Source: a virus. From it: DNA of 64,000 nt. The stretch lies in the IMG/VR virus record IMGVR_UViG_3300030490_000001; one strand, given 5' to 3'. The notes under the pieces are model-generated. The model was not told the origin of the DNA and searched no databases. It worked only from the letters and a program-made list of their open reading frames with translations. The translations under genes and the position numbers were made by a program. Shown here piece after piece: positions 1-64,000 of this stretch (its first letter is position 1; each line of letters opens with the position of its first letter).

Positions 1-87
1 CCAGCGTCAGGCTTGCCGTGTGCGTAAAGGTAGGCGGCACCAGCAAAAAGCGTGGCGATAATTAGTGCGTTCTTGAACTTCCACATG
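1..87 (-). CDS. partial small hydrophobic protein (N-terminus only; gene runs off the left edge)
   Basis: Own translation from ATG at 87 on the minus strand: MWKFKNALIIATLFAGAAYLYAHGKPDA.., with no stop before the window edge. The N-terminus looks signal/TM-like. Confidence 0.3.
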
Positions 88-252
88 TGATTCCCTTCAA
101 TCAGTCGAAAGTGGCCGCGACCACGATGGCCGCAGCGATGAATAGGCCGGCGCCGGGAAGTCCGGTTACGCCGAGCGCAATGCCCACGATCACCAGGACG
201 ACAACGATTGCGGGCCTGGGTGAGTGCGGAGGCGGCAGATGGGCGGCAATCG

Positions 253-534
253 TCACGCCTCACCCCCTTGCACCGTCGCGATGATTTCGTCGATCAGTTC
301 GGGGCTTCGTTCTGGGTTGACCTGGCAACGCACACCCATATCCTTGGTCCCCTCCAGTGTCAGCCCGCATGCGCACACGGCCGCAGGCGACTCACCGCCA
401 GCCTGGGCGCCGCAGCTTGCGCACCGAAATACGAACTCCAGGCGCCCGCTCTTTTGGCGAACCATCACGCGGCCAAAGCACACACGACAGACGTGATCGG
501 TCATCACCCATGTGAGTTTTCCGCTCAGGTTCAT
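253..534 (-). CDS. small Cys-rich zinc-ribbon-like protein
   Basis: 93-aa ORF with cysteine pairs CRVC, CASC and CAC. Its start overlaps the stop of the upstream gene (ATGA at 531-534). Confidence 0.55.
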   Translation of the reverse strand: MNLSGKLTWVMTDHVCRVCFGRVMVRQKSGRLEFVFRCASCGAQAGGESPAAVCACGLTLEGTKDMGVRCQVNPERSPELIDEIIATVQGGEA

Positions 535-1076
535 GACGCACCTCGCGCAGCAACTGCATCAGCGATGCGGCGAAAGTGCGACGCGTGCCCATTGCGTCCC
601 ATCCCAACCCGGCCAGCCGAGTCACGCAGTGCAGCGATGATCAGCTCATCCGGGTCGACGCTCAGCGGCAGATAGGTCTCGCGACGAACCCCGTCATGCG
701 CGAAGTGGAACGACCGCGCCGCCAGTGGTCGCATGCGCGACGGTGAGCAGCCTTTCGCGTTACTGCCCTTGAGCCACTCGTACTGGCGGTTCTGGCACGA
801 CACGCAAAGGTGTTTTGAGATCAGCCGCCGGGATGGGCGCTGGCAACGACCGCAAATCCTGGCATTGCGCAGGGGTGAGATGGACGTGGTCGGCTCACCG
901 GAATGGGTCGCGCCAATCGGACAGTTCTTGCACGCCGATCGCAGTTCCCGCTCATCAGGCGTCCCGTGGTTGGCCTTTCGCCACATCTCAGCACAAGCAG
1001 CCACCGGGAACTTAGCCCGCAGCTTCTCGCAGCCGAAGTATTCAACGCCAGGTGTTTCGGGAATCGTGAAGTACAT
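531..1076 (-). CDS. Cys-rich hypothetical protein (several CxxC pairs)
   Basis: 181-aa ORF with CKNC, CGRC and CVSC pairs. AAGGGG lies 10 nt upstream of ATG 1076, and motif site 1 lies 34 nt upstream. Confidence 0.55.
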   Translation of the reverse strand: MYFTIPETPGVEYFGCEKLRAKFPVAACAEMWRKANHGTPDERELRSACKNCPIGATHSGEPTTSISPLRNARICGRCQRPSRRLISKHLCVSCQNRQYEWLKGSNAKGCSPSRMRPLAARSFHFAHDGVRRETYLPLSVDPDELIIAALRDSAGRVGMGRNGHASHFRRIADAVAARGAS

Positions 1077-1110
1077 GACCGTGCAGCCCCTTGCTATCGC
1101 GTAGGCGCAT

Positions 1111-1120
1111 TGTCACGACT
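1111..1120 (-). promoter_or_regulatory. TCGTGAC-core motif site 1
   Basis: Reads ttgatcaAGTCGTGACAatgcg on the minus strand. There are 34 nt to ATG 1076. TGATCAA abuts it. Confidence 0.6.
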
Positions 1121-1261
1121 TGATCAAAAACAAACAAGAGGGAATATCGTTACAAATCAACGGCTTGCTACGGTTAGATCGGTCTAGGTACGATCAAATA
1201 TGGTTAGCTACGGCTCGATACGGCTCAAATAATTCATCGATCTGCTCAACTTAACGTTTCT

Positions 1262-1716
1262 TTACAAAAGGGGGACGCTATCCAGAACGTCCCCCCTCCT
1301 GTCCCCCTGATTGTCCCCCTCAAATTCGGTCATCCTCTCTCTCTATCTATCTATTTCTATTAGAAAAGAAGAAGAAGAAGAAGAGAGAGGGGGACAAAGG
1401 GGACGGTAAATGTAGATATAGCCCCCTGTAAGAAAATGGGGGGGGGGAGGGGGTCTATGGGCAGGGTGTCTATGTATCCGGTGATGAGTACCCCCTCCCC
1501 CCCCCTCTTTTTCTCTCTATGAAATTGGCTGCGGGAGCGTCCCCCCCGTCCCCTTTGTCCCCTTTGCAATGTTTTCAATGGCTTATGGGTGCACGGCGAG
1601 GGGGACGCACTTTGCCCCGTCCCCCTGCGTACCCCTCCATAACCCCTGATTTTGTAACAAAACTGTCATAAAACGTCCCCCTGGGCGTCCCCCTCTGCGT
1701 CCCCCTCCCCTGTTTT
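1262..1716. repeat. structured non-coding block: GTCCCC(C) iterons, (GAA)5 homopurine run, G10/C9 inverted repeat (candidate origin or master control region)
   Basis: See the dedicated finding. I count 14 GTCCCC copies, 10 forward and 4 reverse, including three at a 12-bp period (1675, 1687, 1699). A 33-nt all-purine run spans 1362-1394. G10AG5T (1438-1454) faces AC5TC9 (1490-1505). Confidence 0.7.
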
Positions 1717-1726
1717 GGTCGTGACA
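1717..1726 (+). promoter_or_regulatory. TCGTGAC-core motif site 2
   Basis: Reads ttttgGTCGTGACAccacc. There are 15 nt to ATG 1742, and no SD. Confidence 0.6.
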
Positions 1727-1741
1727 CCACCATGACGACCC

Positions 1742-2245
1742 ATGGGAACCAAACCACACATCACACCCCGGACGCCGGGCTCGACGCCCTGGCGCGCATC
1801 AACTCTGCGCGACCGAGTCACCGGTGCACTGACCCGACTGAGTCCGGCGACCCGCGATGAGTTGGCCGCGTACACCGGCGATCCGCGTACGGAAGTCGAC
1901 GCCCTTATTAATGAGTTGCTGGTCGACGGCCTGGTCGTCCCGGTGCTCGACCGCTACCGCTACAAGTCTCCGCGCGAGCGATACGAGCGCCAGGTCACCC
2001 TGCATGACGGCACTGTTGTCGGGTCATGGTCGCCGGAGTGGAACACCGAACTTGAGGGCCGCGCCGTGCTGCGCATGCCCACAAAGATGCACCGCCAGGG
2101 ATACCTGATTCGCGTTCGAGAGAGGCGCGGCGACGCGAGGGCGAACGCGATGGAGGAGCTGTTACTGCGGATCTTCCGTTCCTCCCGCGCTGCCCGTGAC
2201 CCCGCCGGTGAGTCCGCCATGGACTCATCCCATGGCTCCGAATAA
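1742..2245 (+). CDS. hypothetical early protein
   Basis: 167-aa ORF, the first plus-strand gene after the structured non-coding block. Motif site 2 ends 15 nt before the ATG, and there is no SD. Confidence 0.5.
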   Translation: MGTKPHITPRTPGSTPWRASTLRDRVTGALTRLSPATRDELAAYTGDPRTEVDALINELLVDGLVVPVLDRYRYKSPRERYERQVTLHDGTVVGSWSPEWNTELEGRAVLRMPTKMHRQGYLIRVRERRGDARANAMEELLLRIFRSSRAARDPAGESAMDSSHGSE

Positions 2246-2290
2246 CTAAACCACGTCGTTTCATAAACCCCCTTCCCATAGGTCGGGGGA

Positions 2291-2330
2291 TATGATCAAA
2301 TTTGATCAAGTTAATCATATTTGATCAATA
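2291..2330. promoter_or_regulatory. GATC-centred palindromic operator cluster upstream of gene 2345
   Basis: GATCAAATTTGATC is a perfect 14-bp palindrome at 2294-2307. ATCATATTTGATCAA follows at 2314-2328. Confidence 0.55.
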
Positions 2331-2344
2331 GAAGGGGCAACACC

Positions 2345-2866
2345 ATGACCGCACGCGAAGCCAAGACCATTCCCGCCGGTGCCATCTCCGACATCATCGC
2401 CGGCCTGAATGTCGTGCTGGCTCCGCTGGACGCCGAGCGCCTGGTGCGCTCCCAGGAATGGGCGCAGCGTCGGTGCAATGCCCTGGTCGAGTTCAAGGCA
2501 TCCGAGGAAGGCCAAGCACTGCGCAATAACCAGTGGGCGTACTACCGCAAGCTGTTCGAGCTGTCTGGCGGAAAGACCTGGTACAGCGTTTTCGGTGGCG
2601 GCTACGGCCCGAGCGTGGCTGACTTCATGGTCAAAAACTGCGCCGCCGCCAAGGACAAGCGCAACTGGAAGATCGCCAAGTACCTGATCGACGCCGGTGT
2701 CACCTCCGTGACGTCCTCAACCTACGCGCGCACCAGCGACGGCTATGACGGCACCTTCACCGTCATGACCGACAAGGGCGATAAGACCGTCTACGTCCGC
2801 TCGATCTACGCAGGCGGCTACAACATCCAGTGCCTGCACATCCGCGTGCTGGTCAAGGTGTACTGA
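2345..2866 (+). CDS. hypothetical early protein
   Basis: ORF 2321-2866 trimmed to ATG 2345 (MTAREAK..), which has AAGGGG 7 nt upstream. GATC palindromes lie directly upstream. Confidence 0.55.
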   Translation: MTAREAKTIPAGAISDIIAGLNVVLAPLDAERLVRSQEWAQRRCNALVEFKASEEGQALRNNQWAYYRKLFELSGGKTWYSVFGGGYGPSVADFMVKNCAAAKDKRNWKIAKYLIDAGVTSVTSSTYARTSDGYDGTFTVMTDKGDKTVYVRSIYAGGYNIQCLHIRVLVKVY

Positions 2867-2867
2867 G

Positions 2868-3143
2868 GTGAGGCGAGTGATCTCCACGGCCTCCCTGCGA
2901 ATCCGGTTCGGCTGGCTGCGCTGCGCGCGCCGCCGACGGGACAGCGCAGTCATTGCCGCCAAGTCGCTACCCCTCGCTGCGCCCGCCATACGCACGGCAT
3001 TCGATTCCGCTGTGATCGCGCTGGCGAAGGAACTCAATTGCACCGAGGCGGACATCCGTCTCGGCATCAACCAGCGCGCCCCACACATCAGCGCGCGTTT
3101 CGCCGAGGCACTCGCTAACGCGATGTGCCAGCAGGCCGCCTGA
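2868..3143 (+). CDS. hypothetical small protein
   Basis: 91-aa ORF with a GTG start 1 nt after the previous stop, in an operon context. A competing antisense ORF makes the call uncertain. Confidence 0.4.
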   Translation: MRRVISTASLRIRFGWLRCARRRRDSAVIAAKSLPLAAPAIRTAFDSAVIALAKELNCTEADIRLGINQRAPHISARFAEALANAMCQQAA

Positions 3144-3144
3144 C

Positions 3145-3345
3145 GTGACCGGCCTCTCCTCCCGCATCAAGGCCACCCTCGCTGACGTGCCGGGCGCCTG
3201 GGCGCGCGAATGGAAAGACGGTTCTTGCTGGGTCGGTCCTAACTGCGCCAGCGCAATCGAGGCCCTGAGTGCAAGCGGCTTTAACCATAAAACCATCGAC
3301 GTGCCTGGCACGTCATTCAAAACCTGCATCGAGGTAATCGAGTGA
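3145..3345 (+). CDS. hypothetical small protein
   Basis: 66-aa ORF with a GTG start 1 nt after the previous stop. Confidence 0.4.
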   Translation: MTGLSSRIKATLADVPGAWAREWKDGSCWVGPNCASAIEALSASGFNHKTIDVPGTSFKTCIEVIE

Positions 3346-3476
3346 GAAACCCTGGAATTTTCCGCTGCATCCTGCAGCACGACAACGGCTATCGGGCCAA
3401 CTACATCGGGACTTTTGATGGTTGGTCTAGTGAGTGGCACCTGGTGCTGCGCTATCCGATGGAGATGGCGGCATGA
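3342..3476 (+). CDS. possible 44-aa protein (below the ORF-track size cutoff)
   Basis: Own translation: GTG 3342 overlaps the previous stop (GTGA). It reads VRNPGIFRCILQHDNGYRANYIGTFDGWSSEWHLVLRYPMEMAA*, and its stop overlaps the next ATG (ATGA at 3473-3476). Confidence 0.3.
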   Translation: MRNPGIFRCILQHDNGYRANYIGTFDGWSSEWHLVLRYPMEMAA

Positions 3477-3925
3477 GTGCGCATGTGAATGTGCTTGAGG
3501 TTATCGACGCTGTCGTGGCCGAGCTTCGCTCGATGGGGAATACCGGCCACGTTGAAAACCTGCTTGATGCTCGTGCCGCCACGGCCGAGCTGATCGAGCA
3601 GCGCAACGATCTCAATGCCTCCCTAGAGATCGTGATGCACATGGAAGTACGCGGCCATCAGTTGCAAGACCGGCTGCAGTTTTCCGATGTGGGTCGCGCA
3701 ATCCTCCATCAGGCAACTTCCTCACTAGCTCGCGCCAAGGGCTCCAGTAGTGCCGCCCTTGGTCGTGATGCAAGTTCGAATGATGCTGCCACCGCCCTAT
3801 TGATCAGGGGCGTGTCTTCCCTTCTCGCATCCGAGTCGACCCATATGACGCATCGCAACGCCAAAGAGCGCGATGCCTACAAGACGATTCGCACGGCTCT
3901 GGCGGCGCTTGGGAGAGTTGCATGA
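3473..3925 (+). CDS. hypothetical early protein
   Basis: ORF 3434-3925 trimmed to ATG 3473 (MSAHVNVLEV..), coupled to the upstream small ORF. Confidence 0.5.
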   Translation: MSAHVNVLEVIDAVVAELRSMGNTGHVENLLDARAATAELIEQRNDLNASLEIVMHMEVRGHQLQDRLQFSDVGRAILHQATSSLARAKGSSSAALGRDASSNDAATALLIRGVSSLLASESTHMTHRNAKERDAYKTIRTALAALGRVA

Positions 3926-4353
3926 GCCGCGTTGTGTCCGAGCAGGAATTCGCCGCGCGTATCCGTGAGCTACTGAGCGCCGAGTGCTTCATGTCCTATG
4001 GATGCGTGACTGGCCCGGGAAGATCCGGTGCCATCGCCGCCGTGTACGCATCGCACATCCTGCGCATCCCGTTCATTCCGTTCGGGCAGGAGATCCCCGA
4101 GTCACTGCGCTCGGTGCTGATCATCGACACCGCACGCGAGTCGGGAGAGACCTTGCGCAAGGCTTCGCGCAAGTACGCCTACGCCGGTGCCCGCTCGGCA
4201 GTCTGCTTTGAGGAGCCGCCGCGCGTCATGTTCTGGTATGAGAGCGGCAAGCCGCAGACCTACCGGCACGAGCAGCGCGCGATCAGCACGTGGAACCCGC
4301 CGCGTGGCTCGCTGCTCGCTCAGCATTCGCTGGTCGTTGGTGGTTGCCGATGA
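3922..4353 (+). CDS. type I phosphoribosyltransferase-like small protein
   Basis: 143 aa. GPGRSGAIAAVYASHIL followed by VLIIDTARESGETL resembles the PRPP-binding loop (hydrophobic x4, D, x4, G, x, T) of gpt/hpt-type PRTases. The start is an ATGA overlap. Confidence 0.5.
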   Translation: MSRVVSEQEFAARIRELLSAECFMSYGCVTGPGRSGAIAAVYASHILRIPFIPFGQEIPESLRSVLIIDTARESGETLRKASRKYAYAGARSAVCFEEPPRVMFWYESGKPQTYRHEQRAISTWNPPRGSLLAQHSLVVGGCR

Positions 4354-4700
4354 GCGCGCCCCAGATCATCACTATCCAGCAGGCGCGCTCCACCGGACTG
4401 CGCCGCTACTACACCGGTAAACCGTGCCTGCGAGGCCACCTATCTGAGCGCTACGTCATCAAGTCTTTTTGCATCGACTGCAAGCGCGAGAACAACAACG
4501 TCACATGGCTGGCACGATCTCCCACTAAGCGCGCTCCGGCCGGCCAGATAGTCTCTCGCGAGGCCGCAAGGATCAGGGGCCTGACGCTCTATTACACCGG
4601 CGAGCCATGTCGTCATGGGCATGTGTCCGATAGGTACACCCGCAAGGGATGCTGCACCGAGTGCGCGCGCATCTGTCGATCTAAGAGGGATGCCCGATGA
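4350..4700 (+). CDS. protein with two tandem YYTGxPCxxGH...C..C zinc-ribbon-like repeats
   Basis: ORF trimmed to ATG 4350 (ATGA overlap). It contains RRYYTGKPCLRGHLSERYV..CIDC and LYYTGEPCRHGHVSDRYT..CCTEC. Confidence 0.55.
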   Translation: MSAPQIITIQQARSTGLRRYYTGKPCLRGHLSERYVIKSFCIDCKRENNNVTWLARSPTKRAPAGQIVSREAARIRGLTLYYTGEPCRHGHVSDRYTRKGCCTECARICRSKRDAR

Positions 4701-4921
4701 GCTGGCACCTCCCCTACTGGTTCAGCACGTACCCCGCGCCCCCCTTCTACATGCGCCCAGGCTTCCGCCTTTGGTGGGAGCACGCGCCTCCGATGCACGC
4801 GTGCGACGTCCGCCTCATGCCATCCCCGCGCATCGCCATGCGTGGCCGCAACAAGTCCAAGGGCTCCGTGCGTATGCCGCGCGTGCGCAACCCTGGAGCA
4901 AAACGTAGCACAAGGCTATGA
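4697..4921 (+). CDS. hypothetical small protein
   Basis: 74-aa ORF with ATGA overlaps at both ends. Confidence 0.4.
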   Translation: MSWHLPYWFSTYPAPPFYMRPGFRLWWEHAPPMHACDVRLMPSPRIAMRGRNKSKGSVRMPRVRNPGAKRSTRL

Positions 4922-5202
4922 GCGGCGACATGACGCTATATCGATCCGTGCTCGCAGCACTTGCTCCGTCTCAGGTACTGCATGAGCTGGAACTGCGAAT
5001 GTCGCGCGATGGCGTGATTGTCCAGTTTTTCGGATGCCGTAGGGCGGGCGATCTAATCACGGAGAAGCTAAAGCGCCACCGGGAGCGTGTTCTGCACTTG
5101 CTTCTCAGGAACAAATTCAGGGTCCGCGCTGCACTTGCGCCGACCACGTCTAACAAGTTCCACCTATTGGTGGTAGGAGTTGAAAGTCATGAATGCACGT
5201 GA
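4918..5202 (+). CDS. hypothetical small protein
   Basis: 94-aa ORF whose start is an ATGA overlap. Confidence 0.4.
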   Translation: MSGDMTLYRSVLAALAPSQVLHELELRMSRDGVIVQFFGCRRAGDLITEKLKRHRERVLHLLLRNKFRVRAALAPTTSNKFHLLVVGVESHECT

Positions 5203-5479
5203 ATTGAGAGTGTGGCACTGGCGCCGGTATGAGGCCGCCTGCAAGACCTACAAGGCATATGAGTCCGAGGCGCTAGCACTTGAGGCTGCCGGCGGATCAT
5301 CCGCATTCCACCGCGAGCGCATGAGGGCTTCCGACCGTCGTGCCACATTCCACAACGCCGCCGTCAGGGTGCTAGATACCCACCCTGAGTGCATTGCTGC
5401 AGGTACGCGGGCCTATCAGGACGACAAAACCATGCCTGACCATAACCTGCGCATCCGAAAGCCACGTAACCATAAATGA
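5180..5479 (+). CDS. hypothetical small protein
   Basis: 99-aa ORF, last gene of the operon before a gap of about 390 nt. The start could instead be ATG 5189. Confidence 0.45.
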   Translation: MKVMNARELRVWHWRRYEAACKTYKAYESEALALEAAGGSSAFHRERMRASDRRATFHNAAVRVLDTHPECIAAGTRAYQDDKTMPDHNLRIRKPRNHK

Positions 5480-5502
5480 TCAACAGTGATGGGAGGAAGC
5501 TT

Positions 5503-5536
5503 GCAATCAAATTTGATACATGATCAAATTAGATCA
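5503..5536. promoter_or_regulatory. GATC-centred palindromic operator cluster
   Basis: ATCAAATTTGAT is a perfect 12-bp palindrome at 5506-5517. TGATCAAATTAGATCA follows at 5521-5536. Confidence 0.5.
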
Positions 5537-5830
5537 GCGCGACGGACTGACCTCGCGCCCCATCCTCGATAACGAATGGAATCACCGTGAAGAAACTTGT
5601 GCTTGTCGATATTGCTTTGGTCTATACCGCTGCACTTGAGCGTGATGGGAAGTCTAGCCACACCCGCGCGCCCTCCGCCAATCATGCGCCACGACATACG
5701 CCCCACCGAGTGCGTTCGGTGAGCTACTACCGCCCCATGCACCAAAGCGGGAGGAAGCAGACCACTTCGGTGAGGCGCCTCTAAACCTCGCCTCGAACAG
5801 GTTACTGGATACGTTTTTGCACACGCCAAA

Positions 5831-5840
5831 AGTCGTGACG
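5831..5840 (+). promoter_or_regulatory. TCGTGAC-core motif site 3
   Basis: Reads gccaaaAGTCGTGACGccatag. There are 33 nt to GTG 5874. Confidence 0.6.
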
Positions 5841-5873
5841 CCATAGTACCCCGACCAATTAGAGGGGTACACC

Positions 5874-6083
5874 GTGAAGCGCAAGACATCCACAAGGTTG
5901 ATGTACGACAGGCACACGTATAACGCGGACGTTGTAGCTGAGCTTCGCCGGCCTGAGCGTATGCCATCCGGATTCTGGCGGACCCTCGCCGAGATCATGG
6001 CGATAGCCATGATCGCTGGCGTCGTCATCGGTATCGCCCTTCACCTACTTTCTGGACTCCACCACGTGCCTCCGCACAGATAG
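5874..6083 (+). CDS. small membrane protein
   Basis: 69 aa with a GTG start and AGAGGGG 6 nt upstream. The hydrophobic segment IMAIAMIAGVVIGIALHLLSGL suggests a TM helix. Motif site 3 lies 33 nt upstream. Confidence 0.45.
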   Translation: MKRKTSTRLMYDRHTYNADVVAELRRPERMPSGFWRTLAEIMAIAMIAGVVIGIALHLLSGLHHVPPHR

Positions 6084-6184
6084 AGAGCGCGCGCTCATCG
6101 CTGCTCCACGTTCCTGCCATGCGCCGTAAATGCACCTACTCACTTGCGGCTTCATCGCCGCTACCCACAACCACTGAGGTATCC

Positions 6185-6484
6185 ATGAATAACGTGAAGA
6201 TCCGCAACACCTCCGAGAGCATTGGTCGATTCCTGCGTGGCCGTGGCCGCATGTCTCACGTCAGCGCCATCATCGGCGATCACCCGTTGTTCGTGCATGC
6301 CGTCAATCATGGCGCCGCAGCCACCTATCAGGGTCCGCGTTACGTGGTCGCCTCCACGCGCACCGCGCACCAGGGCAAGAACGCTGGCAAGCGCCATCGC
6401 CGCGCATCCCTCATTGCTGCTGCCGGCTCCGTTCGCGCCGGTAGCCGAGCGCTGTCGCAGATGCGCGCCAACGCCAACGCGTAA
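6185..6484 (+). CDS. hypothetical basic protein
   Basis: ORF 6119-6484 trimmed to ATG 6185 (MNNVKIRN..), which has GAGG upstream. Confidence 0.4.
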   Translation: MNNVKIRNTSESIGRFLRGRGRMSHVSAIIGDHPLFVHAVNHGAAATYQGPRYVVASTRTAHQGKNAGKRHRRASLIAAAGSVRAGSRALSQMRANANA

Positions 6485-6529
6485 TCGGCAGCATAGCCTG
6501 TCTCCCGCACGATTAAGGTACCCAAACCA

Positions 6530-7387
6530 ATGAACGCAAAAGCAAACACCACCACCGGACCCGTCTCTCCCGCAAGCTTCAAAATCGGCGAACGCGTCGA
6601 GATCGTTAGCGCCGACTGCAGCGATAAGCAGCGCGACACGATCGGCAAGGCCGGCATGGTCGTCAACAACTGCGACTATCTGCTCGTTGTCGTCGAGCTG
6701 GATGACGGCCGCCTGGTATCGTACCTGCCACGTCGCCTGCGCAAGATCGCGCCCAATGATGCCGAAGTCGCAGCCTCAGCGTCGCATGATGAGTTCACAG
6801 CCGCGCCGTTCGCCGACGTTTTCGTGATCGAGATACGCGACGGCTCATCGATCTATCTGGCTGCCAACGGCGACATCAATGTCACCGGCAACGTGAAAAT
6901 GGACGGTGCCATCAACCAGGAAGCGACCGCGCCAGCCGCGCTACCGCTAAGCGTCGGCATGCAGGTCATGATCACCAGCCCCGTATGGACCGGCACCGGC
7001 AAGAATCCGGTCGGCTTGTTCGGCATGATAAAACGCGAGGGTCCGCTGATTGGCCGGTGTGGCAATACCTTCGACTTTGTCGTCCACCTCACGGATGGCC
7101 GCGACGTACTGGCGAAGGCATCCGAGGTCTCGCCCATCGTAGGTGCCAGCGAGGTGCAGTCTGACCATCCTCTCAACCTGATGGAGCAGCTCACCAAGCT
7201 TCGCAGCGAGGAGAAGCGCCTCATGGCGAACCTGACGGAGATCCGTATCACGCAGCAGGCCGCCGAGATACGCGCCGCATCACTGCGCGTGTGCGGCGAC
7301 AATGTCCGCGAGGAGCGCAAAGTGATCGTGCGCAAGTGCGAGGAGCTGGAGTTCGAGTTGACACAGTCGATCCAGCGCGCCGCGTAA
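6530..7387 (+). CDS. hypothetical protein with an internal duplication and a C-terminal coiled coil
   Basis: 285 aa. Two similar segments are present (FKIGERVEIVS..LVVVELDDGRLV and LSVGMQVMITS..FVVHLTDGRDVL). A strong terminator follows. Confidence 0.55.
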   Translation: MNAKANTTTGPVSPASFKIGERVEIVSADCSDKQRDTIGKAGMVVNNCDYLLVVVELDDGRLVSYLPRRLRKIAPNDAEVAASASHDEFTAAPFADVFVIEIRDGSSIYLAANGDINVTGNVKMDGAINQEATAPAALPLSVGMQVMITSPVWTGTGKNPVGLFGMIKREGPLIGRCGNTFDFVVHLTDGRDVLAKASEVSPIVGASEVQSDHPLNLMEQLTKLRSEEKRLMANLTEIRITQQAAEIRAASLRVCGDNVREERKVIVRKCEELEFELTQSIQRAA

Positions 7388-7413
7388 TAGCGCCTAGCAC
7401 ATGAGTGCAGAGA

Positions 7414-7440
7414 AGCCCCGGTAAATCCGGGGCTTTTTTT
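7414..7440 (+). terminator. rho-independent terminator
   Basis: AGCCCCGG taaat CCGGGGCT forms an 8-bp stem followed by T7. Confidence 0.8.
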
Positions 7441-7451
7441 CGTTCTGGTTA

Positions 7452-7461
7452 AGTCGTGACC
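7452..7461 (+). promoter_or_regulatory. TCGTGAC-core motif site 4 (orphan, with no co-oriented gene downstream)
   Basis: Reads ggttaAGTCGTGACCatagc. A half-copy GGCGTGACACC follows at 7471-7481, then the alternating Pu-Py tracts, then the 3' end of the convergent primase gene. Confidence 0.5.
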
Positions 7462-7502
7462 ATAGCATCAGGCGTGACACCCTCATGAAGTGAATGTATG
7501 GC

Positions 7503-7561
7503 TACACGTGTGCGCGCCTGCGGACGCGCGCATGTGCGCATGCGTGTGCGCGCGTATGTAT
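7503..7561. repeat. two perfect alternating purine-pyrimidine tracts (15 nt and 38 nt; Z-DNA-prone)
   Basis: 7503-7517 reads tacacgtgtgcgcgc. 7524-7561 reads acgcgcgcatgtgcgcatgcgtgtgcgcgcgtatgtat. I checked the alternation base by base. Confidence 0.8.
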
Positions 7562-7587
7562 CAAATATGATTGGGCGCTGTCAACAC

Positions 7588-10431
7588 CTATAACAACTCG
7601 CTTTCACTCTCGACCGAGCGACCGCCGAACCCAATCAGCTCCAGCGGCAACGTGGTTACGCGCGTCTTGATGCCGTTGAACTTGAGCTGCTTTCCAGCTC
7701 CGTTACCAGCGCCAGGCAGTCGTGAGAAGGCCGCGCGCGGGTCGGTGGCGAATGGAGTGCCGGCCAGCAGCTTACGTATCGCGCTGGCGGAGTTGGATAG
7801 CGCCAGCTTTGTGCCGTCCAGTGCTATTCCATGCTGCCTCAGTTCGGTTCGCGCCTGGCGCCCTTCCAGGGTTCGGCCCTCCACCTCCTCGCCAAGCGCA
7901 AAGCTGATCAGGTTGTGCACGCTGTGCTTTGTGCCCATGACCATGATGAATGACCCCATCAGCTCCTCCAGTGCACTTTGCGAGTCGTCAGACTCTGCCT
8001 GCTCGGCGTACTCAGTCCAGTCGAACTGATTCATAAAGGCGAGGGCCTGCTCATCCGTCACCAGACCGGAGTTCATCAGCGACCAGGCGCCAGCCATCAT
8101 GGTGCCGTACTGATCGCCGTCGCGCTGGTTACCGAACTTGGCTGCAGCCACTTTGGTGAAGGTGTCGATGTTCTGCAGGACGATCGGCATCATGTCGATC
8201 ACGCGCCGCAGCATACGCCCACGCAGGTCCGTATCGCGCTCCATCCAATGGAGCTCATCCTTGACCTTGACCCAGTTGGCCGCCGCGTCAGGGTCGCCGC
8301 GCGAGGTCCTGAGCGTGAGCACCGACAAGCGGTCGATGTCGGCTTTCTTGTCCATACCAACGTAGATCGATGCAAGGCAGAACATGCTCCTGACGTGGAA
8401 CGCCATGCCGCTACCGGATATGGTGCCCTTGAGTGTCTTGGCATCCGACTCGCTCGACGACTGGCGGATCAGCGAGAGCATGTTTTCTATGCGCGCGGTT
8501 TCGCGCTCGCCATTGGATTCAGCCTCGTCAAGTAGCACGGGGACGGACGTGGAGCCGATCGCTTGCCGTACACCTGACTCCGTCGAGTTTCCTTGGGCGT
8601 ACTCGCATGCCTTCTTTCCAAGGAGGGCGTATACGTACCGCTGCATAATGGTTGACTTACCGTTACCGGCTGGGCCGGTGAGCCATACATGGGGGCGCCA
8701 CTTGAGCGCGCCACATATCGGAGACAGGAACGTCCAGCCGGCAAGCAGTGCTGCCGATGAGTCGCGTTGCCAGCGGAACATTTTTGATACGCCAAAGAGA
8801 CGCTGACCCTCCTCGTCGGAGAGTGGGGTATCGGATGGAGGAGGGAGCGGGAGGGTTTGCTCATATACGTATTCCGACTTGATCTCTGTAACGTCCATCC
8901 TGGCACCGTCGACGCTCAAGTAGCTTCCATGATGAAAGACATGACGACCCTTGTCGGTCCAAGCGCCGCCGGCACGTACGCGGGCGCGGTCGTAAATCCC
9001 GCGCCGGTGAGCGGTGCGGATAATGAAGTTGGCTGCAGCGTTGACGTTGCAGCCATTCTTGCCGGGGAAGTGGATTTCCCACCACTGGAGATCGGCAATC
9101 TCCATCAGGCCAGACATGGAGAATGACCCGCGCGTGTAGTCCATGATCTGCTTTTTTTCGTGCAGGAAAATGAAGTACAGATCGCGGTCATAGCCGAGGA
9201 TGGTGAAGCCGAGTTGCTCCTCAAACTCGCGCGCAGCCAGGTCGGCCGCCTCGTGCTGGGTACGTGCCTGCCTAGGCGCCTGGGGAACCTCGCGCGCTGC
9301 CTCGCTGAATTGCGGCTCACCCTCCCATGGCAGCGGTTCATCGGACGTGAGTGGGTCCTTGGTCTCCGCTTCCGGTGGGTACAGCACGGCATTGATACAC
9401 GCTTCGACGTCGGCCAGTCCCTCGCGAGCGTGCAAATCGTTGAAGTCGGTGGGCTTGCCATCCAGGTCATCAAACTGCGGTATCGCGACCAGACCACCGA
9501 CCGCATGCGCGGCCTTCGTGGCGTAATGCACGCCCGGGTTGTTGACCGGTATGACCGTGAACTGGTCGTTGTCGGCCGCAAACAGGATCAGGGCATCTGG
9601 GAACTTGGCGCGGATCGCCTCGCCTACTGGCTGCAGGTTAGCCGAGTCGAACGCCACCACAACGGCATGGCCGGTCGCCTCGTGAATGCTGGAGCCAGTG
9701 GCGAAGCCCTCGGCGACAACGAACAGGAACTTCCCGTCTGCGCTCTTTTTCGGCTGGCCGATCGGAAAGAAGTTTCCGCGCTTGGCGCCGCCAGTTAGGT
9801 AAAGCTTTGGGAACTTGCCGTCATCGCCCGGCTTGGCAGGGATGGCCTGAATAGAGTGCGTGGCCTTGTTGAAGTCGCGAAGCTGGATAAGCAGAGCTTT
9901 CCGGTAGGTGAACTTGACCTCACCAGTGTCCTTGTCGAACACGGGGAAGTCGCCGACGCGTGCGCCGGATGCATTGATGCCCTTGAGCCCAAGGTACCCA
10001 TGCGACCCGTCTGATGGCGTGGCGTCATTCCAGATACCGGCAGCCAGCTTGGCCTTTTCCGCGCGCTCATCGCGAATTTTCTCATCGCGTTCCGCCTGGC
10101 GCGCCTTCATGTCAATTTCAAGCTGCTTGCGCTCATCGGCGCTCATCGGCACGCGGTCGGACTGCGCGGGCTTCCACGTGAAGGCGTGGTCAGTACCGTA
10201 GCGCTTGTTGCAGCCAAAGGTGCCATTAGGGTGGCTATCCGCATGCAGCTTGTACCAGCCGGTGCCGGACTTTTTCTTGTCGCCCGCTACGTCGTACCGC
10301 TCAAGCTTGCCGCTGGCGATGATCGTCTCATGGCTCGCCGGGCCGATACCTTCATCGCACATCGCATCGCGGAACTGCGCGATGATTTCGATCTCGGAGA
10401 GCATTGGTGCTCGATTATTCTTATGGTCCAT
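7588..10431 (-). CDS. bifunctional DNA primase / SF3 (D5/P4-alpha-like) helicase
   Basis: 947 aa. A Toprim-like acidic motif (LILFAADNDQF) lies in the N-terminal half. The C-terminal half has the Walker A motif GPAGNGKST and LLDEAE. Size and layout are typical of phage/plasmid primase-helicases. Confidence 0.88.
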   Translation of the reverse strand: MDHKNNRAPMLSEIEIIAQFRDAMCDEGIGPASHETIIASGKLERYDVAGDKKKSGTGWYKLHADSHPNGTFGCNKRYGTDHAFTWKPAQSDRVPMSADERKQLEIDMKARQAERDEKIRDERAEKAKLAAGIWNDATPSDGSHGYLGLKGINASGARVGDFPVFDKDTGEVKFTYRKALLIQLRDFNKATHSIQAIPAKPGDDGKFPKLYLTGGAKRGNFFPIGQPKKSADGKFLFVVAEGFATGSSIHEATGHAVVVAFDSANLQPVGEAIRAKFPDALILFAADNDQFTVIPVNNPGVHYATKAAHAVGGLVAIPQFDDLDGKPTDFNDLHAREGLADVEACINAVLYPPEAETKDPLTSDEPLPWEGEPQFSEAAREVPQAPRQARTQHEAADLAAREFEEQLGFTILGYDRDLYFIFLHEKKQIMDYTRGSFSMSGLMEIADLQWWEIHFPGKNGCNVNAAANFIIRTAHRRGIYDRARVRAGGAWTDKGRHVFHHGSYLSVDGARMDVTEIKSEYVYEQTLPLPPPSDTPLSDEEGQRLFGVSKMFRWQRDSSAALLAGWTFLSPICGALKWRPHVWLTGPAGNGKSTIMQRYVYALLGKKACEYAQGNSTESGVRQAIGSTSVPVLLDEAESNGERETARIENMLSLIRQSSSESDAKTLKGTISGSGMAFHVRSMFCLASIYVGMDKKADIDRLSVLTLRTSRGDPDAAANWVKVKDELHWMERDTDLRGRMLRRVIDMMPIVLQNIDTFTKVAAAKFGNQRDGDQYGTMMAGAWSLMNSGLVTDEQALAFMNQFDWTEYAEQAESDDSQSALEELMGSFIMVMGTKHSVHNLISFALGEEVEGRTLEGRQARTELRQHGIALDGTKLALSNSASAIRKLLAGTPFATDPRAAFSRLPGAGNGAGKQLKFNGIKTRVTTLPLELIGFGGRSVESESELL

Positions 10432-10526
10432 CTTCTCTGCTCAGAAGCTGCTAATAGGAAGCGCTTCGGTCGGCACGTAGCAGACGTGTTTTCGGGGATC
10501 AACCTAGGCCGCGCGCTGTTAGTTGG

Positions 10527-10967
10527 CTACTTGTTCACCGCGCCATTGAAGTCGCGGACTAGCCCTTGTGCTTGCTCGGGCGATGATGCAAACCCGGCGA
10601 TGCCGCCGGCCCCGCAGATCTGCTCGATGAAATTTTTCTGTTCCTTGCGCTTGGTGCCGCCGGTGGAGTTCTTGGTCTCGATAGCCGTGTAGATGGCGAC
10701 CCTTCGGCCGACCAACTCTGGCGTCACGACTATGGACGTCCATCCTTGCAGGTCTGACGCGCCCTTCAATGCGTCACCGGACGGGGTCGAGAATCCAATC
10801 GCAATGGAGCGCGCGGCCTTGATCACGACCGATCCATCAGTGAGCTGTATCACGCCGTCAGGGCCTAGGCCGGAGATCCAGCCGCGCCCGGTGTTGAGGC
10901 GAAAGAGTCTGGTGCCGAGGTGCGCGACGGCACCCCACACCATGCGCATGACGTTGTTCTCTTTCAC
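10527..10967 (-). CDS. VRR-NUC domain nuclease
   Basis: 146 aa. GASDLQGW ... AIETK fits the D..(D/E)xK pattern and size of VRR-NUC proteins. Confidence 0.7.
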   Translation of the reverse strand: MKENNVMRMVWGAVAHLGTRLFRLNTGRGWISGLGPDGVIQLTDGSVVIKAARSIAIGFSTPSGDALKGASDLQGWTSIVVTPELVGRRVAIYTAIETKNSTGGTKRKEQKNFIEQICGAGGIAGFASSPEQAQGLVRDFNGAVNK

Positions 10968-11407
10968 AGATCGGTATCCGCAATGGTGTAGTGGCGCGGG
11001 TTCTTGTCCGCGTACTGCGCGCGCAGTTTTGGCATGAGCGACTCGAATCGCGCGCGGAGATCCATGTAGGCATCGATCCGGCTTGGCGGCCGATCATCCG
11101 TCAGCTTGCCGGAGTGCTTGGCCTCGATCAGGATGTTGATACACGCCAGCGCGTTAGCGAGATGGGGCGTACCGTCCGTGGGATCGTCTTCCTGGCCTTC
11201 CCACCATGAGTCAATGTGGCGGCTCAGTGCAGATACGTAGATCGATGCACGAGCACCTGCGACGCGGTAGTTGTGCGCGCCGTACTTGATGTTTCCGAGG
11301 TAGTGCGCTATCGCCTGGTAGAGCTTGACGATCGGGGAGACGAGATGCATCGGTGCTTTATCGATCGCGATGGCGTCCTTAGGGTTGAGCAGATCGGTGT
11401 CTTTCAT
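10964..11407 (-). CDS. DUF5664-like dATP/dGTP pyrophosphohydrolase-domain protein
   Basis: ORF trimmed to ATG 11407 (MKDTDLL..). The pattern DKAP..L.P...........G..KYG..NYR....A.....SAL.RH...WW.G..DDP.DG.PHLANALAC...LIE matches my memory of that family. Confidence 0.6.
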   Translation of the reverse strand: MKDTDLLNPKDAIAIDKAPMHLVSPIVKLYQAIAHYLGNIKYGAHNYRVAGARASIYVSALSRHIDSWWEGQEDDPTDGTPHLANALACINILIEAKHSGKLTDDRPPSRIDAYMDLRARFESLMPKLRAQYADKNPRHYTIADTDL

Positions 11408-11987
11408 TCCTGATCCTATGCCAGTACGCCTTTCGGGCGATGGAAATTTTCTGCCTTGCCTCATCCGACAGGGCGTGAGGCTTGCGGTCCTTTAGGGCTG
11501 CCTTTAGGTTTGCCCGGTGGTCGTCCGACATCGGCCCGCGAATAAGTCCTAGCGCATGTCGGTTGCCGCGCTGCGCGTCCGACATCCTTGCCCGCGTTGC
11601 GTCCGACTTTCTGACTCCCTTCATCGTTGCGGAGATCTTTTCTCGCTCGTGATCAGGCCTTACGCGGCCAACGTTGTACGTGTTACCGGTTTGTCGCACG
11701 GATACGTCGCGAGCGTGCCGCCTGCGTAGCCAGCCGTACGCCTTGTTTCCGGTGCATTGCTTCGCCATGCGCACCGCTGCCGTGGCGAGTCCGCGAGCAG
11801 ACGGGTGAATCCTTGTCAGAAGCTGATGCGCCACGTAGTGCTCCTCTGCCGTGAGATCCACGAGATTGGATAGCTCATCACCGCCGCCCATGCATCGCGG
11901 CAAGATGTGGTGACGCTCTTTGTATCCGTCGACCAACCTTTCCCTTGCGCGGGCAATGAGTCGTTCGTAGTGGTCGAGGTACCGCAT
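11379..11987 (-). CDS. HNH homing endonuclease with NUMOD3-like repeats
   Basis: 202 aa. HHILPRCMGG..NLV.LT.EEH..AH is an HNH motif. The C-terminus has repeated basic S/T..R..MS segments. It is free-standing between ssb and the DUF5664 gene and overlaps the latter by 29 nt. Confidence 0.8.
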   Translation of the reverse strand: MRYLDHYERLIARARERLVDGYKERHHILPRCMGGGDELSNLVDLTAEEHYVAHQLLTRIHPSARGLATAAVRMAKQCTGNKAYGWLRRRHARDVSVRQTGNTYNVGRVRPDHEREKISATMKGVRKSDATRARMSDAQRGNRHALGLIRGPMSDDHRANLKAALKDRKPHALSDEARQKISIARKAYWHRIRNERHRSAQP

Positions 11988-12048
11988 AAAAGAACGGAGC
12001 GCTCCTGGTGGATGCGCCCCGATCCAACTAGCAACCTAGAATGGTTGT

Positions 12049-12531
12049 CTAGAATGGGATCTCATCGTCGTCGAAGGCGCCGCCGCTCGACTGCTGACTC
12101 CCGCCCTGCTGCTGGCCGCTGGTGCGCTGCTGCTGGCCTCCATTATTGGTGTCACGACTTCCGTTGCCGCCGGAGTTTCCGCCGCTGCGCTGACCATCAT
12201 CCTTGCTGCCGAGCATCTTCATTTCGTGGCACACCACCTTCGTGGTGTAGCGCTCGATGCCTTCCTTGTCAGTGTACTTCTCGGTCTCGTTGCGACCCTC
12301 CAGGTACACCAGCGAACCTTTCTTGAGGTACTCGCCGCAGATCTCGGCCAACTTGCCCCATATGACGATGCGGTGCCATTCGGTCTTTTCCTGCTTGTTT
12401 CCCTGCTTGTCTTTCCACTTATCGGAAGTGGCGACGCTGAAATTCGCGACGGCGTTGCCGTTGCTGATGAACTTCACTTCCGGGTCGTTGCCGAGGCGTC
12501 CTACAAGGATGGTTTTGCTCATTGATGACAT
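12049..12531 (-). CDS. ssb: single-stranded DNA-binding protein
   Basis: ORF trimmed to ATG 12531 ([18 protein letters not shown]..). It has an OB-fold SSB N-terminus, a Gly/Gln-rich linker and the acidic tip DDDEIPF. Confidence 0.9.
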
Positions 12532-12560
12532 GGGAGTTGCCTCTCTACTGTGGGTGCCTG

Positions 12561-14186
12561 CTAGGCGGCTTGTTTCTCTGCCCGGTACTGGGCAAAGCGT
12601 TCTTTCAATTCCTTCAAAGCCTTTGGCTTGTAGGTTTTGAGGTCGGATAGAGCGACGTTGAAGATCGACAGGGAGGACTGCCCGGTGTCCTTTCGCCACT
12701 GCTGGAAATCGTCGATGAGGCCGTTGCGCAAGGCCTCTTTCTCTTGGCGCGCGGCTGCTATGTGATTCGCGCGCTCCATGCTGTAGCCGAGCTTTGCGAC
12801 CATCTCGTCAGCGGTTCGAGCCTTCCCCTGGTCGCGGCGCTGCGCGATCGCCATCTGCTCGCGCATCTCTGGCGTGATCTCCTCCAGCTCACCCTCAACC
12901 TCTTCCAGGTTGCGTTTCCGCTCGGGGTAGATGAATCCGCAGGCGGGACACTGCGGAGCTGGCTCGTGCACGAGAAAGCACTGCGTGCACTGCTTTAGGC
13001 CGATGGTCGCCTCGTCGTTCCTTTTCTTGACCTTCTTGACCTTGCCGTCGAGCGACCACTCGCGGTCGTCGTCGGCAAAGCCATGCTTGAAGGTAAGGCC
13101 AGCATGGTCGAGCACATAGAAGTGGTCGCCCTTTGGTCCATCCAGCATCGCTGCGTGACGATCCTCGATCGTTTCCTGGCTGTAACCATCGGCATACATC
13201 GGGCGCGAGCCACGGCCAACCGTCTGCAGATATGACACCAGCGACAGTGTCGGGCGCAGCAGGATCACGCACTTGATCGCAGGACAGTCGACGCCCTCTA
13301 CCAGCAACATGGCGAACGTGATCACCTTGATCTCGCCTGACTCAAGCCTGCGCAGCGCGCGGTCACGTTCGGCGGATTCGTCCTCACCGGAGAGCGCCAC
13401 GGCAGGAATACCGGCTGCGTTGAACTCCGCCGCGACGTGCTCGGCGTGCTTCACGTTGGCGCACCACGCTACCGCCGGTGCGCCCGGGCAGATACGGCGC
13501 CAGTGGGCAATGGCGTTGCCGGTAATGACCGGCTTGTCCATCACCTTCGCGACCTCGTCCATGTCCAGGTCGTTGCCCTTCGTGTTGACCTCAGTCATGT
13601 CGGGCGCGGTAGGCGACGCGTACACGACCGGACGCAGCAGGAAGCGATGGCGCACCAGCTCGCGGAAAGAGATACCCACAACCATCTCGTCGAACGTGCC
13701 GCCGGCATGGCGGCCGAGTCCCTTACCGTCCAGGCGTCGAGCAGTCGCGGTAACGCCCAGAATTTTTGTCTTGGGGTTCAGTGCAACCAGATGCAAAAGG
13801 ACTTTGGTGTATGAGGGCGTAGCCGATAGGTGCGCCTCATCAATGACGATGATGTCAAAGCCCTGCTTGATCTTGTCGAGCCGTCGCACGAGGGTCTGCA
13901 CGGATGCGACCTGGACAGGCTTGAAAAGGCTCGGGGTGTAGGCGGCCATGATGAGGCCGTGGTCGACACCGTTTGCCCTGAGCTTGGCGCTGGCCTGTTT
14001 GAGCAGCATGTCGCGGTGCGCAAGCACCAGCACGCGGCGCCCTTTTTGGGCGGCCTGAGTCGTGATGTAGCTGAAGATCACTGTCTTGCCCGCGCCGGTG
14101 GCGAGCACTAGCAGGACGGCGGCAACTTTGCGGAATGCCTCGCGGACTTTGTTAGCCGCGTCACTCTGATAAAAGCGAAGCTTCAT
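12561..14186 (-). CDS. SF2 DEAD/DEAH-box DNA helicase
   Basis: 541 aa. It has FYQ, Walker A TGAGKT, a DEAH box (VIDEAH) and a C-terminal CxxC..CxxC zinc ribbon. Confidence 0.85.
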
Positions 14187-14240
14187 CCATCACAAAGCGC
14201 GGATTTAAGGGAGGGTCCGCGCCCTTCGGGCTGTCGTGGG

Positions 14241-14286
14241 CAAAAAAATAGGCCGGAGCCCCTGCTCAGGGGCCTACCGGCCTATT
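14241..14286 (-). terminator. strong hairpin plus T7 (minus-strand rho-independent terminator, possibly bidirectional)
   Basis: ATAGGCCGG..CCGGCCTAT forms a 9-bp outer stem with an inner GCCCCTG/CAGGGGC stem. It is flanked by A7 on the plus strand, which is T7 on the minus strand. It lies between motif site 5 and the helicase start. Confidence 0.7.
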
Positions 14287-14290
14287 TGAA

Positions 14291-14300
14291 TGTCACGACT
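14291..14300 (-). promoter_or_regulatory. TCGTGAC-core motif site 5
   Basis: Reads ctcaaaaaaAGTCGTGACAttcaa on the minus strand. It starts 16 nt after the stop of the HTH gene, and the terminator hairpin follows before helicase ATG 14186. Confidence 0.6.
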
Positions 14301-14316
14301 TTTTTTGAGTAACAGG

Positions 14317-14559
14317 TTATCGCTTACGGGCTTCCGCTTTCTTATGGGCGACGATCACCTCTTCCATGGTGTCGATGATCTCGATCGTCTTAGGCAACTT
14401 GCGACGCCATCGATCCGGCGTAGCGCGTGAGATGCCGGCACGTGCGCATACTTTCGTCAGGTTGATGCCGGCCCTATTTGCGTCGTCAATGATTGTTTCC
14501 AGCCGTTCGAGAAAGACCTCCCCGAACGTTTCTCTCTTGGCTTGCGGCTCCTTGCTCAT
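14317..14559 (-). CDS. helix-turn-helix DNA-binding regulator
   Basis: 80 aa. INLTKVCARAGISRATPDRWRRK looks like an HTH. The gene is divergent from the operator-rich 14560-14774 region. Confidence 0.6.
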   Translation of the reverse strand: MSKEPQAKRETFGEVFLERLETIIDDANRAGINLTKVCARAGISRATPDRWRRKLPKTIEIIDTMEEVIVAHKKAEARKR

Positions 14560-14618
14560 GAAAGGAATCCCCTTGGGTTGTTTGCGTTGCCGGATGGTAT
14601 CCGCAAGCCTGCGTGGTA

Positions 14619-14738
14619 GTCAAATTCGATCAAAAGGTATCAGCTAAAAAGTCGTGACACTACAAATTCACCCCTAAGTTCGGTGGCTAGATGATCAAAA
14701 ACATGTTGATCTTTTTTGATCAACTAAATATGATCAAT
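14619..14738. promoter_or_regulatory. operator-rich divergent control region (HTH gene versus recombination operon)
   Basis: TCAAATTCGATCAAAA precedes motif site 6. After it come TGATCAA 14692, TTGATC 14706, TTGATCAA 14716 and TGATCAA 14731. Confidence 0.55.
14650..14659 (+). promoter_or_regulatory. TCGTGAC-core motif site 6
   Basis: Reads gctaaaaAGTCGTGACActaca. There are 115 nt to ATG 14775, with GATC operators in between. Confidence 0.6.
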
Positions 14739-14774
14739 GCCACACGAACAAAACCCAAAGGGGGAATAGCTTAG

Positions 14775-15626
14775 ATGTCGCAGGAAAAGCAGCCAATTGG
14801 TCTGTTCCCAAGCATGACCAATGACGAGTACCACTCCGCGCCAGGTGACTCCAGCTCGACCATCAAGGCCGTAATGGAACGCTCCCTCCTCCACTACTGG
14901 TACGACTACGAAAACCACGATCGCGACGCGGACGAGGATGATCAGGACGACGACGAAGGTCATGACCTCGACCTCGGCACCGTGATCCATGGAGCCATCC
15001 TTGAGCCGGATCTACTGCATGAGATGTACGTAGTGTCCCCGCCGTTCAATCGCCGCACGACAGCCGGACGCGTTGAGCGCAAGGCGTTCTTTGCCGAGCA
15101 TCGTGGCGTTGCCGTCCTGACCGAGAAAGAGGTCAAGGCCGTCTACGCCATACGCGACCGTCTCTACAAGCACCCGAAGATCTCCGCGCTACTGCAGGGT
15201 GGCCGCGCCGAGCAGTCCTTTTTCTCCCGCTGCCCGCGCACCGGGATGATTCGCAAGTGTCGCCCTGACTTCATGCATGACAACGGCTTCGCGGTCATCG
15301 ACGTCAAGTCGGCAGCGACCGCTCACCCGAAAGAGTTCAGTCGTGACGCTGGCAAGTTCGCCTATGACATCTCCGTGCCGTGGTACCTCGACACGATCAA
15401 GGATCTCTACGGCGAGGCGCCGCAACACTTCATCTTCATCCCCATCGAGAAGATCGCTCCATATGCGATGGGCTTGTACTACTGCAAGCCCGCCGATATC
15501 GAGCGCGCGCGCGCGTCTTACCAGAAGCACTGGGATCGCCTCCTCGAAGCACGCAAGACCAACTACTGGCCCGACTACGCCGACGAGGCGCAGCCGCTTG
15601 ACCTCCCTCCTTACCTGATCCGCTGA
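14775..15626 (+). CDS. PD-(D/E)XK (RecB/Cas4-like) exonuclease
   Basis: 283 aa. RPDFMHDNGFAVIDVKSA provides D...D.K. It is the first gene of the recombination operon. Confidence 0.7.
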   Translation: MSQEKQPIGLFPSMTNDEYHSAPGDSSSTIKAVMERSLLHYWYDYENHDRDADEDDQDDDEGHDLDLGTVIHGAILEPDLLHEMYVVSPPFNRRTTAGRVERKAFFAEHRGVAVLTEKEVKAVYAIRDRLYKHPKISALLQGGRAEQSFFSRCPRTGMIRKCRPDFMHDNGFAVIDVKSAATAHPKEFSRDAGKFAYDISVPWYLDTIKDLYGEAPQHFIFIPIEKIAPYAMGLYYCKPADIERARASYQKHWDRLLEARKTNYWPDYADEAQPLDLPPYLIR

Positions 15627-15632
15627 GAAGCC

Positions 15633-16991
15633 ATGAAAATCGCCCACGTAAAAATCACCAACGTGCTCGGGATCACCGAGCTGGAATTCACCCCGCAGGG
15701 GTTCAATGAGATCACCGGTCGCAATGGTGAAGGCAAGACATCCGTTCTGGAGGCGATCAAGGCGTGCCTCAACACGGGCCATGACGCCACGCTGCTACGC
15801 AGGGGTGCCAAAGAGGGCGAGGTAGTGCTCGTGCTTGACGGTCAGGGCATGGAGATCAAAAAGCGGATCAAGGCCGACTCCAGCCCGACCGAAGTGCGCC
15901 AGGGTGGCAAAAAGGTTTCCCGCCCGGCTGAGGCGCTCCGCTCATTCGCCGACATGCTCGCCATCAACCCGGTGGACTTCCTACGCGCGCCCAAGAAAGA
16001 CCGCGTTCGCGTGCTGCTGGAGACGATGCCTATCGAGGTGGATACCGAGAAGCTGTCGGAGATGGCCGGGATTGCCATCAATCCCGACACCGGTCTGCCC
16101 GCGCTAACGCTGATCGATACCGTTCACAGCCAGGTCTACGACAACCGTACGGGCACGAATCGTGCGGTGAAGGAAAAGCAGGCCACGATCGCACAGCTCA
16201 GTGCCGCGATACCCCCCTCCCCCATGGGCGCGGATGGTGACGAGGATGACCTCACGAATGCCATCACCGAAATCGACAGCAACCGCGACGCCGAGCTGCG
16301 CCGTATTTCGGCAAAGCTGGACGGCTTACGGTCGGAACGCGATAACGAGCTGCAGGATCTACGCGATACGCTGGAGAAGCGCATCGCCGCGATACGCGAG
16401 GAGCTGGAGGCGCGCATCAATGCGATCCGCGAGGAGCTGACGAAAGAGGCTGACTCGATCAAAGAGGCGTTCAACGACAACGAGCGCAAGGCCAATCTGC
16501 AGCGCGAAAAATCCACCAACCGCGCAACTGAGTCGCGTGGGCCGCTCGCTGAGCAACTGGCCGTGATCAGGAACGACCGCGAGGCCGCCGGCCGCCGCGC
16601 GCAGACCATCGACACGATCACCAATCTGGAAACGGAGCTGGAGGGCCTTGTCGACGAGGCGGCGCAGCAAACACGCGCCCTCTCCGACATCGAGAAGTAC
16701 AAGTCCGAATTGCTGGACTCCCTGCCCATCCCAGGGCTCGAAGTGAAAGGCGGCGAGGTGTTCCGCAATGGCGTTCAGTTCGATCGTCTCAATACCGCGC
16801 AGCAGGTTGATATCGCAGTGGAAATCGCGAAGTTGCGCGCCGGTGGACTGGGCGTGATCTGCGTGGACGGCATCGAACTCCTCGATTCTGGCGCATTCGA
16901 TGCATTCAAGACCCGTTCGATCGAGAGCGGGCTGCAACTCTTTGTAAGCAAAGTTTCAGACGACGACTTTTCGATTAACACGGACGCGTAA
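15633..16991 (+). CDS. SMC/RecF-like AAA ATPase with a long coiled coil
   Basis: 452 aa. The N-terminal P-loop is GRNGEGKTSVLEAI, the central region is coiled coil, and the C-terminal VICVDGIELLD resembles Walker B. Confidence 0.7.
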   Translation: MKIAHVKITNVLGITELEFTPQGFNEITGRNGEGKTSVLEAIKACLNTGHDATLLRRGAKEGEVVLVLDGQGMEIKKRIKADSSPTEVRQGGKKVSRPAEALRSFADMLAINPVDFLRAPKKDRVRVLLETMPIEVDTEKLSEMAGIAINPDTGLPALTLIDTVHSQVYDNRTGTNRAVKEKQATIAQLSAAIPPSPMGADGDEDDLTNAITEIDSNRDAELRRISAKLDGLRSERDNELQDLRDTLEKRIAAIREELEARINAIREELTKEADSIKEAFNDNERKANLQREKSTNRATESRGPLAEQLAVIRNDREAAGRRAQTIDTITNLETELEGLVDEAAQQTRALSDIEKYKSELLDSLPIPGLEVKGGEVFRNGVQFDRLNTAQQVDIAVEIAKLRAGGLGVICVDGIELLDSGAFDAFKTRSIESGLQLFVSKVSDDDFSINTDA

Positions 16992-17029
16992 CCCCATACG
17001 CGACATACATCACAAAAAAGAGAACACAT

Positions 17030-18208
17030 ATGAATCAGCAAATTTCCAACTCTGACACTCAAGATCAGGGGGTTGCAGCCAGAAATGCGTTTGACCGCAT
17101 GATGATGGACAGCAACACATCCATGAACTCCGGAGCTGTGGCTATCGAGTCGCAGCGCGCCATCGCGGAAGCGCGCGGCCAGATGCAGCTTGCGCGGATG
17201 TTCCCGCGCAGCCTCCACGCCGCTACGAAAGAATTCCTGGAGTCATGCAAGTCACCCGAATTCGCAGCCGAGGCGTTCTACACCGTCAAGAATCGCGGCA
17301 GCGGCCCCAGCATCCGCTTTGCTGAAGAGGCCGCGCGATGCTTCGGTCATTTCGACTACGGCCACCGCGAGCTGTCACGCAGTGAGGGCAAGTCGGAAAT
17401 CGAGGTCTTCGCCTGGGACAAGGAAAAGAACAACGTCTCCAAGCGCCAGATAACCGTCATGCACGTGCTGGATGCCGGCGGTGGATCGCGCAAGCTGACC
17501 CAGCAGGGTGATATCGACAACAAGATCGCAAACGTCGCCAGCAAGCAGATGCGCGGCCGTATCCTAGCGCTCCTCCCCAAGCCATTGATCGCGACAGGCA
17601 AAGCCGAGTGCCAGCGCACGCTTGCCGGAGGCAATGATAAGCCGATGCCTGAGCGCATCCTGCGCGTTACGCAGCGCTTTGAGCGCATGGGCATCACGCC
17701 AGCACAGATCGCCACCTACCTCGGCAATTCCGTCGATGAGATGACCGCCGAGCAGATCGGCGACCTGCAGGGCGTGTTCAACGCGATCAAGGAAGGCGCC
17801 AATATCTCCGAATACTTCGGCGGCGATGCTGAGCATGGTCAGGACGGCGAGCAGCAGGACACCGGCGCGGCGATTGCCAGCCTGCAGAACCGCGCTACGA
17901 GCAACGGCCCGGCAAAGCAGGGTGACAAACCCTCCCCGGCCAGCAGCGCCGACAAGGCCACCGCCCAGGGTGCCGCAAAGGCATCCGGCACCGGTGACAG
18001 CTCGGGCAACGCTGATCCCGTGGCTGAGTCTGCATCCAGTCAGAAACAAACGGCAGCCAAGAAAGAAACGGCGGCCAAGAAAGCCGCACCAACCCCGGCA
18101 CCGGAGCCGGAGACTGAAGGCGAGCCGAAGCTGGAAGCCGAGCGGGCAACTGAGCAGAATGCGGCTGACGGTCAAGACGATGCCGGTGACGGGGATGACG
18201 TGTTTTGA
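17030..18208 (+). CDS. putative single-strand annealing / recombination protein with an acidic low-complexity tail
   Basis: 392 aa, sited between the ATPase and helicase of the recombination module. The SIRFAEEAARCFGH..VFAWDKEKN segment reminds me of RecT/Red-beta-like SSAPs. The function is inferred from context. Confidence 0.45.
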   Translation: MNQQISNSDTQDQGVAARNAFDRMMMDSNTSMNSGAVAIESQRAIAEARGQMQLARMFPRSLHAATKEFLESCKSPEFAAEAFYTVKNRGSGPSIRFAEEAARCFGHFDYGHRELSRSEGKSEIEVFAWDKEKNNVSKRQITVMHVLDAGGGSRKLTQQGDIDNKIANVASKQMRGRILALLPKPLIATGKAECQRTLAGGNDKPMPERILRVTQRFERMGITPAQIATYLGNSVDEMTAEQIGDLQGVFNAIKEGANISEYFGGDAEHGQDGEQQDTGAAIASLQNRATSNGPAKQGDKPSPASSADKATAQGAAKASGTGDSSGNADPVAESASSQKQTAAKKETAAKKAAPTPAPEPETEGEPKLEAERATEQNAADGQDDAGDGDDVF

Positions 18209-18396
18209 ATCGCCAATTCCTGAGTCCGCAGCAAGTTGTAGAACGGTACGGAGAAAACGCGCCATCCATCCATACCCTGGAGAGCTGGCGCCGCTCAGCA
18301 AACAAAGGGATGGGGCCTGACTTCGTCAGGCTTGGTCGAAAGGTCGCCTACCCGATGGACAAGCTTATTGAATGGGAAAATCGGGGAAATCCCTGA
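18205..18396 (+). CDS. AlpA/excisionase-like HTH protein
   Basis: 63 aa. LSPQQVVERYG......L..WR......P.FV.LGR.V.Y fits the AlpA/Xis-type winged HTH pattern. Confidence 0.55.
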   Translation: MNRQFLSPQQVVERYGENAPSIHTLESWRRSANKGMGPDFVRLGRKVAYPMDKLIEWENRGNP

Positions 18397-18445
18397 CTCT
18401 GTTCACGAATCGGGCGGCACGATCGTGCCGCCCTTGGGGATCTTC

Positions 18446-19564
18446 ATGCATTGGTCTAAACAGCAGGCCGACGCCATAACGGCGGTCGGCAAGTGGCTGG
18501 CTGATAAAAAACGCAAACAGGTATTTCGATTGTTCGGGTACGCTGGCACGGGCAAGACCACGCTGGCGGTGCACATTCGTGACCTGGTCAAAGGTGATGT
18601 CCTGTTCGCGTGCTTCACAGGAAAGGCCGCGCTCGTGATGCAGTCGAAGGGGTGCGATGGCGCGAGCACCATTCACGGCCTCATCTATCGCCCCATTGAG
18701 TGCGCTGTCACCGGCATCACCGAGTTCGCCATCAACTACGACAGCCCGCTTGCTTCAGCGAAGCTGCTGATCGTCGACGAGGTCTCGATGGTGGATGAGA
18801 AGCTGGCGCGCGACCTGCTTTCGTTCCGCGTTCCGGCGCTCGTGCTCGGAGACCCCGCGCAGCTACCGCCGGTGAAGGGCGAGGGCTTTTTCATCAATGG
18901 TGAGCCTGACGTCATGCTGACGGATGTGCATCGGCAGGCGGCAGACAATCCCATCATCCGCATGAGCATCGATATCCGCGAGGGTCGAGGTATCACGACC
19001 GGGCGCTATGGCGAGAGCCTTGTAGTGCGTCGCAAGGACATCGGTAAGGATGAATTGGCCGACGCTGTGCGCACCGCCGACCAGGTCATCTGCGGGCGCA
19101 ACAAGACGCGGCAGTCGTTCAACCTGCGTGCGCGCGAGATCAAGGGCATCGTCGGTAAGCTGGAGGCGTGGCACCCGGTCGAGGGCGACAAGCTGGTGTG
19201 CCTGCGCAATGACAGCACCAAGGGCCTGCTAAACGGCGGCTTATGGGAGGCGACTCAGGCATCTATTGCGGGAGCCAAGATCAAGCTGCGCGTCAAGTCG
19301 CTGGATAACCCGCTGCTAGCGCATGTGGACGTCAACGTGCTGCGCGATTTCTTCCTGGGTACCGAGGGTGACCTTGACTGGAAGATCAAGCGCAAGAGCG
19401 ATCAGTTCACCTATGGGCAGGTTCTGACCTGTCACAAGAGCCAAGGTAGCGCCTGGCCTCATGTCCTGGTGTTCGACGAGTCATCGGCGTTCCGCGAGGA
19501 CGCCGACAAATGGCTATACACAGCTTGCACCCGCGCCGCTGAGCGCGTAACCGTAATCATATGA
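18446..19564 (+). CDS. RecD/Dda-like SF1 helicase
   Basis: ORF trimmed to ATG 18446. It has Walker A GYAGTGKTT, LIVDEVSM, and a C-terminal TCHKSQGS ... TACTRA typical of RecD-like helicases. Confidence 0.8.
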   Translation: MHWSKQQADAITAVGKWLADKKRKQVFRLFGYAGTGKTTLAVHIRDLVKGDVLFACFTGKAALVMQSKGCDGASTIHGLIYRPIECAVTGITEFAINYDSPLASAKLLIVDEVSMVDEKLARDLLSFRVPALVLGDPAQLPPVKGEGFFINGEPDVMLTDVHRQAADNPIIRMSIDIREGRGITTGRYGESLVVRRKDIGKDELADAVRTADQVICGRNKTRQSFNLRAREIKGIVGKLEAWHPVEGDKLVCLRNDSTKGLLNGGLWEATQASIAGAKIKLRVKSLDNPLLAHVDVNVLRDFFLGTEGDLDWKIKRKSDQFTYGQVLTCHKSQGSAWPHVLVFDESSAFREDADKWLYTACTRAAERVTVII

Positions 19565-19574
19565 GGAGTAACCC

Positions 19575-20024
19575 ATGATCGTTCCTGTCAAGGTAAAAAA
19601 GCTACACCCCGATGCCACCACGCCGCGCTACGCGACCGATGGTGCCGCGTGCTTTGACTTACATGCGCTAGACGATGGAACGCCTCATCCGAATGACGGC
19701 CATGCGGTTCACTACCGTACCGGCCTCGCCTTTGAAGTCCCTGCCGGATGGGTAATGCTGATCCATAGTCGTAGCGGGCATGGATTTAACAGCGCGCTGC
19801 GACTGTCCAACTGCACCGGCGTTATCGACTCCGATTATCGTGGTGAGGTCATGGTGTCTGTTCGTTTCGATGCCAGTGGAGATCGACGTAGCACCAAGCT
19901 GCGTGCGGGTGACCGCATCGCGCAGGCGATGATCCTGCCCATCCACACCGTTGAGCTTATCGACGCCGATACGCTGTCTGTGACCGAGCGTGGCGAGGGT
20001 GGTTTTGGCAGCACGGGAGCATGA
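19575..20024 (+). CDS. dut: dUTP diphosphatase
   Basis: 149 aa with dUTPase motifs: ATDGAACFDL, SRSGHGF, GVIDSDYRGEV, GDRIAQ and ERGEGGFGSTG. Confidence 0.9.
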   Translation: MIVPVKVKKLHPDATTPRYATDGAACFDLHALDDGTPHPNDGHAVHYRTGLAFEVPAGWVMLIHSRSGHGFNSALRLSNCTGVIDSDYRGEVMVSVRFDASGDRRSTKLRAGDRIAQAMILPIHTVELIDADTLSVTERGEGGFGSTGA

Positions 20025-20028
20025 CGCC

Positions 20029-20541
20029 ATGGGCATTTTTCAGCGAATTGCGCGACTGATTACCGTCTGGGCTATGAGTCGCGAGCCGGACGTCTATATT
20101 GGCGGCTGGGAGAACCCCTACCTGCTGCGCCACTACGTGCTGGGCGGATACATGGGCAAGGATGGCCTGCTCAAGTCCAAAACCTTCCTGGGCCTGATCC
20201 GCATCTACGTGCACGAGTTCAAGCGTAGCGACGATGACCGAGCCCATCATGACCACCCGGCTGGGAGCATCAGCATCGGCCTTGGTGGTCGCGCGGTCGA
20301 GCACACGATCGCAGTCGGCGGCATCCACCACCGACGCGAGCTGCGCGCGGGGCAGATCCGCTGTAGATCGTCGAAGTTCGCGCACCGGATCGAGCTGATA
20401 CCCGGAGAGCGCTATTTCACGATGTTCATTTTCTTCCGCAACGTCCGCGAGTGGGGGTTCCACTGTCCGAAGGGATGGGTGCACTGGAAAGACTTCACCG
20501 CACCGGAAGATCGCGGTTCGGTCGGCATCGGTTGCGACTGA
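20029..20541 (+). CDS. hypothetical protein (His/Asp-rich motif HEFKRSDDDRAHHDHP)
   Basis: ORF trimmed to ATG 20029, 4 nt after the dut stop. Confidence 0.5.
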   Translation: MGIFQRIARLITVWAMSREPDVYIGGWENPYLLRHYVLGGYMGKDGLLKSKTFLGLIRIYVHEFKRSDDDRAHHDHPAGSISIGLGGRAVEHTIAVGGIHHRRELRAGQIRCRSSKFAHRIELIPGERYFTMFIFFRNVREWGFHCPKGWVHWKDFTAPEDRGSVGIGCD

Positions 20542-20550
20542 CCTATTGAC

Positions 20551-20576
20551 GATTGATCATTTTTGATTGATCATTT
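20551..20576. promoter_or_regulatory. direct repeat GATTGATCATTT x2 upstream of integrase 1
   Basis: The copies are at 20551-20562 and 20565-20576 (14-bp period), 44 nt before ATG 20620. Confidence 0.5.
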
Positions 20577-20619
20577 ATGCGCACGCGGCCCACCCGGGCC
20601 GATTTTTTTAAGGGGCGTC

Positions 20620-21912
20620 ATGCCGAAGCTCACCAAAGACATCATCGATCGCGCCGCCGCGCCAGCGTCTGGCTCATCCTGCATATGGGATGCCGAGATG
20701 CCCGGCCTCGGTGTCCGCATCCAGTCGTCCGGCCGCAAGACCTACGTCGTTCGCTACCGGACGCGCAATGGCGTGGCGAACTCCTCGCGCGATGAGCGTA
20801 CGCAGCGCAAGGTGACGCTTGGGCCATGCAACTGCATCACCCCGAAAAAGGCGCGCGAGCTGGCCGGCGAGATCATGGCTCGCGTATGGGGTGGCGAGGA
20901 CCCGGCGAAAGATTTCAAGGTCGCCAAGAAGGGACACGCTACCGTCGAGCAGCTCTTTAAGGGCTACGTCATGTGGATGCGCGACAACGGCAAGGCCAGC
21001 GCCGATGAGGTCGAGCGTGCACTGCTGACGGCAAAGACAGGCGCTGCCGCAGATGCGCTCGGGCGCACGACCCACGCATGCGAGGTCACGCCCAATGACG
21101 TCATCAGGCATGTGTCGACCTTTTTCCAGCGCGGAAAGCGCAGCTCCGCCGACAAGGCGCGCAGCTACATCGCCAGCGCCTACGCGTGGGGGATCTCATC
21201 CGCCAATGACTACACGGTGGCGCACCGGCAGGACTGGGGCGTCACCACCAATCCGGCCGCCATCATCGCGCGTGACGCTGGCGCAACCATGCCGCGCAGC
21301 CGGAACCTATCGCATGAGGAGATCCGGCGCCTATGGTCGGACACGCTCGACAGCGACTGCTTTGTGCGGGACGTTGGCGCCGCGATACGCATCCTGATCG
21401 CGTGCGGACAGCGGGTGCAAGAAACGCTGCGCGTTGACGGCATCGAGGTTGGGGATAACCTCGGCGAGTGGCATATGCCTATCGAGAAGACCAAGACCAA
21501 GCGCCGCGCGCATTCGATCCCGTTGCCAACCATCATCATGCCGACGATCCTTGACCTGATCGTCACCCATGGCACCGGACCGCTGTTCCCGTCCGACACC
21601 ATCGACCACCGCACGATCAACCGCGCCATCCGCCGGTGGCTGATCCGCGCTGACGTCGACGTCGCGCCATTCCAGACGCGTGACATCCGCCGGACGTGGA
21701 AGTCACGCACCGCTGACGCTGGCATCGACCGGTTCACGCGCGATCTGATCCAGCAGCATGCCAAGAGCGACACCGGCTCCAAGAATTACGACTGGGCCGA
21801 CTACCTTCCGCAGATGCGTGCCGCCATGGGCAAGTGGTCGGGATGGCTAGGCATCGTCATCGGAGGAGGTACGCCAACCCAGCATGGGGAGCCATCAATC
21901 CGAGCCGCATAA
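20620..21912 (+). CDS. int: tyrosine integrase 1 (P4-type, DUF4102-like N-terminus)
   Basis: ORF trimmed to ATG 20620 (MPKLTKDII..GLGVRIQSSGRKTYVVRYR). The C-terminal catalytic region has R..E...L.., HD.RRT and a terminal Y region. Confidence 0.85.
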   Translation: MPKLTKDIIDRAAAPASGSSCIWDAEMPGLGVRIQSSGRKTYVVRYRTRNGVANSSRDERTQRKVTLGPCNCITPKKARELAGEIMARVWGGEDPAKDFKVAKKGHATVEQLFKGYVMWMRDNGKASADEVERALLTAKTGAAADALGRTTHACEVTPNDVIRHVSTFFQRGKRSSADKARSYIASAYAWGISSANDYTVAHRQDWGVTTNPAAIIARDAGATMPRSRNLSHEEIRRLWSDTLDSDCFVRDVGAAIRILIACGQRVQETLRVDGIEVGDNLGEWHMPIEKTKTKRRAHSIPLPTIIMPTILDLIVTHGTGPLFPSDTIDHRTINRAIRRWLIRADVDVAPFQTRDIRRTWKSRTADAGIDRFTRDLIQQHAKSDTGSKNYDWADYLPQMRAAMGKWSGWLGIVIGGGTPTQHGEPSIRAA

Positions 21913-21927
21913 ACGCTTGCATTCAAA

Positions 21928-21937
21928 AGTCGTTACA
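21928..21937 (+). promoter_or_regulatory. TCGTGAC-core motif site 7 (variant AGTCGTTACA)
   Basis: Reads ttcaaaAGTCGTTACAcaaag. It starts 15 nt after the integrase 1 stop, followed by a hairpin plus T8 and then GTG 21990. Confidence 0.45.
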
Positions 21938-21948
21938 CAAAGCTATCA

Positions 21949-21977
21949 GGGCGCGCATACGCCCGCTAATTTTTTTA
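21949..21977 (+). terminator. weak hairpin plus T8 downstream of integrase 1
   Basis: GGGCG cgcata CGCCC forms a 5-bp GC stem, followed by gctaaTTTTTTT. It lies between motif site 7 and the TraR-like gene. Confidence 0.45.
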
Positions 21978-21989
21978 AGAGAGAATGTA

Positions 21990-22220
21990 GTGTCTGACGC
22001 CGATATTGCCCAAGTTCATGAACTGCGCGACTGGGAGCGCAACAACGCCCCTCGCAAACCAATTCCGAAATATGCTCCGAACGACTATTCATATGGACCC
22101 GAGTCCTGCGTCGAGTGTGGTGACGATATGCCGGATCTGCGACGCGAGATGGGCGTGCTCAAGTGCACTGATTGCACCAGCGCAGTCGAGGCACGCGCAA
22201 AGCAGTGGGCGCCCGCGTAG
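21990..22220 (+). CDS. TraR/DksA-family C4 zinc-finger protein
   Basis: GTG 21990 has AAGAGAG upstream. CVECGDDMP....R......C.DC is typical of phage TraR/DksA-like proteins. Confidence 0.65.
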   Translation: MSDADIAQVHELRDWERNNAPRKPIPKYAPNDYSYGPESCVECGDDMPDLRREMGVLKCTDCTSAVEARAKQWAPA

Positions 22221-22230
22221 GGCGCCCTTT
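22207..22230 (+). terminator. hairpin at the convergent junction of the TraR-like gene and the late operon
   Basis: GGGCGCC cgcgtag GGCGCCC forms a 7-bp stem followed by TTT. Confidence 0.45.
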
Positions 22231-22234
22231 CACT

Positions 22235-22531
22235 TCACTGGGGGGGGACAAGGCACGCCTGAATCGCGGCGAGCAGCTTGTCCCCGAAGTCCCGCCGCTC
22301 CAGGTGGTCAGCCCACAAGTTATCAGCCTGCTGCGCACCGGACCCCGTGAGGATGTCCTTGTCGCTAAGAAACTTGTACTTATCGGTCGGGATCTTTTTC
22401 AAGCAAGGCACCGCGATGGCGACATCCACCGTGACGGGCTTGGCAACGATGATGGGCTTGGGCATGGTGTGCTTGACACCACACGCGGTGAGCAGACTAC
22501 AAGCCAGTGCGAATACGATAAAGTTCCGCAT
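22235..22531 (-). CDS. outer-membrane spanin (lipoprotein)
   Basis: ORF trimmed to ATG 22531 (MRNFIVFALACSLLTAC..), which has a lipobox LLTAC. It overlaps the 3' end of the i-spanin gene by 35 nt. Confidence 0.55.
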   Translation of the reverse strand: MRNFIVFALACSLLTACGVKHTMPKPIIVAKPVTVDVAIAVPCLKKIPTDKYKFLSDKDILTGSGAQQADNLWADHLERRDFGDKLLAAIQACLVPPQ

Positions 22532-22964
22532 CACATGTCCCCTTGTTGGTTGGGTCGGCCGCGCGCTTCTGTAGCGTGGCGATGGTTGAGGCGTCTTTTT
22601 TCGACTGCTGAGAAGCCGTATGCATGGCATCCGTTGCCCGCTGCTGCGCGTCGCTGCTGTCTTTCTTCATGGTGGCGATGCTTGAGTCCTGGACTGCGAT
22701 GTGCTGCTCAAGCGAAACCTGAGCTGCCTGCAGAGCATCTATCTGGCTACCCAGTGTCTTGATAGTCGTGACGTCTGCCGCGACCGTAGCTCGCGCTGTA
22801 TCGCGCTCATCCACGAGCACCTTGTACGTGATGCCGGCGCCTGCGATCGCGAGCAGCATGAGCACCAACTTCCAATTCGCTACAGCCCATGAAAGCGCTG
22901 CGCTTAGGAATGTCCCTACTCCACCGGTGGCGACGCCGAAAGCCAATTTGAGTGCGGTCCACAT
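22497..22964 (-). CDS. inner-membrane spanin
   Basis: ORF trimmed to ATG 22964. It has a hydrophobic N-terminus then coiled coil, and sits downstream of the endolysin and holin. Confidence 0.55.
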   Translation of the reverse strand: MWTALKLAFGVATGGVGTFLSAALSWAVANWKLVLMLLAIAGAGITYKVLVDERDTARATVAADVTTIKTLGSQIDALQAAQVSLEQHIAVQDSSIATMKKDSSDAQQRATDAMHTASQQSKKDASTIATLQKRAADPTNKGTCDAELYRIRTGL

Positions 22965-22968
22965 GTCG

Positions 22969-23241
22969 TCAGGTCCTCGGTAGAGATGGCGCATCCGTGC
23001 GCGCCTTGATGGCTACGCCGGCTGCCAGGACGGTCAATCCGCCCATCATGGTCGAGAAGGCTCCGGCGAATGTCATTGCGTCGAAGTGCCCGGTCTTGCA
23101 TATATCCCAGATGGCCCCGCCGATGAACGTCGGTACAGCTGACCCAGACAATACGAATCCGCCAACTCGGAACGGACAATAGGTAACCTCGTCGTTCTCG
23201 GTCAGGCAGTCGTGAAGCAACTTTTTCAGTTCAGCCCACAT
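22969..23241 (-). CDS. putative holin
   Basis: 90 aa with two hydrophobic segments, immediately downstream of the endolysin. Confidence 0.5.
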   Translation of the reverse strand: MWAELKKLLHDCLTENDEVTYCPFRVGGFVLSGSAVPTFIGGAIWDICKTGHFDAMTFAGAFSTMMGGLTVLAAGVAIKARTDAPSLPRT

Positions 23242-23242
23242 A

Positions 23243-23797
23243 TCAGACCTTCAATGCGCGCTTTGCTGCGCTGTAAAGTGCCAGGCGTAGTGCAAGTCCG
23301 TTGCTGCCGCCATTCACGCGCTGCGAGATCGCAGTGATTCTCCCGGCATCTGCCAAGAGATTGAGATTCCTTTCCTGCCAGAACAGCCCGGCCGAGCGCG
23401 CAGCATTGACAGGGAGCTCCAGCAGCTCGGGATGGTTGATCAGATCTAGCTTTAGCATCGTGCCAACGCGCAGATAATTCGCGCGGCCGGTAAGCTCGAT
23501 CAGTCCGCGACCGCAGAATTTCTTACCGTCACCCGGCTCCGTATTGCCCAGCTCGCGCGCCTCGGCGGACGGCGGTTCATACCGGCGCTGCGCCGGAGTA
23601 GGCCCCCAGATTTCTTTGACGAATTCCAGGTGCGCGGACTCGCAGCCGATCTGCGCGAGGAACGCAGCGGCGCGCAATGGCGTATTGATGTCGTACTCGG
23701 TACACGCCGCAGCGATGCATGGAAGCCATTTCGTAGCGCGTGAGGAGGGCGCGCCGGTGCCTAGAGCGATGATAGAGCTGGTGAGCGACAGGGTCAC
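23243..23797 (-). CDS. glycoside hydrolase family 19 (chitinase-like) endolysin
   Basis: 184 aa. AAFLAQIGCESAHLEF..E and GRGLIELTGRANY are hallmark GH19 phage lysin motifs. Confidence 0.85.
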   Translation of the reverse strand: MTLSLTSSIIALGTGAPSSRATKWLPCIAAACTEYDINTPLRAAAFLAQIGCESAHLEFVKEIWGPTPAQRRYEPPSAEARELGNTEPGDGKKFCGRGLIELTGRANYLRVGTMLKLDLINHPELLELPVNAARSAGLFWQERNLNLLADAGRITAISQRVNGGSNGLALRLALYSAAKRALKV

Positions 23798-24156
23798 TTG
23801 TCCACCTTTTGGTCGATGCGTCGATGGATGCCTTCAATGGCCGAGCGAAGCTCAGTTGCACTCTTCTCGGTGGCCTCAAGCAGGCGTTCAACCGCCTTCT
23901 CCAGGCCGGTTACCGCCTTTGTAAGCGCTTCCTGAGTGACATACTTTTCAGCCACATGCAGTTTGTATGCGGCCAGTTCCTGGCGGATTTGCGACGCATC
24001 TTCCTTGCATGATTCCTTGACCGCAATCGACGCACTCTTCGCCGCTACCGCTTCCCTTCTGGCGCTTTGAAATAGAAACCAAAAGATGGAGCCGGTGCCA
24101 GACACTGCGACGCTCGCAACGATCGCGATGACTTCCGTTGATGCTGCGGCTTCCAT
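23794..24156 (-). CDS. membrane-anchored coiled-coil protein (lysis-cassette associated)
   Basis: 120 aa with an N-terminal TM segment (VIAIVASVAVSGTGSIFWFLF) followed by coiled coil. Motif site 8 lies 49 nt upstream. Confidence 0.45.
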   Translation of the reverse strand: MEAAASTEVIAIVASVAVSGTGSIFWFLFQSARREAVAAKSASIAVKESCKEDASQIRQELAAYKLHVAEKYVTQEALTKAVTGLEKAVERLLEATEKSATELRSAIEGIHRRIDQKVDK

Positions 24157-24205
24157 CCGCTACCTCGTTTAATGCCGTGATTGAAACAGTTCAGGTAGAT
24201 TGTGG

Positions 24206-24215
24206 CGTCACGACA
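24206..24215 (-). promoter_or_regulatory. TCGTGAC-core motif site 8
   Basis: Reads aggaaTGTCGTGACGccaca on the minus strand. It starts 3 nt after the stop at 24219, with 49 nt to ATG 24156. Confidence 0.6.
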
Positions 24216-24218
24216 TTC

Positions 24219-24695
24219 CTAGGCTGGCTGCATCGACGCATTTACTGCCGAATACGCATTAGCCGGAGGAACTGTCCACACTTCCTGCGGTGTCACTCGC
24301 CCCGATGCGCCCTTGCGGAAAAGCGGGGTTCCACCCTGCTGGAATGCCCATGCGACTAGCTCACTGCAGAACCAACGGCCTGTCTCCTGCCAGTCGCGGT
24401 GCAAGCCTATGCCGAGGACGCCGGTGTAGTCGTAGGGCTTTCCGAGCTGGCTGCGCGAAGCGGCGATGATAGCTTCCGGGTTAGCGCACGGGAGCGTCAC
24501 TCGCTGCCATGTAGGGTCGGCCGCCTGGCGTGTTGCAAGTGGCGTCACGACGACGCCATCGAGCGCGACTGCCTCGATGACATCGTCCCCATCAATGATC
24601 GCCACGTGCGACCACTGCGACCAACTGCCGGCGCGAATCATCCAGCTAAGCGGGTTATGTGGGTTCGTGCAAAACAGCAGATCGATAGTGGACAT
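24219..24695 (-). CDS. permuted papain-like / NlpC-P60-like amidase
   Basis: 158 aa. His comes first (WSHVAII) and Cys later (RWFCSELVAWAF), with GKPYDY between them. This order resembles YaeF/YiiX-type permuted cysteine peptidases. Confidence 0.5.
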   Translation of the reverse strand: MSTIDLLFCTNPHNPLSWMIRAGSWSQWSHVAIIDGDDVIEAVALDGVVVTPLATRQAADPTWQRVTLPCANPEAIIAASRSQLGKPYDYTGVLGIGLHRDWQETGRWFCSELVAWAFQQGGTPLFRKGASGRVTPQEVWTVPPANAYSAVNASMQPA

Positions 24696-25276
24696 TACGC
24701 GGCGCTCGCTATGGCCTGAATCTTGGTAATTGCGGAGTCGGCGGCAGCCTGCGCATCTTCAACCGTCGTCGCGAGATTCACAGAAGCCTTTCCGAGCAGG
24801 CGCGTCGATCGGATCGCGTTCAGGCATGCAATCCATGCGGCTGCTGTGGCGATGATGTTGTCGGTCGCCGCCTGATCTGTCATGCCGCTTGCCGTAGCCC
24901 AGCACGCGATCGTGTCCGGCAAAGTACCCGTGTAGCCGGCTGCCTTGTACGCCTGGGCATCGGTGTTAGCCTGCTGATACTCAGCGAGCATGCCCGGCGA
25001 TGCGCTACCGATGCCGTTGTATACGGACTGAGCCGTCCCATCGATCTGCAGGCATAGGTTCACCTGCGTCTGCGCGAATACTTCGGCATCAGTTGGCGGA
25101 ATCGGCGCCACGAGCAAGCCGCCCTGAATTGTGTATCCGGGCGCCGACATGCACTCCTGCCACTGCCCATCGGTGATTGCGAGAACTATTGCCCCCTCGG
25201 GAGCAGGACTATCTTCCGTATCATAAAAAGCGGTGATATTCCCATTTGCATTGTATGCCGCGAGCTTCTGGCCCAT
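24695..25276 (-). CDS. tail fibre assembly/chaperone-like protein (cassette 2)
   Basis: 193 aa, immediately downstream of the short fibre. Its N-terminus (..AAYNANGNITAFYDTED) parallels that of chaperone 1. Confidence 0.5.
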   Translation of the reverse strand: MGQKLAAYNANGNITAFYDTEDSPAPEGAIVLAITDGQWQECMSAPGYTIQGGLLVAPIPPTDAEVFAQTQVNLCLQIDGTAQSVYNGIGSASPGMLAEYQQANTDAQAYKAAGYTGTLPDTIACWATASGMTDQAATDNIIATAAAWIACLNAIRSTRLLGKASVNLATTVEDAQAAADSAITKIQAIASAA

Positions 25277-25278
25277 GA

Positions 25279-26064
25279 TTAAAATCCGATAGCTATGACT
25301 GTAAATGCTGCGATTGCGCCCAATACAGCAGTTAGACCGCCGTTCTCGACGTTTGCCCCAGACGCTGTTCGATTAGTGAGCGAAATCGTGTTGTAACCCT
25401 GTGAGGTAGCGATGAAATCCGGCGCAAATGCGCATGCCATTGGCTGATTTCCTGATGGGAATGAAATCGGCCAGGTCAAAGTATTTATACCACCCGCAGT
25501 GCTTGGCATTACGGCGCGTACCCACTGAATAACCAGTCCGCCTGGAATCTTCTGATAGCCGGAAGTGCCATTGGCAATCGAAGACGCGAAGGCTCCAGAC
25601 GCGCCAAGTTGAGTAGATCCAGCGACTGCAATCCAGTTGCTTCCGCCATTTCGAAGCTTTACCGTATCGCAAAAATTCAGCGTAATTGAAGTGACGCTGG
25701 CGCCGCTTTGAGTCATGCCGCCAATGCTGTCCGTTCCGGCAGCCTTGACAACAATCGAGTTAGATGACGCAAATACCTCAATAACTGCCCCAATTTGCGA
25801 CGCAACAATGGGTGGTAATGTCAAAGTACATGCCACGCTTGCGGAAATTGATTTACCCATATCCGCTACGGTCAATTGGGTATTTGCTACGTAGTTTGTC
25901 ACACCGGAGTAGCTGCCGAGCGCGCGCTGTACGAAATCCGTTGTTGCAAGATTATCGCTGTTATCAAACTGCGCCGGACTTTGGTTGGCCGCGACATTAC
26001 CGGCGCCATCAGGCGTAAGAAGCGACAGAACAGCAGCAGCTAGGGCAGAACGTGTACCGGACAT
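25279..26064 (-). CDS. short tail fibre / receptor-binding protein (cassette 2)
   Basis: 261 aa. It has the fibre motif PAQFDNSDNLATTDFVQ. The C-terminal domain (GYQKIPGGLVIQWV..TWPISFP) is shared with the long fibre. Confidence 0.7.
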   Translation of the reverse strand: MSGTRSALAAAVLSLLTPDGAGNVAANQSPAQFDNSDNLATTDFVQRALGSYSGVTNYVANTQLTVADMGKSISASVACTLTLPPIVASQIGAVIEVFASSNSIVVKAAGTDSIGGMTQSGASVTSITLNFCDTVKLRNGGSNWIAVAGSTQLGASGAFASSIANGTSGYQKIPGGLVIQWVRAVMPSTAGGINTLTWPISFPSGNQPMACAFAPDFIATSQGYNTISLTNRTASGANVENGGLTAVLGAIAAFTVIAIGF

Positions 26065-26504
26065 TATTTCTCTCCAACAAAGTCAGGCGTGGTCGGCAAT
26101 TCGACACGCGGAAATCCCTTTTTCGCGGGTAGGTCACGTAGCGCCTTACGGTATGCCTGGAGCGCCTTGTACTGGTCACCTGACAGCGTTGTCTTGCTGC
26201 CTATCTCGACCTGGTCTCGGTGGCGGGCGACGGCACCATCAGTTGCTGTGAGTGCGGTATTTCGTCGCGAGCGCAGTGATGCTTCGATCTGCTCAGCGTT
26301 TGGCGGAGGAGGGTCGAGAAGCGAGTGCGTTCCGCATGCAGAGACGTGCATGCGCTTGCCGGTGGTCTGTCCGCTCAAAAGCTCTTGATGCTGATCATCG
26401 CTGATTGCGATAGAGCCGGACGGGATCTTGTCGCCATGGATGTCATCGGAATAAAAGCCGATAACGAGGCCACTGGTGTCGGTATATGCGTATTTCTGTA
26501 CCAT
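26064..26504 (-). CDS. tail fibre assembly chaperone (cassette 1)
   Basis: 146 aa. The pattern ..IGFYSDD........A...Q...L ... ALTATDGAVARHRDQ....KTTL...QY.AL.AYR.ALRDLP is typical of P2 G / lambda Tfa-type chaperones. Confidence 0.75.
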   Translation of the reverse strand: MVQKYAYTDTSGLVIGFYSDDIHGDKIPSGSIAISDDQHQELLSGQTTGKRMHVSACGTHSLLDPPPPNAEQIEASLRSRRNTALTATDGAVARHRDQVEIGSKTTLSGDQYKALQAYRKALRDLPAKKGFPRVELPTTPDFVGEK

Positions 26505-26506
26505 AA

Positions 26507-28420
26507 TTAAAATCCCAGTCCAACAACGTACATGCCTTGCCCGCTAGTGACTGCGCCAGTAGAGGCTGAATATGTGGTAATTGAAGTTCCAGTCTTTGAA
26601 GACGTGACCACTGACCCTATGCAGTTTCCCGCCGTGGTCATACCGGTCACTATCAGCGTTTGATTAGGAAATGCAATCGGCCAAGTTATAGCAAGGTTTC
26701 CTGATGCCGTGCCGGATGAGTCAGCTGCTACCCATTGAATAATTAGTCCGCTCGGCAGCTTCTGGTAGCCATTAACTGTGATCGAGTTGATGAACGCTGA
26801 TGTTGTGCAGCCACCGAGAGCTGCATACCAACCAAAGCCCGATCCATCATTAATCACAGTGACGGTCTCGCCGGGAGACACCTTTAGTGTTCCGGCGCTT
26901 CCGCCTATTGCATTTGAAATTAAGTCGGCGCCATTCCCTGCAATCGTGCCGCCATTCGGTCCGCCGATAAATGTAAATGTCGAGCCCGGAGTCGTGGATG
27001 CAACGGTAGGCATTGTGACGGTGACGCCAGCCACGCCGAACGATCCCCAGTTATTTAGCTGTGCGGCCGTTAGGGTTGTATTCGCTCCGAAGCCGTTTCC
27101 GAGCCCAGCCATTTGCAGGCCGGACTTTTTCACAAACGCCGTTGTCGCGAGCTTGATGGTGTTGTCGAACTGCGGCGCAGTGGTGCCGGTGTCGCCGCCC
27201 GCAAGCTGCAGCGCGCCAACCATGGCTCCGCCCGCCCACGTCACCGCATTAGCGACCGTGAACGATGCGAACGCGTAGATCACGACTTCATCGCCCGTCG
27301 TGACGGTCGAGTTTATCGTGATACTGGAGCCGTTCGACGCGGTGTAGTTGACAGCGGATACCGTCGCGCCGTTCTGCGTCACCAGGATGTTTCCTGGCGT
27401 GTACGACATGTTGAATGTCGTCTGTCCCGCTGTTGCCGTGAACGACTGGACATTGAACGAGGAGGACGCTGCTGCGCCCGCCAGGATCGTGTTTGTGCCA
27501 TCGCTGTACACGATGACCGACTGCCCCTGTGGGATGAGGGCAGTCTTTCCGCCCGAGCCGTTGACGCCCATCGTCAGGCTGAACGCGCCTGTCGTGTTGT
27601 TGGCGACCACGTAGGTGCCGCCCTGCGCCGGGACGAATACCTCGATGCTGGCGGTCAGAGCACCGGTAAGCAGAAGGATGCCGGAGCCGTACTGCGCGGC
27701 GGTCAGCGCGACGTTTGCGGCACCACCTACTGGTACGTTCACCACGCCATTTTTCAGGTTGTAGGCAAAGTTCGTATTGGCGATCTTGAGCGACTGGTCG
27801 CCGGCTGGCGCGGTGTTGACCGTGGCGCCGTTGAGCGTGATGCCCGTGAAGTCGGTACGGTTCGGGTAGACGTTGATGCCGTCCGACCAAAGTTCATTCG
27901 ACAGGCCCTGCGCGACGACAATACCGGTGCCGGATGCAGTCTTTACCGTGATCGTGAATGCGCCGGTCGCCTGGTTGGACACAACCCACATACCAGTCGA
28001 GTTGGGCACGACGACGCTGATGTTTCCGGTCAGGATGCCGGTGAGTTCCAATACGCCCACACCTGCCTGTGCGGCTGTCAGCACCACGTTCGCACTGCCC
28101 GCGCAGTTGATGGTGGACACTCCGTGGAGAAGGCCCTGAGTCCAGATCGTATTGGCGATCTTGGTGGAGCTGTCGCCACCCGGGGGTGTCGGGGTGGTCG
28201 GCGTGCCGGTGAAGTCAGGCGAGTTGAGCGTAGCCATACCCGGTGGCTGCGTGGTGCCGTTCTCCAGGTTGGTGACATGCTGGTAGAGGTACGCAGTACG
28301 GTCAGCTAGGTTCAGCAGTGGCGAGTTCGTGATCGAACCAACGCCACCATCGACTGGGTCCGTGGTTTCGATCTGGTAGACGCCGACATCGTAATTCGGC
28401 TGTTCGGGCTGGTATGCCAT
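26507..28420 (-). CDS. long tail fibre protein (cassette 1)
   Basis: 637 aa, Gly/Thr/Val/Asn-rich. The collar motif recurs (GDSSTKIANT, GDQSLKIANT, PQFDNTIKLATTAFV). The C-terminus has GYQKLPSGLIIQWV..TWPIAFP. Confidence 0.85.
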   Translation of the reverse strand: MAYQPEQPNYDVGVYQIETTDPVDGGVGSITNSPLLNLADRTAYLYQHVTNLENGTTQPPGMATLNSPDFTGTPTTPTPPGGDSSTKIANTIWTQGLLHGVSTINCAGSANVVLTAAQAGVGVLELTGILTGNISVVVPNSTGMWVVSNQATGAFTITVKTASGTGIVVAQGLSNELWSDGINVYPNRTDFTGITLNGATVNTAPAGDQSLKIANTNFAYNLKNGVVNVPVGGAANVALTAAQYGSGILLLTGALTASIEVFVPAQGGTYVVANNTTGAFSLTMGVNGSGGKTALIPQGQSVIVYSDGTNTILAGAAASSSFNVQSFTATAGQTTFNMSYTPGNILVTQNGATVSAVNYTASNGSSITINSTVTTGDEVVIYAFASFTVANAVTWAGGAMVGALQLAGGDTGTTAPQFDNTIKLATTAFVKKSGLQMAGLGNGFGANTTLTAAQLNNWGSFGVAGVTVTMPTVASTTPGSTFTFIGGPNGGTIAGNGADLISNAIGGSAGTLKVSPGETVTVINDGSGFGWYAALGGCTTSAFINSITVNGYQKLPSGLIIQWVAADSSGTASGNLAITWPIAFPNQTLIVTGMTTAGNCIGSVVTSSKTGTSITTYSASTGAVTSGQGMYVVGLGF

Positions 28421-28429
28421 GGCGCGACC

Positions 28430-28891
28430 TTAGAAAGAAATTGTCCAGGAACCCTGAAAGGAAATATCAGAGTTGAAATTGAGCGGCGCACTGCGCGTCT
28501 TGCGCGCGTACAGGACGGACAGGCCCGTCAGCAGACCGAACTCGCCGATGGCTAGGTCGTAGGCGCCGGAGTCACCACCGCCCACGCCGAGGGAGAAATT
28601 GAACTGCACCTCGTTACTTCCAGGGTATGTGACCGAGTCGATCGCTTTGATGTAAGGCGTAGTCAAAGCCGTGTTGGGGAATACCGGCGGTGTCAGGTTG
28701 ATGCCAAATCCGATCTTGGTGACGCTTTGGTTTATGACGTTGCCGCCAAGCAAGTTGGCGTGCGTATTCTGAGATCCGACCACGATGAGGTTTTTCTCAT
28801 CCACTACCTCGATCAGCGATCCCTTGCGGAATACCTCAAGGTAAAAATAGCCAGTGGGCAGGCGCTCGAATTGGTCGCGGAATTTAGACAC
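28430..28891 (-). CDS. tail/baseplate-associated protein
   Basis: 153 aa with a GTG start and GGAGG 6 nt upstream, sited between the baseplate genes and the fibre. Confidence 0.5.
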   Translation of the reverse strand: MSKFRDQFERLPTGYFYLEVFRKGSLIEVVDEKNLIVVGSQNTHANLLGGNVINQSVTKIGFGINLTPPVFPNTALTTPYIKAIDSVTYPGSNEVQFNFSLGVGGGDSGAYDLAIGEFGLLTGLSVLYARKTRSAPLNFNSDISFQGSWTISF

Positions 28892-28898
28892 TGAAAAC

Positions 28899-28918
28899 CT
28901 CCAGATTTATTTCTGGAG
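28899..28918 (-). other. hairpin that sequesters the SD of the 28430-28891 gene
   Basis: CTCCAGA tttatt TCTGGAG forms a 7-bp stem. On the mRNA the 3' arm runs UCUGGAGG, so 4 of the 5 SD bases are paired. UUUU follows. Confidence 0.5.
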
Positions 28919-28923
28919 TTTGG

Positions 28924-28933
28924 TGTCACGACT
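28924..28933 (-). promoter_or_regulatory. TCGTGAC-core motif site 9
   Basis: Reads catcAGTCGTGACAccaaa. It starts 7 nt after the stop at 28941, then comes the SD-sequestering hairpin, then GTG 28891. Confidence 0.6.
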
Positions 28934-28940
28934 GATGATG

Positions 28941-30059
28941 TCAGAGGTTTTCCGTCACCACTTCGCCGCTCATGTGGTGGACTGTGCTGTTGTACCGGCG
29001 TACACCGTTGTACTGGTAGCTGTACGTGATCGTGATCGTCTCCGCATCCGTGGGCGCGTTCAGCGCGTCGGTAAATGCAGAGATGTCGGTCACAATATCG
29101 AAATACGGATCGGTCGGTGGGGTCAGCGTGTCGGCATAAGTGCCTACGACGGAGAATTCCAGCGCCGCGCCATCGGCCGGTAGCGTCAGGGAATCCTGCA
29201 GGGTGCTTCCGCTAACAAGGATCAGATTGCGGAGCTGCGTCCCGGCAGCGCGGTACCGGCCGATGATGCTGATCACGGTCTGCGCGAACGCAGTCGGGTC
29301 GCCGCCGCTGATCAGGTCGTAGCCGTACTCTACGTCGAACAGGCCATAGATCGGCGAGGGGTCGGCGTTGTAATGAAACTCGCTGTTGTGCGTTATCGCG
29401 CCGTTATACAGCGGGAACGTCGGTCCGTACTCGATGACGTCCGTTACGCTCGTATTTTGCGTGGTGTAGGCGGTGATCGCCATCTCCAGCGCAATGTTAT
29501 TCGAGCGCGGTCGAAGTACCTCCGCGATGATTCGCGGGCCGTAGCTGGCATCTAGCTCGCCCTGCAGGCGAGGCACGCCGAAATATGCACCGAGCACATC
29601 CAGCCACATGTCCTGGGCCGTCGTCGTGCTCATCTGCTGGATTGCGTTCTGGCCCTGCGCGGATACCTGCTCTAGCTCGTTTGCATTCGCCTCCAGGTAG
29701 GACCAGTTTTCGTTCGTGTAGCCGTACAGGTGATCGCCATTGGAGTCAGCGATGTCGCCCGTAGCATCAAGCAGCACCAGCGCACTGAGATCCGCATAGG
29801 CGGACTGATCGACATACACGACCGAGTACCCCGGCTGCGTGGCGATATAGAGCGCAAGCTGTGCGATCGTGAACTGCGACAGCGCAAGGGTAAGCGCCAC
29901 GCCCGTGCCACCCACTGGAGTTGTCGTGAGGACGCCGTCCTGCACGGTCCACGACATGTCCGATCCGTTGTACTGGACGCGCAGCGCCAGGTACTGTGCT
30001 GGGTCTAGGTCAAAGACCGCACTATTGAGGAACGTGAGGAGCTTTTTAGTCAGCCGCAT
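28941..30059 (-). CDS. baseplate wedge / fibre-connector-like protein
   Basis: ORF trimmed to ATG 30059 (MRLTKKLL..), 1 nt after the stop of the J-like gene. The call rests on its position downstream of baseplate J. Confidence 0.5.
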   Translation of the reverse strand: MRLTKKLLTFLNSAVFDLDPAQYLALRVQYNGSDMSWTVQDGVLTTTPVGGTGVALTLALSQFTIAQLALYIATQPGYSVVYVDQSAYADLSALVLLDATGDIADSNGDHLYGYTNENWSYLEANANELEQVSAQGQNAIQQMSTTTAQDMWLDVLGAYFGVPRLQGELDASYGPRIIAEVLRPRSNNIALEMAITAYTTQNTSVTDVIEYGPTFPLYNGAITHNSEFHYNADPSPIYGLFDVEYGYDLISGGDPTAFAQTVISIIGRYRAAGTQLRNLILVSGSTLQDSLTLPADGAALEFSVVGTYADTLTPPTDPYFDIVTDISAFTDALNAPTDAETITITYSYQYNGVRRYNSTVHHMSGEVVTENL

Positions 30060-30060
30060 G

Positions 30061-31527
30061 TCAGATGGTCGCCGCCGATGACCCAAGGATGTTGATGATG
30101 CCCGGCATCAATTTCTGCATCTTCAAGGGAGTGACGTTCTGGAAACGAGCAGTCGAGATCGCCGGTGGCGCATTGCCAGCCAGGAGGCCGCCGGCCGGTT
30201 CGGTGTAGTTCGTGCCGATTGCGTAAGGCTCGGCGTTCTGGAGTTCCAGGGCGGCAACTGACGTGCCCGCGTAGACATTCCATCCGGTGACGCCACCGAT
30301 TGATGGTGGTGAAGCGATGGTGAGTAGTTCGTCGGCTAGCACTGCGAGCGATGACGAGGAAGACGGCAGGGACTCGCCGGCCGTAGTCGTGTAGGTGGTC
30401 ACCGCGTAATACGTGCCTGCCGCGAGTGTTCCGCCTGGCGTCGATCCTAGCGTAGGCTCGGTCGGCGCGGGAATGTCTGCCGGGATGAAGTCATCCACAC
30501 CAGGAATGGCCTTGACCAGCGCGATCAGCGTGGACACTTCAAACTCTGCGCCGGCCGCAAGGCTGATCACGTAATTTGAGGCGATCGGGTTCGCTGCATC
30601 GACCAGGTCGACCAACTGGTAACCAGCCAGCGCGGTCAGTGTTCCGCCGATGTCGAGTGGGACCTCAACCGACGCATACACGTTCACGTGCACACCGGCA
30701 GCCTTCCACCCAGGGATCTTGGTTCCGAACGCATTGGTGTATCCGTAGATAACCGTTTCAGCCTGCTGCACGAGTGCGGCAGACGTGCCGCCCACACCAT
30801 TGAAGATGTAGCACTCTACGAGCCCGATTGGCTGGGTGTTGTCGGTCTCGTACGGCTCGACGATGACCGATGAGCCGACTTGCTCGATGATGTTTCCGGA
30901 GGTATCGGTCAGGTTGACGGTGCTCAAGCCGTACTGGAGGGCGACAACCGTCGCACGAGACAGCGTCTGCACGTACGTGGCGAAACGGAGTTGCTGCGCG
31001 GCCGGAGTTTCCGCGTCCGTGCCATTGATCCAGTTGCCGGGGTTGGTGCCGCTCACAAAACCCTGCGGCTGAGGCGACATACTGAACTGAGCGCCCGCCT
31101 GGATGTTGCCGGCGGTACCTGGGGCCGACGCCACTGCTAAGACGCTTGCCGTTGTACTGCCCACGGCAATCGTGACGTCTACCTCAGTGGTATAGCTTGA
31201 GGCGTTACCTGGCGTAGTAATCGTTGTGCCGCCACTGATGAGGACCGACTGTGTCTGTGCGGTTATCGTGACGGTCACTATGCCGCTGGCCGGGACTGCC
31301 GGCAGCGCGTTGAAGTTGAATGAGTTGTAAGTCGCCACCGGGATCGCCTGCATGATCCCGTCGAAAAACTTGCGGTACAACTCCTCAATCTCGCCGGCTG
31401 GACCTTCGATGATCGTGCGTGCGACCGAGCCTTCCGTGAAGTCGGTGATGACCGTCTGCGTCGACTTCATCCAGTTGACCATGGACGCGACGATACTGAC
31501 GAAATTTTTAAGCTGAAAAGCTGCCAT
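30061..31527 (-). CDS. baseplate J-like protein
   Basis: 488 aa. The N-terminus (F..IV.SMVNWMKS....ITDF.EGSVARTIIE..A.EIEELY) is typical of the Baseplate_J family. Confidence 0.8.
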   Translation of the reverse strand: MAAFQLKNFVSIVASMVNWMKSTQTVITDFTEGSVARTIIEGPAGEIEELYRKFFDGIMQAIPVATYNSFNFNALPAVPASGIVTVTITAQTQSVLISGGTTITTPGNASSYTTEVDVTIAVGSTTASVLAVASAPGTAGNIQAGAQFSMSPQPQGFVSGTNPGNWINGTDAETPAAQQLRFATYVQTLSRATVVALQYGLSTVNLTDTSGNIIEQVGSSVIVEPYETDNTQPIGLVECYIFNGVGGTSAALVQQAETVIYGYTNAFGTKIPGWKAAGVHVNVYASVEVPLDIGGTLTALAGYQLVDLVDAANPIASNYVISLAAGAEFEVSTLIALVKAIPGVDDFIPADIPAPTEPTLGSTPGGTLAAGTYYAVTTYTTTAGESLPSSSSSLAVLADELLTIASPPSIGGVTGWNVYAGTSVAALELQNAEPYAIGTNYTEPAGGLLAGNAPPAISTARFQNVTPLKMQKLMPGIINILGSSAATI

Positions 31528-31529
31528 GC

Positions 31530-32168
31530 TTATTTGCTCGTGACGGTAACGGTGGTCGTCGGGCCGCCGGAGATGGGCTGCGCGACGATCGAGATTTCGG
31601 TGGCGTCGCCAGTGATCTGTGCCGAGGCCGAAACGATGGATGAGACACGCGGGTCAGCCTTGACTGCGCCGCGCGCGTAGTTGGCCGTTAGGACGCCTTG
31701 CGTCGGGCCGTTCGCCACACCCTTCATGCGCTGATGGAGTGACCCGTATTTCGGGTGCATCATCAAGCGACCACGCGGGGTGTTGAGCCGGTTGCTAAGT
31801 GCCTGATTCAAGTTGGCGTAACCCGTCACAGTCGCGACGTCGCCGCCAGAATTGGCGATAATGCGTCCAGCAGTGAGCTGGATGTCGGTCAGGAACAGGT
31901 CGTCTGGGTTGGTGGTGGAGGTCGTGACAGGCGCCGGTGCTGGCACCTTGATCGAGCCGCCCGTCAGGATGACGCCAGGTCCAGCATTGGCCGGGTTGTC
32001 CGTGATGTACGGAGGGACGAGTCCGTTGTAATCGATCAGTTTCTGCCACAGCTTGGCATCACCAAGTTCGCGCAGCGCGATCGTGTGGAGCGTGTCACCG
32101 TTGTGTGTCTTGACGACGCGAAAGCCGTAGAGCGGCTTTTGCATGGTGACGTTAGGCTGCGTACTCAT
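31530..32168 (-). CDS. baseplate gp25/W-like protein with an N-terminal LysM-like domain
   Basis: 212 aa. GDTLHTIALRELGDAKLWQKLIDYN is LysM-like. The C-terminal half (NQALSNRLNTPRGRLMMHPKYGS..DPRV) is gp25/GPW-like. Confidence 0.65.
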   Translation of the reverse strand: MSTQPNVTMQKPLYGFRVVKTHNGDTLHTIALRELGDAKLWQKLIDYNGLVPPYITDNPANAGPGVILTGGSIKVPAPAPVTTSTTNPDDLFLTDIQLTAGRIIANSGGDVATVTGYANLNQALSNRLNTPRGRLMMHPKYGSLHQRMKGVANGPTQGVLTANYARGAVKADPRVSSIVSASAQITGDATEISIVAQPISGGPTTTVTVTSK

Positions 32169-33421
32169 TGCGAGACGACCACTCCCGCGTTGACGTTGGT
32201 CATCGTCGTGTTGAGATCTGTGAGACTCATAGGCGCCATCACTGGATCAGTGTTGGAGAGCGTCACAAGACCCTGCTGCGCCATCGTCGATATCGCGATA
32301 GGAACGGTCGGTGGTGTCGGTGCAGCCGACATGAATGGGTTGGCGTTGGCGAACACGCTGACCGGGCTTCCGCCATTGGTCGATGAGCAGTTCGACGCGC
32401 CGAATACGGAGGAGTAGTCAGGAACGGACAACTGCAGGTTTATGGCGTTGTTCAGTAGGCACCAGACGTTCATGAACACGCCCGCGATATCCATGATGCA
32501 AGCGAGTCCCGCAGTGGTCGCATAGGTGGCTTCCGCAAGAATCTGGAACGCGGTGATGCCGGCGCTCGCCACCATCTGACCGATGGCTACTAATTGCCCT
32601 ACAACGGCGCTACCCACCTGGACAGCGGCCATGACCGTGCCCAGCACGCCCATGCTCATCGAGAGGAATCCTCCCACGGCGCCAGCGATTACGGCGGGCA
32701 CAAAATTGGCTGCATTCGCCGCGTAGCCAGCTAGATCGGTCATCGACTGGCCGAAGCTGTCTAGCCCGACCGCCTGGGTATCCGCCGCATCCAGGAAGCC
32801 ACCGGACGCGGTATCCGAGTCGTTCGCGTTCGGGTCGGTCTCCGTATTCGTGACCGTCATGGCGATCTGATACATGCACAGCAGCGGGCGCTGACGCGAG
32901 CGGCGCAGAACGAATGCATTGGGCGCGACTACGACGGAGAGGTTGTTCAGCGCGTCGCTGTAGATGAGCTGCACAAGGTTCGGATCAACACCGGACGCGA
33001 TAGCGTTCTGGCGGCGCTGGTGCCACTGCGTGTAGACCTGGTCGAAAAGCTGCTGGAATCGGTCGCCGCCGTCGAGACCATCCGGCCCGGTGCGCCAGCC
33101 CGTGTGCCCGCTGATGTTCAGCGACGGGATGCCCTGCCGGAAATTGTCCATCCACGCGCCACCAAGGGTCTGCTGCACGGTCAGGCGCGACGGGTTGGAA
33201 TACGTGAGGTCTTCCGGTCGAACACGCAGCGTGATGGAGACGGGAAGCTCGCCAGTGGTCTGATCGTCAAGGACGAAACTGATCGGGCAGTAATCTGCCT
33301 TTTGGGTCGACGGCGTGACAGATGTGTCACTTGCTGCGAGCGCGGCGCCGCCGGGGCTCGCCAAGGACGCGATGGCGTCCAACGTGCCTACGACTTTGCC
33401 GATTGTGCTCAAGACGCTCAT
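32165..33421 (-). CDS. tail/baseplate protein with a Gly/Ala-rich hydrophobic C-terminal region
   Basis: 418 aa, sited between the spike and gp25-like genes. Motif site 10 ends 13 nt before the ATG, and there is no SD. Confidence 0.5.
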   Translation of the reverse strand: MSVLSTIGKVVGTLDAIASLASPGGAALAASDTSVTPSTQKADYCPISFVLDDQTTGELPVSITLRVRPEDLTYSNPSRLTVQQTLGGAWMDNFRQGIPSLNISGHTGWRTGPDGLDGGDRFQQLFDQVYTQWHQRRQNAIASGVDPNLVQLIYSDALNNLSVVVAPNAFVLRRSRQRPLLCMYQIAMTVTNTETDPNANDSDTASGGFLDAADTQAVGLDSFGQSMTDLAGYAANAANFVPAVIAGAVGGFLSMSMGVLGTVMAAVQVGSAVVGQLVAIGQMVASAGITAFQILAEATYATTAGLACIMDIAGVFMNVWCLLNNAINLQLSVPDYSSVFGASNCSSTNGGSPVSVFANANPFMSAAPTPPTVPIAISTMAQQGLVTLSNTDPVMAPMSLTDLNTTMTNVNAGVVVSQ

Positions 33422-33434
33422 GCCGTGATTTTCA

Positions 33435-33444
33435 TGTCACGACA
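33435..33444 (-). promoter_or_regulatory. TCGTGAC-core motif site 10
   Basis: Reads cttaTGTCGTGACAtgaaaatcacggcATG. There are 13 nt to ATG 33421, and no SD. Confidence 0.6.
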
Positions 33445-33460
33445 TAAGCGGTGCGCGTCG

Positions 33461-34330
33461 TCAGTCCTGCGCCACCGTTGTCTGTGCGTTTGCGCCCTGC
33501 GCGGTATGGAAGTGCTTGAGCACGCTGATGCTGCCGGACGTGATATCGCCGGTAGCCGCGACGGTCGCCTGGGTAGAAATTGCACCAGTGGCCGCAATGG
33601 TCTCGTCGGAGGTGATCGGCCCCGTCACATGCAGAGGTCCATGGATGGTCGTTTTTGGTGATGTGACATCCACGTTCCCGGTCACGTTAGCTGTGACGGA
33701 GCCGCCAATGGTCGCGGATACATTGCCGGTGATGTCGCCGGTAAGGTTGCCGTTTGCCTGGACGTTGATGTTTCCCTGCGGATCAACCTGGATGTTCGCT
33801 ACCACGCTACCCGCGTTCGCTACCGTTAGGTTCACCCATGGCGCGCTGGCAGTGTTTTTGGCGATCTTCCAATTGCCATCTACGTCCTTGCCGGTCAGGT
33901 CCTCATGTGCTGGCGAGCTGCCTACGCGGAAGTAGGTTCCGCTCGGGTGGTACGCCTCGAAATTCGCCTGGGAGTCGATCGACGTGTAGAAGTCGGAAGG
34001 GTGCCGATCGATCATGCGCTGCAGATCGCGGAACAGCATCTGGCATATCTGCGGATACCGGAATCCGATCACGACCGGCATGGTTCCGAAATACGCCACA
34101 CCGGCAAGAACATCCGTTGGCTTCGTCTGCGTCAGATCCCAGGCATTTCCATTTGAGGCTTTTGACGGCTCAATCAACATCGCCTTGCCGCTGCTGGTGC
34201 TCGCCCACGGCGATAGCACCTGAACGCCGCTGATCTGCTCACCGTTGTCGGTCATGACCAAGTCAAGCGCATAGTCCTCGGGATGGATGGCGGCCACGCG
34301 GCCCCATCGCAAGCTGCCTTTACTGCTCAA
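33461..34330 (-). CDS. central baseplate spike (gpV / gp5-like)
   Basis: 289 aa. The N-terminus is OB-like (GRVAAIHPEDYALDLVM). The C-terminus has beta-helix repeats (GNVSATIGGSVTANVTGNVDVT) and a tip HxH motif (KHFHT), as in P2 gpV-type spikes. Confidence 0.7.
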   Translation of the reverse strand: MSSKGSLRWGRVAAIHPEDYALDLVMTDNGEQISGVQVLSPWASTSSGKAMLIEPSKASNGNAWDLTQTKPTDVLAGVAYFGTMPVVIGFRYPQICQMLFRDLQRMIDRHPSDFYTSIDSQANFEAYHPSGTYFRVGSSPAHEDLTGKDVDGNWKIAKNTASAPWVNLTVANAGSVVANIQVDPQGNINVQANGNLTGDITGNVSATIGGSVTANVTGNVDVTSPKTTIHGPLHVTGPITSDETIAATGAISTQATVAATGDITSGSISVLKHFHTAQGANAQTTVAQD

Positions 34331-35822
34331 GGTCTGGGGTCTCCATCAATTCAGACAGGTAAGGTGAGTCGGCTCCGCCGGATCGCTGCACGCGCTCGAT
34401 AAATCCGGTACCGCGCTCGACGGTGAGCGTCGAAAAGACACCCTGGAATGGCAGGTAGTCATGATCAACCTTCACGATGTAATAGGTGGAGACCATCGTT
34501 CCGCGATGCAGGCGTGCGTACATGCCCGCCTTGATGTTTTCGTTTCCGCGAACGCGCATGGAGCCGGATTCGTATAGGACGTTGTCCTGATTCATGGCGA
34601 CCATGATGGCGCGGCGATTGTTGATCCAGTTGCTCATCTGGGTGTTGCGCGTGCCCTGCGCATCAGCGAGTAGGCCGCTTGACATCGTCTGCACCTCATC
34701 GCCGCCCTGCTGCGTGTCCGTATTCATCGGGCGCAGGCCATAGAGGGTCTCGGTGCAGTTCGGGTATTGCGTCAGCAGCACGGTGTTTGATTCCGCGCCC
34801 TGGAGCGCGAACTGCTGCTCATAGAGCGAATCGACCATGTCGAAGCGAGGCGCTCGGACCCAGTAGTAGTTGGCGACGTTGGAGTCTGACCGCGACACGT
34901 TGATGCTGATGACGTCGACGTCGCTGATGTCCACGTACGGCGGAGATGGCGCGTCCGACTGGATCAGGTCTCCATTGAGATCCATGGCCGGGATAGCGCG
35001 GTACACGACATGGACGCCATCCTCATCGTCTTCCGTGTAGAGCTCATTCCAGGTGCCGACGTCGCCATAGGTCTTGAGGATGCTGTAGATGGTTCCCTCT
35101 TGGTTCTGCGACCCCTGCATGCTGCACACGCCATGCCCGACCGATACGTACTGCGTCGCCTCGATGGTGGTCGGGCACGGCGAGTTGGTCGGCATGAATC
35201 CGGCGAGGAACGGATTGATCACCTCTTGAATAGTGTTTGTGACGAATTGCGACGACGGCATGATCGACATCGATCCGCCGTAGCGCTCAAAAAACTTGTA
35301 GGCGGATAGCACGTCCTCGCCGGTGACGTAACCAGGGAGATACAGGATCTGCATCATTTGCCAAAGCTTGCCGTAGTCCTGGCCGTTGATCGTGACGGCG
35401 CGCTGAGGCTTTCCGTCCGAGCCCATCGTCTCGACGCGCGAGATGCCGCTCACGAAGCCGCGCATGATGATCGGCGGCTGCGTACCGGCGGATGTGGGAG
35501 GGCTATGGCGCCAGCGGATCTCGATGTAATCCATGGGCTCAACTAGCCCGTATAGAGTCTCGAATGTCTGCTGGTTGGCGTACTCGCCGATAAACGGCTG
35601 GTCGCCAAACGACAGCACGAAACCGCCGGATGGCTCTCGCACGGATTTCGACGTGCGAACGGAGCTGCCATCACCAAAGAATGGCGTCAGTTCGATCGTG
35701 CGTGATGTTCCCTGGAATCGCTGCGATGTCGGGTTACTGCCGTTCAGCGTGGTGCGGCTGATGGTCTTGTAGAGCGTGACCTGCAGGTTAGGATCGTAGA
35801 TTTTGACGACTGGGGATTCCAT
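34320..35822 (-). CDS. baseplate hub / distal tail protein
   Basis: 500 aa, immediately downstream of the tape measure gene. The call is by position only. Confidence 0.5.
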   Translation of the reverse strand: MESPVVKIYDPNLQVTLYKTISRTTLNGSNPTSQRFQGTSRTIELTPFFGDGSSVRTSKSVREPSGGFVLSFGDQPFIGEYANQQTFETLYGLVEPMDYIEIRWRHSPPTSAGTQPPIIMRGFVSGISRVETMGSDGKPQRAVTINGQDYGKLWQMMQILYLPGYVTGEDVLSAYKFFERYGGSMSIMPSSQFVTNTIQEVINPFLAGFMPTNSPCPTTIEATQYVSVGHGVCSMQGSQNQEGTIYSILKTYGDVGTWNELYTEDDEDGVHVVYRAIPAMDLNGDLIQSDAPSPPYVDISDVDVISINVSRSDSNVANYYWVRAPRFDMVDSLYEQQFALQGAESNTVLLTQYPNCTETLYGLRPMNTDTQQGGDEVQTMSSGLLADAQGTRNTQMSNWINNRRAIMVAMNQDNVLYESGSMRVRGNENIKAGMYARLHRGTMVSTYYIVKVDHDYLPFQGVFSTLTVERGTGFIERVQRSGGADSPYLSELMETPDLEQ

Positions 35823-35824
35823 GG

Positions 35825-38701
35825 TCAGTTACCGAAAGGCGTGGGGGCGCCGACGCTAGTGTTAATCGAGAATGGCGATGCGGCCTGCTGCCCATTCGGA
35901 TTCCACAATGTGATGTTGTGGTTGAAGTTGTAGTCCTGGCTTCCGCCAGCTCCTGCCGTACCGGTTGAGCTGGAGCCAGCGTCAGGCATAGGCGTGCCCT
36001 TCAATGCCGCATAGGCGCTCTTGATACCAGAGGCATACGACGGATCTTCCGCCCACTTTCCAGCCATCAGGCCTGAGGTGAATTTATCGATGTCGTTGCC
36101 CGCACCTACCGCTCCAGGGTCCATGCGATTGAGCGTCGAGACGTAGTCCTTAGCGGCATCGGACTGGCCACTGTATGCCTTGAACTGAGTGGTGTATTTA
36201 GAGCCATCAGCATGCGTATCGCCGCGCGTTACCGTGGCGCCCATCCAGTTCGTGCTTTTCTGGATGTTGAATGGGTTGTTGCCCACTTCACTACGGCCCC
36301 AGCCTGTTTCCTTCGCGAGCTGCGCGAGGATCATGTCCGGGTCATTGCCGGTCTGCGTCGATATCTGCGCCGCCATGCCTGCGTACTTCGTGCGGAATGC
36401 AGCCATGACGGCACCGCTTGGTGGCGCCCCACCACCGCCGCCCGTACCAGTTCCTCCGCCACCACTGGCGCTACTCGTCCATCCAGGCGCTGCGGGTGAA
36501 CTACCCGTGGCTGCAGCTGCAGTCTTATCGGTCGGGTACATCTCGGCATTGAGCTTTGACATCGCAATGCTTTGCTGTAGATCGGCATTGCTAGTGGCTA
36601 CGGCAATAGCAGCCTTATTCTTGGCGCCAATGCTAGGGTCCTCGTCGCCGAGATTACGAACGCCAGCGACATGCGCTACGCCATAAAGGTGCTGCGATTC
36701 AGCATCGGAGACGGTAGCATCGCGCTTCTTTTTTATTTCGTCCGCTCGCGCATCGTAGATGGACTTATGGATATCATCGGAGCTCATCTTGCCGCGATCG
36801 CCGAAGGCATACAGCAGGATCTCGCGCATGTCGTTCAGTGGCGAAATCATCTTCGCCGCCGCATCCGTCATATCCTTGTCGAGATCCTGGATAGTTTTGC
36901 GGGTCTGCTCGCCATCGGTCTCCGGCTGTCCGTACTTGGAATAATCCTTGAGCAACTCGCCGCGCAGATCCTCCGTGCTTCCGCTTTGGCCGGCCTTGTC
37001 GAGGCTCGCTCGCTCACCCTCGTTCAGCTTCCCCCAGATGTCTTTCGACATGCCGCCGAGGTCGCTTCGGCTGCCGAGCTGGATCTGCGCAAGCGAACTG
37101 ATAGACGTTGGGTTGAGCTTGGATGGGTCGATGCCCGCCCTGGTCAGGGCGTTCATGACGTCACCCATCTGCTCGGGCTTCATTCCGTCGAGAAAAGCGG
37201 CCTGGTTGGTGTTGACGCCGAACAGGTTCGACATTGCGCTGAGGCGCAGCTCGGGGCTTTTCGCGTAGGTGTTGTGCAGCCCGCTCATGATCATCGACAT
37301 GGACGTAGCATTGGAGTCTGACGCCGATCCAGGGATGCTGACGCCGTTCTGTGCTGCCCACTTAGCCATCACGGAGCCTGACCCGAATTCCTGTGCGCCG
37401 GTGCCGAATGCTCCCTGCTCACGCAATGCGGCGCCCATAATAGGGTCAAGGCCGAGCTTGCGCCCGACCGTAGTATACATGAAGTTCTGACCCGCCTCGC
37501 CTGCGCTACCTCCACTGGCGATGGAGCTATTCACGCGCGATAGGAGGCCAGCCGCGCCCATCACGTCCATGCCTGGCACGTGTGCGCCCACCATGCCGGA
37601 AAGCGTCGCTGTGTAGTCGCCTACGTTCGCCGACGACAGGCCCATACGCGTCTGCTGCGTCGTGTATGACGCGATCGCCTGGAGCATCTCGTCGGACTTG
37701 GCGAATGCACCTGACTTGGCGATGGCCTCTCCTACGTACAAGGCTAGTCGCTGACTGTCCCGATCATTGCTGGTGACGCCGAACTGACGCATCTGGGCAA
37801 AGAACGCATTGGACTGCTCAGGGTCCATACCGAACGATCGTCCGAAGCCGCCGCCGACAGCCACCTCTTGCGCGAGCGATCCCTCGGCATTCTTGCCGGA
37901 CATGCCGGAGATACGCGCGAACTCTCCGCCCATCTTGAGGGTCTGCTGATAAGTACCGTCGAACGCATCCGAGGCGGTATGCATACTCTTTTGCAGAACG
38001 CTAAAGCTGACGTTTACGTCGCCCAGTTGGCGCTTTAGCGTGTCGTATCCGATGGAGTCGTTCTGCGCATCGCCGATCTTGCTCATAACGCCGCCGACCA
38101 GCTTGCCGACGCCTAGCGCGACGACGCCACCGATCAGGCCAGCGACGCCCGCCATGACGCCACCGGATATGCCGGCTCCAACCGCCTCATCAGCGGCACC
38201 TCCTACAGGGCCCGCGGCCTTGAGGCCGGAGCCGACGATCTTCCGTCCGGCTTTGGCCCATGCGCTCCCTCCACCGCTAGGAGCTGAAGGCGCGCTTCCA
38301 TCACCGCCGCTGCCTCCACCTTTCCCTGGGGCCGGAGCGCCTTGCGTGAAGGATGCGCCCGTACCGCCCACGATGCGATTGAACGCGCCATAGCGACGTG
38401 CCTCGCGCGACACGCCATTCGACGAGATCGCATTCCAGTCAAGGTCAAAGAACGACTTTTTACCCTGCCCTGTACGGTTGATGTCCGATCCGAGCGGTGA
38501 TGTTCGCTTGAGCTTATCGAATTCCGTCTGGACGCGTTTTAGGTCATCGAGCGTGGCCTTACCGATCGGGTTGAACTTGACCTTGTTCGCCTGAGCGATG
38601 GACGCGCCGAGCGAGTTGATTTTCTGCGTTAGCTGTTTGAGCTCCGCATCAAGGTCTGCGGCATTAAGTTTTGCCTCGACTGGAATTTCAACGCGCGTCA
38701 T
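35825..38701 (-). CDS. tail tape measure protein with a C-terminal glucosaminidase/lysozyme-like domain
   Basis: 958 aa with long helical and Gly-rich regions. ILAQLAKETGWGRSEVGNNPFNIQ resembles FlgJ/mannosyl-glycoprotein endo-beta-N-acetylglucosaminidase domains. It lies downstream of the chaperone pair. Confidence 0.85.
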   Translation of the reverse strand: MTRVEIPVEAKLNAADLDAELKQLTQKINSLGASIAQANKVKFNPIGKATLDDLKRVQTEFDKLKRTSPLGSDINRTGQGKKSFFDLDWNAISSNGVSREARRYGAFNRIVGGTGASFTQGAPAPGKGGGSGGDGSAPSAPSGGGSAWAKAGRKIVGSGLKAAGPVGGAADEAVGAGISGGVMAGVAGLIGGVVALGVGKLVGGVMSKIGDAQNDSIGYDTLKRQLGDVNVSFSVLQKSMHTASDAFDGTYQQTLKMGGEFARISGMSGKNAEGSLAQEVAVGGGFGRSFGMDPEQSNAFFAQMRQFGVTSNDRDSQRLALYVGEAIAKSGAFAKSDEMLQAIASYTTQQTRMGLSSANVGDYTATLSGMVGAHVPGMDVMGAAGLLSRVNSSIASGGSAGEAGQNFMYTTVGRKLGLDPIMGAALREQGAFGTGAQEFGSGSVMAKWAAQNGVSIPGSASDSNATSMSMIMSGLHNTYAKSPELRLSAMSNLFGVNTNQAAFLDGMKPEQMGDVMNALTRAGIDPSKLNPTSISSLAQIQLGSRSDLGGMSKDIWGKLNEGERASLDKAGQSGSTEDLRGELLKDYSKYGQPETDGEQTRKTIQDLDKDMTDAAAKMISPLNDMREILLYAFGDRGKMSSDDIHKSIYDARADEIKKKRDATVSDAESQHLYGVAHVAGVRNLGDEDPSIGAKNKAAIAVATSNADLQQSIAMSKLNAEMYPTDKTAAAATGSSPAAPGWTSSASGGGGTGTGGGGGAPPSGAVMAAFRTKYAGMAAQISTQTGNDPDMILAQLAKETGWGRSEVGNNPFNIQKSTNWMGATVTRGDTHADGSKYTTQFKAYSGQSDAAKDYVSTLNRMDPGAVGAGNDIDKFTSGLMAGKWAEDPSYASGIKSAYAALKGTPMPDAGSSSTGTAGAGGSQDYNFNHNITLWNPNGQQAASPFSINTSVGAPTPFGN

Positions 38702-38707
38702 GTTCCG

Positions 38708-39112
38708 TCACTGCCTGTGCTCGATGATCGTTTCCCATTCGTCGTCGGCCTTGGTTTTGCTGGCGACGGGTGGATTGCTTACTGGTGGTGCTATCGGGGT
38801 CTTCCCCGCATCTGCGGATGCAGAACGTTCCGCCGCTTCTGCCTCCTCATTGATCCGGCGGAACTCCGCTTGTGCGTCGAACTCGTAGTCCTCGAACTCC
38901 TCAGTGACCTTGCCGGTGTCGTATTGGTGAGCCCAGAACTCGGTCTGGATCTGCTCGGGCGTGCAATCGAGGAAGCGCGGATCAGTAGGCGCGAGGTTGT
39001 ATTTTTTGCGGAACCAAAACTCAAGCGTTTCCTTGAGCGCTCGCCCCGCTTTCTTCACCCTGACTTTCTGGTTTTCGGCGAAAAGACGCCTCCTTGGCGC
39101 GTAGTGCGCCAT
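38708..39112 (-). CDS. tail assembly chaperone, downstream overlapping frame
   Basis: 134-aa acidic ORF that overlaps the upstream chaperone ORF by 92 nt. It is in the +1 (equivalently -2) frame relative to that ORF and has its own ATG. Confidence 0.5.
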   Translation of the reverse strand: MAHYAPRRRLFAENQKVRVKKAGRALKETLEFWFRKKYNLAPTDPRFLDCTPEQIQTEFWAHQYDTGKVTEEFEDYEFDAQAEFRRINEEAEAAERSASADAGKTPIAPPVSNPPVASKTKADDEWETIIEHRQ

Positions 39113-39392
39113 GCACCCTGATCAGACGCTGGTACGTCTCATCGTCTTCCGGGTCCATCAAGTCGAGGTCGAGCGTCCAGCCGCTCGGCGCGTAAACGGT
39201 CAGGGTCTTGAGCTGCGCAATCCAGCCGGCGACGTTGTCTAGCCATGCAGTCGGCACATCGACGCCCTCGGTCATGCGCGAGTATTCGGCGGCAATAGCC
39301 ATTTCTTCACGCATGCGCCGGCGCATGAAGGTGAAAGTGCCGATGCCTTCAACGGTGACTTGGTAATCGGTGGGCAGTGGTTGGCGTGCCAT
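39021..39392 (-). CDS. tail assembly chaperone (gpG-like)
   Basis: 123 aa, in the canonical position between the tube and tape measure genes. Confidence 0.55.
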   Translation of the reverse strand: MARQPLPTDYQVTVEGIGTFTFMRRRMREEMAIAAEYSRMTEGVDVPTAWLDNVAGWIAQLKTLTVYAPSGWTLDLDLMDPEDDETYQRLIRVHGALRAKEASFRRKPESQGEESGASAQGNA

Positions 39393-39407
39393 TCTTGTTA
39401 TCTCCGG

Positions 39408-39438
39408 TCAAAAAGAAGGGGCGCCCGAGGGCGCCCCT
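39408..39438 (-). terminator. hairpin plus T-run after the tube gene
   Basis: AGGGGCGCC cgag GGCGCCCCT forms a 9-bp stem, followed on the minus strand by TCTTTTT. Confidence 0.65.
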
Positions 39439-39460
39439 TGCCTGTAGTGCATTAGCCTAA

Positions 39461-39470
39461 TGTCACGATT
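39461..39470 (-). promoter_or_regulatory. TCGTGAC-core motif site 11 (variant AATCGTGACA)
   Basis: Reads tctAATCGTGACAttagg. It overlaps the tube gene stop codon. The terminator hairpin follows, then ATG 39392. Confidence 0.5.
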
Positions 39471-39906
39471 AGATCGCGGTGCCCGATGTATCCAGTGCGT
39501 TCAATGTGCCGGAGTTCATGAGGATCGCGTGCTTGCTGATCTCCGTGTCACCCGATGCATACGAACAGCCGATGTACTTGCGCAGCAGCGCGCCCGAGTC
39601 CTTGGAGTAGGACTCGATATCGAACACGAGGCCCTGCAGCACCGCGTCGCCGTTCTCAGGGAAAACGCCGACCTGACGCAGCGAGTTGTTGAACAGCACC
39701 ATGCCGCTTACGCTCAGGGAGTGACGCGCCATGGTAGGCACGTACTCCTGTACGTGGATATCGCCGATGCCGCTGGCGGGATCCGGCGCGTAGTCGTCTG
39801 ACATACGCAACGACTGAATCAGGCCAACCTGCACGCCGCCGAACGTCACGATGACTCGGTTGCCTGACTGGGCGACGAGGTTGGTTTGAGTCTGCATTCC
39901 TGCCAT
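39469..39906 (-). CDS. tail tube protein
   Basis: 145 aa, directly downstream of the sheath-sized gene and upstream of the chaperones and tape measure. Confidence 0.65.
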   Translation of the reverse strand: MAGMQTQTNLVAQSGNRVIVTFGGVQVGLIQSLRMSDDYAPDPASGIGDIHVQEYVPTMARHSLSVSGMVLFNNSLRQVGVFPENGDAVLQGLVFDIESYSKDSGALLRKYIGCSYASGDTEISKHAILMNSGTLNALDTSGTAI

Positions 39907-39920
39907 TTCCTTCTACTCCT

Positions 39921-41660
39921 TTAGCTCGACGCGGCCACCGATGACGCACTGCCGGAGTACGGCACTACGAACACGGTCACAGCGATGTAGTTGGCGGGGA
40001 TCACCGGGGAGCACTGGAACGACACGGCGATGACGTCGCCCTGACCCTGCGCGGTGATGTTCTTGTACGCCGGGCTGTTCGCGTCACCGACGATCGTTCC
40101 CGGACCAAGGGGAAGCGGCTTCGCCAACTGCTTGAGCTGCGTCTCGGTCTTACTGACGGCCAGGCCAAGGGTGATCGGGGTGACGCCCTTGCCGCGCAGC
40201 GGGTCCAGTGCGTTACGGACGTTACGGACGGTGAAATCCACGGCCGCGCCGGTCGACTGCTCGCGTCGGTTGTAGTTCGTGTTGTTCAGCCAGGTGCTGA
40301 TCGACTGCACGACCTTATAGATGCCACCCTCGCGATCCACCGGCAACACGCCAGCCAGCAGCAGCGGATCGGTGTCGGTCGGGTTCTGCAGGTAACGCTC
40401 CAGTCCGCTCACGTCGATCGACAGGTTCGTCAGTGCAACGCCAGGACTCACTGCCGAGAACATCGCGGCAAGAATCGCGGCAGTCAGGTACGGCGAATAC
40501 AACTGCAGGCCGTTGAGCTGGCCGGTCAGGTCGTAGTCGTAATAGCCCAGATGCACCAGGGACGTTCGGTCGCTGTTGATGTCCTGAGCGGCCGTCTCAG
40601 CGAGAGCATCAGTCGTGCCCAAGACCGTGCCGCAGATCGAACGACGCTCCATGCGGCCAACGGTAGACATGTACTGCACATGCGCGTCGGTCATCGCAGC
40701 GATGGCCGGGTCACCCGAGATTGGCGTGATCCACTGCACGTCCTCAACTTCCAGTGTAGTGAATGCCTCGGACCAATCGAGGTTGGTTGTCACGCCATCG
40801 GAGCCACCCGTCAGGTACGTGAAATTGATCAGCGCAGGAGACAGCTGGGCTGTATCGGGGCGCGTCGCACTCACGAAGCTCTGCGATGTGCCGTTGAACC
40901 AATTAACCAGCGCCTGCAGGTTAGCAGTGGCCGTATAGATGGACGTCTTGATGTCCTGACTGGTCAATCCGTCCAGGCCGTTGAGAGCCGGTGAATCGGC
41001 GCCTCCTGGCGACACGGATGCGGCGAAGCCGGGGATCACGTTGATCGCATCCACAAGCTGCTGAACGGTGCTGAACTGCGTCAGGTCGATCGTCTCTACG
41101 ATGGTTCCGGTGGGAGCCTGCAGTTCGACCGCGTTGTTCGTCACGGTCATTGATGCGGATGCCAGTCCGCCGCTGTACTGCACGGTGAACGCGTTCTGCG
41201 TGATGTTGTCCTGCGTCACGTAGCTGTTGCCGTACTGCACGGTCGCAGCCAGCCCAGTAAGCGAGCCAGGCGCAAGCTTGACCTTGATCTGGTTGTTCCA
41301 CTTACCCCAGTCTTGCGAGGTCAGCGCGATCGCAGTAGCGCCGGTCGAGTCGAGCAGATTCAGGGCTGCCTGTAGCGCCGGGTTCACGCGCACGCATGTG
41401 ACGGTGCCGGGGCCGTTGGTGTCGGTGCTCGGCGCGAACGCCTTCATGACGGCCGTCAGCAACTCACCGCTCTGCAGTGTGGCCTGGGCCTCACTCGTGC
41501 TGCCGAAAGAAAGCAGTACGTTCGGCTCGCCGCCCGTGGACTCGCCCACGTAGCAGACGGTATTACCGACGCTCAGGTTCTGATTAGCCATCGCCGAGTC
41601 GTTGACCTGCGACATGGTCGCGGGACTGACCCATAGACGGCCGTTGAAAAAATATGACAT
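39921..41660 (-). CDS. contractile tail sheath protein
   Basis: 579 aa. The call rests on its size and its position immediately upstream of the tube gene. Confidence 0.65.
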   Translation of the reverse strand: MSYFFNGRLWVSPATMSQVNDSAMANQNLSVGNTVCYVGESTGGEPNVLLSFGSTSEAQATLQSGELLTAVMKAFAPSTDTNGPGTVTCVRVNPALQAALNLLDSTGATAIALTSQDWGKWNNQIKVKLAPGSLTGLAATVQYGNSYVTQDNITQNAFTVQYSGGLASASMTVTNNAVELQAPTGTIVETIDLTQFSTVQQLVDAINVIPGFAASVSPGGADSPALNGLDGLTSQDIKTSIYTATANLQALVNWFNGTSQSFVSATRPDTAQLSPALINFTYLTGGSDGVTTNLDWSEAFTTLEVEDVQWITPISGDPAIAAMTDAHVQYMSTVGRMERRSICGTVLGTTDALAETAAQDINSDRTSLVHLGYYDYDLTGQLNGLQLYSPYLTAAILAAMFSAVSPGVALTNLSIDVSGLERYLQNPTDTDPLLLAGVLPVDREGGIYKVVQSISTWLNNTNYNRREQSTGAAVDFTVRNVRNALDPLRGKGVTPITLGLAVSKTETQLKQLAKPLPLGPGTIVGDANSPAYKNITAQGQGDVIAVSFQCSPVIPANYIAVTVFVVPYSGSASSVAASS

Positions 41661-41677
41661 GTCCTTATCCCTCAGCC

Positions 41678-41932
41678 TTACTTGGTTACTTTCTTGGCCG
41701 GGTAGTGCTTCTTGGGAGACCCACCGGCAAATGCCGTGAGCGCTTCCTTGAATGCAGCCTCGGTGCTCTTGATGTTTCCGGCCTTGCGCTGTGCGTACGC
41801 AAAGCCGTGAATCAACGCGATACGGCCGTCGACTTTCTTGCTCGACATGCGAGTGCAGAATTCGTCGAGGGTCATCTCGATGGGTGGAGCCGGGGTCGTG
41901 TTAGCGACGGCGGCCGTTTCGGTTTTTGCCAT
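41678..41932 (-). CDS. small basic hypothetical protein
   Basis: ORF trimmed to ATG 41932 (MAKTETAAV..), which has GAGAGG upstream. Confidence 0.45.
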   Translation of the reverse strand: MAKTETAAVANTTPAPPIEMTLDEFCTRMSSKKVDGRIALIHGFAYAQRKAGNIKSTEAAFKEALTAFAGGSPKKHYPAKKVTK

Positions 41933-41942
41933 GACTTTCCTC

Positions 41943-42779
41943 TCAGTTAATCGCGGTGCCGGTGACCGTGATATCGGTGAACGTGGCCTGCTGATCACCA
42001 ACGATCACCGGGGCCATGCATGTAAAAGTGCCGAGGGACTGATAGACATTCGCGGGGTATTCGCCGCTGATGGCATCTACGTCCTGTTGGGAAAATTCGA
42101 TCTCAACCATTCCGCTCGCGTCGAACACGGGAAGGTTTGCTACCATCAGGCGGCGCAGCACTTTGCGAATCGCGATGCGCTCGTCGGGGTTCTGCGTCCA
42201 GCCGATAACAGCGAGCTGCACTCGTGCGAGCCAGCCATTGCTCGTATCCCATAGCGATGGGTTTTCGAGATCCTGGTGATCACCGATCAAGAGCTCACCG
42301 ATCGCGCGCTCAGACGGCGCCTCACTAAGCAGATGGACTGTCACGACCGGGAAGCGAGTGTCCTGGAACACCGGTGGCGCGCTAAGCACCTGGATCACGC
42401 CGGAGTTCGCGACGAGCGACTTGGCGGACAGCTCATTGGCGATGCCAACCGTCAAGCGCTCAAGCACGACGGACATGGCATCGGTACTGGAGTCCTGGTA
42501 GGTGACTTCCGGGACCGCACTAATCGGCGCATCAGACGTCCACGTAGTGCCGTCCCAGTAGAACGGGCAGTAGTAGTACGTCGTGCCGTTGGTCAGGCCG
42601 GAGAAGTCGAGTGCGGAGACATTCTTGCCGGTGTAGACGACCTGCGACGCCGGATCAGTGACGCCAGGGAATTCTCCTGTCGTGTTGCGCAGAATCGTCC
42701 AATAGACCGATCCACACGGAGGACCAAGGATCACCCGAATGGCATTGCCAACTGATAGCGGTTCAAGCATTACGATCAT
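41943..42779 (-). CDS. virion neck / tail-completion-region protein
   Basis: ORF trimmed to ATG 42779 (MIVMLEP..). This keeps motif site 12 and the divergent 42840 start in non-coding DNA. ATG 42770 and GTG 42839 are alternative starts. Confidence 0.5.
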   Translation of the reverse strand: MIVMLEPLSVGNAIRVILGPPCGSVYWTILRNTTGEFPGVTDPASQVVYTGKNVSALDFSGLTNGTTYYYCPFYWDGTTWTSDAPISAVPEVTYQDSSTDAMSVVLERLTVGIANELSAKSLVANSGVIQVLSAPPVFQDTRFPVVTVHLLSEAPSERAIGELLIGDHQDLENPSLWDTSNGWLARVQLAVIGWTQNPDERIAIRKVLRRLMVANLPVFDASGMVEIEFSQQDVDAISGEYPANVYQSLGTFTCMAPVIVGDQQATFTDITVTGTAIN

Positions 42780-42793
42780 GCACACAATGATCG

Positions 42794-42803
42794 CGTCACG
42801 ACT
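42794..42803 (-). promoter_or_regulatory. TCGTGAC-core motif site 12
   Basis: Reads caaaaaaaAGTCGTGACGcgatc. There are 14 nt to ATG 42779. It lies in the 60-nt divergent gap shared with the plus-strand gene 42840. Confidence 0.55.
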
Positions 42804-42839
42804 TTTTTTTGAATCGGTCGTGAAGGTAAAGTCACTCAC

Positions 42840-43619
42840 ATGGCAGACTTCAAAATCTCCGTCGACCTGTCCGGCATAGCCGGTGCAGCGGCATCAATCG
42901 TCAATGAGCGCGTCTTTCCGCTGCTCACGCAAGCCGTGCGCGCAGTAGCGCAGCAGACGGCGATCAGTTGGATCGATGGCATCCAGCGTGCCAACCTATG
43001 GAACGTTGAAAAGCAGCAGTACGCTGGGTCGGTCAATGCTGTGATGACCGGGCCGTTTTCGGCCATGGTCTCGTCGGACTATGACAAGGCTGAGGAGATC
43101 GAAAACGGACGGCCGCCGCGTGACCTGAAAACGATGCTGAACACCAGCCTCAAGGTCCGCATCAGCAAGAAGGGCCGGCGCTACATGTACATCCCATTTC
43201 GGCACAACACGCCAGGCAATGAGGCTAGTGGCAATGCGATGCCGCCGGACGTATACGCGGTGGCGAAAGCCATGACGCCGTCGTCGATCACGGGACAGAC
43301 GACGCGCCTGTCCGGCACCGGCGCGTATGACATGAAGACCCAGCAACGCCTGACCGTGCCCCAGAACACATATTCATGGGGAGAGAAAATCAACGTTCCT
43401 GGCGCGGCAAAGAACCTGCAGGGTATGTACCGGTTCGACACCAGCTCCGGCAGCTCGAAGTCGAGCAGTTACCTCACGTTCCGCACGATGGCCGAGGGAT
43501 CACCCGGTTGGATCGTGCCGGCTCAGCCGGGTCTAGATATCGCCAAGAACATCGCCCTCGACATGCAGCCAGTCGCCGAAAAGGCTTTCGGCGAGGCCAT
43601 TGCGCGGACACTCGGTTAA
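42840..43619 (+). CDS. hypothetical virion-module protein encoded on the opposite strand
   Basis: 259-aa ORF with protein-like composition. It is the only plus-strand gene inside the 22-57 kb late region, and its stop overlaps the stop of the convergent gene by 4 nt. Confidence 0.5.
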   Translation: MADFKISVDLSGIAGAAASIVNERVFPLLTQAVRAVAQQTAISWIDGIQRANLWNVEKQQYAGSVNAVMTGPFSAMVSSDYDKAEEIENGRPPRDLKTMLNTSLKVRISKKGRRYMYIPFRHNTPGNEASGNAMPPDVYAVAKAMTPSSITGQTTRLSGTGAYDMKTQQRLTVPQNTYSWGEKINVPGAAKNLQGMYRFDTSSGSSKSSSYLTFRTMAEGSPGWIVPAQPGLDIAKNIALDMQPVAEKAFGEAIARTLG

Positions 43620-44263
43620 AGCTGGCGTCCGAACAGGTCGAACTTGCGCAGCACTACGCGCTTGGGTAGCTGTGCGCCGAAATGCTCATTGCGGTTCTGC
43701 GGGTAGTTTCCCCACACGAAATACTCGACCAGCGCGGTCCCGCTGATGGAATACTGCGTGCCTGACGGCGGCGCACCCGCTACCGGCCAGGTGAGTACGC
43801 CATTCGTACCGACAGTCGGCACAGCGGTTCCATCCACGATGTTGCCGTTGACGTCTAGCCAGAACACGCGCGTGAACTGCGTTACCTGCATGTGGATGCG
43901 CTCCAGCGTGCTTCCGGAGGTGAGCTGTAGAGAGAATGCTTCCATCGCGTTTAGCATAGTCACGCGGTCGAACTCACCGGCCGCGTACATGGACGACATC
44001 TGCGGGATTGTTACGACCACGTCGCCGCTCTGCCACTGGCCGAACTGCGACCACTCGCGCTGCACCTTTTGATTGGCGACACCGGCGGGTGCTAGCACTG
44101 GGTTGTTCCAGATGACGCCAGCGCCAGCGCACTGCGGGCACGACGGATTGGCCGCGCCGCTCTGCGGGTTGAAGCACGGGCACCGGTATGACCGGCGCCA
44201 GTTGAAGTTCTGGCCGATGTTGCCGCCAAGAAATGCGTTGAATGCCGCTGGATTTAGGCGCAT
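43616..44263 (-). CDS. head-tail joining region protein with a zinc ribbon (CPC..CPQC)
   Basis: 215 aa, between the capsid and tail modules. Confidence 0.5.
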   Translation of the reverse strand: MRLNPAAFNAFLGGNIGQNFNWRRSYRCPCFNPQSGAANPSCPQCAGAGVIWNNPVLAPAGVANQKVQREWSQFGQWQSGDVVVTIPQMSSMYAAGEFDRVTMLNAMEAFSLQLTSGSTLERIHMQVTQFTRVFWLDVNGNIVDGTAVPTVGTNGVLTWPVAGAPPSGTQYSISGTALVEYFVWGNYPQNRNEHFGAQLPKRVVLRKFDLFGRQL

Positions 44264-44264
44264 A

Positions 44265-45377
44265 TCAGCCGCACACCACTACAGATCGGATGCCATGGAT
44301 CTGCGCCATCAGTCCGCCATTCTGACCCTTGGGTCCGTTGATGATCGTATCGATGATATCGTTGTACTTGAGAAGGTCCACGCTCAGCGACTGCGACAGG
44401 CCATCGGCGCTGATCGAGCCGGACTGAGGCAGAAACGCATCCTGGACAATCAGCAGGATTGCCTTTTTCTTAATCACGTCGATCAGGTCCGGGTATTCCT
44501 TCCACGCGTTGGCGATACCGGCCACATACGTGAGCTGGATCATCTGCGGTACGACACGGCCGGAGCTTGCCGCCGATATCATGAAGGCCGCCAGCGGGAA
44601 CCCTATCGTCATCGATGTTGGGACGAGTCGGATCTCGCCGTACTTCGAGTCGATGCGCAGCCAGTCGATCGGCACATTAAAGAGTCCATCCACCGGTGAT
44701 GGGTAGACGTACTCCATCTGCTGTACGGACTGGATCGGGCGATTGTTCGTCTTGATGAATCCCCATTTGTCACCCTCGAATGCGGTCGGGTCGCTGTCGT
44801 ATGGTGGATCGATGCGCCATGGCATGTTGGCCGGGAGCGAGGCGATCTGGTCCGGCGTCGGCTGGGACGGGAAAAACTGCGTAGGAACGAACGGCACGCG
44901 CAGCATGTGCTCGATTGACGCCTCACCGGCGAGCACCTTGCTCCAGATGTAATCGTCGGTGAGCTGAACGGTCGGGAACAGGCTCATCGCGAGCAGGACC
45001 AGCGCATTCTTGCGCAACTCGTCGACGACAAAATCCTTGACGAATAGCTGCGATCGCTCAGGCACATTGACCTGCTCGATGTCCACCCAGAAGCGCTTGA
45101 CGACAAACGACTTCGTGCTCGTTAGCACCAGCATGGCGCCGCCGGGCGGCAGTGCATTCACATCTGCTTGAGCGAACTGCACAGCTACGGTTCCAGTGAT
45201 CCAGTTCGCGCCAGCCGATGTCGCGAGACATGAAACCTGTGCCGCGAGGGACGTCTTCCCATCCGGCGTGAAAAGCTGTGCAGTTATCGTGGCGCCTGGA
45301 TCGATTGGAACCAGCTGCCCGTTGAACTCGACCGCTACGGTGATGGGATCGGTCTGCCCTACAAAAATCGTTGTCAT
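44265..45377 (-). CDS. head-tail joining region structural protein
   Basis: ORF trimmed to ATG 45377 (MTTIFVG..). This keeps the upstream terminator hairpin non-coding. Confidence 0.55.
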   Translation of the reverse strand: MTTIFVGQTDPITVAVEFNGQLVPIDPGATITAQLFTPDGKTSLAAQVSCLATSAGANWITGTVAVQFAQADVNALPPGGAMLVLTSTKSFVVKRFWVDIEQVNVPERSQLFVKDFVVDELRKNALVLLAMSLFPTVQLTDDYIWSKVLAGEASIEHMLRVPFVPTQFFPSQPTPDQIASLPANMPWRIDPPYDSDPTAFEGDKWGFIKTNNRPIQSVQQMEYVYPSPVDGLFNVPIDWLRIDSKYGEIRLVPTSMTIGFPLAAFMISAASSGRVVPQMIQLTYVAGIANAWKEYPDLIDVIKKKAILLIVQDAFLPQSGSISADGLSQSLSVDLLKYNDIIDTIINGPKGQNGGLMAQIHGIRSVVVCG

Positions 45378-45388
45378 GGATATAGCCT

Positions 45389-45416
45389 TAAAAAAATGGC
45401 CGCAGGGGGCGGCCAT
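45389..45416 (-). terminator. hairpin plus T7 after the capsid-accessory genes
   Basis: ATGGCCGC agggg GCGGCCAT forms an 8-bp stem. On the minus strand it is followed by TTTTTTT, and TTTT lies on the plus side as well. Confidence 0.7.
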
Positions 45417-45436
45417 TTTGGTTGACCATCAATGCC

Positions 45437-45446
45437 GGTCACGAAC
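45437..45446 (-). promoter_or_regulatory. TCGTGAC-core motif site 13 (variant GTTCGTGACC)
   Basis: Reads tgaGTTCGTGACCggcat, directly after the stop at 45447. The hairpin plus T7 follows, then ATG 45377. Confidence 0.45.
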
Positions 45447-45653
45447 TCAATGAGTGTTGAGTGCCGCGATCAATGCATTGAATTGCGTTGCAACCTGCTC
45501 GGCCGTAGCCGTGCTGGGGCTGGCGATAGGCGACACTGCCTGAGCTGCAGCCAGGTTGCCGACGATATAATCGCCAGCGCCCTGCTCCGCCGTGCCCAAG
45601 TTGAGCTTGTTGACCAGTTTCTGAATTGCTGTGATTTCGTATTCGGTAGCCAT
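45447..45653 (-). CDS. small Ala-rich capsid-accessory protein
   Basis: 68 aa, downstream of the major capsid gene. Confidence 0.45.
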   Translation of the reverse strand: MATEYEITAIQKLVNKLNLGTAEQGAGDYIVGNLAAAQAVSPIASPSTATAEQVATQFNALIAALNTH

Positions 45654-45665
45654 GGCCTTTCCCTA

Positions 45666-45974
45666 TTAGCTCTCGGATTTCTTGGTGTCACCCGTGCCGG
45701 TCTTGGCTTGCGCCTTGGTGACCTCGGTTGACAAGCGTTCCTTGCTCCACTTGGCATTGACCTTGATGCCTAGGGCTTCCGCTTCCTCGCGCAACTTGAC
45801 CAACTCCTCATCGACGGCCTTTTCGCCCGCGATGACGTAACCCTTGATGCTTGCGAATACGGCGGCAGCATCGTCGCTGATCTCCTCGGAGATAACGCCA
45901 GCCTCATGCTCAACGAACTTGACGCCATTGATCAGAGTGGAGGCATTGGGGAGCTTGCAGATAACTTGTGCCAT
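45666..45974 (-). CDS. capsid decoration/accessory protein
   Basis: 102 aa, directly downstream of the major capsid gene. Confidence 0.5.
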   Translation of the reverse strand: MAQVICKLPNASTLINGVKFVEHEAGVISEEISDDAAAVFASIKGYVIAGEKAVDEELVKLREEAEALGIKVNAKWSKERLSTEVTKAQAKTGTGDTKKSES

Positions 45975-46033
45975 CGTATTTTCCTCTTGTGGAAAGCCTA
46001 GCCCCGAAGGTCTAGGCCACCATTTTCATTGGA

Positions 46034-47545
46034 TCAGTTGAAGGGGAGCCAGCTTGTGACCGAGTTCGGCAGCACGTTTTTGATGTAACCGTGATGCTTG
46101 GGCTTGGTCATGCGCAGGTAGCCGAACAGGAACTGGAACCAGGAGATGACCGGCATGCCACCCACGCCGAACGGCAGTGGGATCTTGGTCATCGGCTGGA
46201 ACTGGCGCCAGCTAAGCGCGTCAGCACCCGGGGCGAGGTTCAGGACGGGGATCGTCACGGTGCCCGGGATGAAACGGTTCTGGTCCTTGTAGACCGTCGT
46301 CGCGCCCGCGCTCTTCGGAATCACCTGCATCAGGCGCATGTCGCTCGGTGCATTCGTACCATTCAAGCGACCGCGATAGACCGCGTAGCCCGTCTCGCCA
46401 CCATTGGCCGACTGCGTGATGGTCAGCGTCACGCTCTGACCAGCCGATACGGCAACCTGTGCGCTCACGACGGACTGGGAGTAGCCAGCGCCGGCCGGTG
46501 CTACTGCAGCAACGCAGTAGAAGTAGTTTCCGCCGATGGCAGCCGTGAACTGCGAGGCAGTATCGTTCGCAGCCAGGCCAGCGATGGACACCGGGTTGTA
46601 AGCCGAGTTGCTCGACGCGGTCGCCTGGTAGTTGCCGCCCTGCGAATCCCACGGAATGGTCATCGGGTGCTGGTCGTAGTGCAGGAACGTGTCCATGCTG
46701 GTCTTGAGCACGCCGTGCGACAGGCGGATGCCTTCCACGTGGCCGCCGAGCAGCGGTGTGTTCTGACCCTGCGGTGTCCAGCGGAAAGCCGGATCGAGGC
46801 TCATGTTCAGGTCGGTCTGCACGCTGTTCGGCAGGAACGTATCGGTCGAGCGACCCCACGAGCCGAAGTTCGACACGGCCTGGTTGATCTGCGAGAACTG
46901 CTCGATGCTGGTGATCGGCTGACCCTGCATGTCGATCACGTTGCTGCCTGGCATGTTGCCTGCAGCAATTTCGCTGTCGATCTGCGAGAAGATGCCGTCG
47001 AACTGCGTCGGGGAGGCGCTGGCGTTACCGTGGAACAGTAGGTATTCCGCGTCGGTCAGCAACTGCAGGGCGCCGTTCTGTTCCTCGACGGATGTCGCTT
47101 CGATGATGTTCTTGCCAATGTTCAGCACATAACCGACCTGGCGCAGCGACATCAGGAACTTCACGAGACCCACTTCACGCGAGTAATCGCCCTGCGCGGC
47201 GCGCACGACACCCATCTGCGAGTTGGTCGAGCCGCCGAGCACGCCACCCACGTCGTTCTGACGAACGTATTCGTCGACGATGTTGGTCGCTTTGCTGGAG
47301 GCGAGGCGGTTGAACAGGACGAACTGATCGTTGTCCTGAATGGTGCTCTTCATCGCCGTATCCAGCGACTGAACACCCAACGCACCACCACCGCTCAGCG
47401 TGCTGACGTCGGTCTGGTAGTTGCTGGCCTCAAGGGCCTTCTGCAGATCAGCGAACTGATCCAGCGCACCACTCATCGACCCGCCCAGGCTCGGGAGGGC
47501 AGCACCGGGAGTAGCACCGGCAAACTGTTGGAAAATCTGATTCAT
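46034..47545 (-). CDS. major capsid protein
   Basis: 503 aa, following the protease and scaffold genes. The N-terminal GGGALGVQSLD motif is shared with the protease C-terminus (GGGALGHQSLD). Confidence 0.75.
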   Translation of the reverse strand: MNQIFQQFAGATPGAALPSLGGSMSGALDQFADLQKALEASNYQTDVSTLSGGGALGVQSLDTAMKSTIQDNDQFVLFNRLASSKATNIVDEYVRQNDVGGVLGGSTNSQMGVVRAAQGDYSREVGLVKFLMSLRQVGYVLNIGKNIIEATSVEEQNGALQLLTDAEYLLFHGNASASPTQFDGIFSQIDSEIAAGNMPGSNVIDMQGQPITSIEQFSQINQAVSNFGSWGRSTDTFLPNSVQTDLNMSLDPAFRWTPQGQNTPLLGGHVEGIRLSHGVLKTSMDTFLHYDQHPMTIPWDSQGGNYQATASSNSAYNPVSIAGLAANDTASQFTAAIGGNYFYCVAAVAPAGAGYSQSVVSAQVAVSAGQSVTLTITQSANGGETGYAVYRGRLNGTNAPSDMRLMQVIPKSAGATTVYKDQNRFIPGTVTIPVLNLAPGADALSWRQFQPMTKIPLPFGVGGMPVISWFQFLFGYLRMTKPKHHGYIKNVLPNSVTSWLPFN

Positions 47546-47586
47546 TTGGTTGCCTTTCTTCCTTGTTGCCTATTCCAGGCCGGTGG

Positions 47587-48216
47587 TTACGCCGACAGCA
47601 CCTTGCGCACGATGGCCTGATCGATTGCGCCGATCTGGTTCATGCGTACAGCGACGTCGAGGATGTTCAGCTCGCGACCGGTCAACTTGCCGGCGTCGAA
47701 AGCTGCGTGTGACTTGAGCATGAAATGCTCGCCGGTCATGCCTTCGCCTTCTGACTTGGCGAGCACGGCCGTGCCTTCGTTTTTCTGATTGACAGTGATG
47801 ACAGTCTTGCGACCGCGACCCTGACCACCGAGGACGCGCAGCTCATCCGACATGGACTTGAGCATCTCGCCCTGAGACTTGATCGTGCCGACTAGATGCG
47901 ACAGAACGCCGGTGAACTTCACGTCCGTGCTATCCATGCGATCGACGAGCGACTTGACCAGAAGTGTGCCGTCGATTGCGGCGATCTCAGTGCCATCGTC
48001 CAGCTTGATGGTGCCAAGCGACTTGGTCAGCGCATCGCCATCTTCGTCGCCTTCCTTGGTGACGGCCTTGCCGTCTTTCTTTACGCCATCGACGGTCTGG
48101 GTAGTCTTGTCGTCGTCGTCGGTTTTCTCACCGCCGTCGACATGCGACTTGGTGAGTGTTTCCTGATCCGTCTTGATCTGCTCCAGCTCGGACAGGAGAG
48201 TGTCGAAATTGCTCAT
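47587..48216 (-). CDS. scaffolding protein
   Basis: ORF trimmed to ATG 48216 (an ATGA overlap with the protease stop). It is acidic and helical, and lies between the protease and capsid genes. Confidence 0.6.
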   Translation of the reverse strand: MSNFDTLLSELEQIKTDQETLTKSHVDGGEKTDDDDKTTQTVDGVKKDGKAVTKEGDEDGDALTKSLGTIKLDDGTEIAAIDGTLLVKSLVDRMDSTDVKFTGVLSHLVGTIKSQGEMLKSMSDELRVLGGQGRGRKTVITVNQKNEGTAVLAKSEGEGMTGEHFMLKSHAAFDAGKLTGRELNILDVAVRMNQIGAIDQAIVRKVLSA

Positions 48217-49103
48217 GACTTGCTCCGTTGTGTGATTCCAGTTTTCAAATCGCGCGCGAAGCGCTCTACCCATTCCGCCGACTTCTCAATCGGGAGACTG
48301 AATTTGGTGTGTGCGTGACGGGCCATGTCTTTCATGGACGGGTCATCGCCCAACGTGCCCGCGCTAAGATCAGCAGCAAGCGCATTGCGAAAATCGAGGT
48401 ACTTTTTGATGCCGTGGTCCAGCGACTGATGGCCGAGCGCACCGCCGCCGGTGAGCGCGGAGACGTCCGTGCTTGAGCTCGCCTCCATCGCCTTGGCAAG
48501 ATCCAGGCCGCCGACTCCCCAGCACTTCGCCAGGATGTCGAACGGTACCGTCGCGACAGTGGCGACGTTCTGATTCACTGGCGTACGGCTAAAGCCGATG
48601 TTCGACCAGCGAACCTTTTTGACGATCGCTTTCTTGAGCTGCGTTGTCGGATCGATCTCTACGTCGCGAGCCAGGACGGCGCCGCCCACGGACGGGTACC
48701 ACTTGGCCGGCGGATTGCGCTCGGTCATCGACGCCCAGAACTGGTTGCCCTTGTCGGCAGCCGGGCCGTCCCCGGAAACGATCTCGCCTTTGACGAACGT
48801 CTTGTCGCGGTTGAACGTCACGTCGACCGGGTGACCGATCTCGAACTGGCTATAGTTGGGGATGCCAACCTTGGCGCCAATCATCGTGATGTGATCGATG
48901 TCCAGGTTGCCGTACTTTTTGAAGTACGGCGCGCTATCTTGCAGCGCCTTTTGGAGCACGACTTCATTCTGCGCGTCAGTCGTCTCGTCGCTCGCCTCGA
49001 TATACACGTAGCGCTTCTCACCCTCTTGAAATGGTGTCGCTTTGAGCATCGATCCGATGCTCAAGTATTCGGGTGATGCTGCGAGAATTTCGCGGTCGTT
49101 CAT
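48213..49103 (-). CDS. XkdF-like prohead protease
   Basis: ORF trimmed to ATG 49103 (MNDREIL..). YVYIEASDETTDAQNEVV...AL...A..F.KYGNLDIDH resembles XkdF-type putative proteases. Motif site 14 ends 14 nt before the ATG. Confidence 0.55.
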   Translation of the reverse strand: MNDREILAASPEYLSIGSMLKATPFQEGEKRYVYIEASDETTDAQNEVVLQKALQDSAPYFKKYGNLDIDHITMIGAKVGIPNYSQFEIGHPVDVTFNRDKTFVKGEIVSGDGPAADKGNQFWASMTERNPPAKWYPSVGGAVLARDVEIDPTTQLKKAIVKKVRWSNIGFSRTPVNQNVATVATVPFDILAKCWGVGGLDLAKAMEASSSTDVSALTGGGALGHQSLDHGIKKYLDFRNALAADLSAGTLGDDPSMKDMARHAHTKFSLPIEKSAEWVERFARDLKTGITQRSKS

Positions 49104-49117
49104 AGCAACAATTTTCG

Positions 49118-49127
49118 TGTCACGACT
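49118..49127 (-). promoter_or_regulatory. TCGTGAC-core motif site 14
   Basis: Reads gcaaataAGTCGTGACAcgaaaattgttgctATG. There are 14 nt to ATG 49103, and no SD. Confidence 0.6.
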
Positions 49128-49153
49128 TATTTGCTGCGAGCAGCGAGTCGCGA

Positions 49154-49735
49154 TCACGCATGCTTCGCCCCCGCTACTTCGTCAGGAGTGAACACGAATC
49201 CGCTCTTGCGCGGGAACGCCTGGAATCCCCAGGTGGGCGCAGTGCGGTGATGGATGCCGTGCGTCGGCGAACGATGGAACTTCGCATCGAGCGGCAGCAT
49301 GTTCGCCATGGAGTCGACGAACGTCTCCGGCTTTTTTGGATCGAATGCGGCCCAATCGAATCCGCGCGCCGTCGTGAGCTGGATGACCAGGTAGATCAGC
49401 GACTGCTCGACGGGGAACGTCTCGCCAGTGGGCTGATCGGTGATCGGATCGAGGACGGGGAGCGCCGTGATTTTGCCTGTAGCAACGCCCTTTACGGTCG
49501 CCCAGTCGATCGCGTCGGCGAAAGCCCATTCGCAGAACACGTGATGATATTCGGGGTGCGCCTGGCCGCTTACGGCGCAGACGAGGCCGGCCTTGTGGCC
49601 TGCGGTCTTGGTATGGCGGAACGTTGCGGACTCGCCTCGCGGCGCTGCGTGGTCGGGGTAATACTCGACCTCAGCCTCACTGGATTTTGCCAGATGCTCA
49701 TGCGCCTCGACTGGCGCGACAGCAGTGTCTTTCAT
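49154..49735 (-). CDS. His-rich, possibly HNH-like protein
   Basis: 193 aa. CAVSGQAHPEYHHVF and NMLPLDAKFHRSPTHGIHH loosely fit a beta-beta-alpha-Me/HNH layout. This is a weak call. Confidence 0.4.
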   Translation of the reverse strand: MKDTAVAPVEAHEHLAKSSEAEVEYYPDHAAPRGESATFRHTKTAGHKAGLVCAVSGQAHPEYHHVFCEWAFADAIDWATVKGVATGKITALPVLDPITDQPTGETFPVEQSLIYLVIQLTTARGFDWAAFDPKKPETFVDSMANMLPLDAKFHRSPTHGIHHRTAPTWGFQAFPRKSGFVFTPDEVAGAKHA

Positions 49736-49740
49736 GACTC

Positions 49741-49766
49741 GCCATACATCCTGTTTGGTGTATGGC
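49741..49766 (-). other. hairpin between motif site 15 and start codon 49735
   Basis: GCCATACA (10-nt loop) TGTATGGC forms an 8-bp stem with no T-run. It ends 5 nt before the ATG. Confidence 0.55.
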
Positions 49767-49774
49767 GAGTTTCA

Positions 49775-49784
49775 TGTCACGACT
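49775..49784 (-). promoter_or_regulatory. TCGTGAC-core motif site 15
   Basis: Reads gagaataAGTCGTGACAtgaaa. It overlaps the stop codon of the 1271-aa gene by 1 nt. The hairpin follows, then ATG 49735. Confidence 0.6.
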
Positions 49785-52700
49785 TATTCTCCCAACATCT
49801 CCAACGCCTTTTGCAGCGTGTTGGATTTCTGCATGGCGGTCACGATCTTGTCGATCGCCGCGTTGATGCGCTGACGTTCCTCGCCCTCGGGAAACGGCTT
49901 CTGATCGCCAAAGAGCGGATCACGGTAATACTTGTTGTCGGCCTTAGCTGAGAGGTAGTCATTGCGACGACCCTTATCGGCGAGGCGGTCCTCGATCCAG
50001 CCCTGGAACGCGCGCGCGGCCATCTCTTCGGTCGTGGCCCAGTATTTCGCGCTACCGCCGTCCAGCTTGGTCGCCTCCAGTGCGAACGACGACATGGGCT
50101 TGCCACTATGCACCTTGATCTCACCGCCCTCGGCGTTGCCGCCAAAGTGCGCGTGCGCGAGAGTCTTCCAATCGCCGGAGATCTTTTTCGTGCGGCGGGA
50201 CGCGCTCGATTCCTTGCCGCCCTCGGTGTTGAAGTGCCGGTCCAATCGCTGCACGGCATCGTTCACGTTGGCGGACTCCTTGATGATGGCGAGCGGCCCG
50301 GTCTTTGTGAAGCTCTCCCGACTCATGACGCGCTTTGCTTGTGCGTGATCCTGTGCCGTGTAGGCGTGCGTGTTGGATATGCGCAGGCCGCCCTCCCACA
50401 TCACGTGACGGAAATCGGCGAACGCGTCGCGCAGCTCACCCGGCGGCAACGCCTCGGGGGTTTCGGTGGCAAAGGTGTCCTTGTTGACGGCCTGGACCGT
50501 CTCAGCCTCGGCGATCATGTTGTCCAGCGCGTGGAACCATTCATGACCCAGTGCGCCGCCGCCTCCCAGCTTGGTGAGGTTGATCACGCGCTGCACGGGT
50601 TCATAGTGAGCGCGGGCCGCGCCGCCGAAACCAGCATTGCCGGTGCCGCGCGCGCCAAACGCCAGCGCAAGGCGGCCGTTCAGCGCGATGGTTTTGTCAT
50701 CGGCACCGAGCAAGTCAGCTAGATCCGCGAAAGCGGCAGCAGACTGCTCCGTGTGGAACTTCGCGCTGACCGGGTCGCGCAGTACCCAGTTGCCCGACTG
50801 CACGTCGCGCAGGCCGAACGCATCCTTGAGTTCCATGGTCGATTCGGGAGTGACGGTACGGCCGCCGACGCGCTCATAGGAGTCCGCTACCTGGAGCTGG
50901 AACCGTTGCCCCTCTTTGGTGATCTTCGGTGCACGCGTGATCTCTTTCTCTGCCCACGACCAATCCTTGACCTTGCCGGCCCTGGCGGACGCCATGTGAT
51001 TGGCGAATGCATCGGAACCCTTGGCGCGGCGATAGCGCAGGACGCCGATGAAGCGATCGCCCATGGTTTGCCACGCGCGGTGCAGCGGGTTTTCGGTCTT
51101 GTTGCGCACGTGCGCCGCGAGCGCAATGGCGCGTTGCTGGCTGGCGATGGACTGCCGGCGCGAGCTGATCTCGTCGCGACGCGGCTTGCTAGAGTGGAGC
51201 TTTTCACTCCAGGCTTCCCATGTCTTGTCATGCTCAGCCTTTGCATCAGCGAGTGCAGCGTGGTGTTCTGGCTTGATCTCCCAACCACGGCGCTTACGCT
51301 TACCGATCTCATGCTCGGCCGCGTACTGAACGGCCTTCTGTTTTTGTGCCAGCGCATAGAGCGGGTCAGCCTCCGCATCGAGTGCGCGGTATTCGCGGAA
51401 CAGGTCGTGGTTTTCCTGCGCCAACTCCTCGTACACCGCCGATTCCTCGGCGTTGAGGATGGTGCCGTCGTACTCCTCTTGCAGATCGGACAGAACCTCA
51501 CTTACCTCCTCGGTAGTCTTGCATGACTCCAGCCGATCGCGCAGCGTCTGCAGGCCGAGGGTGTAATCCTTCCGGGCCTGCGGGCTTTCATGGCTCGGCT
51601 CCGTGCCGATGGCCGCGTAGATTCGGTCGATGATGAATCCAGTGCCCGGGTCCATGCCGCCGTCGCGCAGCGCAGTCCAATCCACTGCGCCGAACAGATT
51701 CGACTTGGTGATCAGGTCTTTCGCTTCACGCGGGTTCTGCTCGATCTGCTCCCAGTTGATCGCCGTGACGTATACGCGCGCGCCCTCGGCCTTGGCGACC
51801 TTGATGACCTGCTGCGCGGTAGCGAGCTCTTTGCGCGAGCCGGACACGTAACCGGTATCGGCGTAGCGGTAATTCTTACTGTTGGGATTGTCGACGTCAT
51901 CGATGTCCTGCGATGCCGGCTCGACCTTCGGCCTGGATGCTCCGCGCTTCACCTTGCGCTCGCGCAGGCCAAGCTCGCCGAGTACGTCATCGCGGGTGAG
52001 GCCGAGCGCATTAGCCAGGCCATCGATCACCGCGACCGGCTGCGACTTCACGCCAGGCGTATCGAGGCCCCCGTGAAGCTTGATCGCTTCCTGCAGTGTC
52101 GCCGCGAGCTGCTCACGACCTCCCATCTGCTCGATCTTGTCGCGCAGCTTCTGGAGATTCATCTCATGCTGGTCGGGCTCTGTAGCGGGCACTTCATCCT
52201 CACCAGCGACATCGTGCGCCACCTCACGCAGCTTGGCCTTTGCTTCATCGCTGTGCGGGTCTTTCGCGAGCGCGTCGGCAAGCTCCTGGCGCTGCACGGA
52301 CTCGGCATCGGTCGGCGCTGCCTTGGCTTGCTCCTGCTTGTGCCAGCGGCCGTCGCGGAACACGAGCGTGCCATCAGCGCCATCCTTGGTTTCTCCATCC
52401 TTTGGGCCATCGGGATCGGAACTGGGATCGTCTTTCTCTGCGCTCTCCACATCATGGCCGTGCCGTTTCGCGAATGCGACGGCCTCGGTGGCCGTGTCAA
52501 ATGTGTTTTTCTTCGGCCCGAACCGCTCGCCGAACTGCTTTCCGGCCTGGATCTGCTCAGGGGTCGCATCCTTGTAGTGGATTTCATCCGGCACGCGACC
52601 GACGTAACCGAATTTGCCATTCGGGAACTTGACCACGTGCAGGCCTAGGCCACCATTCTTGTCCAGGGTCGGCACGACCGGCCCCTTGCTTGCAGCAGCG

Positions 52701-53599
52701 GCAGCGGCATCCGCTTCGCTCAAGGTTCCATCCTTCGACTTCGCCTGCATGGCCGCGTGAGCAGCGATGGCACGCTGACGGCTGGCCTCGCTTGCCGTTT
52801 CAACGGCAGCAGCCAGTGCATCAATGGCATCTTGCTGCGATGTGAGATCGTACATCTGCTCGATGTCATCCGACTGCGGGATGACGAACCAACCGCTCCG
52901 ATTGCGATCGATGATGCCGCCATGTACCGGATTGGTGTTGGTGATCAAGCCATCGACGCTACCAGTCCAGCCATCGGGCAGCTTGCGCGGCTCCGCCTTG
53001 GGTTCTGGCTTCGGCTCAGGCCTTTTCTCTGGCTCAGGAACGGGCGCCGGCTCGGCCACCTTCGGCTCCTCTTTCGGCTCCTCATGTGCAGGCAGATGCT
53101 TCTCGCGGATAAACCATCCGCCGTCCTTTTTGAACGTGTACGGATCGATGTCCGTGGCCGAATCCTTGTCGAGGTCGCGACGCACGATGCCGCGCAGGGT
53201 CTTGCCCTTGCCGGTGACGTGCTCGACGATCTCGTGCTTGTCTGGCTCAGCCTTTGGTGCGGTCTTGGCCTCGTCGTGCATACCGAGGCGTTCCATGATG
53301 GCGTTCGGCTCGATGCCGTCAATGTGCGCCATGGCGTCGATCAGCTTGGCGCGCTGCTCAGGCTTCATGTCCGACAGCTCATCGCGCATGCGAGCCGCGC
53401 CGCCATGCTTCTCGATGAATGAGTCAAGGCGCGTCGGCTCAGCTTTCTGCGACGCGGCATGCGCGTGCGCCTGGTGCGGCTGCATCGACACTTTCTGCAT
53501 GCGCATGTGAGGCTTCACATACGTGCCATCGGGATTGTAATGACCGGCCACTTGGACCGGCATACTGATGAGCGGCGAGGACTTCGTGAAAAATATCAT
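49784..53599 (-). CDS. large polyvalent virion-associated protein with a zincin-like HExxH motif
   Basis: 1271 aa, multi-domain, with Lys/Glu/Pro-rich linkers. LGGGGALGHEWFHALDN contains HEWFH. It lies in the head module next to MuF, as described for phage polyvalent proteins. Confidence 0.7.
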   Translation of the reverse strand: MIFFTKSSPLISMPVQVAGHYNPDGTYVKPHMRMQKVSMQPHQAHAHAASQKAEPTRLDSFIEKHGGAARMRDELSDMKPEQRAKLIDAMAHIDGIEPNAIMERLGMHDEAKTAPKAEPDKHEIVEHVTGKGKTLRGIVRRDLDKDSATDIDPYTFKKDGGWFIREKHLPAHEEPKEEPKVAEPAPVPEPEKRPEPKPEPKAEPRKLPDGWTGSVDGLITNTNPVHGGIIDRNRSGWFVIPQSDDIEQMYDLTSQQDAIDALAAAVETASEASRQRAIAAHAAMQAKSKDGTLSEADAAAAAASKGPVVPTLDKNGGLGLHVVKFPNGKFGYVGRVPDEIHYKDATPEQIQAGKQFGERFGPKKNTFDTATEAVAFAKRHGHDVESAEKDDPSSDPDGPKDGETKDGADGTLVFRDGRWHKQEQAKAAPTDAESVQRQELADALAKDPHSDEAKAKLREVAHDVAGEDEVPATEPDQHEMNLQKLRDKIEQMGGREQLAATLQEAIKLHGGLDTPGVKSQPVAVIDGLANALGLTRDDVLGELGLRERKVKRGASRPKVEPASQDIDDVDNPNSKNYRYADTGYVSGSRKELATAQQVIKVAKAEGARVYVTAINWEQIEQNPREAKDLITKSNLFGAVDWTALRDGGMDPGTGFIIDRIYAAIGTEPSHESPQARKDYTLGLQTLRDRLESCKTTEEVSEVLSDLQEEYDGTILNAEESAVYEELAQENHDLFREYRALDAEADPLYALAQKQKAVQYAAEHEIGKRKRRGWEIKPEHHAALADAKAEHDKTWEAWSEKLHSSKPRRDEISSRRQSIASQQRAIALAAHVRNKTENPLHRAWQTMGDRFIGVLRYRRAKGSDAFANHMASARAGKVKDWSWAEKEITRAPKITKEGQRFQLQVADSYERVGGRTVTPESTMELKDAFGLRDVQSGNWVLRDPVSAKFHTEQSAAAFADLADLLGADDKTIALNGRLALAFGARGTGNAGFGGAARAHYEPVQRVINLTKLGGGGALGHEWFHALDNMIAEAETVQAVNKDTFATETPEALPPGELRDAFADFRHVMWEGGLRISNTHAYTAQDHAQAKRVMSRESFTKTGPLAIIKESANVNDAVQRLDRHFNTEGGKESSASRRTKKISGDWKTLAHAHFGGNAEGGEIKVHSGKPMSSFALEATKLDGGSAKYWATTEEMAARAFQGWIEDRLADKGRRNDYLSAKADNKYYRDPLFGDQKPFPEGEERQRINAAIDKIVTAMQKSNTLQKALEMLGE

Positions 53600-53604
53600 G
53601 GGTA

Positions 53605-53625
53605 GCCGATTGTGTGGATATCGGC
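53605..53625 (-). other. hairpin between motif site 16 and start codon 53599
   Basis: GCCGAT (9-nt loop) ATCGGC forms a 6-bp stem. It ends 5 nt before the ATG. Confidence 0.45.
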
Positions 53626-53635
53626 CTCATTGTCG

Positions 53636-53645
53636 TGTCACGATT
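53636..53645 (-). promoter_or_regulatory. TCGTGAC-core motif site 16 (variant AATCGTGACA)
   Basis: Reads gtgtAATCGTGACAcgaca. It is part of the palindrome TCGTGtCACGA. The hairpin follows, then ATG 53599. Confidence 0.5.
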
Positions 53646-53661
53646 ACACGTTAGCGCCGAG

Positions 53662-54186
53662 CTAGGCGGCGCTACTCATGAACAGGATAACGGTGGACAT
53701 ACCCAATCCTTTGATCATTGCAGGGGCTTCATTGGTATCCTTCACCTTGCGCACGAACTCATCCACCGGCATCGCCGTAATGGGTCCAAGGAAGCGCGGG
53801 TCGCTGTAGTGCTGCAGATAGGCTGCGCGGGCATCCACGTCGTTTTCAAAGCCGATCATGCATTTGTCTTCATCGTAGTTCGCCCAGTCGCCCGCCTTGC
53901 GCTGGTGCACGATGTAGACCATTGGTGCGGCCAGATTCGGCCCTAGGTAGACGTCAACTTCGTCGCCGTCGACCGCCTCGGATCGCTTGATATAACCGTA
54001 GTCGTGGAGCATCTTCGTCTGCCAGCCTTTGCCGGTGCGAGTGCTGCCAACGGGGTTCTCGATCGCGATGTCCAGGCCCTTCCACTTCACGACGGGCTTG
54101 CGGTAATTACCGGCGCGGGCCTGGGCGTCAGTGGGTTTGACCCACACCTCGCCGCGCACGTGCGACTTAGTCAGCATGCTTGGCAC
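53662..54186 (-). CDS. inorganic pyrophosphatase-like domain protein
   Basis: 174 aa. IENPVGSTR and DGDEVDV match the family I PPase signature D-[SGDN]-D-[PE]-[LIVMF]-D-[LIVMGAC] as I remember it. Confidence 0.5.
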   Translation of the reverse strand: MPSMLTKSHVRGEVWVKPTDAQARAGNYRKPVVKWKGLDIAIENPVGSTRTGKGWQTKMLHDYGYIKRSEAVDGDEVDVYLGPNLAAPMVYIVHQRKAGDWANYDEDKCMIGFENDVDARAAYLQHYSDPRFLGPITAMPVDEFVRKVKDTNEAPAMIKGLGMSTVILFMSSAA

Positions 54187-55321
54187 TCAGGTTGATGCGC
54201 AGCCACTCGGCGAACGCTGGGTCATCACCGGGCTCCGGCTTGATCTCCGGCAGCCAGAATCCACGGCAGCTCGGATGCTGCACACCGGAGGCCGGCCACC
54301 ACATCTGGTCAGGGTCGCGCTCGACCAGCACGCCGTCGACGCGCTGACGCGGCGCTGCTGATCGGCCGATGTTGGTCTTGCCGGGCCACACCTGTTTCCA
54401 CCCATCCTTATCCGGCGCACCCGGCTCGACGACCTCGAACACCATGCCATCGATCTTGCGGCAGAACGCGCACGCGCCGGTGTAGTGCTCCCCGCGCTTA
54501 ACGTGGTCGCCGGGGCTCATCATGGCGATGTAGCCCTGGTTGGAATTCTCAACCGACTCGGTCACCGCGATGCGACGCCAATCGCGGTTGAGGGTACCAA
54601 ATTGCTCCAGTAGATCCTGTTGCAACTTTCCGGGGTCGAGCACGCCGAGTGCCCGCTCCTCGGTTCGCTTCATGACCAGCATGCGCATGCGGTGACGGAC
54701 ATCATCAGCGACGCGTTGCACATTCTCCACCGTGTGCGCGGTCGCGTATTCAAGCACCGCATGCTGCGTCGGAAGCATCGGGAACGTCGACGCTGCGCCG
54801 GCCACGGTGGTAGGCAGCCTTTCCATCAGGGTATCGGCCTGCTGCAGCGACAGATCCTGCATGTTCGCCTGGACGCGACCCATCAGCGTGGAGCGCACGC
54901 CAAGCCACTCGGCCTCGGTGCGCATATCACCCACCGGGAGGTAGCGCTGCACCAGGTAGTCGACCAGCATCATGCCGTCTTCAAGCGTGAATGCATCGGC
55001 CGGCACGTTCGCCAGATACATTTTCACCAGGCTGATTTCCGCCGATGTCCAGCGCTGCATCATGCCGGCGGGGATCGGGCCGCGCGATCCGCCTGCGTAC
55101 TTCTCATTGTTGAGCCACTGGGCCAACTCGCTGCGGAATCCTTCCAGGCGCATCAGGCCGCGCTGCGTGAATAGCTCGACCATACGTCGCAGGAACGGGG
55201 AGTTCATCTGCGCCCATATGGCGTCGTCGTCGGGATTATCGGTGAGCGCCTTGAATAGGCTTTCCAGCGCGCATTCGCACTGGTCATCACTGAGCTTGCT
55301 GATATCGAGTAGATGAGACAT
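54167..55321 (-). CDS. MuF / SPP1 gp7-like head morphogenesis protein
   Basis: 384 aa. IAVTESVENSNQGY and the CAFCRKIDG segment are typical of Phage_Mu_F. It lies directly downstream of the portal gene. Confidence 0.7.
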   Translation of the reverse strand: MSHLLDISKLSDDQCECALESLFKALTDNPDDDAIWAQMNSPFLRRMVELFTQRGLMRLEGFRSELAQWLNNEKYAGGSRGPIPAGMMQRWTSAEISLVKMYLANVPADAFTLEDGMMLVDYLVQRYLPVGDMRTEAEWLGVRSTLMGRVQANMQDLSLQQADTLMERLPTTVAGAASTFPMLPTQHAVLEYATAHTVENVQRVADDVRHRMRMLVMKRTEERALGVLDPGKLQQDLLEQFGTLNRDWRRIAVTESVENSNQGYIAMMSPGDHVKRGEHYTGACAFCRKIDGMVFEVVEPGAPDKDGWKQVWPGKTNIGRSAAPRQRVDGVLVERDPDQMWWPASGVQHPSCRGFWLPEIKPEPGDDPAFAEWLRINLSAKHAD

Positions 55322-55334
55322 GCAGGGAGGTTAC

Positions 55335-55344
55335 CGTCACGATA
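55335..55344 (-). promoter_or_regulatory. TCGTGAC-core motif site 17 (variant TATCGTGACG)
   Basis: Reads attttttATCGTGACGgtaacctccctgcATG, directly after the portal terminator T-run. There are 13 nt to ATG 55321, and no SD. Confidence 0.5.
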
Positions 55345-55381
55345 AAAAATCGCCCGCGCTTGCATCCGTACAGCGCGGGCG
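55344..55381 (-). terminator. rho-independent terminator after the portal gene
   Basis: CGCCCGCGCT (11-nt loop) AGCGCGGGCG forms a 10-bp stem. On the minus strand it is followed by ATTTTTT, which runs straight into motif site 17. Confidence 0.75.
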
Positions 55382-55428
55382 GGTACTGCTGGCGAATAGC
55401 TTTCCTTGCCTTCCTCGCCCTGGGTTCT

Positions 55429-57228
55429 TTACGGATCGATCGTGAATATCGGTAGACCAAAGGACTTGGTCATATCGTCCGCACCTTCCTGCTCATTTGC
55501 ATCGTCTACGTTGTCGGTGTCTGTATCGCTTGTTTCGCCTGACTTCGGCGCCTTCGCTGGCTTGACTTGCTTTGCGGGCGCGGCCTTCGGCTTGGGATTT
55601 TTCTTTCCGGTGGCTTTGCCGCCCGTGGCATCGCCGCCGGCCGCGCCGGGCTGGTCGCCACCCTCGTCGCCAGGCTGTGGCGCCATCCCCTGCTCCATCT
55701 GCCAGACGCCAAGCAGCGCCGGATTCACGGGAGCGTCGCCCATCTTGCTGCCCTTAACCGGCCACGGGTCGTAGCTTTCCTGCGCGCGGATTTCATCCAC
55801 GGTCAGTACCAGCTTGCGCATTTCCTGGCGTGCCTTGTCGTCCTCGGGGTCGAGGCCGGTAAAGCGGAACACGTAATCCGGGGAGAATTCCTGCACAATG
55901 TAGTCGGAGAAAAGATTCTCGTAATACGTAAGCAGCGGGCGAAGGCCCTTGTCCTTGGAGTTGGTGATTTTCTCATCGGTGTCGGAGCCGGATAGGCTAG
56001 ACGTGCCGGCGCTGAACGACTCAAAGTTAATCTCATCCGGCGCGATGCTGTAGAGCGCGCAGATGATGGACGTGAGAAACGTCATCCACTTCGCGAACAT
56101 CACATCGTCGACGTCAACGCCGAATTTCTCGAACTTGGCGGAGCTCTCCTGATCCTTGGACACCATCACGGGAAGCGCCCATGAGTTGTTGATGCCCTTC
56201 ACCATCGCGTTCCAGTACCGCTTGAACGCATTCATGTCCCTTTCGTCATAGTTGCCCGACAAGTGGAGCATGCCCTTGGGGATGGCGTTCGAGTCAAAGA
56301 ACTTGGTGTTATAGCTGAACGCATTGAGGAAACCCGTTACCACGCGCACGAGCAGCTCGGTCTCACTCACGCCATAGCCGCCGACCACGATGCTTGTGCA
56401 CGGGTTGCGCGGCACATAGATGAGGTCGTTGTAGGTATATGCCGAGCGGATACGGCCCTGCACGACCTGGAGCGCGAAAATCTCGTCGTCGCCCTCATAG
56501 CCGTCTTCCGTACATAGGCGGATGGTGGCGCCGTCGACCGCATACATGCCATCCAGGCCTAGATTCCGATTTCGCTTGAACTCGGTCTCGATGGGCATCG
56601 AGTCCATCGTCAGGGTGTCGCGGGTCAGCTTCGCCATGAAGCTGGAGAAATCGTCGCGTTTCAGACGCTGACGCTGACGCGGGCGATTCTCACGGCCGCA
56701 ATTCAGGAAAAAGTCCTGCAGGGCCTGGATCGAGCCTTTCTGGTCGGCGCCAACTTCCTGGTTGACGTCCTTGGTCTGGACTTGGAAGCCAGGTCCTCGC
56801 ACGCTCGATGGTGGCCGGCAGAACCGCTGCACCTGGCGCTGGCGCGTCATGATGATCGCGCTAAGGATCGGGGTCTGATCAACCATCGAACGAGCGGCGT
56901 CGAAACCAAAAGCCGAGGGCTTCTCGTAGTAGTCGCCCATGGTCGATACCTGCATGTCGTCGATCCAGACCGACTGCATACCCGCCTCGTGATTCTTAAC
57001 CGCCTTGGACGGGAACGGAATCACGTTCGGCTTGGAGAGCGCCTTCGCTAGCTGCTGCTCCTCATACTGATTAGAGATCCAGTTGATCGCCTCGCGCACG
57101 TCCGCGCCGGGCAGCAGATCGCCAAGGCCGCGCGGCATGGTGGATTTCTGCAATTCGACATTAGCCTGCGCCCGCTCATCGGCGGGGGCTGCGTCGTTGT
57201 GGGCAGTAACGAGGGCGGATTCCTTCAT
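55429..57228 (-). CDS. portal protein
   Basis: 599 aa, the first gene of the late operon and followed by MuF. It has an acidic/Gly-rich C-terminal tail. Size and context are typical of portals. Confidence 0.8.
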   Translation of the reverse strand: MKESALVTAHNDAAPADERAQANVELQKSTMPRGLGDLLPGADVREAINWISNQYEEQQLAKALSKPNVIPFPSKAVKNHEAGMQSVWIDDMQVSTMGDYYEKPSAFGFDAARSMVDQTPILSAIIMTRQRQVQRFCRPPSSVRGPGFQVQTKDVNQEVGADQKGSIQALQDFFLNCGRENRPRQRQRLKRDDFSSFMAKLTRDTLTMDSMPIETEFKRNRNLGLDGMYAVDGATIRLCTEDGYEGDDEIFALQVVQGRIRSAYTYNDLIYVPRNPCTSIVVGGYGVSETELLVRVVTGFLNAFSYNTKFFDSNAIPKGMLHLSGNYDERDMNAFKRYWNAMVKGINNSWALPVMVSKDQESSAKFEKFGVDVDDVMFAKWMTFLTSIICALYSIAPDEINFESFSAGTSSLSGSDTDEKITNSKDKGLRPLLTYYENLFSDYIVQEFSPDYVFRFTGLDPEDDKARQEMRKLVLTVDEIRAQESYDPWPVKGSKMGDAPVNPALLGVWQMEQGMAPQPGDEGGDQPGAAGGDATGGKATGKKNPKPKAAPAKQVKPAKAPKSGETSDTDTDNVDDANEQEGADDMTKSFGLPIFTIDP

Positions 57229-57241
57229 ATGTAAATGGTGC

Positions 57242-57251
57242 TGTCACGACT
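57242..57251 (-). promoter_or_regulatory. TCGTGAC-core motif site 18 (portal side of the divergent pair)
   Basis: Reads catAGTCGTGACAgcaccatttacatATG. There are 13 nt to portal ATG 57228, and no SD. Confidence 0.65.
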
Positions 57252-57279
57252 ATGACGAAGGTCAATGTGTCGCGCCATT

Positions 57280-57289
57280 TGTCGTGACA
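57280..57289 (+). promoter_or_regulatory. TCGTGAC-core motif site 19 (plus side of the divergent pair)
   Basis: Reads catTTGTCGTGACAgcacg. There are 32 nt to ATG 57322. GTCGTGACAGCAC is a perfect 13-bp inverted repeat of site 18. Confidence 0.65.
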
Positions 57290-57321
57290 GCACGATGCAC
57301 CCCACACCAAAGGGGTGACGC

Positions 57322-57576
57322 ATGACCACCAGCAAAGCACGACTAGAGGAGCGCCTTGAGGGCGCAGACCTACTCAGCACCAGGCTGAGAATTATTCAGG
57401 CCGATATCGAGCTAGCCATTAGCTACGCAGGTCGTTCCGGACACACATCCCTGATCGGTGAAGCAACCCGCCTACGCAAGGGTGCCCGCGAGTTGAATTT
57501 AAACACGAAAGATGTTGGCAACCGTCTGCGCCTTCGCATCCAGCAAATGGAGGCGTCCGAAAATGGGAGCCGTTGA
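57322..57576 (+). CDS. hypothetical coiled-coil protein
   Basis: 84 aa with AAAGGGG upstream of the ATG. Motif site 19 lies 32 nt upstream. Confidence 0.45.
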   Translation: MTTSKARLEERLEGADLLSTRLRIIQADIELAISYAGRSGHTSLIGEATRLRKGARELNLNTKDVGNRLRLRIQQMEASENGSR

Positions 57577-57943
57577 ACAGGATCTGGCGCGTCATCTGCG
57601 TCAAGTTGACCAAGATGACGACGATGCCGCCGCCGAGGAGCGGGCCGCCGTGGAACTGCGCGAGGAGATCGAGCAGGACGTCGAGGACCTGGAGACCGCC
57701 CTGTCCGAGTCGGTAGAGCACGGCGATTTCCCGTTCGCTCCCTTGGCGCGGATGCTGATCATCCAGGCCCATACCGACGACCCTCGCGAATTCATCCGGC
57801 GGGTACGCGCAGCGATCGAGCCGCGCATCAAGGCAATGGTCGATGAGCGAGTCCCGGGGCGCATCAAGCAGTGGCAAGACGATGCTGATCAGGCTCGTGC
57901 CGATGCTCGCGACCCGGACTGGGAGCTGAACTCATGGTTCTGA
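57563..57943 (+). CDS. hypothetical acidic protein
   Basis: ORF trimmed to ATG 57563 (MGAVEQD..). Confidence 0.45.
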   Translation: MGAVEQDLARHLRQVDQDDDDAAAEERAAVELREEIEQDVEDLETALSESVEHGDFPFAPLARMLIIQAHTDDPREFIRRVRAAIEPRIKAMVDERVPGRIKQWQDDADQARADARDPDWELNSWF

Positions 57944-58128
57944 TCCTGGCACTCGCTCTGATGACTACTCCAGCGCTGTCACAAGCGCCAGCGCATCGAA
58001 CGCCGGAGATCTGCCCCGGCGCCACCTACTTCTACGAGCGACACCACCCTAAGCCCTACTGGGCAAAGCGAATGGTCGTCGTCTGCACGGTCGGTGATCA
58101 CATATTTTTGAAAGAGAGAAAACAATGA
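57934..58128 (+). CDS. small secreted/lipoprotein-like protein
   Basis: 64 aa with a signal-like N-terminus (MVLILALALMTTPALSQA). Confidence 0.35.
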   Translation: MVLILALALMTTPALSQAPAHRTPEICPGATYFYERHHPKPYWAKRMVVVCTVGDHIFLKERKQ

Positions 58129-58337
58129 CCAGCGCCACGCAGCAGCAACACGAAAAGCTTTGGACGCCGGAGGACTGCGCGGAGTATCTAACCATAGCTC
58201 GGTGGACGTTCGTAAACCGCATCAGCAAAATGCCGACGTTCCCAAAGCCGCGTGTTGAGATTGGCCGGCGCATGCGTCGCTGGCATCCCGATGACGTGCG
58301 AGACTGGTCGTATCGATCCGGACGAAAGACGGCCTAA
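58125..58337 (+). CDS. xis: excisionase / AlpA-like HTH protein
   Basis: 70 aa. W.PEDCAEYL.I.RWTF.NRI...P.FPKP......RRW is AlpA/Xis-like. It is convergent with integrase 2 and overlaps it by 4 nt. Confidence 0.6.
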   Translation: MTSATQQQHEKLWTPEDCAEYLTIARWTFVNRISKMPTFPKPRVEIGRRMRRWHPDDVRDWSYRSGRKTA

Positions 58338-59305
58338 TCGAGCTTGCCGGCCATGTCGGTGGCCGACTCGCGGTAGTAAATCAGCAACGATTTCAGGTCA
58401 CGATGACCAATCACGCGCGCAAGCTGCAACACATCAAGCTTTTTCGAGAGGCGCCACACGCCCTCGGCGCGCGTATCGTGAAAGTGCAAGTCATCTAGCG
58501 CTGCCTGGTCGCGCCACTTACGCCAGTTTGCATCGCGCTGGCCGTCATCCATCATAAAGCACGGCTGCCCGGCATCGCGCGGAAGTGCTTCCAGAATCTG
58601 AACGGCAAACGACGACAGCGGAACATCCCGCTTGTCGCCGTTCTTTGTTTTTGGAAAATGCACATATCTCGCATCAAGGTGAACGTGAGGCCACGTAAGC
58701 CCAACAATCTCACCAGACCGCGCCGCCGTCTCGATCGCGAACAGGAACATTAAGCCGATACGGTTCGTGATTGTCACCGCCGCTAGGCTTTCCCCTATAC
58801 CGAACGCATGACGCACCCTTGCTATTTCGTCGGCAGTGATACGCCGCCCACGGCTCTCAGGTGATGCCGGACCCTTGAACCCCGTGAAGGGGTTGTGTGT
58901 CATCCAGTTCCATTCCTCGCGGCAGCGGCGGAACATCCCACGAATCAGGTTGAGCTCGCGCCGGATGGAGGCGTCTTCAACCGACTTTGCCCGGCGGTCG
59001 CGGTAGTCGATCAAGTCATCCTTGTTCACGTCAGCGAGGCGCTTTTTGGCTATGGGATCATCCATCAGTCGCTTGCACCGGGAAATGTCAGACCGGCTCT
59101 TATCTTCGTTCACGTAGAGCTTGTGCAACCGACTTAGAGCGTCGCCTACCAGCATTGTCACGGCCGGGGCCTTGCGCCCTTCGGCCTCAGTCATCATCGC
59201 CCACTGTGACGCTTCTGACTTGGTGTCGAACACCCGTCCTTGACGCTCGCCGCCGATCAGCACCTGCGCGCGCCAGCGTTTGCCGATCTTGAAGATGCTC
59301 GCCAT
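58334..59305 (-). CDS. int: tyrosine integrase 2
   Basis: ORF trimmed to ATG 59305 (MASIFKIGKRWRAQV..). It has catalytic-region hallmarks: ARSGEI, HFHDTRAEG and GHRDLKSLLIYY. Confidence 0.85.
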   Translation of the reverse strand: MASIFKIGKRWRAQVLIGGERQGRVFDTKSEASQWAMMTEAEGRKAPAVTMLVGDALSRLHKLYVNEDKSRSDISRCKRLMDDPIAKKRLADVNKDDLIDYRDRRAKSVEDASIRRELNLIRGMFRRCREEWNWMTHNPFTGFKGPASPESRGRRITADEIARVRHAFGIGESLAAVTITNRIGLMFLFAIETAARSGEIVGLTWPHVHLDARYVHFPKTKNGDKRDVPLSSFAVQILEALPRDAGQPCFMMDDGQRDANWRKWRDQAALDDLHFHDTRAEGVWRLSKKLDVLQLARVIGHRDLKSLLIYYRESATDMAGKLD

Positions 59306-59330
59306 GTGCAATCCCTTGTGCAGTTCGTGT

Positions 59331-59375
59331 GCAACATGGTGCAACTTTGAGCAACTCACTGCAACTGAAAGCAAC
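59331..59375. repeat. five GCAAC(T/A) direct repeats phased exactly 10 bp apart (candidate integrase arm-type sites)
   Basis: The sequence reads gcaacatggt gcaactttga gcaactcact gcaactgaaa gcaacttagg, with starts at 59331, 59341, 59351, 59361 and 59371. Two more copies (GCAAC 59435, GCAAT 59445) lie on the other side of the inverted repeat. Confidence 0.6.
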
Positions 59376-59402
59376 TTAGGCCACCCTTTCGGAGTGGCCT
59401 AA
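59376..59402. other. 9-9-9 inverted repeat (candidate attP core, or a hairpin)
   Basis: TTAGGCCAC cctttcgga GTGGCCTAA lies between the two groups of GCAAC repeats, 70 nt upstream of the integrase 2 start. Confidence 0.45.
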
Positions 59403-59668
59403 GTGCTTGTTTCTTCGTTGATTTGCGGTGTTTTGCAACCTACCGCAATTTACAAATGGTGCCCAAGAGGGGCAACGCAACGATCCGCTATAAGCCATTC
59501 TAAGTATGTTTTGTGCAATTCATGTGCAGTGTTTCAAAGTTACCGAGAAGGCTCCATAGTTCGGGTCCCCGCCAGGGACCCTGCAGTCAGACGCTCTATA
59601 GCGACTTCGCATTGCGCAGCAACACCACATATAGATGTATGTCAGCGCAGGAAGCCTGCCGATCATCG

Positions 59669-60901
59669 TCAGGCTTCCTGCGCAAGCACATGGGCATGGT
59701 GATGACGCCCTACTTTCCCATACACAGATCTCCCTAAGCGGATACCCGGCCTCTCGATGAAAAGATAGGTAGCGCAGGAAAACAGGGCTACGCAAAGAGC
59801 CGTCATGGCCGCGATAGACCAAAATTCCGCTGGCGATCGGTTAGCCGCTACTCCAAGCACTCCCGGAAGAAAGATCGTTGATAGCACCAGGCCATGCATC
59901 AAGTAGATGCTGTAGCTGGCATGCCCAAGGCGAACGGCACCAGTCACATGAAGTAGGCGGAACAGGGAAGATCCCGACGCGACAAGCGCGAAGAACCCAC
60001 CAAGAAAGATGACGCCGTACACCGAAAATGAATCATGCCCAAGGTAGAACGCTTCCAGCAGAGACAGCAGAGCTACGACCGATCGAACTTCACCATCCCC
60101 ATGGATCTTCGGCATCATCCGCAAAAATGATGCCGTCAGCATGCCAACCAAGAAAAATCCGACATAGAAACAATATCGTGACTGAGTTTGGTGGCCAATG
60201 ATCAGCGCTAGGGCTAGGCCGACGCATATCGCAGCCCACGCATGCCGACAAGGAGCCAGCAGGGCCAGAGCCGGCAGTGACACATAAAAGGTCCACTCGT
60301 AGAACAGCGTCCACGTCTGGCCGACGACCGACATGCTGTGCGTGTCATCAAGAAATGGCGGCGGTAGCTGATAGGCGCCTAATGCTAGCCACCTCCATGC
60401 CTGCCCTATCGCCATCCTTAATGATACGGCGATATGGAAGTCAGCTCTGACGAGTACGAAAACGAAATATGCAGCGATCAGCGACCAGTACAGGGGAACG
60501 ATGCGAAAGAATCGATTGACGTAAAGCTCAGCCCATTTTGGCCTTCCGCCTTTTTCGAGCAACTTACCCCAGAAAAGAAAGCCGGTGATCATGAAAAACA
60601 CCGCTACGCCGAAGCTTCCTACGTAGGAAAAGAACGGTGATGGAGGTAGTGCGACGATGCCGGTCGTTGCAGCGATGCGCCTTATGGATGTGTGCTGGGT
60701 CAAAACTGCCAGCGCCAAAAAAAACCTAAGACCGTCAAGGTTGCTGATACGGCTACCAGAAGCATGCGGCTCCTGGTCAAGCGCTGAAAACAGTGGGAGC
60801 GAGAAAATCCCAACAAGCAGCGCAGCGATGAGAAATGCCGGCCATACCGAGTAATAGTCCATGAGATTTTCCGTACTCTCCAAAGGAGAGGATGATGCCA
60901 C
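59669..60901 (-). CDS. acyltransferase family 3 membrane protein (OafA/Oac-like lysogenic conversion candidate)
   Basis: 410 aa and polytopic. It has the N-terminal signature R..NLDGLRFFLALAVLTQH. GC looks lower than in the surrounding phage genes. The start may instead be ATG 60862. Confidence 0.85.
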   Translation of the reverse strand: MASSSPLESTENLMDYYSVWPAFLIAALLVGIFSLPLFSALDQEPHASGSRISNLDGLRFFLALAVLTQHTSIRRIAATTGIVALPPSPFFSYVGSFGVAVFFMITGFLFWGKLLEKGGRPKWAELYVNRFFRIVPLYWSLIAAYFVFVLVRADFHIAVSLRMAIGQAWRWLALGAYQLPPPFLDDTHSMSVVGQTWTLFYEWTFYVSLPALALLAPCRHAWAAICVGLALALIIGHQTQSRYCFYVGFFLVGMLTASFLRMMPKIHGDGEVRSVVALLSLLEAFYLGHDSFSVYGVIFLGGFFALVASGSSLFRLLHVTGAVRLGHASYSIYLMHGLVLSTIFLPGVLGVAANRSPAEFWSIAAMTALCVALFSCATYLFIERPGIRLGRSVYGKVGRHHHAHVLAQEA

Positions 60902-60990
60902 ATGGCTGAAAAAATCGCCCCAGCCGAAGATGGTGACATGCGCCTAATCCGTTCGCGCCCGCTGAGACGCTACACCGATACGATCGCCCA

Positions 60991-61209
60991 ATGTCCAGGA
61001 CGATCCACAAAGAGACCTTCGGCCCACCCGGCGCGTGCGACGCCTGCGGGAGGCCATGCTGCGTCATGCAGCAGGTAGGCATCCAGTGCTACCACTGTCA
61101 TGCCGGCGTGTTCATGCATCGGAAATTCTGGCGCTTCACCTATATAGATGGAGACATGATTGCCACGCCCAAGGACGAAGTGACCGATGCTGACCTGATG
61201 AATAATTAG
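60991..61209 (+). CDS. small Cys/His-rich protein
   Basis: 72 aa with CDACGRPCC and CYHCH. Confidence 0.35.
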   Translation: MSRTIHKETFGPPGACDACGRPCCVMQQVGIQCYHCHAGVFMHRKFWRFTYIDGDMIATPKDEVTDADLMNN

Positions 61210-61257
61210 TGTGTATTAGTGTGTACACATTTCGATTTTGTGTGTACAATGCACACC
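61206..61257 (+). promoter_or_regulatory. probable hicAB promoter/operator
   Basis: TTAGTGTGTA occurs twice in tandem (61206-61225), overlapping the palindrome TGTGTACACA. A TACAAT -10-like hexamer is at 61245-61250, with TGTACA 17 nt upstream. Confidence 0.5.
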
Positions 61258-61434
61258 ATGAACAGCGCAGACCTCATCAAACTACTCAAGGCCAACGGCT
61301 TCGCTGTCGTCAGCATCCGGGGCAGCCACCACAAGATGCGCAACGCTGCGAACGTAACGGTGATCGTCCCGCATCCCAAGCATGATCTGCAGAAGGGAAC
61401 GGTTTCCTCGATCATGAAGCAAGCCGGACTCTAA
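61258..61434 (+). CDS. hicA: HicA mRNA-interferase toxin
   Basis: ORF trimmed to ATG 61258. MNSADLIKLLKANGF..VSIRGSHHKM.... is the canonical HicA pattern, and the protein is 58 aa. Confidence 0.85.
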   Translation: MNSADLIKLLKANGFAVVSIRGSHHKMRNAANVTVIVPHPKHDLQKGTVSSIMKQAGL

Positions 61435-61483
61435 GGTGCTGGCGCTACACAGAAAGAAACACTGCTTTTAGAAAGAACGGAGA

Positions 61484-61891
61484 ATGACCATGCGCTACCC
61501 CATCGCTATTGAAATCGGTGACGAAAAGACCGCCTATGGCGTGACCGTACCCGATCTGCCTGGCTGCTTCTCTGCCGGCGACACGCTCGATGAAGCAATC
61601 AGCAACTCCGAGGAGGCAATGCTCCTTTGGTTTGACGAGGATGAGCCCGTAGCGCCGCCGGCCGCATCAAAGATCGAAGACCTCCGCAAGCGCAAAGAGT
61701 TTCGGGACCGTATCTGGGTTCTCGTGTCGGTGGACTTGTCCAAGCTCAACGACAAGGCCGTGCGCATCAACGTGACGATTCCTGAGCGCATCCTGCACAA
61801 CATCGATGCCCACGTAGGCTCTATTGGCGAGTCTCGCTCAGGCTTCCTCACTCGCGCGGCCATGGCAACCATGGCGACCGAGCACGCGTAA
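61484..61891 (+). CDS. hicB: HicB antitoxin (with a C-terminal RHH-like DNA-binding part)
   Basis: YPIAIEIGDEKTAYGVTVPDLPGCFSAGDTLDEA is the canonical HicB N-domain. The C-terminal VTIPERIL..ID.......SRSGFL is RHH-like. Confidence 0.85.
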   Translation: MTMRYPIAIEIGDEKTAYGVTVPDLPGCFSAGDTLDEAISNSEEAMLLWFDEDEPVAPPAASKIEDLRKRKEFRDRIWVLVSVDLSKLNDKAVRINVTIPERILHNIDAHVGSIGESRSGFLTRAAMATMATEHA

Positions 61892-62086
61892 ACGCAAAAA
61901 ATCCCCCAGCCTAAGCCGGGGGCTAGTTCAAATTGCGTGCGCATGTGCTTCTGTAAACTGCGCCACCCTACCCAGCGACACTGCCGCCGCATCGGCGGCA
62001 TAAGTCCAGGCCGGACCAACTGGCCTGGCACTCCATCGGCCGCCACTCGCGCGGCTGATGCACATCACATGGGCTACCTGAATAAA

Positions 62087-62096
62087 AGTCGTGACA
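62087..62096 (+). promoter_or_regulatory. TCGTGAC-core motif site 20
   Basis: Reads gaataaaAGTCGTGACAccaga. There are 129 nt to ATG 62226, with a small hairpin and the TGATCAAAT inverted pair in between. Confidence 0.6.
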
Positions 62097-62150
62097 CCAG
62101 ACTCGCCCAACTCAAGTGGCGTCCATATTGTGGACGACTCAGACAGATAT

Positions 62151-62180
62151 TGATCAAATATAGTTGCTCGAATTTGATCA
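62151..62180. promoter_or_regulatory. inverted TGATCAAAT / ATTTGATCA pair upstream of gene 62226
   Basis: The two 9-bp arms at 62151-62159 and 62172-62180 are separated by 12 nt and lie between motif site 20 and the start codon. Confidence 0.5.
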
Positions 62181-62225
62181 CTGCCGTAAGCTGCCGGCTA
62201 TCAATGCACGAAGGGGTGACACGCA

Positions 62226-62627
62226 ATGAAGTATTCCAAGACCGTCACGGTCGGTGGCATGACGTGGAACGTCATCGGCCGCAATGAACGCGCAACCACG
62301 CACGAGGGCCGGCACTTCTTTGCTGCCCGCTGCAATCCCAAGATCTTGTGGCGCATCACCGAGGATGACCAGAACATCGCCGCGACCGGATCAGCCAAGC
62401 CGCTGCGCGTGTGGACGAACAAGTATGAGACCCACGATCTTAGTACGACCGTCCGCGAGATATGCGGGAAGCCGCCGGCCACACGCATATGTGATAGGTG
62501 CTACATGGTCCATGGCCCGGCGCTCACTGAATGCCCATTCTGCGGCACGCCGAGCGAGGAGCTGCACCCATCCATGACTTTCGCCGAGCACCGAGCCGCC
62601 ATGCAGGCGCGCAGGGCACACAACTAA
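62226..62627 (+). CDS. hypothetical early protein with a C-terminal zinc ribbon
   Basis: 133 aa with AAGGGG upstream of the ATG and CDRC..CPFC near the C-terminus. Confidence 0.5.
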   Translation: MKYSKTVTVGGMTWNVIGRNERATTHEGRHFFAARCNPKILWRITEDDQNIAATGSAKPLRVWTNKYETHDLSTTVREICGKPPATRICDRCYMVHGPALTECPFCGTPSEELHPSMTFAEHRAAMQARRAHN

Positions 62628-62639
62628 AAGGATGCATCC

Positions 62640-63104
62640 GTGAGAATTGAAGAACTTGAGGGCAAGCTGCTGGACTACTGGGTTGCCCGCTCCATGGGAT
62701 ACCGCTTCTGGCTGGAAAAGCGCGGCGCGTATGAGCTGGCGGTGGTGCAGCCGCCGACGTACCGGGAGCCGTGGATGGAGCACCGCGACAAAGATGGCAA
62801 CAAGCCGCGCTACACCGAAGTATTCACCGCCGAAGAACTCAAGTGCGGATTTTTCGGCACCGGCCTCCGTCATTTCTCCACTGACTGGACCTATGGCGGC
62901 CCGATCATCGAGCGTGAGGCCATCTGCGTCGATAAGCTGATGAGCCCGGACTGGTGTGCAGCAAAGCGCAACACCACCGACGACGCTGGGGCGTGGTACG
63001 CCGGCCCTACCCCACTAATCGCAGCCATGCGCGCCTATGTCGCCAGCGTGTATGGCGAAACCGTAACTGACGGACAAAAGGAAGACCAAAATGCAACGTT
63101 GTGA
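62640..63104 (+). CDS. DUF2591-like phage protein
   Basis: 154 aa with a GTG start. LDYWVA...G ... W..GGPIIE...I ... GPTPL.AAMRAYV matches my memory of DUF2591 (NinX-like). Confidence 0.55.
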   Translation: MRIEELEGKLLDYWVARSMGYRFWLEKRGAYELAVVQPPTYREPWMEHRDKDGNKPRYTEVFTAEELKCGFFGTGLRHFSTDWTYGGPIIEREAICVDKLMSPDWCAAKRNTTDDAGAWYAGPTPLIAAMRAYVASVYGETVTDGQKEDQNATL

Positions 63105-63471
63105 TTTCATGAAGCTGCTGAACGCAGCAGCCCAGACTGTCGCAATCCCCGTATCGACGCGGGAAAGCATCATCCAGCGCATTTTCGGCGAGAGCGAGAG
63201 CCTCCCCGAGCAAATCAAATCTGCATACGTGCACGTCAGCCGGAACCGCATTGTCCAGTTCGGCGAGGTGGTCATCGATGCCAGCGGCAAGCAAGAGATC
63301 CTGTTCCCGGCGGAGATGTACGCCACTGTCGGAAGTAGGGCGCAAAGCGACAAGGCCGGCGACGTCGTGATGATCCGTGGCATCAGCGGCAAGTCGATGA
63401 GCGTCTATGCGGCGCCTGGTACCAGCGTGGCGTGGGTGGCTGTTGGCGAGGTATGGGGCGGCAACGCATGA
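63091..63471 (+). CDS. hypothetical early protein
   Basis: 126-aa ORF. An alternative start is ATG 63106. Confidence 0.45.
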   Translation: MQRCDFMKLLNAAAQTVAIPVSTRESIIQRIFGESESLPEQIKSAYVHVSRNRIVQFGEVVIDASGKQEILFPAEMYATVGSRAQSDKAGDVVMIRGISGKSMSVYAAPGTSVAWVAVGEVWGGNA

Positions 63472-63794
63472 GCGCGACGAACACCGTAGCCGACCAGTTC
63501 CTGCGCAAGCTGCAGGCTGACAAGGTCGCCCCGATGACGCGCGTGCAACTGATCGATGGCCCGCTGAAAGGCATCTCTGTCGATACGAGTGGAATCAGGC
63601 CGGACCAGGTGATTCGTTGCTTGAAGCCCATGCCGATCGATCGATTCACAATCGACCCGACCAGCCCGGTTCAGCATGTCGTCGAGTCGATCACTTACTA
63701 CACCTACCCCACGCGTGATCAATGGGGCGAGATAACCGGATGGCTGGCGAGCGAGTACCAGTCTGTCGCAGAACGAGAGGGAGCGACCTCATGA
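63468..63794 (+). CDS. hypothetical early protein
   Basis: ORF trimmed to ATG 63468 (an ATGA overlap with the previous stop). Confidence 0.45.
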   Translation: MSATNTVADQFLRKLQADKVAPMTRVQLIDGPLKGISVDTSGIRPDQVIRCLKPMPIDRFTIDPTSPVQHVVESITYYTYPTRDQWGEITGWLASEYQSVAEREGATS

Positions 63795-64000
63795 GCGAGT
63801 ACAACCAGGAAACGTGCATCACCGCCGGTGATCTGCGCAGCGTTGGCATACCGGTCCCTGAGCGAATCCCTGACTGCGCCTGGATCTCACGGAGCGCGGT
63901 GAAGTGCGTGCCAATACTCCCCGAGCAGGCATTTGAGCGGGTTGCTCGCGGTGAGTTTGCGGTGGAGTTTAAGATCACGTTCCTTGAACACTTCCGCTGG
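63791..64000 (+). CDS. partial hypothetical protein (runs off the right edge)
   Basis: Own translation from ATG 63791 (ATGA overlap): MSEYNQETCITAGDLRSVGIPVPERIPDCAW.., with no stop before the window end. Confidence 0.4.
   Translation, partial: MSEYNQETCITAGDLRSVGIPVPERIPDCAWISRSAVKCVPILPEQAFERVARGEFAVEFKITFLEHFRW

Follow-up and report, generated by a model that had tools for sequence, protein, structure and literature searches.

Seven genes of this phage begin with an ATG at a nearly fixed distance from a 16-nt element, GTCGTGAY-NN-NANNNT, and we consider it likely that this element is a promoter of the phage lineage that gives rise to leaderless mRNAs, its NANNNT part serving as a -10-like hexamer and its GTCGTGAY part presumably being read by a phage factor. 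The stretch of DNA analyzed (64,000 nt, hereafter the window) belongs to a phage genome of roughly 95 kb, about 30 kb of which lie outside it. A sequence-only reading of the window had described six genes that start at a fixed short spacing from a motif and lack a Shine-Dalgarno (SD) sequence. All six sites were recovered, and the pattern proved stronger than first claimed; a seventh site, GTCGTGAA before ATG 42840, had been missed. The spacers of 13-15 nt given in that reading correspond to 14-16 nt when counted from the 8-mer GTCGTGAC, the motif evidently having been taken as GTCGTGAC plus R, with one extra base.

The element and the genes behind it

The 8-mer GTCGTGAC occurs in 23 exact copies in the window, compared with 3.19 expected, and none of 100 shuffles reached 23. 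Its 16-mer form, GTCGTGACNNNANNNT, is present in 13 exact copies where 0.20 are expected. Allowing at most one mismatch, we counted 20 full elements in the window, 16 of which are intergenic in a sequence that is 89.5% coding and only 10.5% non-coding; all 16 run along the strand of the downstream gene or are sited in a gap.

The NANNNT hexamer starts 2 nt past the 8-mer and looks like a sigma-70-type -10 hexamer with A-11 and T-7, a reading that places GTCGTGAC at -22 to -15. At 165 core-motif sites from 16 genomes, A is found at +4 in 62% and T at +8 in 65%, and the two occur together in 56%, as opposed to ~4% expected. Apart from A-11 and T-7 the hexamer is weakly conserved, and its first base is mostly C, not T. 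While these two -10 positions agree with a canonical sigma-70 promoter, a TTGACA-like -35 at 16-18 bp is missing: upstream of the motif, 92 aligned sites show no -35-like column with information content, and a scan for canonical sigma-70 promoters gave three matches in 19 kb (5.0 expected), none of them near these genes. Nor does the TG of an extended -10 stand at -15/-14, where the final C/T of the motif is followed mostly by G/A.

In the seven genes, the A of the ATG lies 7-9 nt past the hexamer, the spacer from the 8-mer being 14 nt (ATG 57228, 55321 and 33421), 15 nt (49103, 42779 and 42840) or 16 nt (1742), and the start codon is ATG in all seven. Leaders predicted from this geometry are 0, 0, 0, 1, 1, 1 and 2 nt long, or else, at other copies in the window, at least 19 nt; there are none in between.

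The portal gene (55429..57228, minus strand, 599 aa), assigned by PHROG portal families and with homologue N-termini that start at residues 1-3, is preceded by GTCGTGAC-AG-CACCAT at 57235..57250 (minus), with a spacer of 14 nt and a predicted leader of 0 nt. Downstream of it, a hairpin and T-run terminator at about 55345-55381 is directly followed by the element ATCGTGAC-GG-TAACCT (55328..55343, minus), 14 nt from ATG 55321. The site first noted there is thus present, although as a one-mismatch variant rather than an exact copy. The candidate leaderless gene that it precedes (54167..55321, minus, 384 aa) had been labeled MuF, an assignment that we take as putative: there is no Pfam or PHROG match, and the annotations of homologues go no further than minor head or particle-associated protein. 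Its orthologues in PHB04, L003, L006, L008 and L011 carry the same motif with a spacer of 14-15 nt to the ATG. The candidate gene for the head maturation protease (48213..49103, minus, 296 aa from ATG 49103; PHROG protease) follows GTCGTGAC-AC-GAAAAT at 49111..49126 (minus) with a spacer of 15 nt.

Two further candidates, a head-to-tail adaptor-like gene (41943..42779, minus, 278 aa) and a gene of 259 aa (42840..43619, plus), are divergent, with only 60 bp between their ATGs. Their elements, GTCGTGAC-GC-GATCAT at 42787..42802 (minus) and the one-mismatch GTCGTGAA-GG-TAAAGT at 42817..42832 (plus; core at 42817-42824), stand back to back 14 bp apart (42802/42817), each with a spacer of 15 nt. 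GTCGTGAC-AT-GAAAAT at 33428..33443 (minus) lies 14 nt from ATG 33421 of a candidate gene (32165..33421, minus, 418 aa) that had been called baseplate and matches the Pfam tail-tube-initiator family PF23980. Finally, GTCGTGAC-AC-CACCAT (1718..1733, plus), itself preceded by CGTCCCCCT repeats, lies 16 nt from ATG 1742 of a winged-helix-like gene with DUF7696 (1742..2245, plus, 167 aa), a candidate for a leaderless mRNA or one with a leader of 1-2 nt. The start of this last gene is read from the window, there being no homologue with an alignable N-terminus.

The reported absence of SD sequences was confirmed. Anti-SD duplex energies at the seven genes are only -2.4 to -4.0 kcal/mol, compared with -7 to -15 for genes with a clear SD, and the spacers of the leaderless candidates contain no GGAG, GAGG or AGGA. 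However, because weak SD scores are common in the window (median -3.3 for other genes of at least 100 aa), a missing SD alone is not diagnostic; it is the fixed spacing that is. A spacer of 14 nt brings the TGA of the motif into frame with the ATG and makes an upstream start impossible. That the genes might start elsewhere, for example at GTG 42839, had been named as the finding that would overturn the original reading; homologue N-termini align instead to ATG 42779 and to ATG 49103, not to GTG 42839 or GTG 49157, the alignment of protease homologues beginning at residue 19 of the GTG-49157 ORF, the position of ATG 49103. In the 33421 gene, apart from its ATG, just three codons ahead of the conserved region could serve as starts; all are TTG, and by inspection (unscored) none has an evident SD before it.

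At the remaining copies the predicted leader is 19 nt long or longer, in most cases with a clear SD, and the motif is also found 33-140 nt upstream of genes having their own SD. Purine-rich complements of the anti-SD stand 4-12 nt ahead of, for example, GTG 5874 (element 5832..5847, plus; predicted 20-nt leader, SD AGAGGGG), GTG 28891 (28917..28932, minus; 19 nt, with GGAGG), ATG 57322 (57281..57296, plus; 19 nt, with AAAGGGG) and ATG 62226 (62088..62103, plus; 116 nt); the third of these elements diverges from that of the portal gene, 30 bp off (57250/57281). The element at 24199..24214 (minus), with a predicted 36-nt leader to ATG 24156, falls into the same SD-led class, and that at 49768..49783 (minus) has a predicted 26-nt leader with a 5' hairpin before ATG 49735 of an HNH endonuclease gene. 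A ATCGTGAC variant at 53629..53644 (minus) is followed by a predicted 23-nt leader and ATG 53599 of the gene for a 1271-aa LPD1 polyvalent protein; since this leader contains no evident SD, SD absence is not confined to the leaderless geometry. The Jeremy orthologue of this gene is leaderless-like.

The element at 7453..7468 (plus), directly past a strong terminator hairpin (7413-7445), has no obvious downstream gene; running toward the convergent primase gene, it enters that gene at the 3' end. A core motif at 14292..14299 (minus) has the hexamer TCAAAT (T8 present, A4 absent) and a strong hairpin plus T7 directly after it; it might give rise to a short RNA or, alternatively, to an attenuated leader for the helicase gene. 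Another, at 14651..14658 (plus; hexamer TACAAA), lies upstream of the exonuclease gene (ATG 14775, SD AAAGGGGG), and a core motif without a recognizable hexamer (1112..1119, minus) lies 35 nt upstream of ATG 1076, which opens a Cys-rich gene of 181 aa with the SD AAGGGG.

Conservation in related phages

The related set comprises 19 genomes or fragments from a group of roughly 90-95-kb myoviruses, several with an integrase, the hosts of which include Pseudomonas, Bordetella, E. coli, Aeromonas, Yersinia and Microvirga. Orthologous genes retain the arrangement in phages of all three classes, the Alpha-, Beta- and Gammaproteobacteria, a layout common to relatives that infect very different hosts within the Proteobacteria. 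When 92 sites were examined, ATG was found at offsets 14, 15 and 16 in 31, 11 and 2 cases, respectively, as compared with 0-7 at other offsets, while GTG was found at none of the three (0, 0, 0). In a count of 103 elements (the earlier set plus three more phages), 47 are followed by an ATG that opens an ORF of at least 80 aa at a spacer of 14 (33), 15 (12), 16 (1) or 18 nt (1), and in all 47 of these leaderless-geometry genes the start codon is ATG. Across the family, the A of the ATG thus lies most often 7 nt past the -10-like hexamer (33 sites), and otherwise 8 (12) or 9 (1). GUG and UUG starts work poorly without a leader.

Furthermore, C or T directly precedes the ATG in 45 of the 47 cases, compared with 24 of 47 other window genes. 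Bacterial RNA polymerase prefers a pyrimidine at -1 and a purine at +1, and the pyrimidine before the ATG fits this start-site preference. The element recurs upstream of the portal genes of 15 relatives; when these 15 regions are aligned, conservation is confined to GTCGTGA, the A at +4 and the ATG, the flanks being unconserved, and deposited CDS starts coincide with the predicted ATG at many sites (Jeremy, PHB04, ECML-606-1, ST4, fHe-Yen8-01). The promoter-like element between the divergent genes 42779 and 42840 is kept in all relatives. Orthologues of the former are leaderless-like in Jeremy, ECML-606-1, ST4, fHe-Yen8-01 and Mecenats66; in the window, Jeremy and ST4 the latter gene is likewise leaderless-like, and in ECML-606-1 and fHe-Yen8-01 it has a 10-13-nt leader with an SD. 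At a few orthologous sites (L009, L010, L016) the ATG lies 10-11 nt past the hexamer, which would imply leaders of 2-4 nt or a flexible start.

Proposed mode of expression and its alternatives

Taken together, the -10-like hexamer, the distance to the ATG, the preceding pyrimidine, the exclusive use of ATG and the conservation lend indirect support to the suggestion that the seven genes are leaderless or nearly so; the accompanying proposal, that transcripts begin inside or just after the motif, does not match the geometry, which puts the start at the ATG, about 15 nt past it. NANNNT would act as the -10 hexamer of a sigma-70-family promoter, retaining the key bases A-11 and T-7, and GTCGTGAY, at -22 to -15, would stand in for the missing -35 element, presumably read by a putative phage-encoded specificity factor together with host RNA polymerase. 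Transcription would start 7 (occasionally 8-9) nt past the hexamer. As the A of the ATG occupies this position in the seven window genes, their mRNAs are predicted to begin with AUG or within 1-2 nt of it, leaving no room for an SD, and translation would proceed via the leaderless pathway. The other copies would be the same promoter with a longer predicted leader (19 nt upward), in most cases with a normal SD.

Most of the candidate leaderless genes encode proteins that should be present in low copy number (portal, minor head protein, protease, adaptor, tail-tube initiator and a putative regulator). Strong SDs are found at the genes for the abundant proteins of capsid, sheath and tube, and leaderless initiation probably contributes to holding down the output of the low-copy set. 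Leaderless translation is inefficient in E. coli-like hosts, and the presence of this geometry at essential virion genes counts against the leaderless reading.

The searches for the factor that would read GTCGTGAY yielded no candidate. Sigma70 region domains had no match at E <= 1e-3 among 64 non-structural Jeremy proteins, a search that would miss sigmas as divergent as gp55. In the window, 20 non-structural proteins were compared with PHROG and 10, from an overlapping set, with Pfam, and these scans were uninformative; transcriptional-activator PHROG families had no match among the 20, and no Lpa homologue was detected among the proteins scanned. The largest ORFs of the window encode a primase-helicase, helicases, the tape measure protein and the LPD1 polyvalent protein.

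An unlikely, though still appreciable, alternative is that an alternative sigma factor (e.g., ECF-like or phage-encoded) uses the motif itself as its -10-like element, or that the motif is the core of a promoter for a single-subunit polymerase, in which case transcription would start 6-8 nt past GTCGTGAC and produce fixed SD-less leaders of 6-9 nt. The 8-mer is indeed the best-conserved part of the element, CGT or GTC is common in ECF -10 elements, the SP6 promoter has a part that GTGACAC resembles, and the A/T run before the motif in the window is reminiscent of the AT-rich upstream part of T7-type promoters. However, this run is missing in the relatives, an ECF-type promoter would lack its conserved -35 partner, the annotation of the complete Jeremy genome lists no T7-like single-subunit RNA polymerase, and the sigma domain search of 64 non-structural Jeremy proteins gave no match. 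The near-invariant A+4 and T+8 at -10 spacing, the pyrimidine/A dinucleotide at the ATG and the single fixed ATG distance would also be left unexplained.

We consider it considerably less probable that the motif functions at the RNA level within longer or polycistronic transcripts, whether as a processing site, as a binding site for a translational factor or as an SD substitute, the last of which had been offered as the second explanation of the spacing. GUGAU/GUGAC can pair over 4-5 nt with AUCAC of the 16S 3' tail, which accounts for the residual -2.4 kcal/mol, and the late genes form one long co-oriented block, making read-through transcripts plausible. Conversely, the portal gene and the 42779/42840 genes have no co-oriented gene upstream, divergent motifs just 14-30 bp apart leave no room for separate promoters, elements sit just past terminators, and the conservation of A and T suits DNA melting better than RNA pairing. 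SD substitution in particular is rejected: the motif would be untranscribed under the promoter geometry, 14-16 nt is too long a distance for SD function, and both the SD-bearing genes downstream of the same motif and the closely spaced divergent pairs speak against it.

Although about 3 copies are expected by chance, eight exact GTCGTGAC copies in the window fall within genes, and upstream in-frame GTGs occur at two of the six genes, a neutral repeat (e.g., a methylation- or restriction-related word) with the real starts elsewhere is a highly improbable explanation that is already contradicted by the conservation data, given that 19 genomes share the enrichment, the orientation, the siting between genes and the spacing although their flanks are not conserved, that the in-frame TGA bars upstream starts at spacer-14 sites and that the ATGs agree with homologue N-termini.

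Comparison with known systems

Promoters without a -35 element are known from several systems. In extended -10 (TGn) promoters, as proposed for the window element, contacts just upstream of the -10 hexamer compensate for its absence; the TG stands at -15/-14, whereas the window element has C and R there and a conserved block reaching -22. T4 late promoters (gp55/gp33) consist of a single extended -10-region element, TATAAATA at about -10, which is present in many copies and is recognized by a phage-encoded specificity subunit on host core polymerase. T4 late mRNAs, however, have SD leaders, and no gp55-like or sigma-like protein was detected among the 64 non-structural Jeremy proteins.

P1 late promoters combine a -10 hexamer with a conserved element, an inverted repeat, centered near -22 in place of the -35; many copies precede late operons, and they require a phage DNA-binding activator along with host RNA polymerase. 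To our knowledge, P1 late genes are not leaderless. The P1 protein Lpa is a sequence-specific DNA-binding co-activator acting with SspA (PMC1891329). The window element stands at -22 to -15, but its sequence is unrelated to the P1 element and, unlike P1 late promoters, it also precedes replication and accessory genes.

The lambda cI gene, transcribed from PRM, is an example of a leaderless gene marked by its -10 box. Bacterial leaderless genes, which make up about 39% of genes in Deinococcus-Thermus, are marked by a TANNNT signal some 12 nt ahead of the start codon (PMC3160421). The window genes resemble such genes of Actinobacteria and Deinococcus-Thermus in having a TANNNT-type hexamer at this distance (NANNNT starts 12-14 nt ahead of each of the seven ATGs), no SD and an AUG start. 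Bacterial leaderless promoters are, however, ordinary housekeeping-sigma promoters, whereas the window element adds a highly conserved 8-bp part, without a -35, and is a feature of a phage lineage that spans hosts of three proteobacterial classes.

Late promoters combined with leaderless transcripts are known from Thermus phages (Lalka27a; phiYS40). The Lalka phages have dense late promoters without a -35, nearly one per gene and including back-to-back divergent pairs, in which a TANNNT-type -10 is joined by a phage-specific extra base signal; the transcripts are mostly leaderless, most of them starting at the A or G of the start codon, and the authors infer a phage factor that modifies host polymerase (10.64898/2026.04.20.719267). 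With a portal protein about 35% identical to that of the window, Lalka is a distant relative; the Lalka phages are temperate, and several members of the window phage's lineage carry an integrase. The signals differ, being TAGGGT plus C at -25 in Lalka and GTCGTGAY at -22 to -15 plus NANNNT here. Moreover, leaderless mRNAs are routine in Thermus hosts and rare in Proteobacteria, and only a subset of the genes of the window phage is leaderless-like, the rest having an SD. Finally, while the Thermus phage transcripts are known from mapped 5' ends, those of the window phage are predicted from sequence geometry.

A 16-nt promoter-like element in the window and its relatives

Read in the gene direction, the 8-mer GTCGTGAC occurs 23 times in the window against 3.19 expected, a count that none of the shuffles reached. 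A sequence-only reading had described six genes that lack a Shine-Dalgarno (SD) sequence and start at a fixed, short distance from this motif. All six sites are present and the fixed short spacing holds. The distances given had been counted from a nine-base motif; from the 8-mer they are 14 nt (ATG 57228, portal; ATG 55321, minor head protein; ATG 33421, tail-tube initiator), 15 nt (ATG 49103, protease; ATG 42779, adaptor) and 16 nt (ATG 1742). The site before ATG 55321 is the variant ATCGTGAC. We additionally identified a seventh site, GTCGTGAA at 42817-42824 (+), 15 nt before ATG 42840, the start of a gene that is divergent from the 42779 gene, with 60 bp between the two ATGs.

Alignment of all copies revealed a near-invariant A at the fourth and T at the eighth position past the motif. 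Among 165 core-motif sites from 16 genomes or fragments, A at +4 is found in 62%, T at +8 in 65%, and both jointly in 56% (~4% expected); no column upstream of the motif was informative in this set. The window contains 13 copies of GTCGTGACNNNANNNT, where 0.20 are expected, and, with one core mismatch allowed, 20 elements, 16 of which fall within the non-coding 10.5% of the sequence. Judged by its bases, N-A-N-N-N-T retains the skeleton of a -10 hexamer of the sigma-70 family, namely A-11 and T-7, the two bases known from structural work to flip out and be captured by sigma region 2. If NANNNT is taken as the -10 hexamer, GTCGTGAC sits at -22 to -15. The aligned core-motif sites have neither a -35 element nor a TG at -15/-14, and a consensus scan found no canonical sigma-70 promoter near these gene starts (3 matches in 19 kb, 5.0 expected). 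In this phage an A/T run lies ahead of the motif, the element is also present upstream of replication and accessory genes, and its copies outside the window nearly all lead into SD-led genes. In Pseudomonas phage Jeremy, full elements are located mainly within the structural, lysis and polyvalent-protein modules, and the element thus behaves as a late promoter.

The window has a G+C content of ~60% and encodes a structural module of the myovirus type on its minus strand. This module includes the genes for portal (55429-57228, assigned from the ORF and by family and homologue searches), minor head protein (54167-55321, assigned by homologues), LPD1 polyvalent protein (49784-53599), HNH endonuclease (49154-49735), protease (48213-49103), major capsid protein (46034-47545), sheath (39921-41660) and tube (39469-39906), a large ORF that is the probable tape measure (35825-38701, homologous to a Jeremy 'lytic transglycosylase'), and baseplate genes. 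Replication and recombination genes and two integrases are also present. The second integrase (58334-59374, -) and an O-acetyltransferase (59669-60901, -) lie between phage modules in a moron-like region, which we consider variable because another contig of the same phage (L033, 4897-7772) has a different integrase and extra genes there.

The sequence of the window was also found on metagenome contigs of 88-120 kb and on one of 225 kb. The closest cultured relatives are myoviruses of 86-95 kb, several of them with an integrase: Pseudomonas phages Jeremy, Dolphis and Touem01, Bordetella phage PHB04 (Phabquatrovirus), E. coli phage ECML-606-1, Enterobacter phage phiT5282EW, Aeromonas phage ST4, Yersinia phage fHe-Yen8-01 and Morganella phage Mecenats66. 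Further relatives include a prophage of Microvirga lupini, contigs of a Steroidobacter and an Acetobacteraceae MAG and, from IMG/VR, a dozen contigs. Portal identity to the relatives ranges from 50 to 74%.

Position of the element relative to start codons

At a spacer of 14 nt, the seventh base past the hexamer, canonically +1 for a -10 hexamer, is precisely the A of the ATG. The leaders predicted on this basis are 0, 0, 0, 1, 1, 1 and 2 nt for the seven genes, and 19, 19, 20, 23, 26, 36 and 116 nt for the other gene-preceding copies, most of which have a clear SD (AGAGGGG, GGAGG, AAAGGGG); no predicted leader in the window falls between 2 and 19 nt. Such a bimodal distribution is expected if the mRNA starts ~7 nt past the hexamer, since the ATG must then be at the 5' end or be preceded by a leader large enough for an SD.

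The same geometry is found throughout the family. In an alignment of 15 portal upstream regions from phages and prophages, whose hosts include Pseudomonas, Bordetella, Aeromonas, Microvirga and the Steroidobacter and Acetobacteraceae MAGs, GTCGTGA, the A at +4 and the ATG are invariant, and all other columns vary. For 92 elements from 16 genomes, an ATG is found at offsets 14, 15 and 16 in 31, 11 and 2 cases, compared with 0-7 at any other offset from 8 to 39, and GTG does not occur at offsets 14-16. Adding ST4, Mecenats66 and fHe-Yen8-01 gave 103 elements; with the requirement that the ATG open an ORF of at least 80 aa, 47 of these precede such a codon, at a spacer of 14 (33 sites), 15 (12), 16 (1) or 18 nt (1). 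The base ahead of the ATG is C (38) or T (7) at 45 of the 47 family sites, as compared to a pyrimidine in 24 of 47 other window genes; at start sites, bacterial RNA polymerase is known to favour a purine (+1) preceded by a pyrimidine (-1).

Several relatives contain a second conserved element, CAAAAAAGATCAA (variants CAAATAAGATCAA and CAAAAATGAACAA), ~35-45 nt upstream of the portal promoter; in the portal upstream alignment it was seen in L006, L011, L015, Jeremy (L019) and PHB04 (L022). The window lacks this second element and has a divergent promoter at that place instead.

The claim that the genes lack an SD was confirmed: no SD-like run occurs in any of the seven spacers, and their best anti-SD duplexes reach only -2.4 to -4.0 kcal/mol, as opposed to -7 to -15 kcal/mol for genes with an evident SD (e.g., 14775, 28891, 39906, 57322 and 62226). 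Weak SD scores are, however, frequent among the other gene calls as well (median -3.3), so that it is the fixed spacing, and not the missing SD, that is diagnostic.

With a spacer of 14 nt, the TGA inside GTCGTGAC is in frame, six codons upstream of the ATG, making an N-terminal extension impossible; this applies to the portal, minor head protein and 33421 genes and to 33 of the 47 family sites. Two genes with a spacer of 15 nt have in-frame GTGs upstream, at 42839 and 49157, which had been chosen by the ORF list, and the former had been named as a start that would speak against the proposed spacing. Homologues from Jeremy, PHB04, ECML-606-1 and two further related loci (L005 and L015) nevertheless align from ATG 42779 and ATG 49103, the alignments beginning at residue 19-22 of the GTG-started ORFs, and GTG 42839 would also overlap ATG 42840 of the divergent gene. 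Compared with its homologues, the 33421 protein carries an insertion of 29 residues close to the N-terminus; if ATG 33421 is set aside, three TTGs are the only codons ahead of the conserved region that could serve as starts, and by inspection none of them has an evident SD before it. Gene 1742 is without an alignable homologue, and its putative start is taken solely from the ORF and the element.

Deposited CDS starts coincide with the predicted ATG at many sites, including portal, protease, adaptor and polyvalent protein in Jeremy; portal, minor head protein, helicase-like giant protein and protease in PHB04; protease and adaptor in ST4; and the adaptor in both ECML-606-1 and fHe-Yen8-01. Homology and the element together suggest that two deposited starts are too far downstream: the Jeremy tail-tube-initiator/baseplate CDS, annotated from 25667, appears to start at 25607, and the ST4 portal, deposited at locus position 20091, appears to start at 20001.

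At orthologous genes, the leaderless-like arrangement can be replaced by an SD-led one. In the window, Jeremy, ECML-606-1, ST4 and fHe-Yen8-01, 59-63 bp separate the adaptor gene from its divergent neighbour, and a pair of back-to-back elements lies in this gap. The Mecenats66 gap measures 35 bp, with an element evident on the adaptor side only. The neighbour gene is leaderless-like (spacer 14-15) in the window, Jeremy and ST4. In ECML-606-1 and fHe-Yen8-01, its promoter is followed by a stretch of 17-19 nt in which GGAGG or GAGGGG begins approximately at the expected transcript start. In the same two phages, a mini-ORF, ATG-TTT-TGA, stands at spacer 14 behind the protease promoter, and an SD and the real ATG come next (L021, ECML-606-1, 23131-23177; L027, fHe-Yen8-01, 3726-3772). 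This two-codon mini-ORF may be the remnant of a leaderless start or a coupling device. The promoter of the LPD1 polyvalent gene (53599-53644, -) lies 37 nt upstream of the ATG, with a predicted leader of 23 nt and no evident SD; a second CACAAT is found 9 nt ahead of the ATG, and the Jeremy orthologue is in the leaderless arrangement.

Promoter or RNA signal, and a proposed factor that reads it

Two explanations had been offered for the six genes: that their transcripts begin inside or just after the motif and are leaderless or have a very short leader, or that the transcribed motif substitutes for an SD. We reject the second. The motif is complementary to the 16S tail over just 4-5 nt and, at 14-16 nt from the ATG, is too far away for an SD role; under the promoter geometry it would not be transcribed, and its distance to the start varies from 33 to ~140 nt at genes with their own SD. 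No co-oriented gene lies upstream of the portal gene or of the 42779/42840 pair, and the divergent elements lie so close together (30 bp and 14 bp) that no further promoter able to transcribe the motif would fit. Terminators consisting of a hairpin and a T-run immediately precede several elements (7413-7445 and ~55345-55381). A search of the window against Rfam gave no match at the gathering threshold, and no tRNAs were found. The leaderless or short-leader explanation, on the other hand, is a prediction well supported by the comparative sequence evidence, although the geometry would put the transcript start at the ATG, ~15 nt past the motif, and not inside or just after it. Overall, the initial observation was borne out and extended by a seventh site, a 16-nt element and family-wide conservation.

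Several other promoter readings were rejected. A promoter for a single-subunit polymerase, suggested by a partly SP6-like sequence, would need an enzyme that is neither annotated in the complete Jeremy genome nor evident in the largest ORFs of the window. Read as a -35 hexamer (GTGACA resembling TTGACA, with a -10 17 bp downstream), the motif would place the transcription start inside genes, and no hexamer is conserved at +19 to +24. For sigma-54 (GG-N10-GC), the spacing is one off, and GG and GC are unconserved except in some enterobacterial members. A sigma-32-like -10 (CACCAT resembling CCCCAT) would have its upstream element 1-3 nt away, not 13-15 nt.

Some promoter-like copies run straight into a strong hairpin and T-run: at 14225-14299 (-; fold energy at 14292, -40.9 kcal/mol), 21929-22000 (+) and 39405-39469 (-; copy at 39462, terminator 39439-39416) in the window, and at 30000-30046 in Jeremy (L019), in the order promoter, hairpin, T6, ATG. 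These copies may produce short RNAs or be attenuators needing antitermination. At 7453-7600 (+), a full element right behind a terminator is aimed at the 3' end of the convergent primase-helicase gene and has behind it a long, imperfect palindrome rich in GC (~7490-7560; fold energy of -57 kcal/mol); the 7453 element may give rise to an antisense RNA or have another role. Immediately upstream of the 1718 promoter element, which precedes the leaderless-candidate gene encoding a winged-helix and DUF7696 protein, CGTCCCCCT occurs four times (1618, 1674, 1686 and 1698; span 1618-1706), the last three with a 12-nt period; these look like operator or iteron repeats. The HNH gene (49154-49735, -) is flanked by two near-identical promoter copies, AATAAGTCGTGACAyGAAA, at 49776 and 49119, an arrangement suggesting that a mobile endonuclease gene landed right behind the promoter of the protease gene and either duplicated this promoter or brought a copy along.

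The complete Jeremy genome has no annotated RNA polymerase, and no sigma domain was detected among 64 non-structural Jeremy proteins or in the scanned window proteins; these Pfam and PHROG scans yielded only an AraC-family protein, HU, an HTH_17 protein and DUF7696 proteins. As neither a phage RNA polymerase nor a phage sigma was seen, the host polymerase is presumably used, and the conservation of the motif over three proteobacterial classes of hosts suggests that a factor encoded by the phage is involved. Such a factor could be a highly divergent sigma, or else an activator that binds at -22 to -15. Candidates are the AraC-family protein, present in Jeremy, PHB04 and ST4; the DUF7696 proteins; and an early pair conserved in the window, Jeremy and ECML-606-1, namely a Cys-rich 181-aa protein (531-1076, -) and a 93-aa zinc-ribbon protein (253-534, -). 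Nothing ties any of these to the motif. The Cys-rich protein has four CxxC motifs and falls in a large family that counts 849 representatives at 50% identity, longer members of which sometimes have an N-terminal MarR-like winged helix. Its AlphaFold model has a mean pLDDT of 65, and it gave no PDB fold match below E 1, no match in a PDB sequence-profile search and no Pfam or PHROG match.

Possible role and comparison with known systems

We assume that the seven gene products, i.e., portal, minor head protein, protease, adaptor, tail-tube initiator, a 259-aa protein and a putative regulator, are needed in low amounts. Major capsid protein, sheath and tube genes have clear purine-rich SD-like stretches (anti-SD duplexes of -5.4, -6.5 and -8.2 kcal/mol). 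Leaderless mRNAs are relatively poorly translated in E. coli-like bacteria. Given the assumed low need for these products and this poor translation, we speculate that an ATG at +1 would be a way to hold output low from a strong shared promoter. A broader proposal, possible but in our view somewhat doubtful, is that a non-sigma-like phage protein retargets the host RNA polymerase (in E. coli, Pseudomonas, Bordetella and Microvirga) to the -22 to -15 element, constituting a host-independent promoter class; that the choice between an ATG at +1 and an SD leader sets virion protein stoichiometry gene by gene; and that leaderless translation is a regular, essential mode in Proteobacteria phages. If this were true, the culturable E. 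coli phage ECML-606-1 could allow dissection of the system and its reuse as an orthogonal expression module.

Should 5' ends fit the predictions, essential virion genes would be routinely leaderless in Proteobacteria, where such mRNAs are held to be rare and inefficient, and a compact portable promoter (16 nt, no -35) would work across three proteobacterial classes, implying an unrecognised specificity factor. The element can also serve as a rule by which annotated start codons in these phages are corrected, since two or more deposited records seem to hold truncated genes, and it explains why SD-based gene callers and SD surveys find nothing at these genes. The predictions are open to direct testing in members of the group that can be cultured on E. 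coli, P. putida, Bordetella, Aeromonas and Yersinia; for the Yersinia phage fHe-Yen8-01, the annotation already includes proteomics of the particle.

A literature search with the motif string and related phage names returned no account of the motif, of this promoter or, in the PHB04/Jeremy/Mecenats66 group, of leaderless genes. The late promoters of P1 (Lpa with SspA) and of T4 have in common with this element the lack of a -35 and the presence of a phage-specific element, but are not known to share the leaderless output. That a TANNNT ~12 nt ahead of a start codon signals a leaderless gene is an established rule; such genes account for ~39% in Deinococcus-Thermus, as compared to a few percent, in a minority of genomes, in Proteobacteria (PMC3160421). 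The closest described system is that of the Thermus Lalka phages, which are distant by portal: in their sixteen late promoters an unusual TAGGGT serves as the -10, position -25 holds a conserved C and a -35 is lacking; back-to-back divergent pairs occur among them, their transcripts are mostly leaderless, and a phage factor was inferred by the authors (preprint 10.64898/2026.04.20.719267).

Follow-up and report, generated by a model that had tools for sequence, protein, structure and literature searches.

A family-specific candidate promoter element and associated hairpins that may restrict translation to locally started transcripts in a temperate phage

What is the role of a short sequence that recurs between the genes of a phage, just after a stop codon and just before a hairpin that often resembles an intrinsic terminator? 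A promoter in that position appears paradoxical. The question arises in the window, i.e., the whole stretch of 64,000 nucleotides analysed here. The phage is temperate (it has integrases and, at 14317-14559, a small HTH gene); phages of this family are about 95 kb. A preliminary description proposed a recurrent cassette of stop codon, motif, hairpin and next start codon but left the motif unspelled. In the orientation of the flanking genes it reads GTCGTGACA. It is found exactly 14 times in 64 kb (about 0.5 expected), and 37 times with at most one mismatch, vs. 19.7 +/- 3.6 in shuffles. Every intergenic copy has the orientation of the downstream gene, and the gap between stop codon and motif is -1 to 17 nt (ten junctions). 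The cassette is thus real, as confirmed by the enrichment, the orientation and the hairpin coordinates.

Most likely, the motif is one half, the upstream one, of a 16-base promoter that is particular to a single phage family. The complete element (16 bp) is GTCGTGAC-N2-NANNNT, with 25 matches in the window vs. 4.1 +/- 2.0 in shuffles. In 16 related genomes, NANNNT is located at offset 2 in 57/77 exact GTCGTGAC cores, for about 4% expected; as a control, it stands beside 1/17 coding or antisense TCGTGAC copies of the window. The comparison of sites across the family gave no information content at upstream positions, -35 region included, i.e., the element has no -35. Divergent regions of the window and of its relatives hold back-to-back elements; those of the window are 57250(-)/57281(+) and 42802(-)/42817(+). 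Such pairs are just 2-60 bp apart, thus leaving no room for other promoters, and no other promoter signal was found in these short regions. It must be noted that the -10 hexamers are imperfect in the elements at 14299 and 14651. The predicted +1 was set 7 nt past the T of NANNNT, solely on the basis of sigma70-type geometry. A scan of about 70 ORFs of the window revealed no recognisable sigma factor, activator or Q-like protein.

The element is conserved in Bordetella phage PHB04, Pseudomonas phage Jeremy, E. coli phage ECML-606-1 and about 20 metagenomic or prophage relatives (including prophages of Steroidobacter, Microvirga and Acetobacteraceae), i.e., in phages of alpha-, beta- and gamma-proteobacteria. 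The portal, MuF, protease, adaptor and baseplate junctions keep it though the proteins are only about 50% identical. The portal gene is preceded by the same arrangement in about 12 relatives, and the protease gene has an upstream element in Jeremy and PHB04 too. The Jeremy pair 16268(-)/16286(+) is the counterpart of the window pair 42802(-)/42817(+), and the Jeremy element at 25585 occupies the junction orthologous to the baseplate site 33428-33443. PHB04 has a degenerate site after its integrase gene, resembling site 7 (described below).

Two layouts are observed downstream of the element. In the first one the distance to the start codon is fixed: in 42/106 sites ATG is exactly 14-15 nt past GAC, i.e., 7-8 nt past the T of the hexamer (N14 in 30, N15 in 12), and all open ORFs of at least 60 codons. 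The N13-16 class uses 44 ATG, 0 GTG and 1 TTG as start codons, and no SD tetramer was found at the seven window sites of the leaderless class. The portal gene (ATG 57228, without SD) has the leaderless-class element GTCGTGAC-ag-CACCAT at 57235-57250(-), 14 nt from GAC to ATG. The same distance separates ATCGTGAC-gg-TAACCT, at 55328-55343(-), from the ATG (55321) of a MuF-like gene whose product has N-terminal homology in relatives, and GTCGTGAC-at-GAAAAT, at 33428-33443(-), from that of the baseplate gene (33421). It is 15 nt for the protease gene (ATG 49103; GTCGTGAC-ac-GAAAAT at 49111-49126(-), a near-duplicate of the 49783 element across the HNH gene) and for the head-tail adaptor gene (ATG 42779; GTCGTGAC-gc-GATCAT at 42787-42802(-)), whose product begins with MIVM (MITM in Jeremy). 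The divergent partner of the latter, GTCGTGAA-gg-TAAAGT at 42817-42832(+), is 15 nt (from the core) upstream of ATG 42840 of a conserved 259-aa gene. Finally, GTCGTGAC-ac-CACCAT at 1718-1733(+) has its ATG (1742) 16 nt past GAC.

The spacing at these sites matches the 6-7 bp reported from the -10 hexamer to the ORF in the leaderless-mRNA promoters of Deinococcus-Thermus (PMC12340547), which fits a -10 hexamer driving a leaderless mRNA. As in those promoters, a TANNNT-like hexamer stands 6-7 nt before the ATG, SD is absent and the start codon is nearly always ATG; unlike them, the element has an extra invariant 8-bp box 2 nt upstream of the hexamer, and it occurs in phages of Proteobacteria, which have few leaderless genes. 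Gamma-proteobacteria generally translate leaderless mRNAs inefficiently, a point against this reading; lambda cI transcribed from PRM is an example of such an mRNA. The fixed -10-like partner, the family-wide conservation, the divergent back-to-back pairs and the fixed ATG spacing together support a promoter role for the motif, on stronger grounds than were available to the preliminary description.

In the second layout, found at non-leaderless sites, the -10-like hexamer marks the beginning of a hairpin whose 3' arm contains the SD or abuts the ATG. The 5' arms span about -12..-2 to -2..+7, and the 3' arms end at the start codon. At site 16 (numbering of the preliminary description), ATCGTGAC-ac-GACAAT at 53629-53644(-) is followed by the hairpin 53605-53625 and by ATG 53599 of a 1271-aa gene; the predicted +1 (53622) is within the 5' arm, and the same layout is found with unrelated stems in PHB04 and in two relatives, L138 and L124 (at a displaced position in L124). 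At site 15, GTCGTGAC-at-GAAACT, 49768-49783(-), abuts the TAA of the 1271-aa gene; the hairpin 49739-49768 (dG -18.1, z -8.1) precedes ATG 49735 of the HNH gene, the predicted +1 (49761) again lies within the 5' arm, and L124 has the orthologous hairpin with compensatory changes. At site 9 (GTCGTGAC-ac-CAAACT, 28917-28932(-); GTG 28891) the hairpin 28899-28918 has CTCC (anti-SD) in its 5' arm and GGAG (SD) in its 3' arm, with the predicted +1 (28910) in the loop; GGAG of GGAGG is paired, in agreement with the SD pairing reported earlier for this stem. Two cassettes had been missed. The divergent partner of the portal element, GTCGTGAC-ag-CACGAT at 57281-57296(+), lies 30 bp from it and is followed by the hairpin 57298-57317 (z -2.2; AGGGG in the 3' arm; predicted +1, 57303, on the last base of the 5' arm) and ATG 57322. 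The element GTCGTGAC-gc-CATAGT at 5832-5847(+) is followed by the hairpin 5846-5870 (z -2.8; GAGGGG in the 3' arm; predicted +1, 5854, in the loop) and GTG 5874.

Terminator-like hairpins are found as well. Upstream of the helicase operon, site 5 (GTCGTGAC-at-TCAAAT, 14284-14299(-)) overlaps the terminator 14248-14285 (dG -31, z -5.6), and the outer 5' arm ends with the predicted +1 (14277). Site 7, after the integrase gene, has a degenerate element (GTCGTTAC-ac-AAAGCT, 21929-21944(+)) and a weak hairpin (21949-21964) with a T-run, then GTG 21990 of a TraR/DksA-like gene. Site 11 (ATCGTGAC-at-TAGGCT, 39454-39469(-)) overlaps the TAA of the tail-tube gene and precedes a complete terminator at 39417-39438 (dG -23, z -3.9). 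The predicted +1 (39447) precedes the stem by 8 nt, and no other complete terminator lies downstream of a predicted start (here +9 to +32). At site 20 (GTCGTGAC-ac-CAGACT, 62088-62103(+)) the leader is 116 nt long, GAC and ATG 62226 are 130 nt apart, and the small hairpin 62120-62136 is wholly downstream of the predicted start; its stem is weak, of 7 bp (5 bp in the earlier count), and has no T-run. Site 13 was listed as a motif site but has just TTCGTGAC (45438-45445), without NANNNT; it is probably a plain intrinsic terminator (45396-45416(-), dG -15.5, z -4.3, T7) and the preceding TTCGTGAC not a promoter. An intrinsic terminator of the portal gene (55344-55381(-), dG -23.9, z -3.4, T6 tail) stands upstream of the MuF element, i.e., in the normal order. 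The reversed order described for this junction is correct, but it is not unique to it, since GTCGTGAC-ca-TAGCAT at 7453-7468(+) also follows a terminator (7414-7440), in a convergent gap with no downstream gene. Two elements remain: GTCGTGAC-gc-CACAAT at 24199-24214(-), upstream of lysis-region genes, has a 36-nt leader with SD GAGG (50 nt from GAC to ATG), and GTCGTGAC-ac-TACAAA at 14651-14666(+), upstream of the exonuclease operon, has an imperfect -10 and a leader containing TTGATCAA boxes and a sigma70-like promoter. TTGATCAA is a separate palindromic candidate operator located at sigma70-like early promoters.

All nine hairpins described earlier were recovered at their coordinates (dG -9.2 to -31 kcal/mol), with T-runs as reported. 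In these hand-picked windows z is -3.4 to -8.1, except for site 7 (dG -9.5, z -1.6). An unbiased test used 50-nt windows taken from the same offset to the motif: z < -2 was obtained for sites 5, 9, 11, 13, 15 and 16 and for 5832(+) and 57281(+). Thus six of the eight hairpins placed after the motif fold better than shuffles, while site 7 (z -0.7) and site 20 (z -0.07) do not. Overall, z < -2 is found at 8/20 motif sites vs. 7/60 random windows; raw dG is not lower than that of random 50-mers of this 60% GC genome. At five sites (5, 7, 9, 15 and 16) the predicted +1 falls in the 5' arm or the loop; as the spacers are short and almost filled by the hairpins, this position follows in part from geometry and is no independent test. 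As claimed from the window, the architecture and not the hairpin sequence is conserved, and this holds across phages. Ten orthologous baseplate junctions all have anti-SD/SD hairpins whose flanking pairs differ (dG -5.8 to -15.5; z <= -2.4 in 8/10), with the predicted +1 in the loop in eight and on the last arm base in two; at the junction that follows the 174-aa gene, the stems of four phages are unrelated to one another.

These data lead us to favour, at a probability of roughly 0.6, the reading that GTCGTGAC-N2-NANNNT is a family-specific promoter and that the hairpins limit translation to locally started RNA. NANNNT, with its A at -11 and its T at -7, would be the -10 hexamer; in place of a -35, the promoter would have the GTCGTGAC box (-22 to -15), presumably read by a putative phage-encoded specificity factor. 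In the first layout, with the start codon 14-15 nt past GAC, +1 would be the A of ATG and the mRNA leaderless. In the second one, the hairpin would begin from the -10 hexamer or just after it; its 5' arm (often anti-SD) would precede or span +1, and the opposite arm would contain the SD or abut the start codon. A read-through RNA would possess both arms, so that the ribosome site would be masked or, where a U-run follows, transcription would terminate; an RNA from the local promoter would lack the 5' arm and be translatable. Most hairpins look like gates that reserve translation of the next gene for local-promoter transcripts. The paradox of a promoter before a terminator would then vanish for most cassettes, e.g., sites 5, 7, 9, 15 and 16, because promoter-started transcripts without the 5' arm could not form the hairpin. 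Translational gating, a secondary idea of the preliminary description, is the best fit to the comparative data; the site 11 terminator (+9 to +32) is not explained by it. The composite motif with its enrichment, orientation, conservation and ATG spacing, and the hairpin geometry with its compensatory changes, are read directly from the sequences; we infer where transcription starts, that a factor acts in trans, and that translation or termination differs between the two kinds of RNA.

Could the hairpins be simply terminators or 3' stabilisers of the upstream gene that overlap the next promoter, without any gating? Four of them are canonical terminators, several Jeremy and PHB04 junctions have plain terminators, and gaps of about 45 nt make overlap unavoidable. 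We consider this unlikely, since the conserved part of the stem at the baseplate junction is precisely anti-SD:SD in ten phages, most without U-run, and several 3' arms finish exactly at the start codon. Regulated read-through of the lambda type was the solution initially put forward: the site would be a promoter or loading site coupled to a terminator, and a phage factor at GTCGTGAC would make RNA polymerase termination-resistant. In lambda PR'-qut-tR', one module per phage, Q binds QBE roughly next to the -10. The box studied here also adjoins the -10, about where lambda Q binds, and at site 11 a complete terminator follows 8 nt past the predicted start; in PHB04 this junction has the opposite order (terminator, then element), so either order is tolerated, and a conserved Cys-rich 181-aa protein heads the unit leading to terminase. 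Yet such a mechanism is required at just one of about 19 sites, the predicted start is within the stem at the other terminator-bearing cassettes, and in most family members the terminator is upstream of the element or absent. No Q or antiterminator family was detected among the about 70 window ORFs scanned, and the model of the 181-aa protein (pLDDT 65, low confidence) matched no PDB fold, Q proteins included. Regulated read-through is thus unneeded for most cassettes and quite improbable.

The motif might also act as RNA, the transcribed GUCGUGAC and the hairpin serving for RNA processing, for stabilisation of a 5' or 3' end, or for the binding of a translational regulator. The fixed AUG distance, the absence of SD at many sites and the compensatory changes in stems are in favour of it; the motif at 33443 and 24214 can pair just before AUG, and a mild palindromy is seen in the N14 spacers (three pairs, p 0.01-0.05). 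Against it, the spacer pairing is weak and confined to the N14 class, and an upstream promoter would not fit between divergent motifs separated by just 2-60 bp. The A and T stay invariant even at sites with the AUG 50-130 nt downstream, and in long hairpins they are unpaired; no Rfam family matched. We give an RNA-level role as little credence as regulated read-through. Very improbable, finally, is an immunity repressor that would bind the asymmetric box and block prophage transcription at many intergenic sites. The stoperators of mycobacteriophage L5 are likewise many asymmetric intergenic sites in one orientation relative to transcription, and the phage is temperate, with its integrases and HTH gene. 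But a roadblock needs neither NANNNT at a fixed 2 nt, always present, nor ATG at a fixed distance, often present, and L5 stoperators are uncoupled from both -10 hexamer and start codon. Operator specificity normally diverges with immunity, and L5 stoperator sequences track immunity groups, whereas the box does not vary among phages whose hosts belong to three proteobacterial classes. Moreover, a repressor would leave the short divergent regions without promoter signal, and TTGATCAA already provides a separate candidate operator at the early promoters.

The promoter-in-gating-hairpin logic is already established for T4 gene e (lysozyme) and I-TevI: their late promoter lies in the 5' strand of an RBS-sequestering hairpin, long read-through transcripts are poorly translated, and local-promoter transcripts, without the 5' strand, are translated (PMC3014915). 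As with T4 late promoters, the 5' strand of the hairpins described here would encode a promoter with a -10-type element alone, without -35. On the contrary, the sequence differs (GTCGTGAC-N2-NANNNT vs. the T4 TATAAATA read by gp55), the phages are temperate, of about 95 kb and unrelated to T4, and the layout is found at many junctions genome-wide, with a leaderless variant, and not at few genes. Gating is established in T4; its counterpart here is predicted from sequence. Read-through transcripts of IS10/Tn10 are likewise reported, in work by Davis, Simons and Kleckner (1985) cited in PMC2965389, to fold back and so shield the element from external promoters. There, as in the model proposed here, RNA entering from outside has a complementary segment hiding the start region, and the own promoter starts inside the repeat; IS10/Tn10 concerns a single transposase gene without dedicated promoter motif, unlike the genome-wide programme considered here. 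The Lpa-dependent late promoters of phage P1 combine a -10 hexamer with a short element centred near -22 and a phage activator. They too are many, dispersed, and have a short conserved element near -22 replacing the -35, but theirs is an inverted repeat of 9 bp, whereas the present box is asymmetric, with 2 nt between it and the -10; no homologue of Lpa was seen. About 19 promoters of the kind proposed would head most operons of the window, and the net effect of their hairpins would be that each downstream gene requires its own promoter.

Read along the flanking genes, the motif obtained from the junction sequences is GTCGTGACA. It occurs in 14 exact copies in the window, against ~0.5 expected, and the most over-represented 9-mers of the window are variants of it. 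A second part is conserved downstream: a hexamer NANNNT starts 2 nt after GTCGTGAC (the box), with an invariant A at position 2 and an invariant T at position 6. When GTCGTGACNNNANNNT is searched with ≤1 mismatch, 25 matches are obtained in the window vs. 4.1 ± 2.0 in shuffles; exact composite sites (box-N2-NANNNT, 16 bp, i.e., the element) number 14. The NANNNT partner is found on 57 of the 77 exact cores of 16 related genomes, vs. ~4% expected. As a control, it accompanies 1 of the 17 coding or antisense TCGTGAC copies of the window.

The window is phage DNA along all 64 kb, with ~60% GC. A myovirus structural module covers 23.2-57.2 kb on the minus strand (portal, MuF-like gene, 1271-aa protein, HNH gene, protease, major capsid protein, sheath, tube, tape-measure-like protein and baseplate genes). 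Exonuclease, ATPase, Dda-like helicase and integrase are encoded on the plus strand (14.8-21.9 kb), and helicase, SSB and primase on the minus strand (7.6-14.2 kb). The nearest named phage by DNA is Pseudomonas phage Jeremy (~73% identity, capsid gene only), which is syntenic with the window with ~50% protein identity. By portal protein, the family contains Bordetella PHB04 (genus Phabquatrovirus), Pseudomonas Dolphis and Touem01, Aeromonas ST4, Yersinia fHe-Yen8-01, E. coli ECML-606-1 and Morganella Mecenats66. The family is further represented by prophages of Steroidobacter, Microvirga and an Acetobacteraceae MAG and by ~15 IMG/VR contigs. Metagenome contigs of 88-119 kb carry the window's own phage. 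Two tyrosine integrase genes are present, at 20563-21912 (+) and 58334-59374 (−). The latter is immediately upstream of the portal region and its neighbours are an O-acetyltransferase gene (59669-60901) and a HicA/HicB pair (61219-61891), which suggests an inserted moron or island within the phage.

The element is also found in Jeremy, PHB04, ECML-606-1 and in metagenomic and prophage relatives. The loci of relatives were gathered via protein anchors, since an exact 14-mer scan of IMG/VR was uninformative (scattered single chance matches only). It is located at equivalent junctions across relatives, i.e., upstream of portal, MuF, protease, adaptor and baseplate genes, the proteins being ~50% identical. 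In every case, intergenic elements have the orientation of the downstream gene. Divergent regions contain two back-to-back elements with 2-60 bp between them (57250 minus/57281 plus and 42802 minus/42817 plus in the window; also in relatives), thus leaving no space for another promoter. Phages of alpha-, beta- and gamma-proteobacteria share one and the same box sequence, which favours a phage-encoded reader and speaks against an immunity operator.

The hexamer has the A (position 2) and T (position 6) of a −10 of the sigma70 family. Neither a sigma70-type −35 located 16-18 bp upstream nor an extended −10 (TGn) is present: positions −30 to −1 relative to the box, including the −35 region, carry no information, and the TG contained in the box is at −18/−17, not at −15/−14. 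An ATG opening a long ORF is found 14 or 15 nt after the GAC of the box (N14, n = 30; N15, n = 12) in 42 of 106 sites, i.e., 7-8 nt after the T of NANNNT. In the N13-16 class, start codons are 44 ATG, 0 GTG and 1 TTG, and none of its seven window sites has an SD tetramer. The predicted N-termini opened by the N14/N15 ATGs are homologous among phages. A −10 placed 6-7 nt before an ATG without SD is the arrangement of leaderless genes. In Deinococcus-Thermus, a −10 hexamer 6-7 nt ahead of the start codon drives leaderless mRNA (PMC12340547); by analogy, an A2/T6 hexamer at this distance is the signature of such a −10. Transcription would start 6-8 nt after the hexamer, judging only from the ATG at N14/N15. 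We infer that GTCGTGAC-N2-NANNNT is a promoter, in which the box, at −22 to −15, would replace the −35. It must be noticed that GenBank starts appear to be too far downstream in some relatives because the true N14 ATG has no SD; in Jeremy (25585-25610), the gene is annotated at 25667 vs. an ATG at 25607.

Other readings of the motif were rejected. GTGACA does not work as a −35 hexamer, having no −10 17 nt downstream, and none of the sigma54, ECF, sigma32, CRP, FNR and LexA consensus sequences fits the motif. A conserved hairpin of the N14 spacer closed by A11-T15 was rejected as the main constraint: three pairs only exceed shuffles, by a small margin, and outside the N14 class no pair does. 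Finally, AAGTCGTGACA resembles AAGTCGTAACA of the 16S rRNA (same sense, 1 mismatch, post-hoc estimate of chance ~0.02); this was considered coincidental, relatives having no AA prefix. Two internal copies of GTCGTGAC are coding sequence rather than promoters, with the same codons in Jeremy: one in the SSB gene (12143-12158, −; Gly-Arg-Asp) and one in the VRR-NUC gene (10715-10730, −; Val-Val-Thr).

Some sites depart from the common arrangement. An exact GTCGTGAC at 1112-1119 (−), without NANNNT partner, adjoins a TTGATCAA box and is 35 nt upstream of a conserved Cys-rich 181-aa gene (531-1076); it could serve for binding only and not as a promoter, e.g., in autoregulation. At 7453-7468, a full promoter-like element is located behind a terminator and, facing a convergent gap, has no gene ahead of it. 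Beyond it, at the 3' end of the primase gene, purines and pyrimidines alternate over ~55 nt (7504-7560), a sequence liable to form Z-DNA or a long hairpin; the element could produce an antisense or non-coding RNA. Both flanks of the HNH endonuclease gene (49154-49735) carry near-identical ATAAGTCGTGACA(t/c)GAAA(c/a)T (region 49103-49786). Neither Jeremy nor PHB04 has the gene at this position. Its appearance is that of a mobile gene whose insertion behind the protease promoter duplicated this promoter.

The preliminary description had reported that the motif is followed or, at one junction, preceded by a hairpin. The nine hairpins that it named do exist, and the association is confirmed with caveats on folding and on site 13 (45445). 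Folded as hand-picked, they have dG values of −9.2 to −31 kcal/mol and z of −3.4 to −8.1, except site 7 (21929; z −1.6). As these windows were hand-picked, every motif site was also folded in an unbiased 50-nt window set at a fixed distance from the motif. Values of z < −2 are obtained at 5832, 14299, 28932, 39469, 45445, 49783, 53644 and 57281, i.e., for 8 of 20 motif sites vs. 7 of 60 random windows. Folding better than shuffles is thus retained for sites 5 (14299), 9 (28932), 11 (39469), 13, 15 (49783) and 16 (53644) and is not seen for sites 7 and 20 (62088). Raw dG at motif sites is not below that of random 50-mers of this GC-rich genome. At site 13 the motif is reduced to TTCGTGAC, the second half of the element being absent, and this site is probably a plain terminator.

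A GC-rich stem-loop followed by a U-run, i.e., an intrinsic terminator, is found at 14248-14285, 39417-39438, 45396-45416 and 55344-55381. The hairpins at 21949-21964 and 28899-28918 correspond weakly to this description, and those at 49741-49766, 53605-53625 and 62121-62135 have no U-run and are not terminators of this type. Rfam and tRNA scans gave no matches.

With the predicted start (+1) set 7 nt after the T of NANNNT, the hairpins behind the element are not downstream of the start. At 28932 and 5832 the +1 is located in the loop; at 49783, 53644 and 21929, within the 5' arm; at 57281, it coincides with the final base of the 5' arm, and at 14299 with that of the outer 5' arm. Relatives show the same pattern: their 5' arms span from about −12 to −2 up to −2 to +7, and their 3' arms extend as far as the start codon. 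An SD is contained in the 3' arm at 28932 (GGAGG), 5832 (GAGGGG) and 57281 (AGGGG); other 3' arms abut the ATG. A promoter in the 5' strand with the SD or the start in the 3' strand, i.e., the geometry of a T4-type gate, is found at 28932, 5832, 57281, 49783 and 53644. The paradox of a promoter placed before a terminator, raised in the preliminary description, would thus disappear at sites 5, 7, 9, 15 and 16, where the predicted start is inside the hairpin, and would persist at 39469 only.

Orthologous junctions provide the strongest evidence on the role of the hairpins. Downstream of the 381-aa baseplate gene, GTCGTGAC-N2-NANNNT is directly followed by a hairpin in all of the ten phages compared. 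In each, CTCC or a related anti-SD is part of the 5' arm and GGAG of the 3' arm, with varying flanking pairs (CTCCAGA/TCTGGAG, CCTCCG/CGGAGG, CTCCATT/AATGGAG, GCTCCAA/TTGGAGC, ACTCCAGT/ACTGGAGT and others). The dG values range from −5.8 to −15.5, z is ≤ −2.4 in 8 of 10, and the predicted +1 is in the loop (8 of 10) or on the last base of the arm (2 of 10). These hairpins were seen by folding each sequence separately; RNAalifold on a MAFFT alignment gave no structure, because the stems are offset by 1-3 nt and thus misaligned. After the 174-aa gene, the order ATCGTGAC-N2-NANNNT, hairpin, ATG is found in the window phage, PHB04, a Steroidobacter prophage and one relative's contig (L124), with stems unrelated among the four. 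The hairpin at 49783 is retained in contig L124 with compensatory changes.

The following mechanism is proposed as the most likely one. A read-through RNA coming from the upstream gene would hold both arms, so that the SD or the start codon would be masked; where a U-run is present (14299; weakly 28932 and 21929), read-through transcription could also stop. An RNA begun at the local promoter would have no 5' arm and would be open for translation. The leaderless layout would have the same effect in a simpler way, an internal AUG without SD being unused on read-through RNA. By gating hairpins or by leaderless layout, each downstream gene would thus depend on its own promoter. The small HTH gene (14317-14559) upstream of the 14299 cassette has its own sigma70-like promoter. 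The terminator at 14299 would block read-through from this gene into the helicase operon, and the box-type promoter would start at the end of the outer 5' arm of that terminator.

This mechanism, predicted here from sequence alone, is that of T4 gene e and I-TevI, for which late promoters in the 5' strand of a hairpin masking the RBS are established (PMC3014915). The motif differs from the T4 late promoter TATAAATA read by gp55/gp33; by analogy, the window system would work like the T4 system and is not a member of it. The proposed gating also resembles the protection of IS10 from external promoters (cited in PMC2965389). Stoperators, like the box, occur as numerous asymmetric sites between genes, all in one orientation with respect to transcription. 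They differ in being promoter-independent and immunity-group-specific, whereas the box is coupled to NANNNT and identical across three classes.

With the predicted starts, the arrangement of the lambda Q module, in which the terminator is downstream of the start, is found at site 11 (39469) only, where a complete strong terminator is located at +9 to +32. At this junction, Jeremy has a terminator only, and PHB04 a terminator, then the element. Either the window element is weak (or vestigial), or the terminator does no more than attenuate, or the polymerase loaded at the promoter resists termination, i.e., the Q-like idea of the preliminary description. The promoter-proximal terminator of site 11 would be explained if a factor reading the box also moved along with the polymerase.

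No sigma factor, activator or Q-like family was recognized among the ~70 window ORFs scanned, and PHROG and Pfam gave no match to a sigma or late-transcription factor among them. The lack of Q/antiterminator families in these ~70 ORFs must be read with ~30 kb of the phage lying outside the window and Q families being diverse. Candidate ORFs have no matches in Pfam, PHROGs and NCBIfam, and a PDB sequence search for the factor gave none. Candidate box readers are proteins conserved in the window phage, Jeremy and PHB04, including (i) the Cys-rich 181-aa (531-1076) and 93-aa zinc-ribbon (253-534) proteins beside the origin-like region, and (ii) 63-aa HTH (18205-18396), 392-aa (17030-18208) and 259-aa (42840-43619) proteins. 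The pair (i) is one candidate for the factor; the AlphaFold model of the 181-aa protein (pLDDT 65, i.e., low confidence) has no Foldseek match with E < 1 in PDB. The factor could be a new sigma-like, Ogr/Lpa-like or Q-like protein.

Several other regions may be mentioned. The integrase is followed by a TraR/DksA-type C4 zinc-finger gene (21990-22220, +), which is also conserved in Jeremy and PHB04. TraR/DksA-family proteins bind the secondary channel of RNA polymerase, and its product may contribute to phage transcription control. The 640-bp non-coding divergent region 1105-1741 resembles an iteron-type replication origin: an AT-rich core containing (CTT)n is surrounded by many GGGGGACG/GGGGACA repeats. 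At the equivalent position, Jeremy has an 815-bp region with GGTTACC/GGTAACC repeats instead. The region 14594-14734 adjoins the conserved 80-aa HTH gene (14317-14559) and has sigma70-like promoters (TTGACT-18-TACCAT, leftward; TTGATC-17-TATGAT, rightward) and TGATCAA/TTGATCAA boxes; it is probably an immunity region or early switch. TTGATCAA is found further at 1120, 2302, 2321 and 62150 (5 copies vs. 0.7 expected). In several relatives, TGATCAAAAAAGATCAA-like boxes precede the portal promoters by 16-24 nt or more. The gene at 10964-11464 (−) matches the N-terminal domain of dATP/dGTP diphosphohydrolase (PF18909, E 1e-21) and has no counterpart in Jeremy; in other phages, enzymes of this type accompany base-modification pathways.

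A more far-reaching reading is that, in a widespread family of ~95-kb temperate myoviruses (Phabquatrovirus, Dolphis-like) of alpha-, beta- and gamma-proteobacteria, most of the lytic programme would be expressed from a −35-less 16-bp promoter read by a putative phage-encoded factor, with mRNAs systematically leaderless or gated at their start site. It is given about one chance in three. Phage promoters that lack a −35 and have a dedicated element upstream are already known, as are leaderless genes with the −10 next to them and promoters located inside RBS-masking hairpins. The apparent novelty lies in this 16-bp promoter, in its conservation in a phage family that is widespread but little studied, and in the fact that both layouts are used genome-wide in Proteobacteria. 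Promoters are not mentioned in the literature found on this family, where a single paper compares the genomes; the paper retrieved for PHB04, on Mecenats66 (PMC9503643), contains no mention of them. Literature searches for the motif string and for Dolphis returned nothing relevant.

In genome scanning, a promoter ahead of a terminator does not have to be a paradox when the position of the start site is taken into account. The promoter model is testable in a family having isolates on E. coli, Pseudomonas putida, Bordetella, Aeromonas and Yersinia, and it predicts true start codons that gene callers overlook because they have no SD. A T4-style gate would be in genome-wide use, beside leaderless genes, in Proteobacteria, and the element points to a putative transcription specificity factor conserved across host classes.
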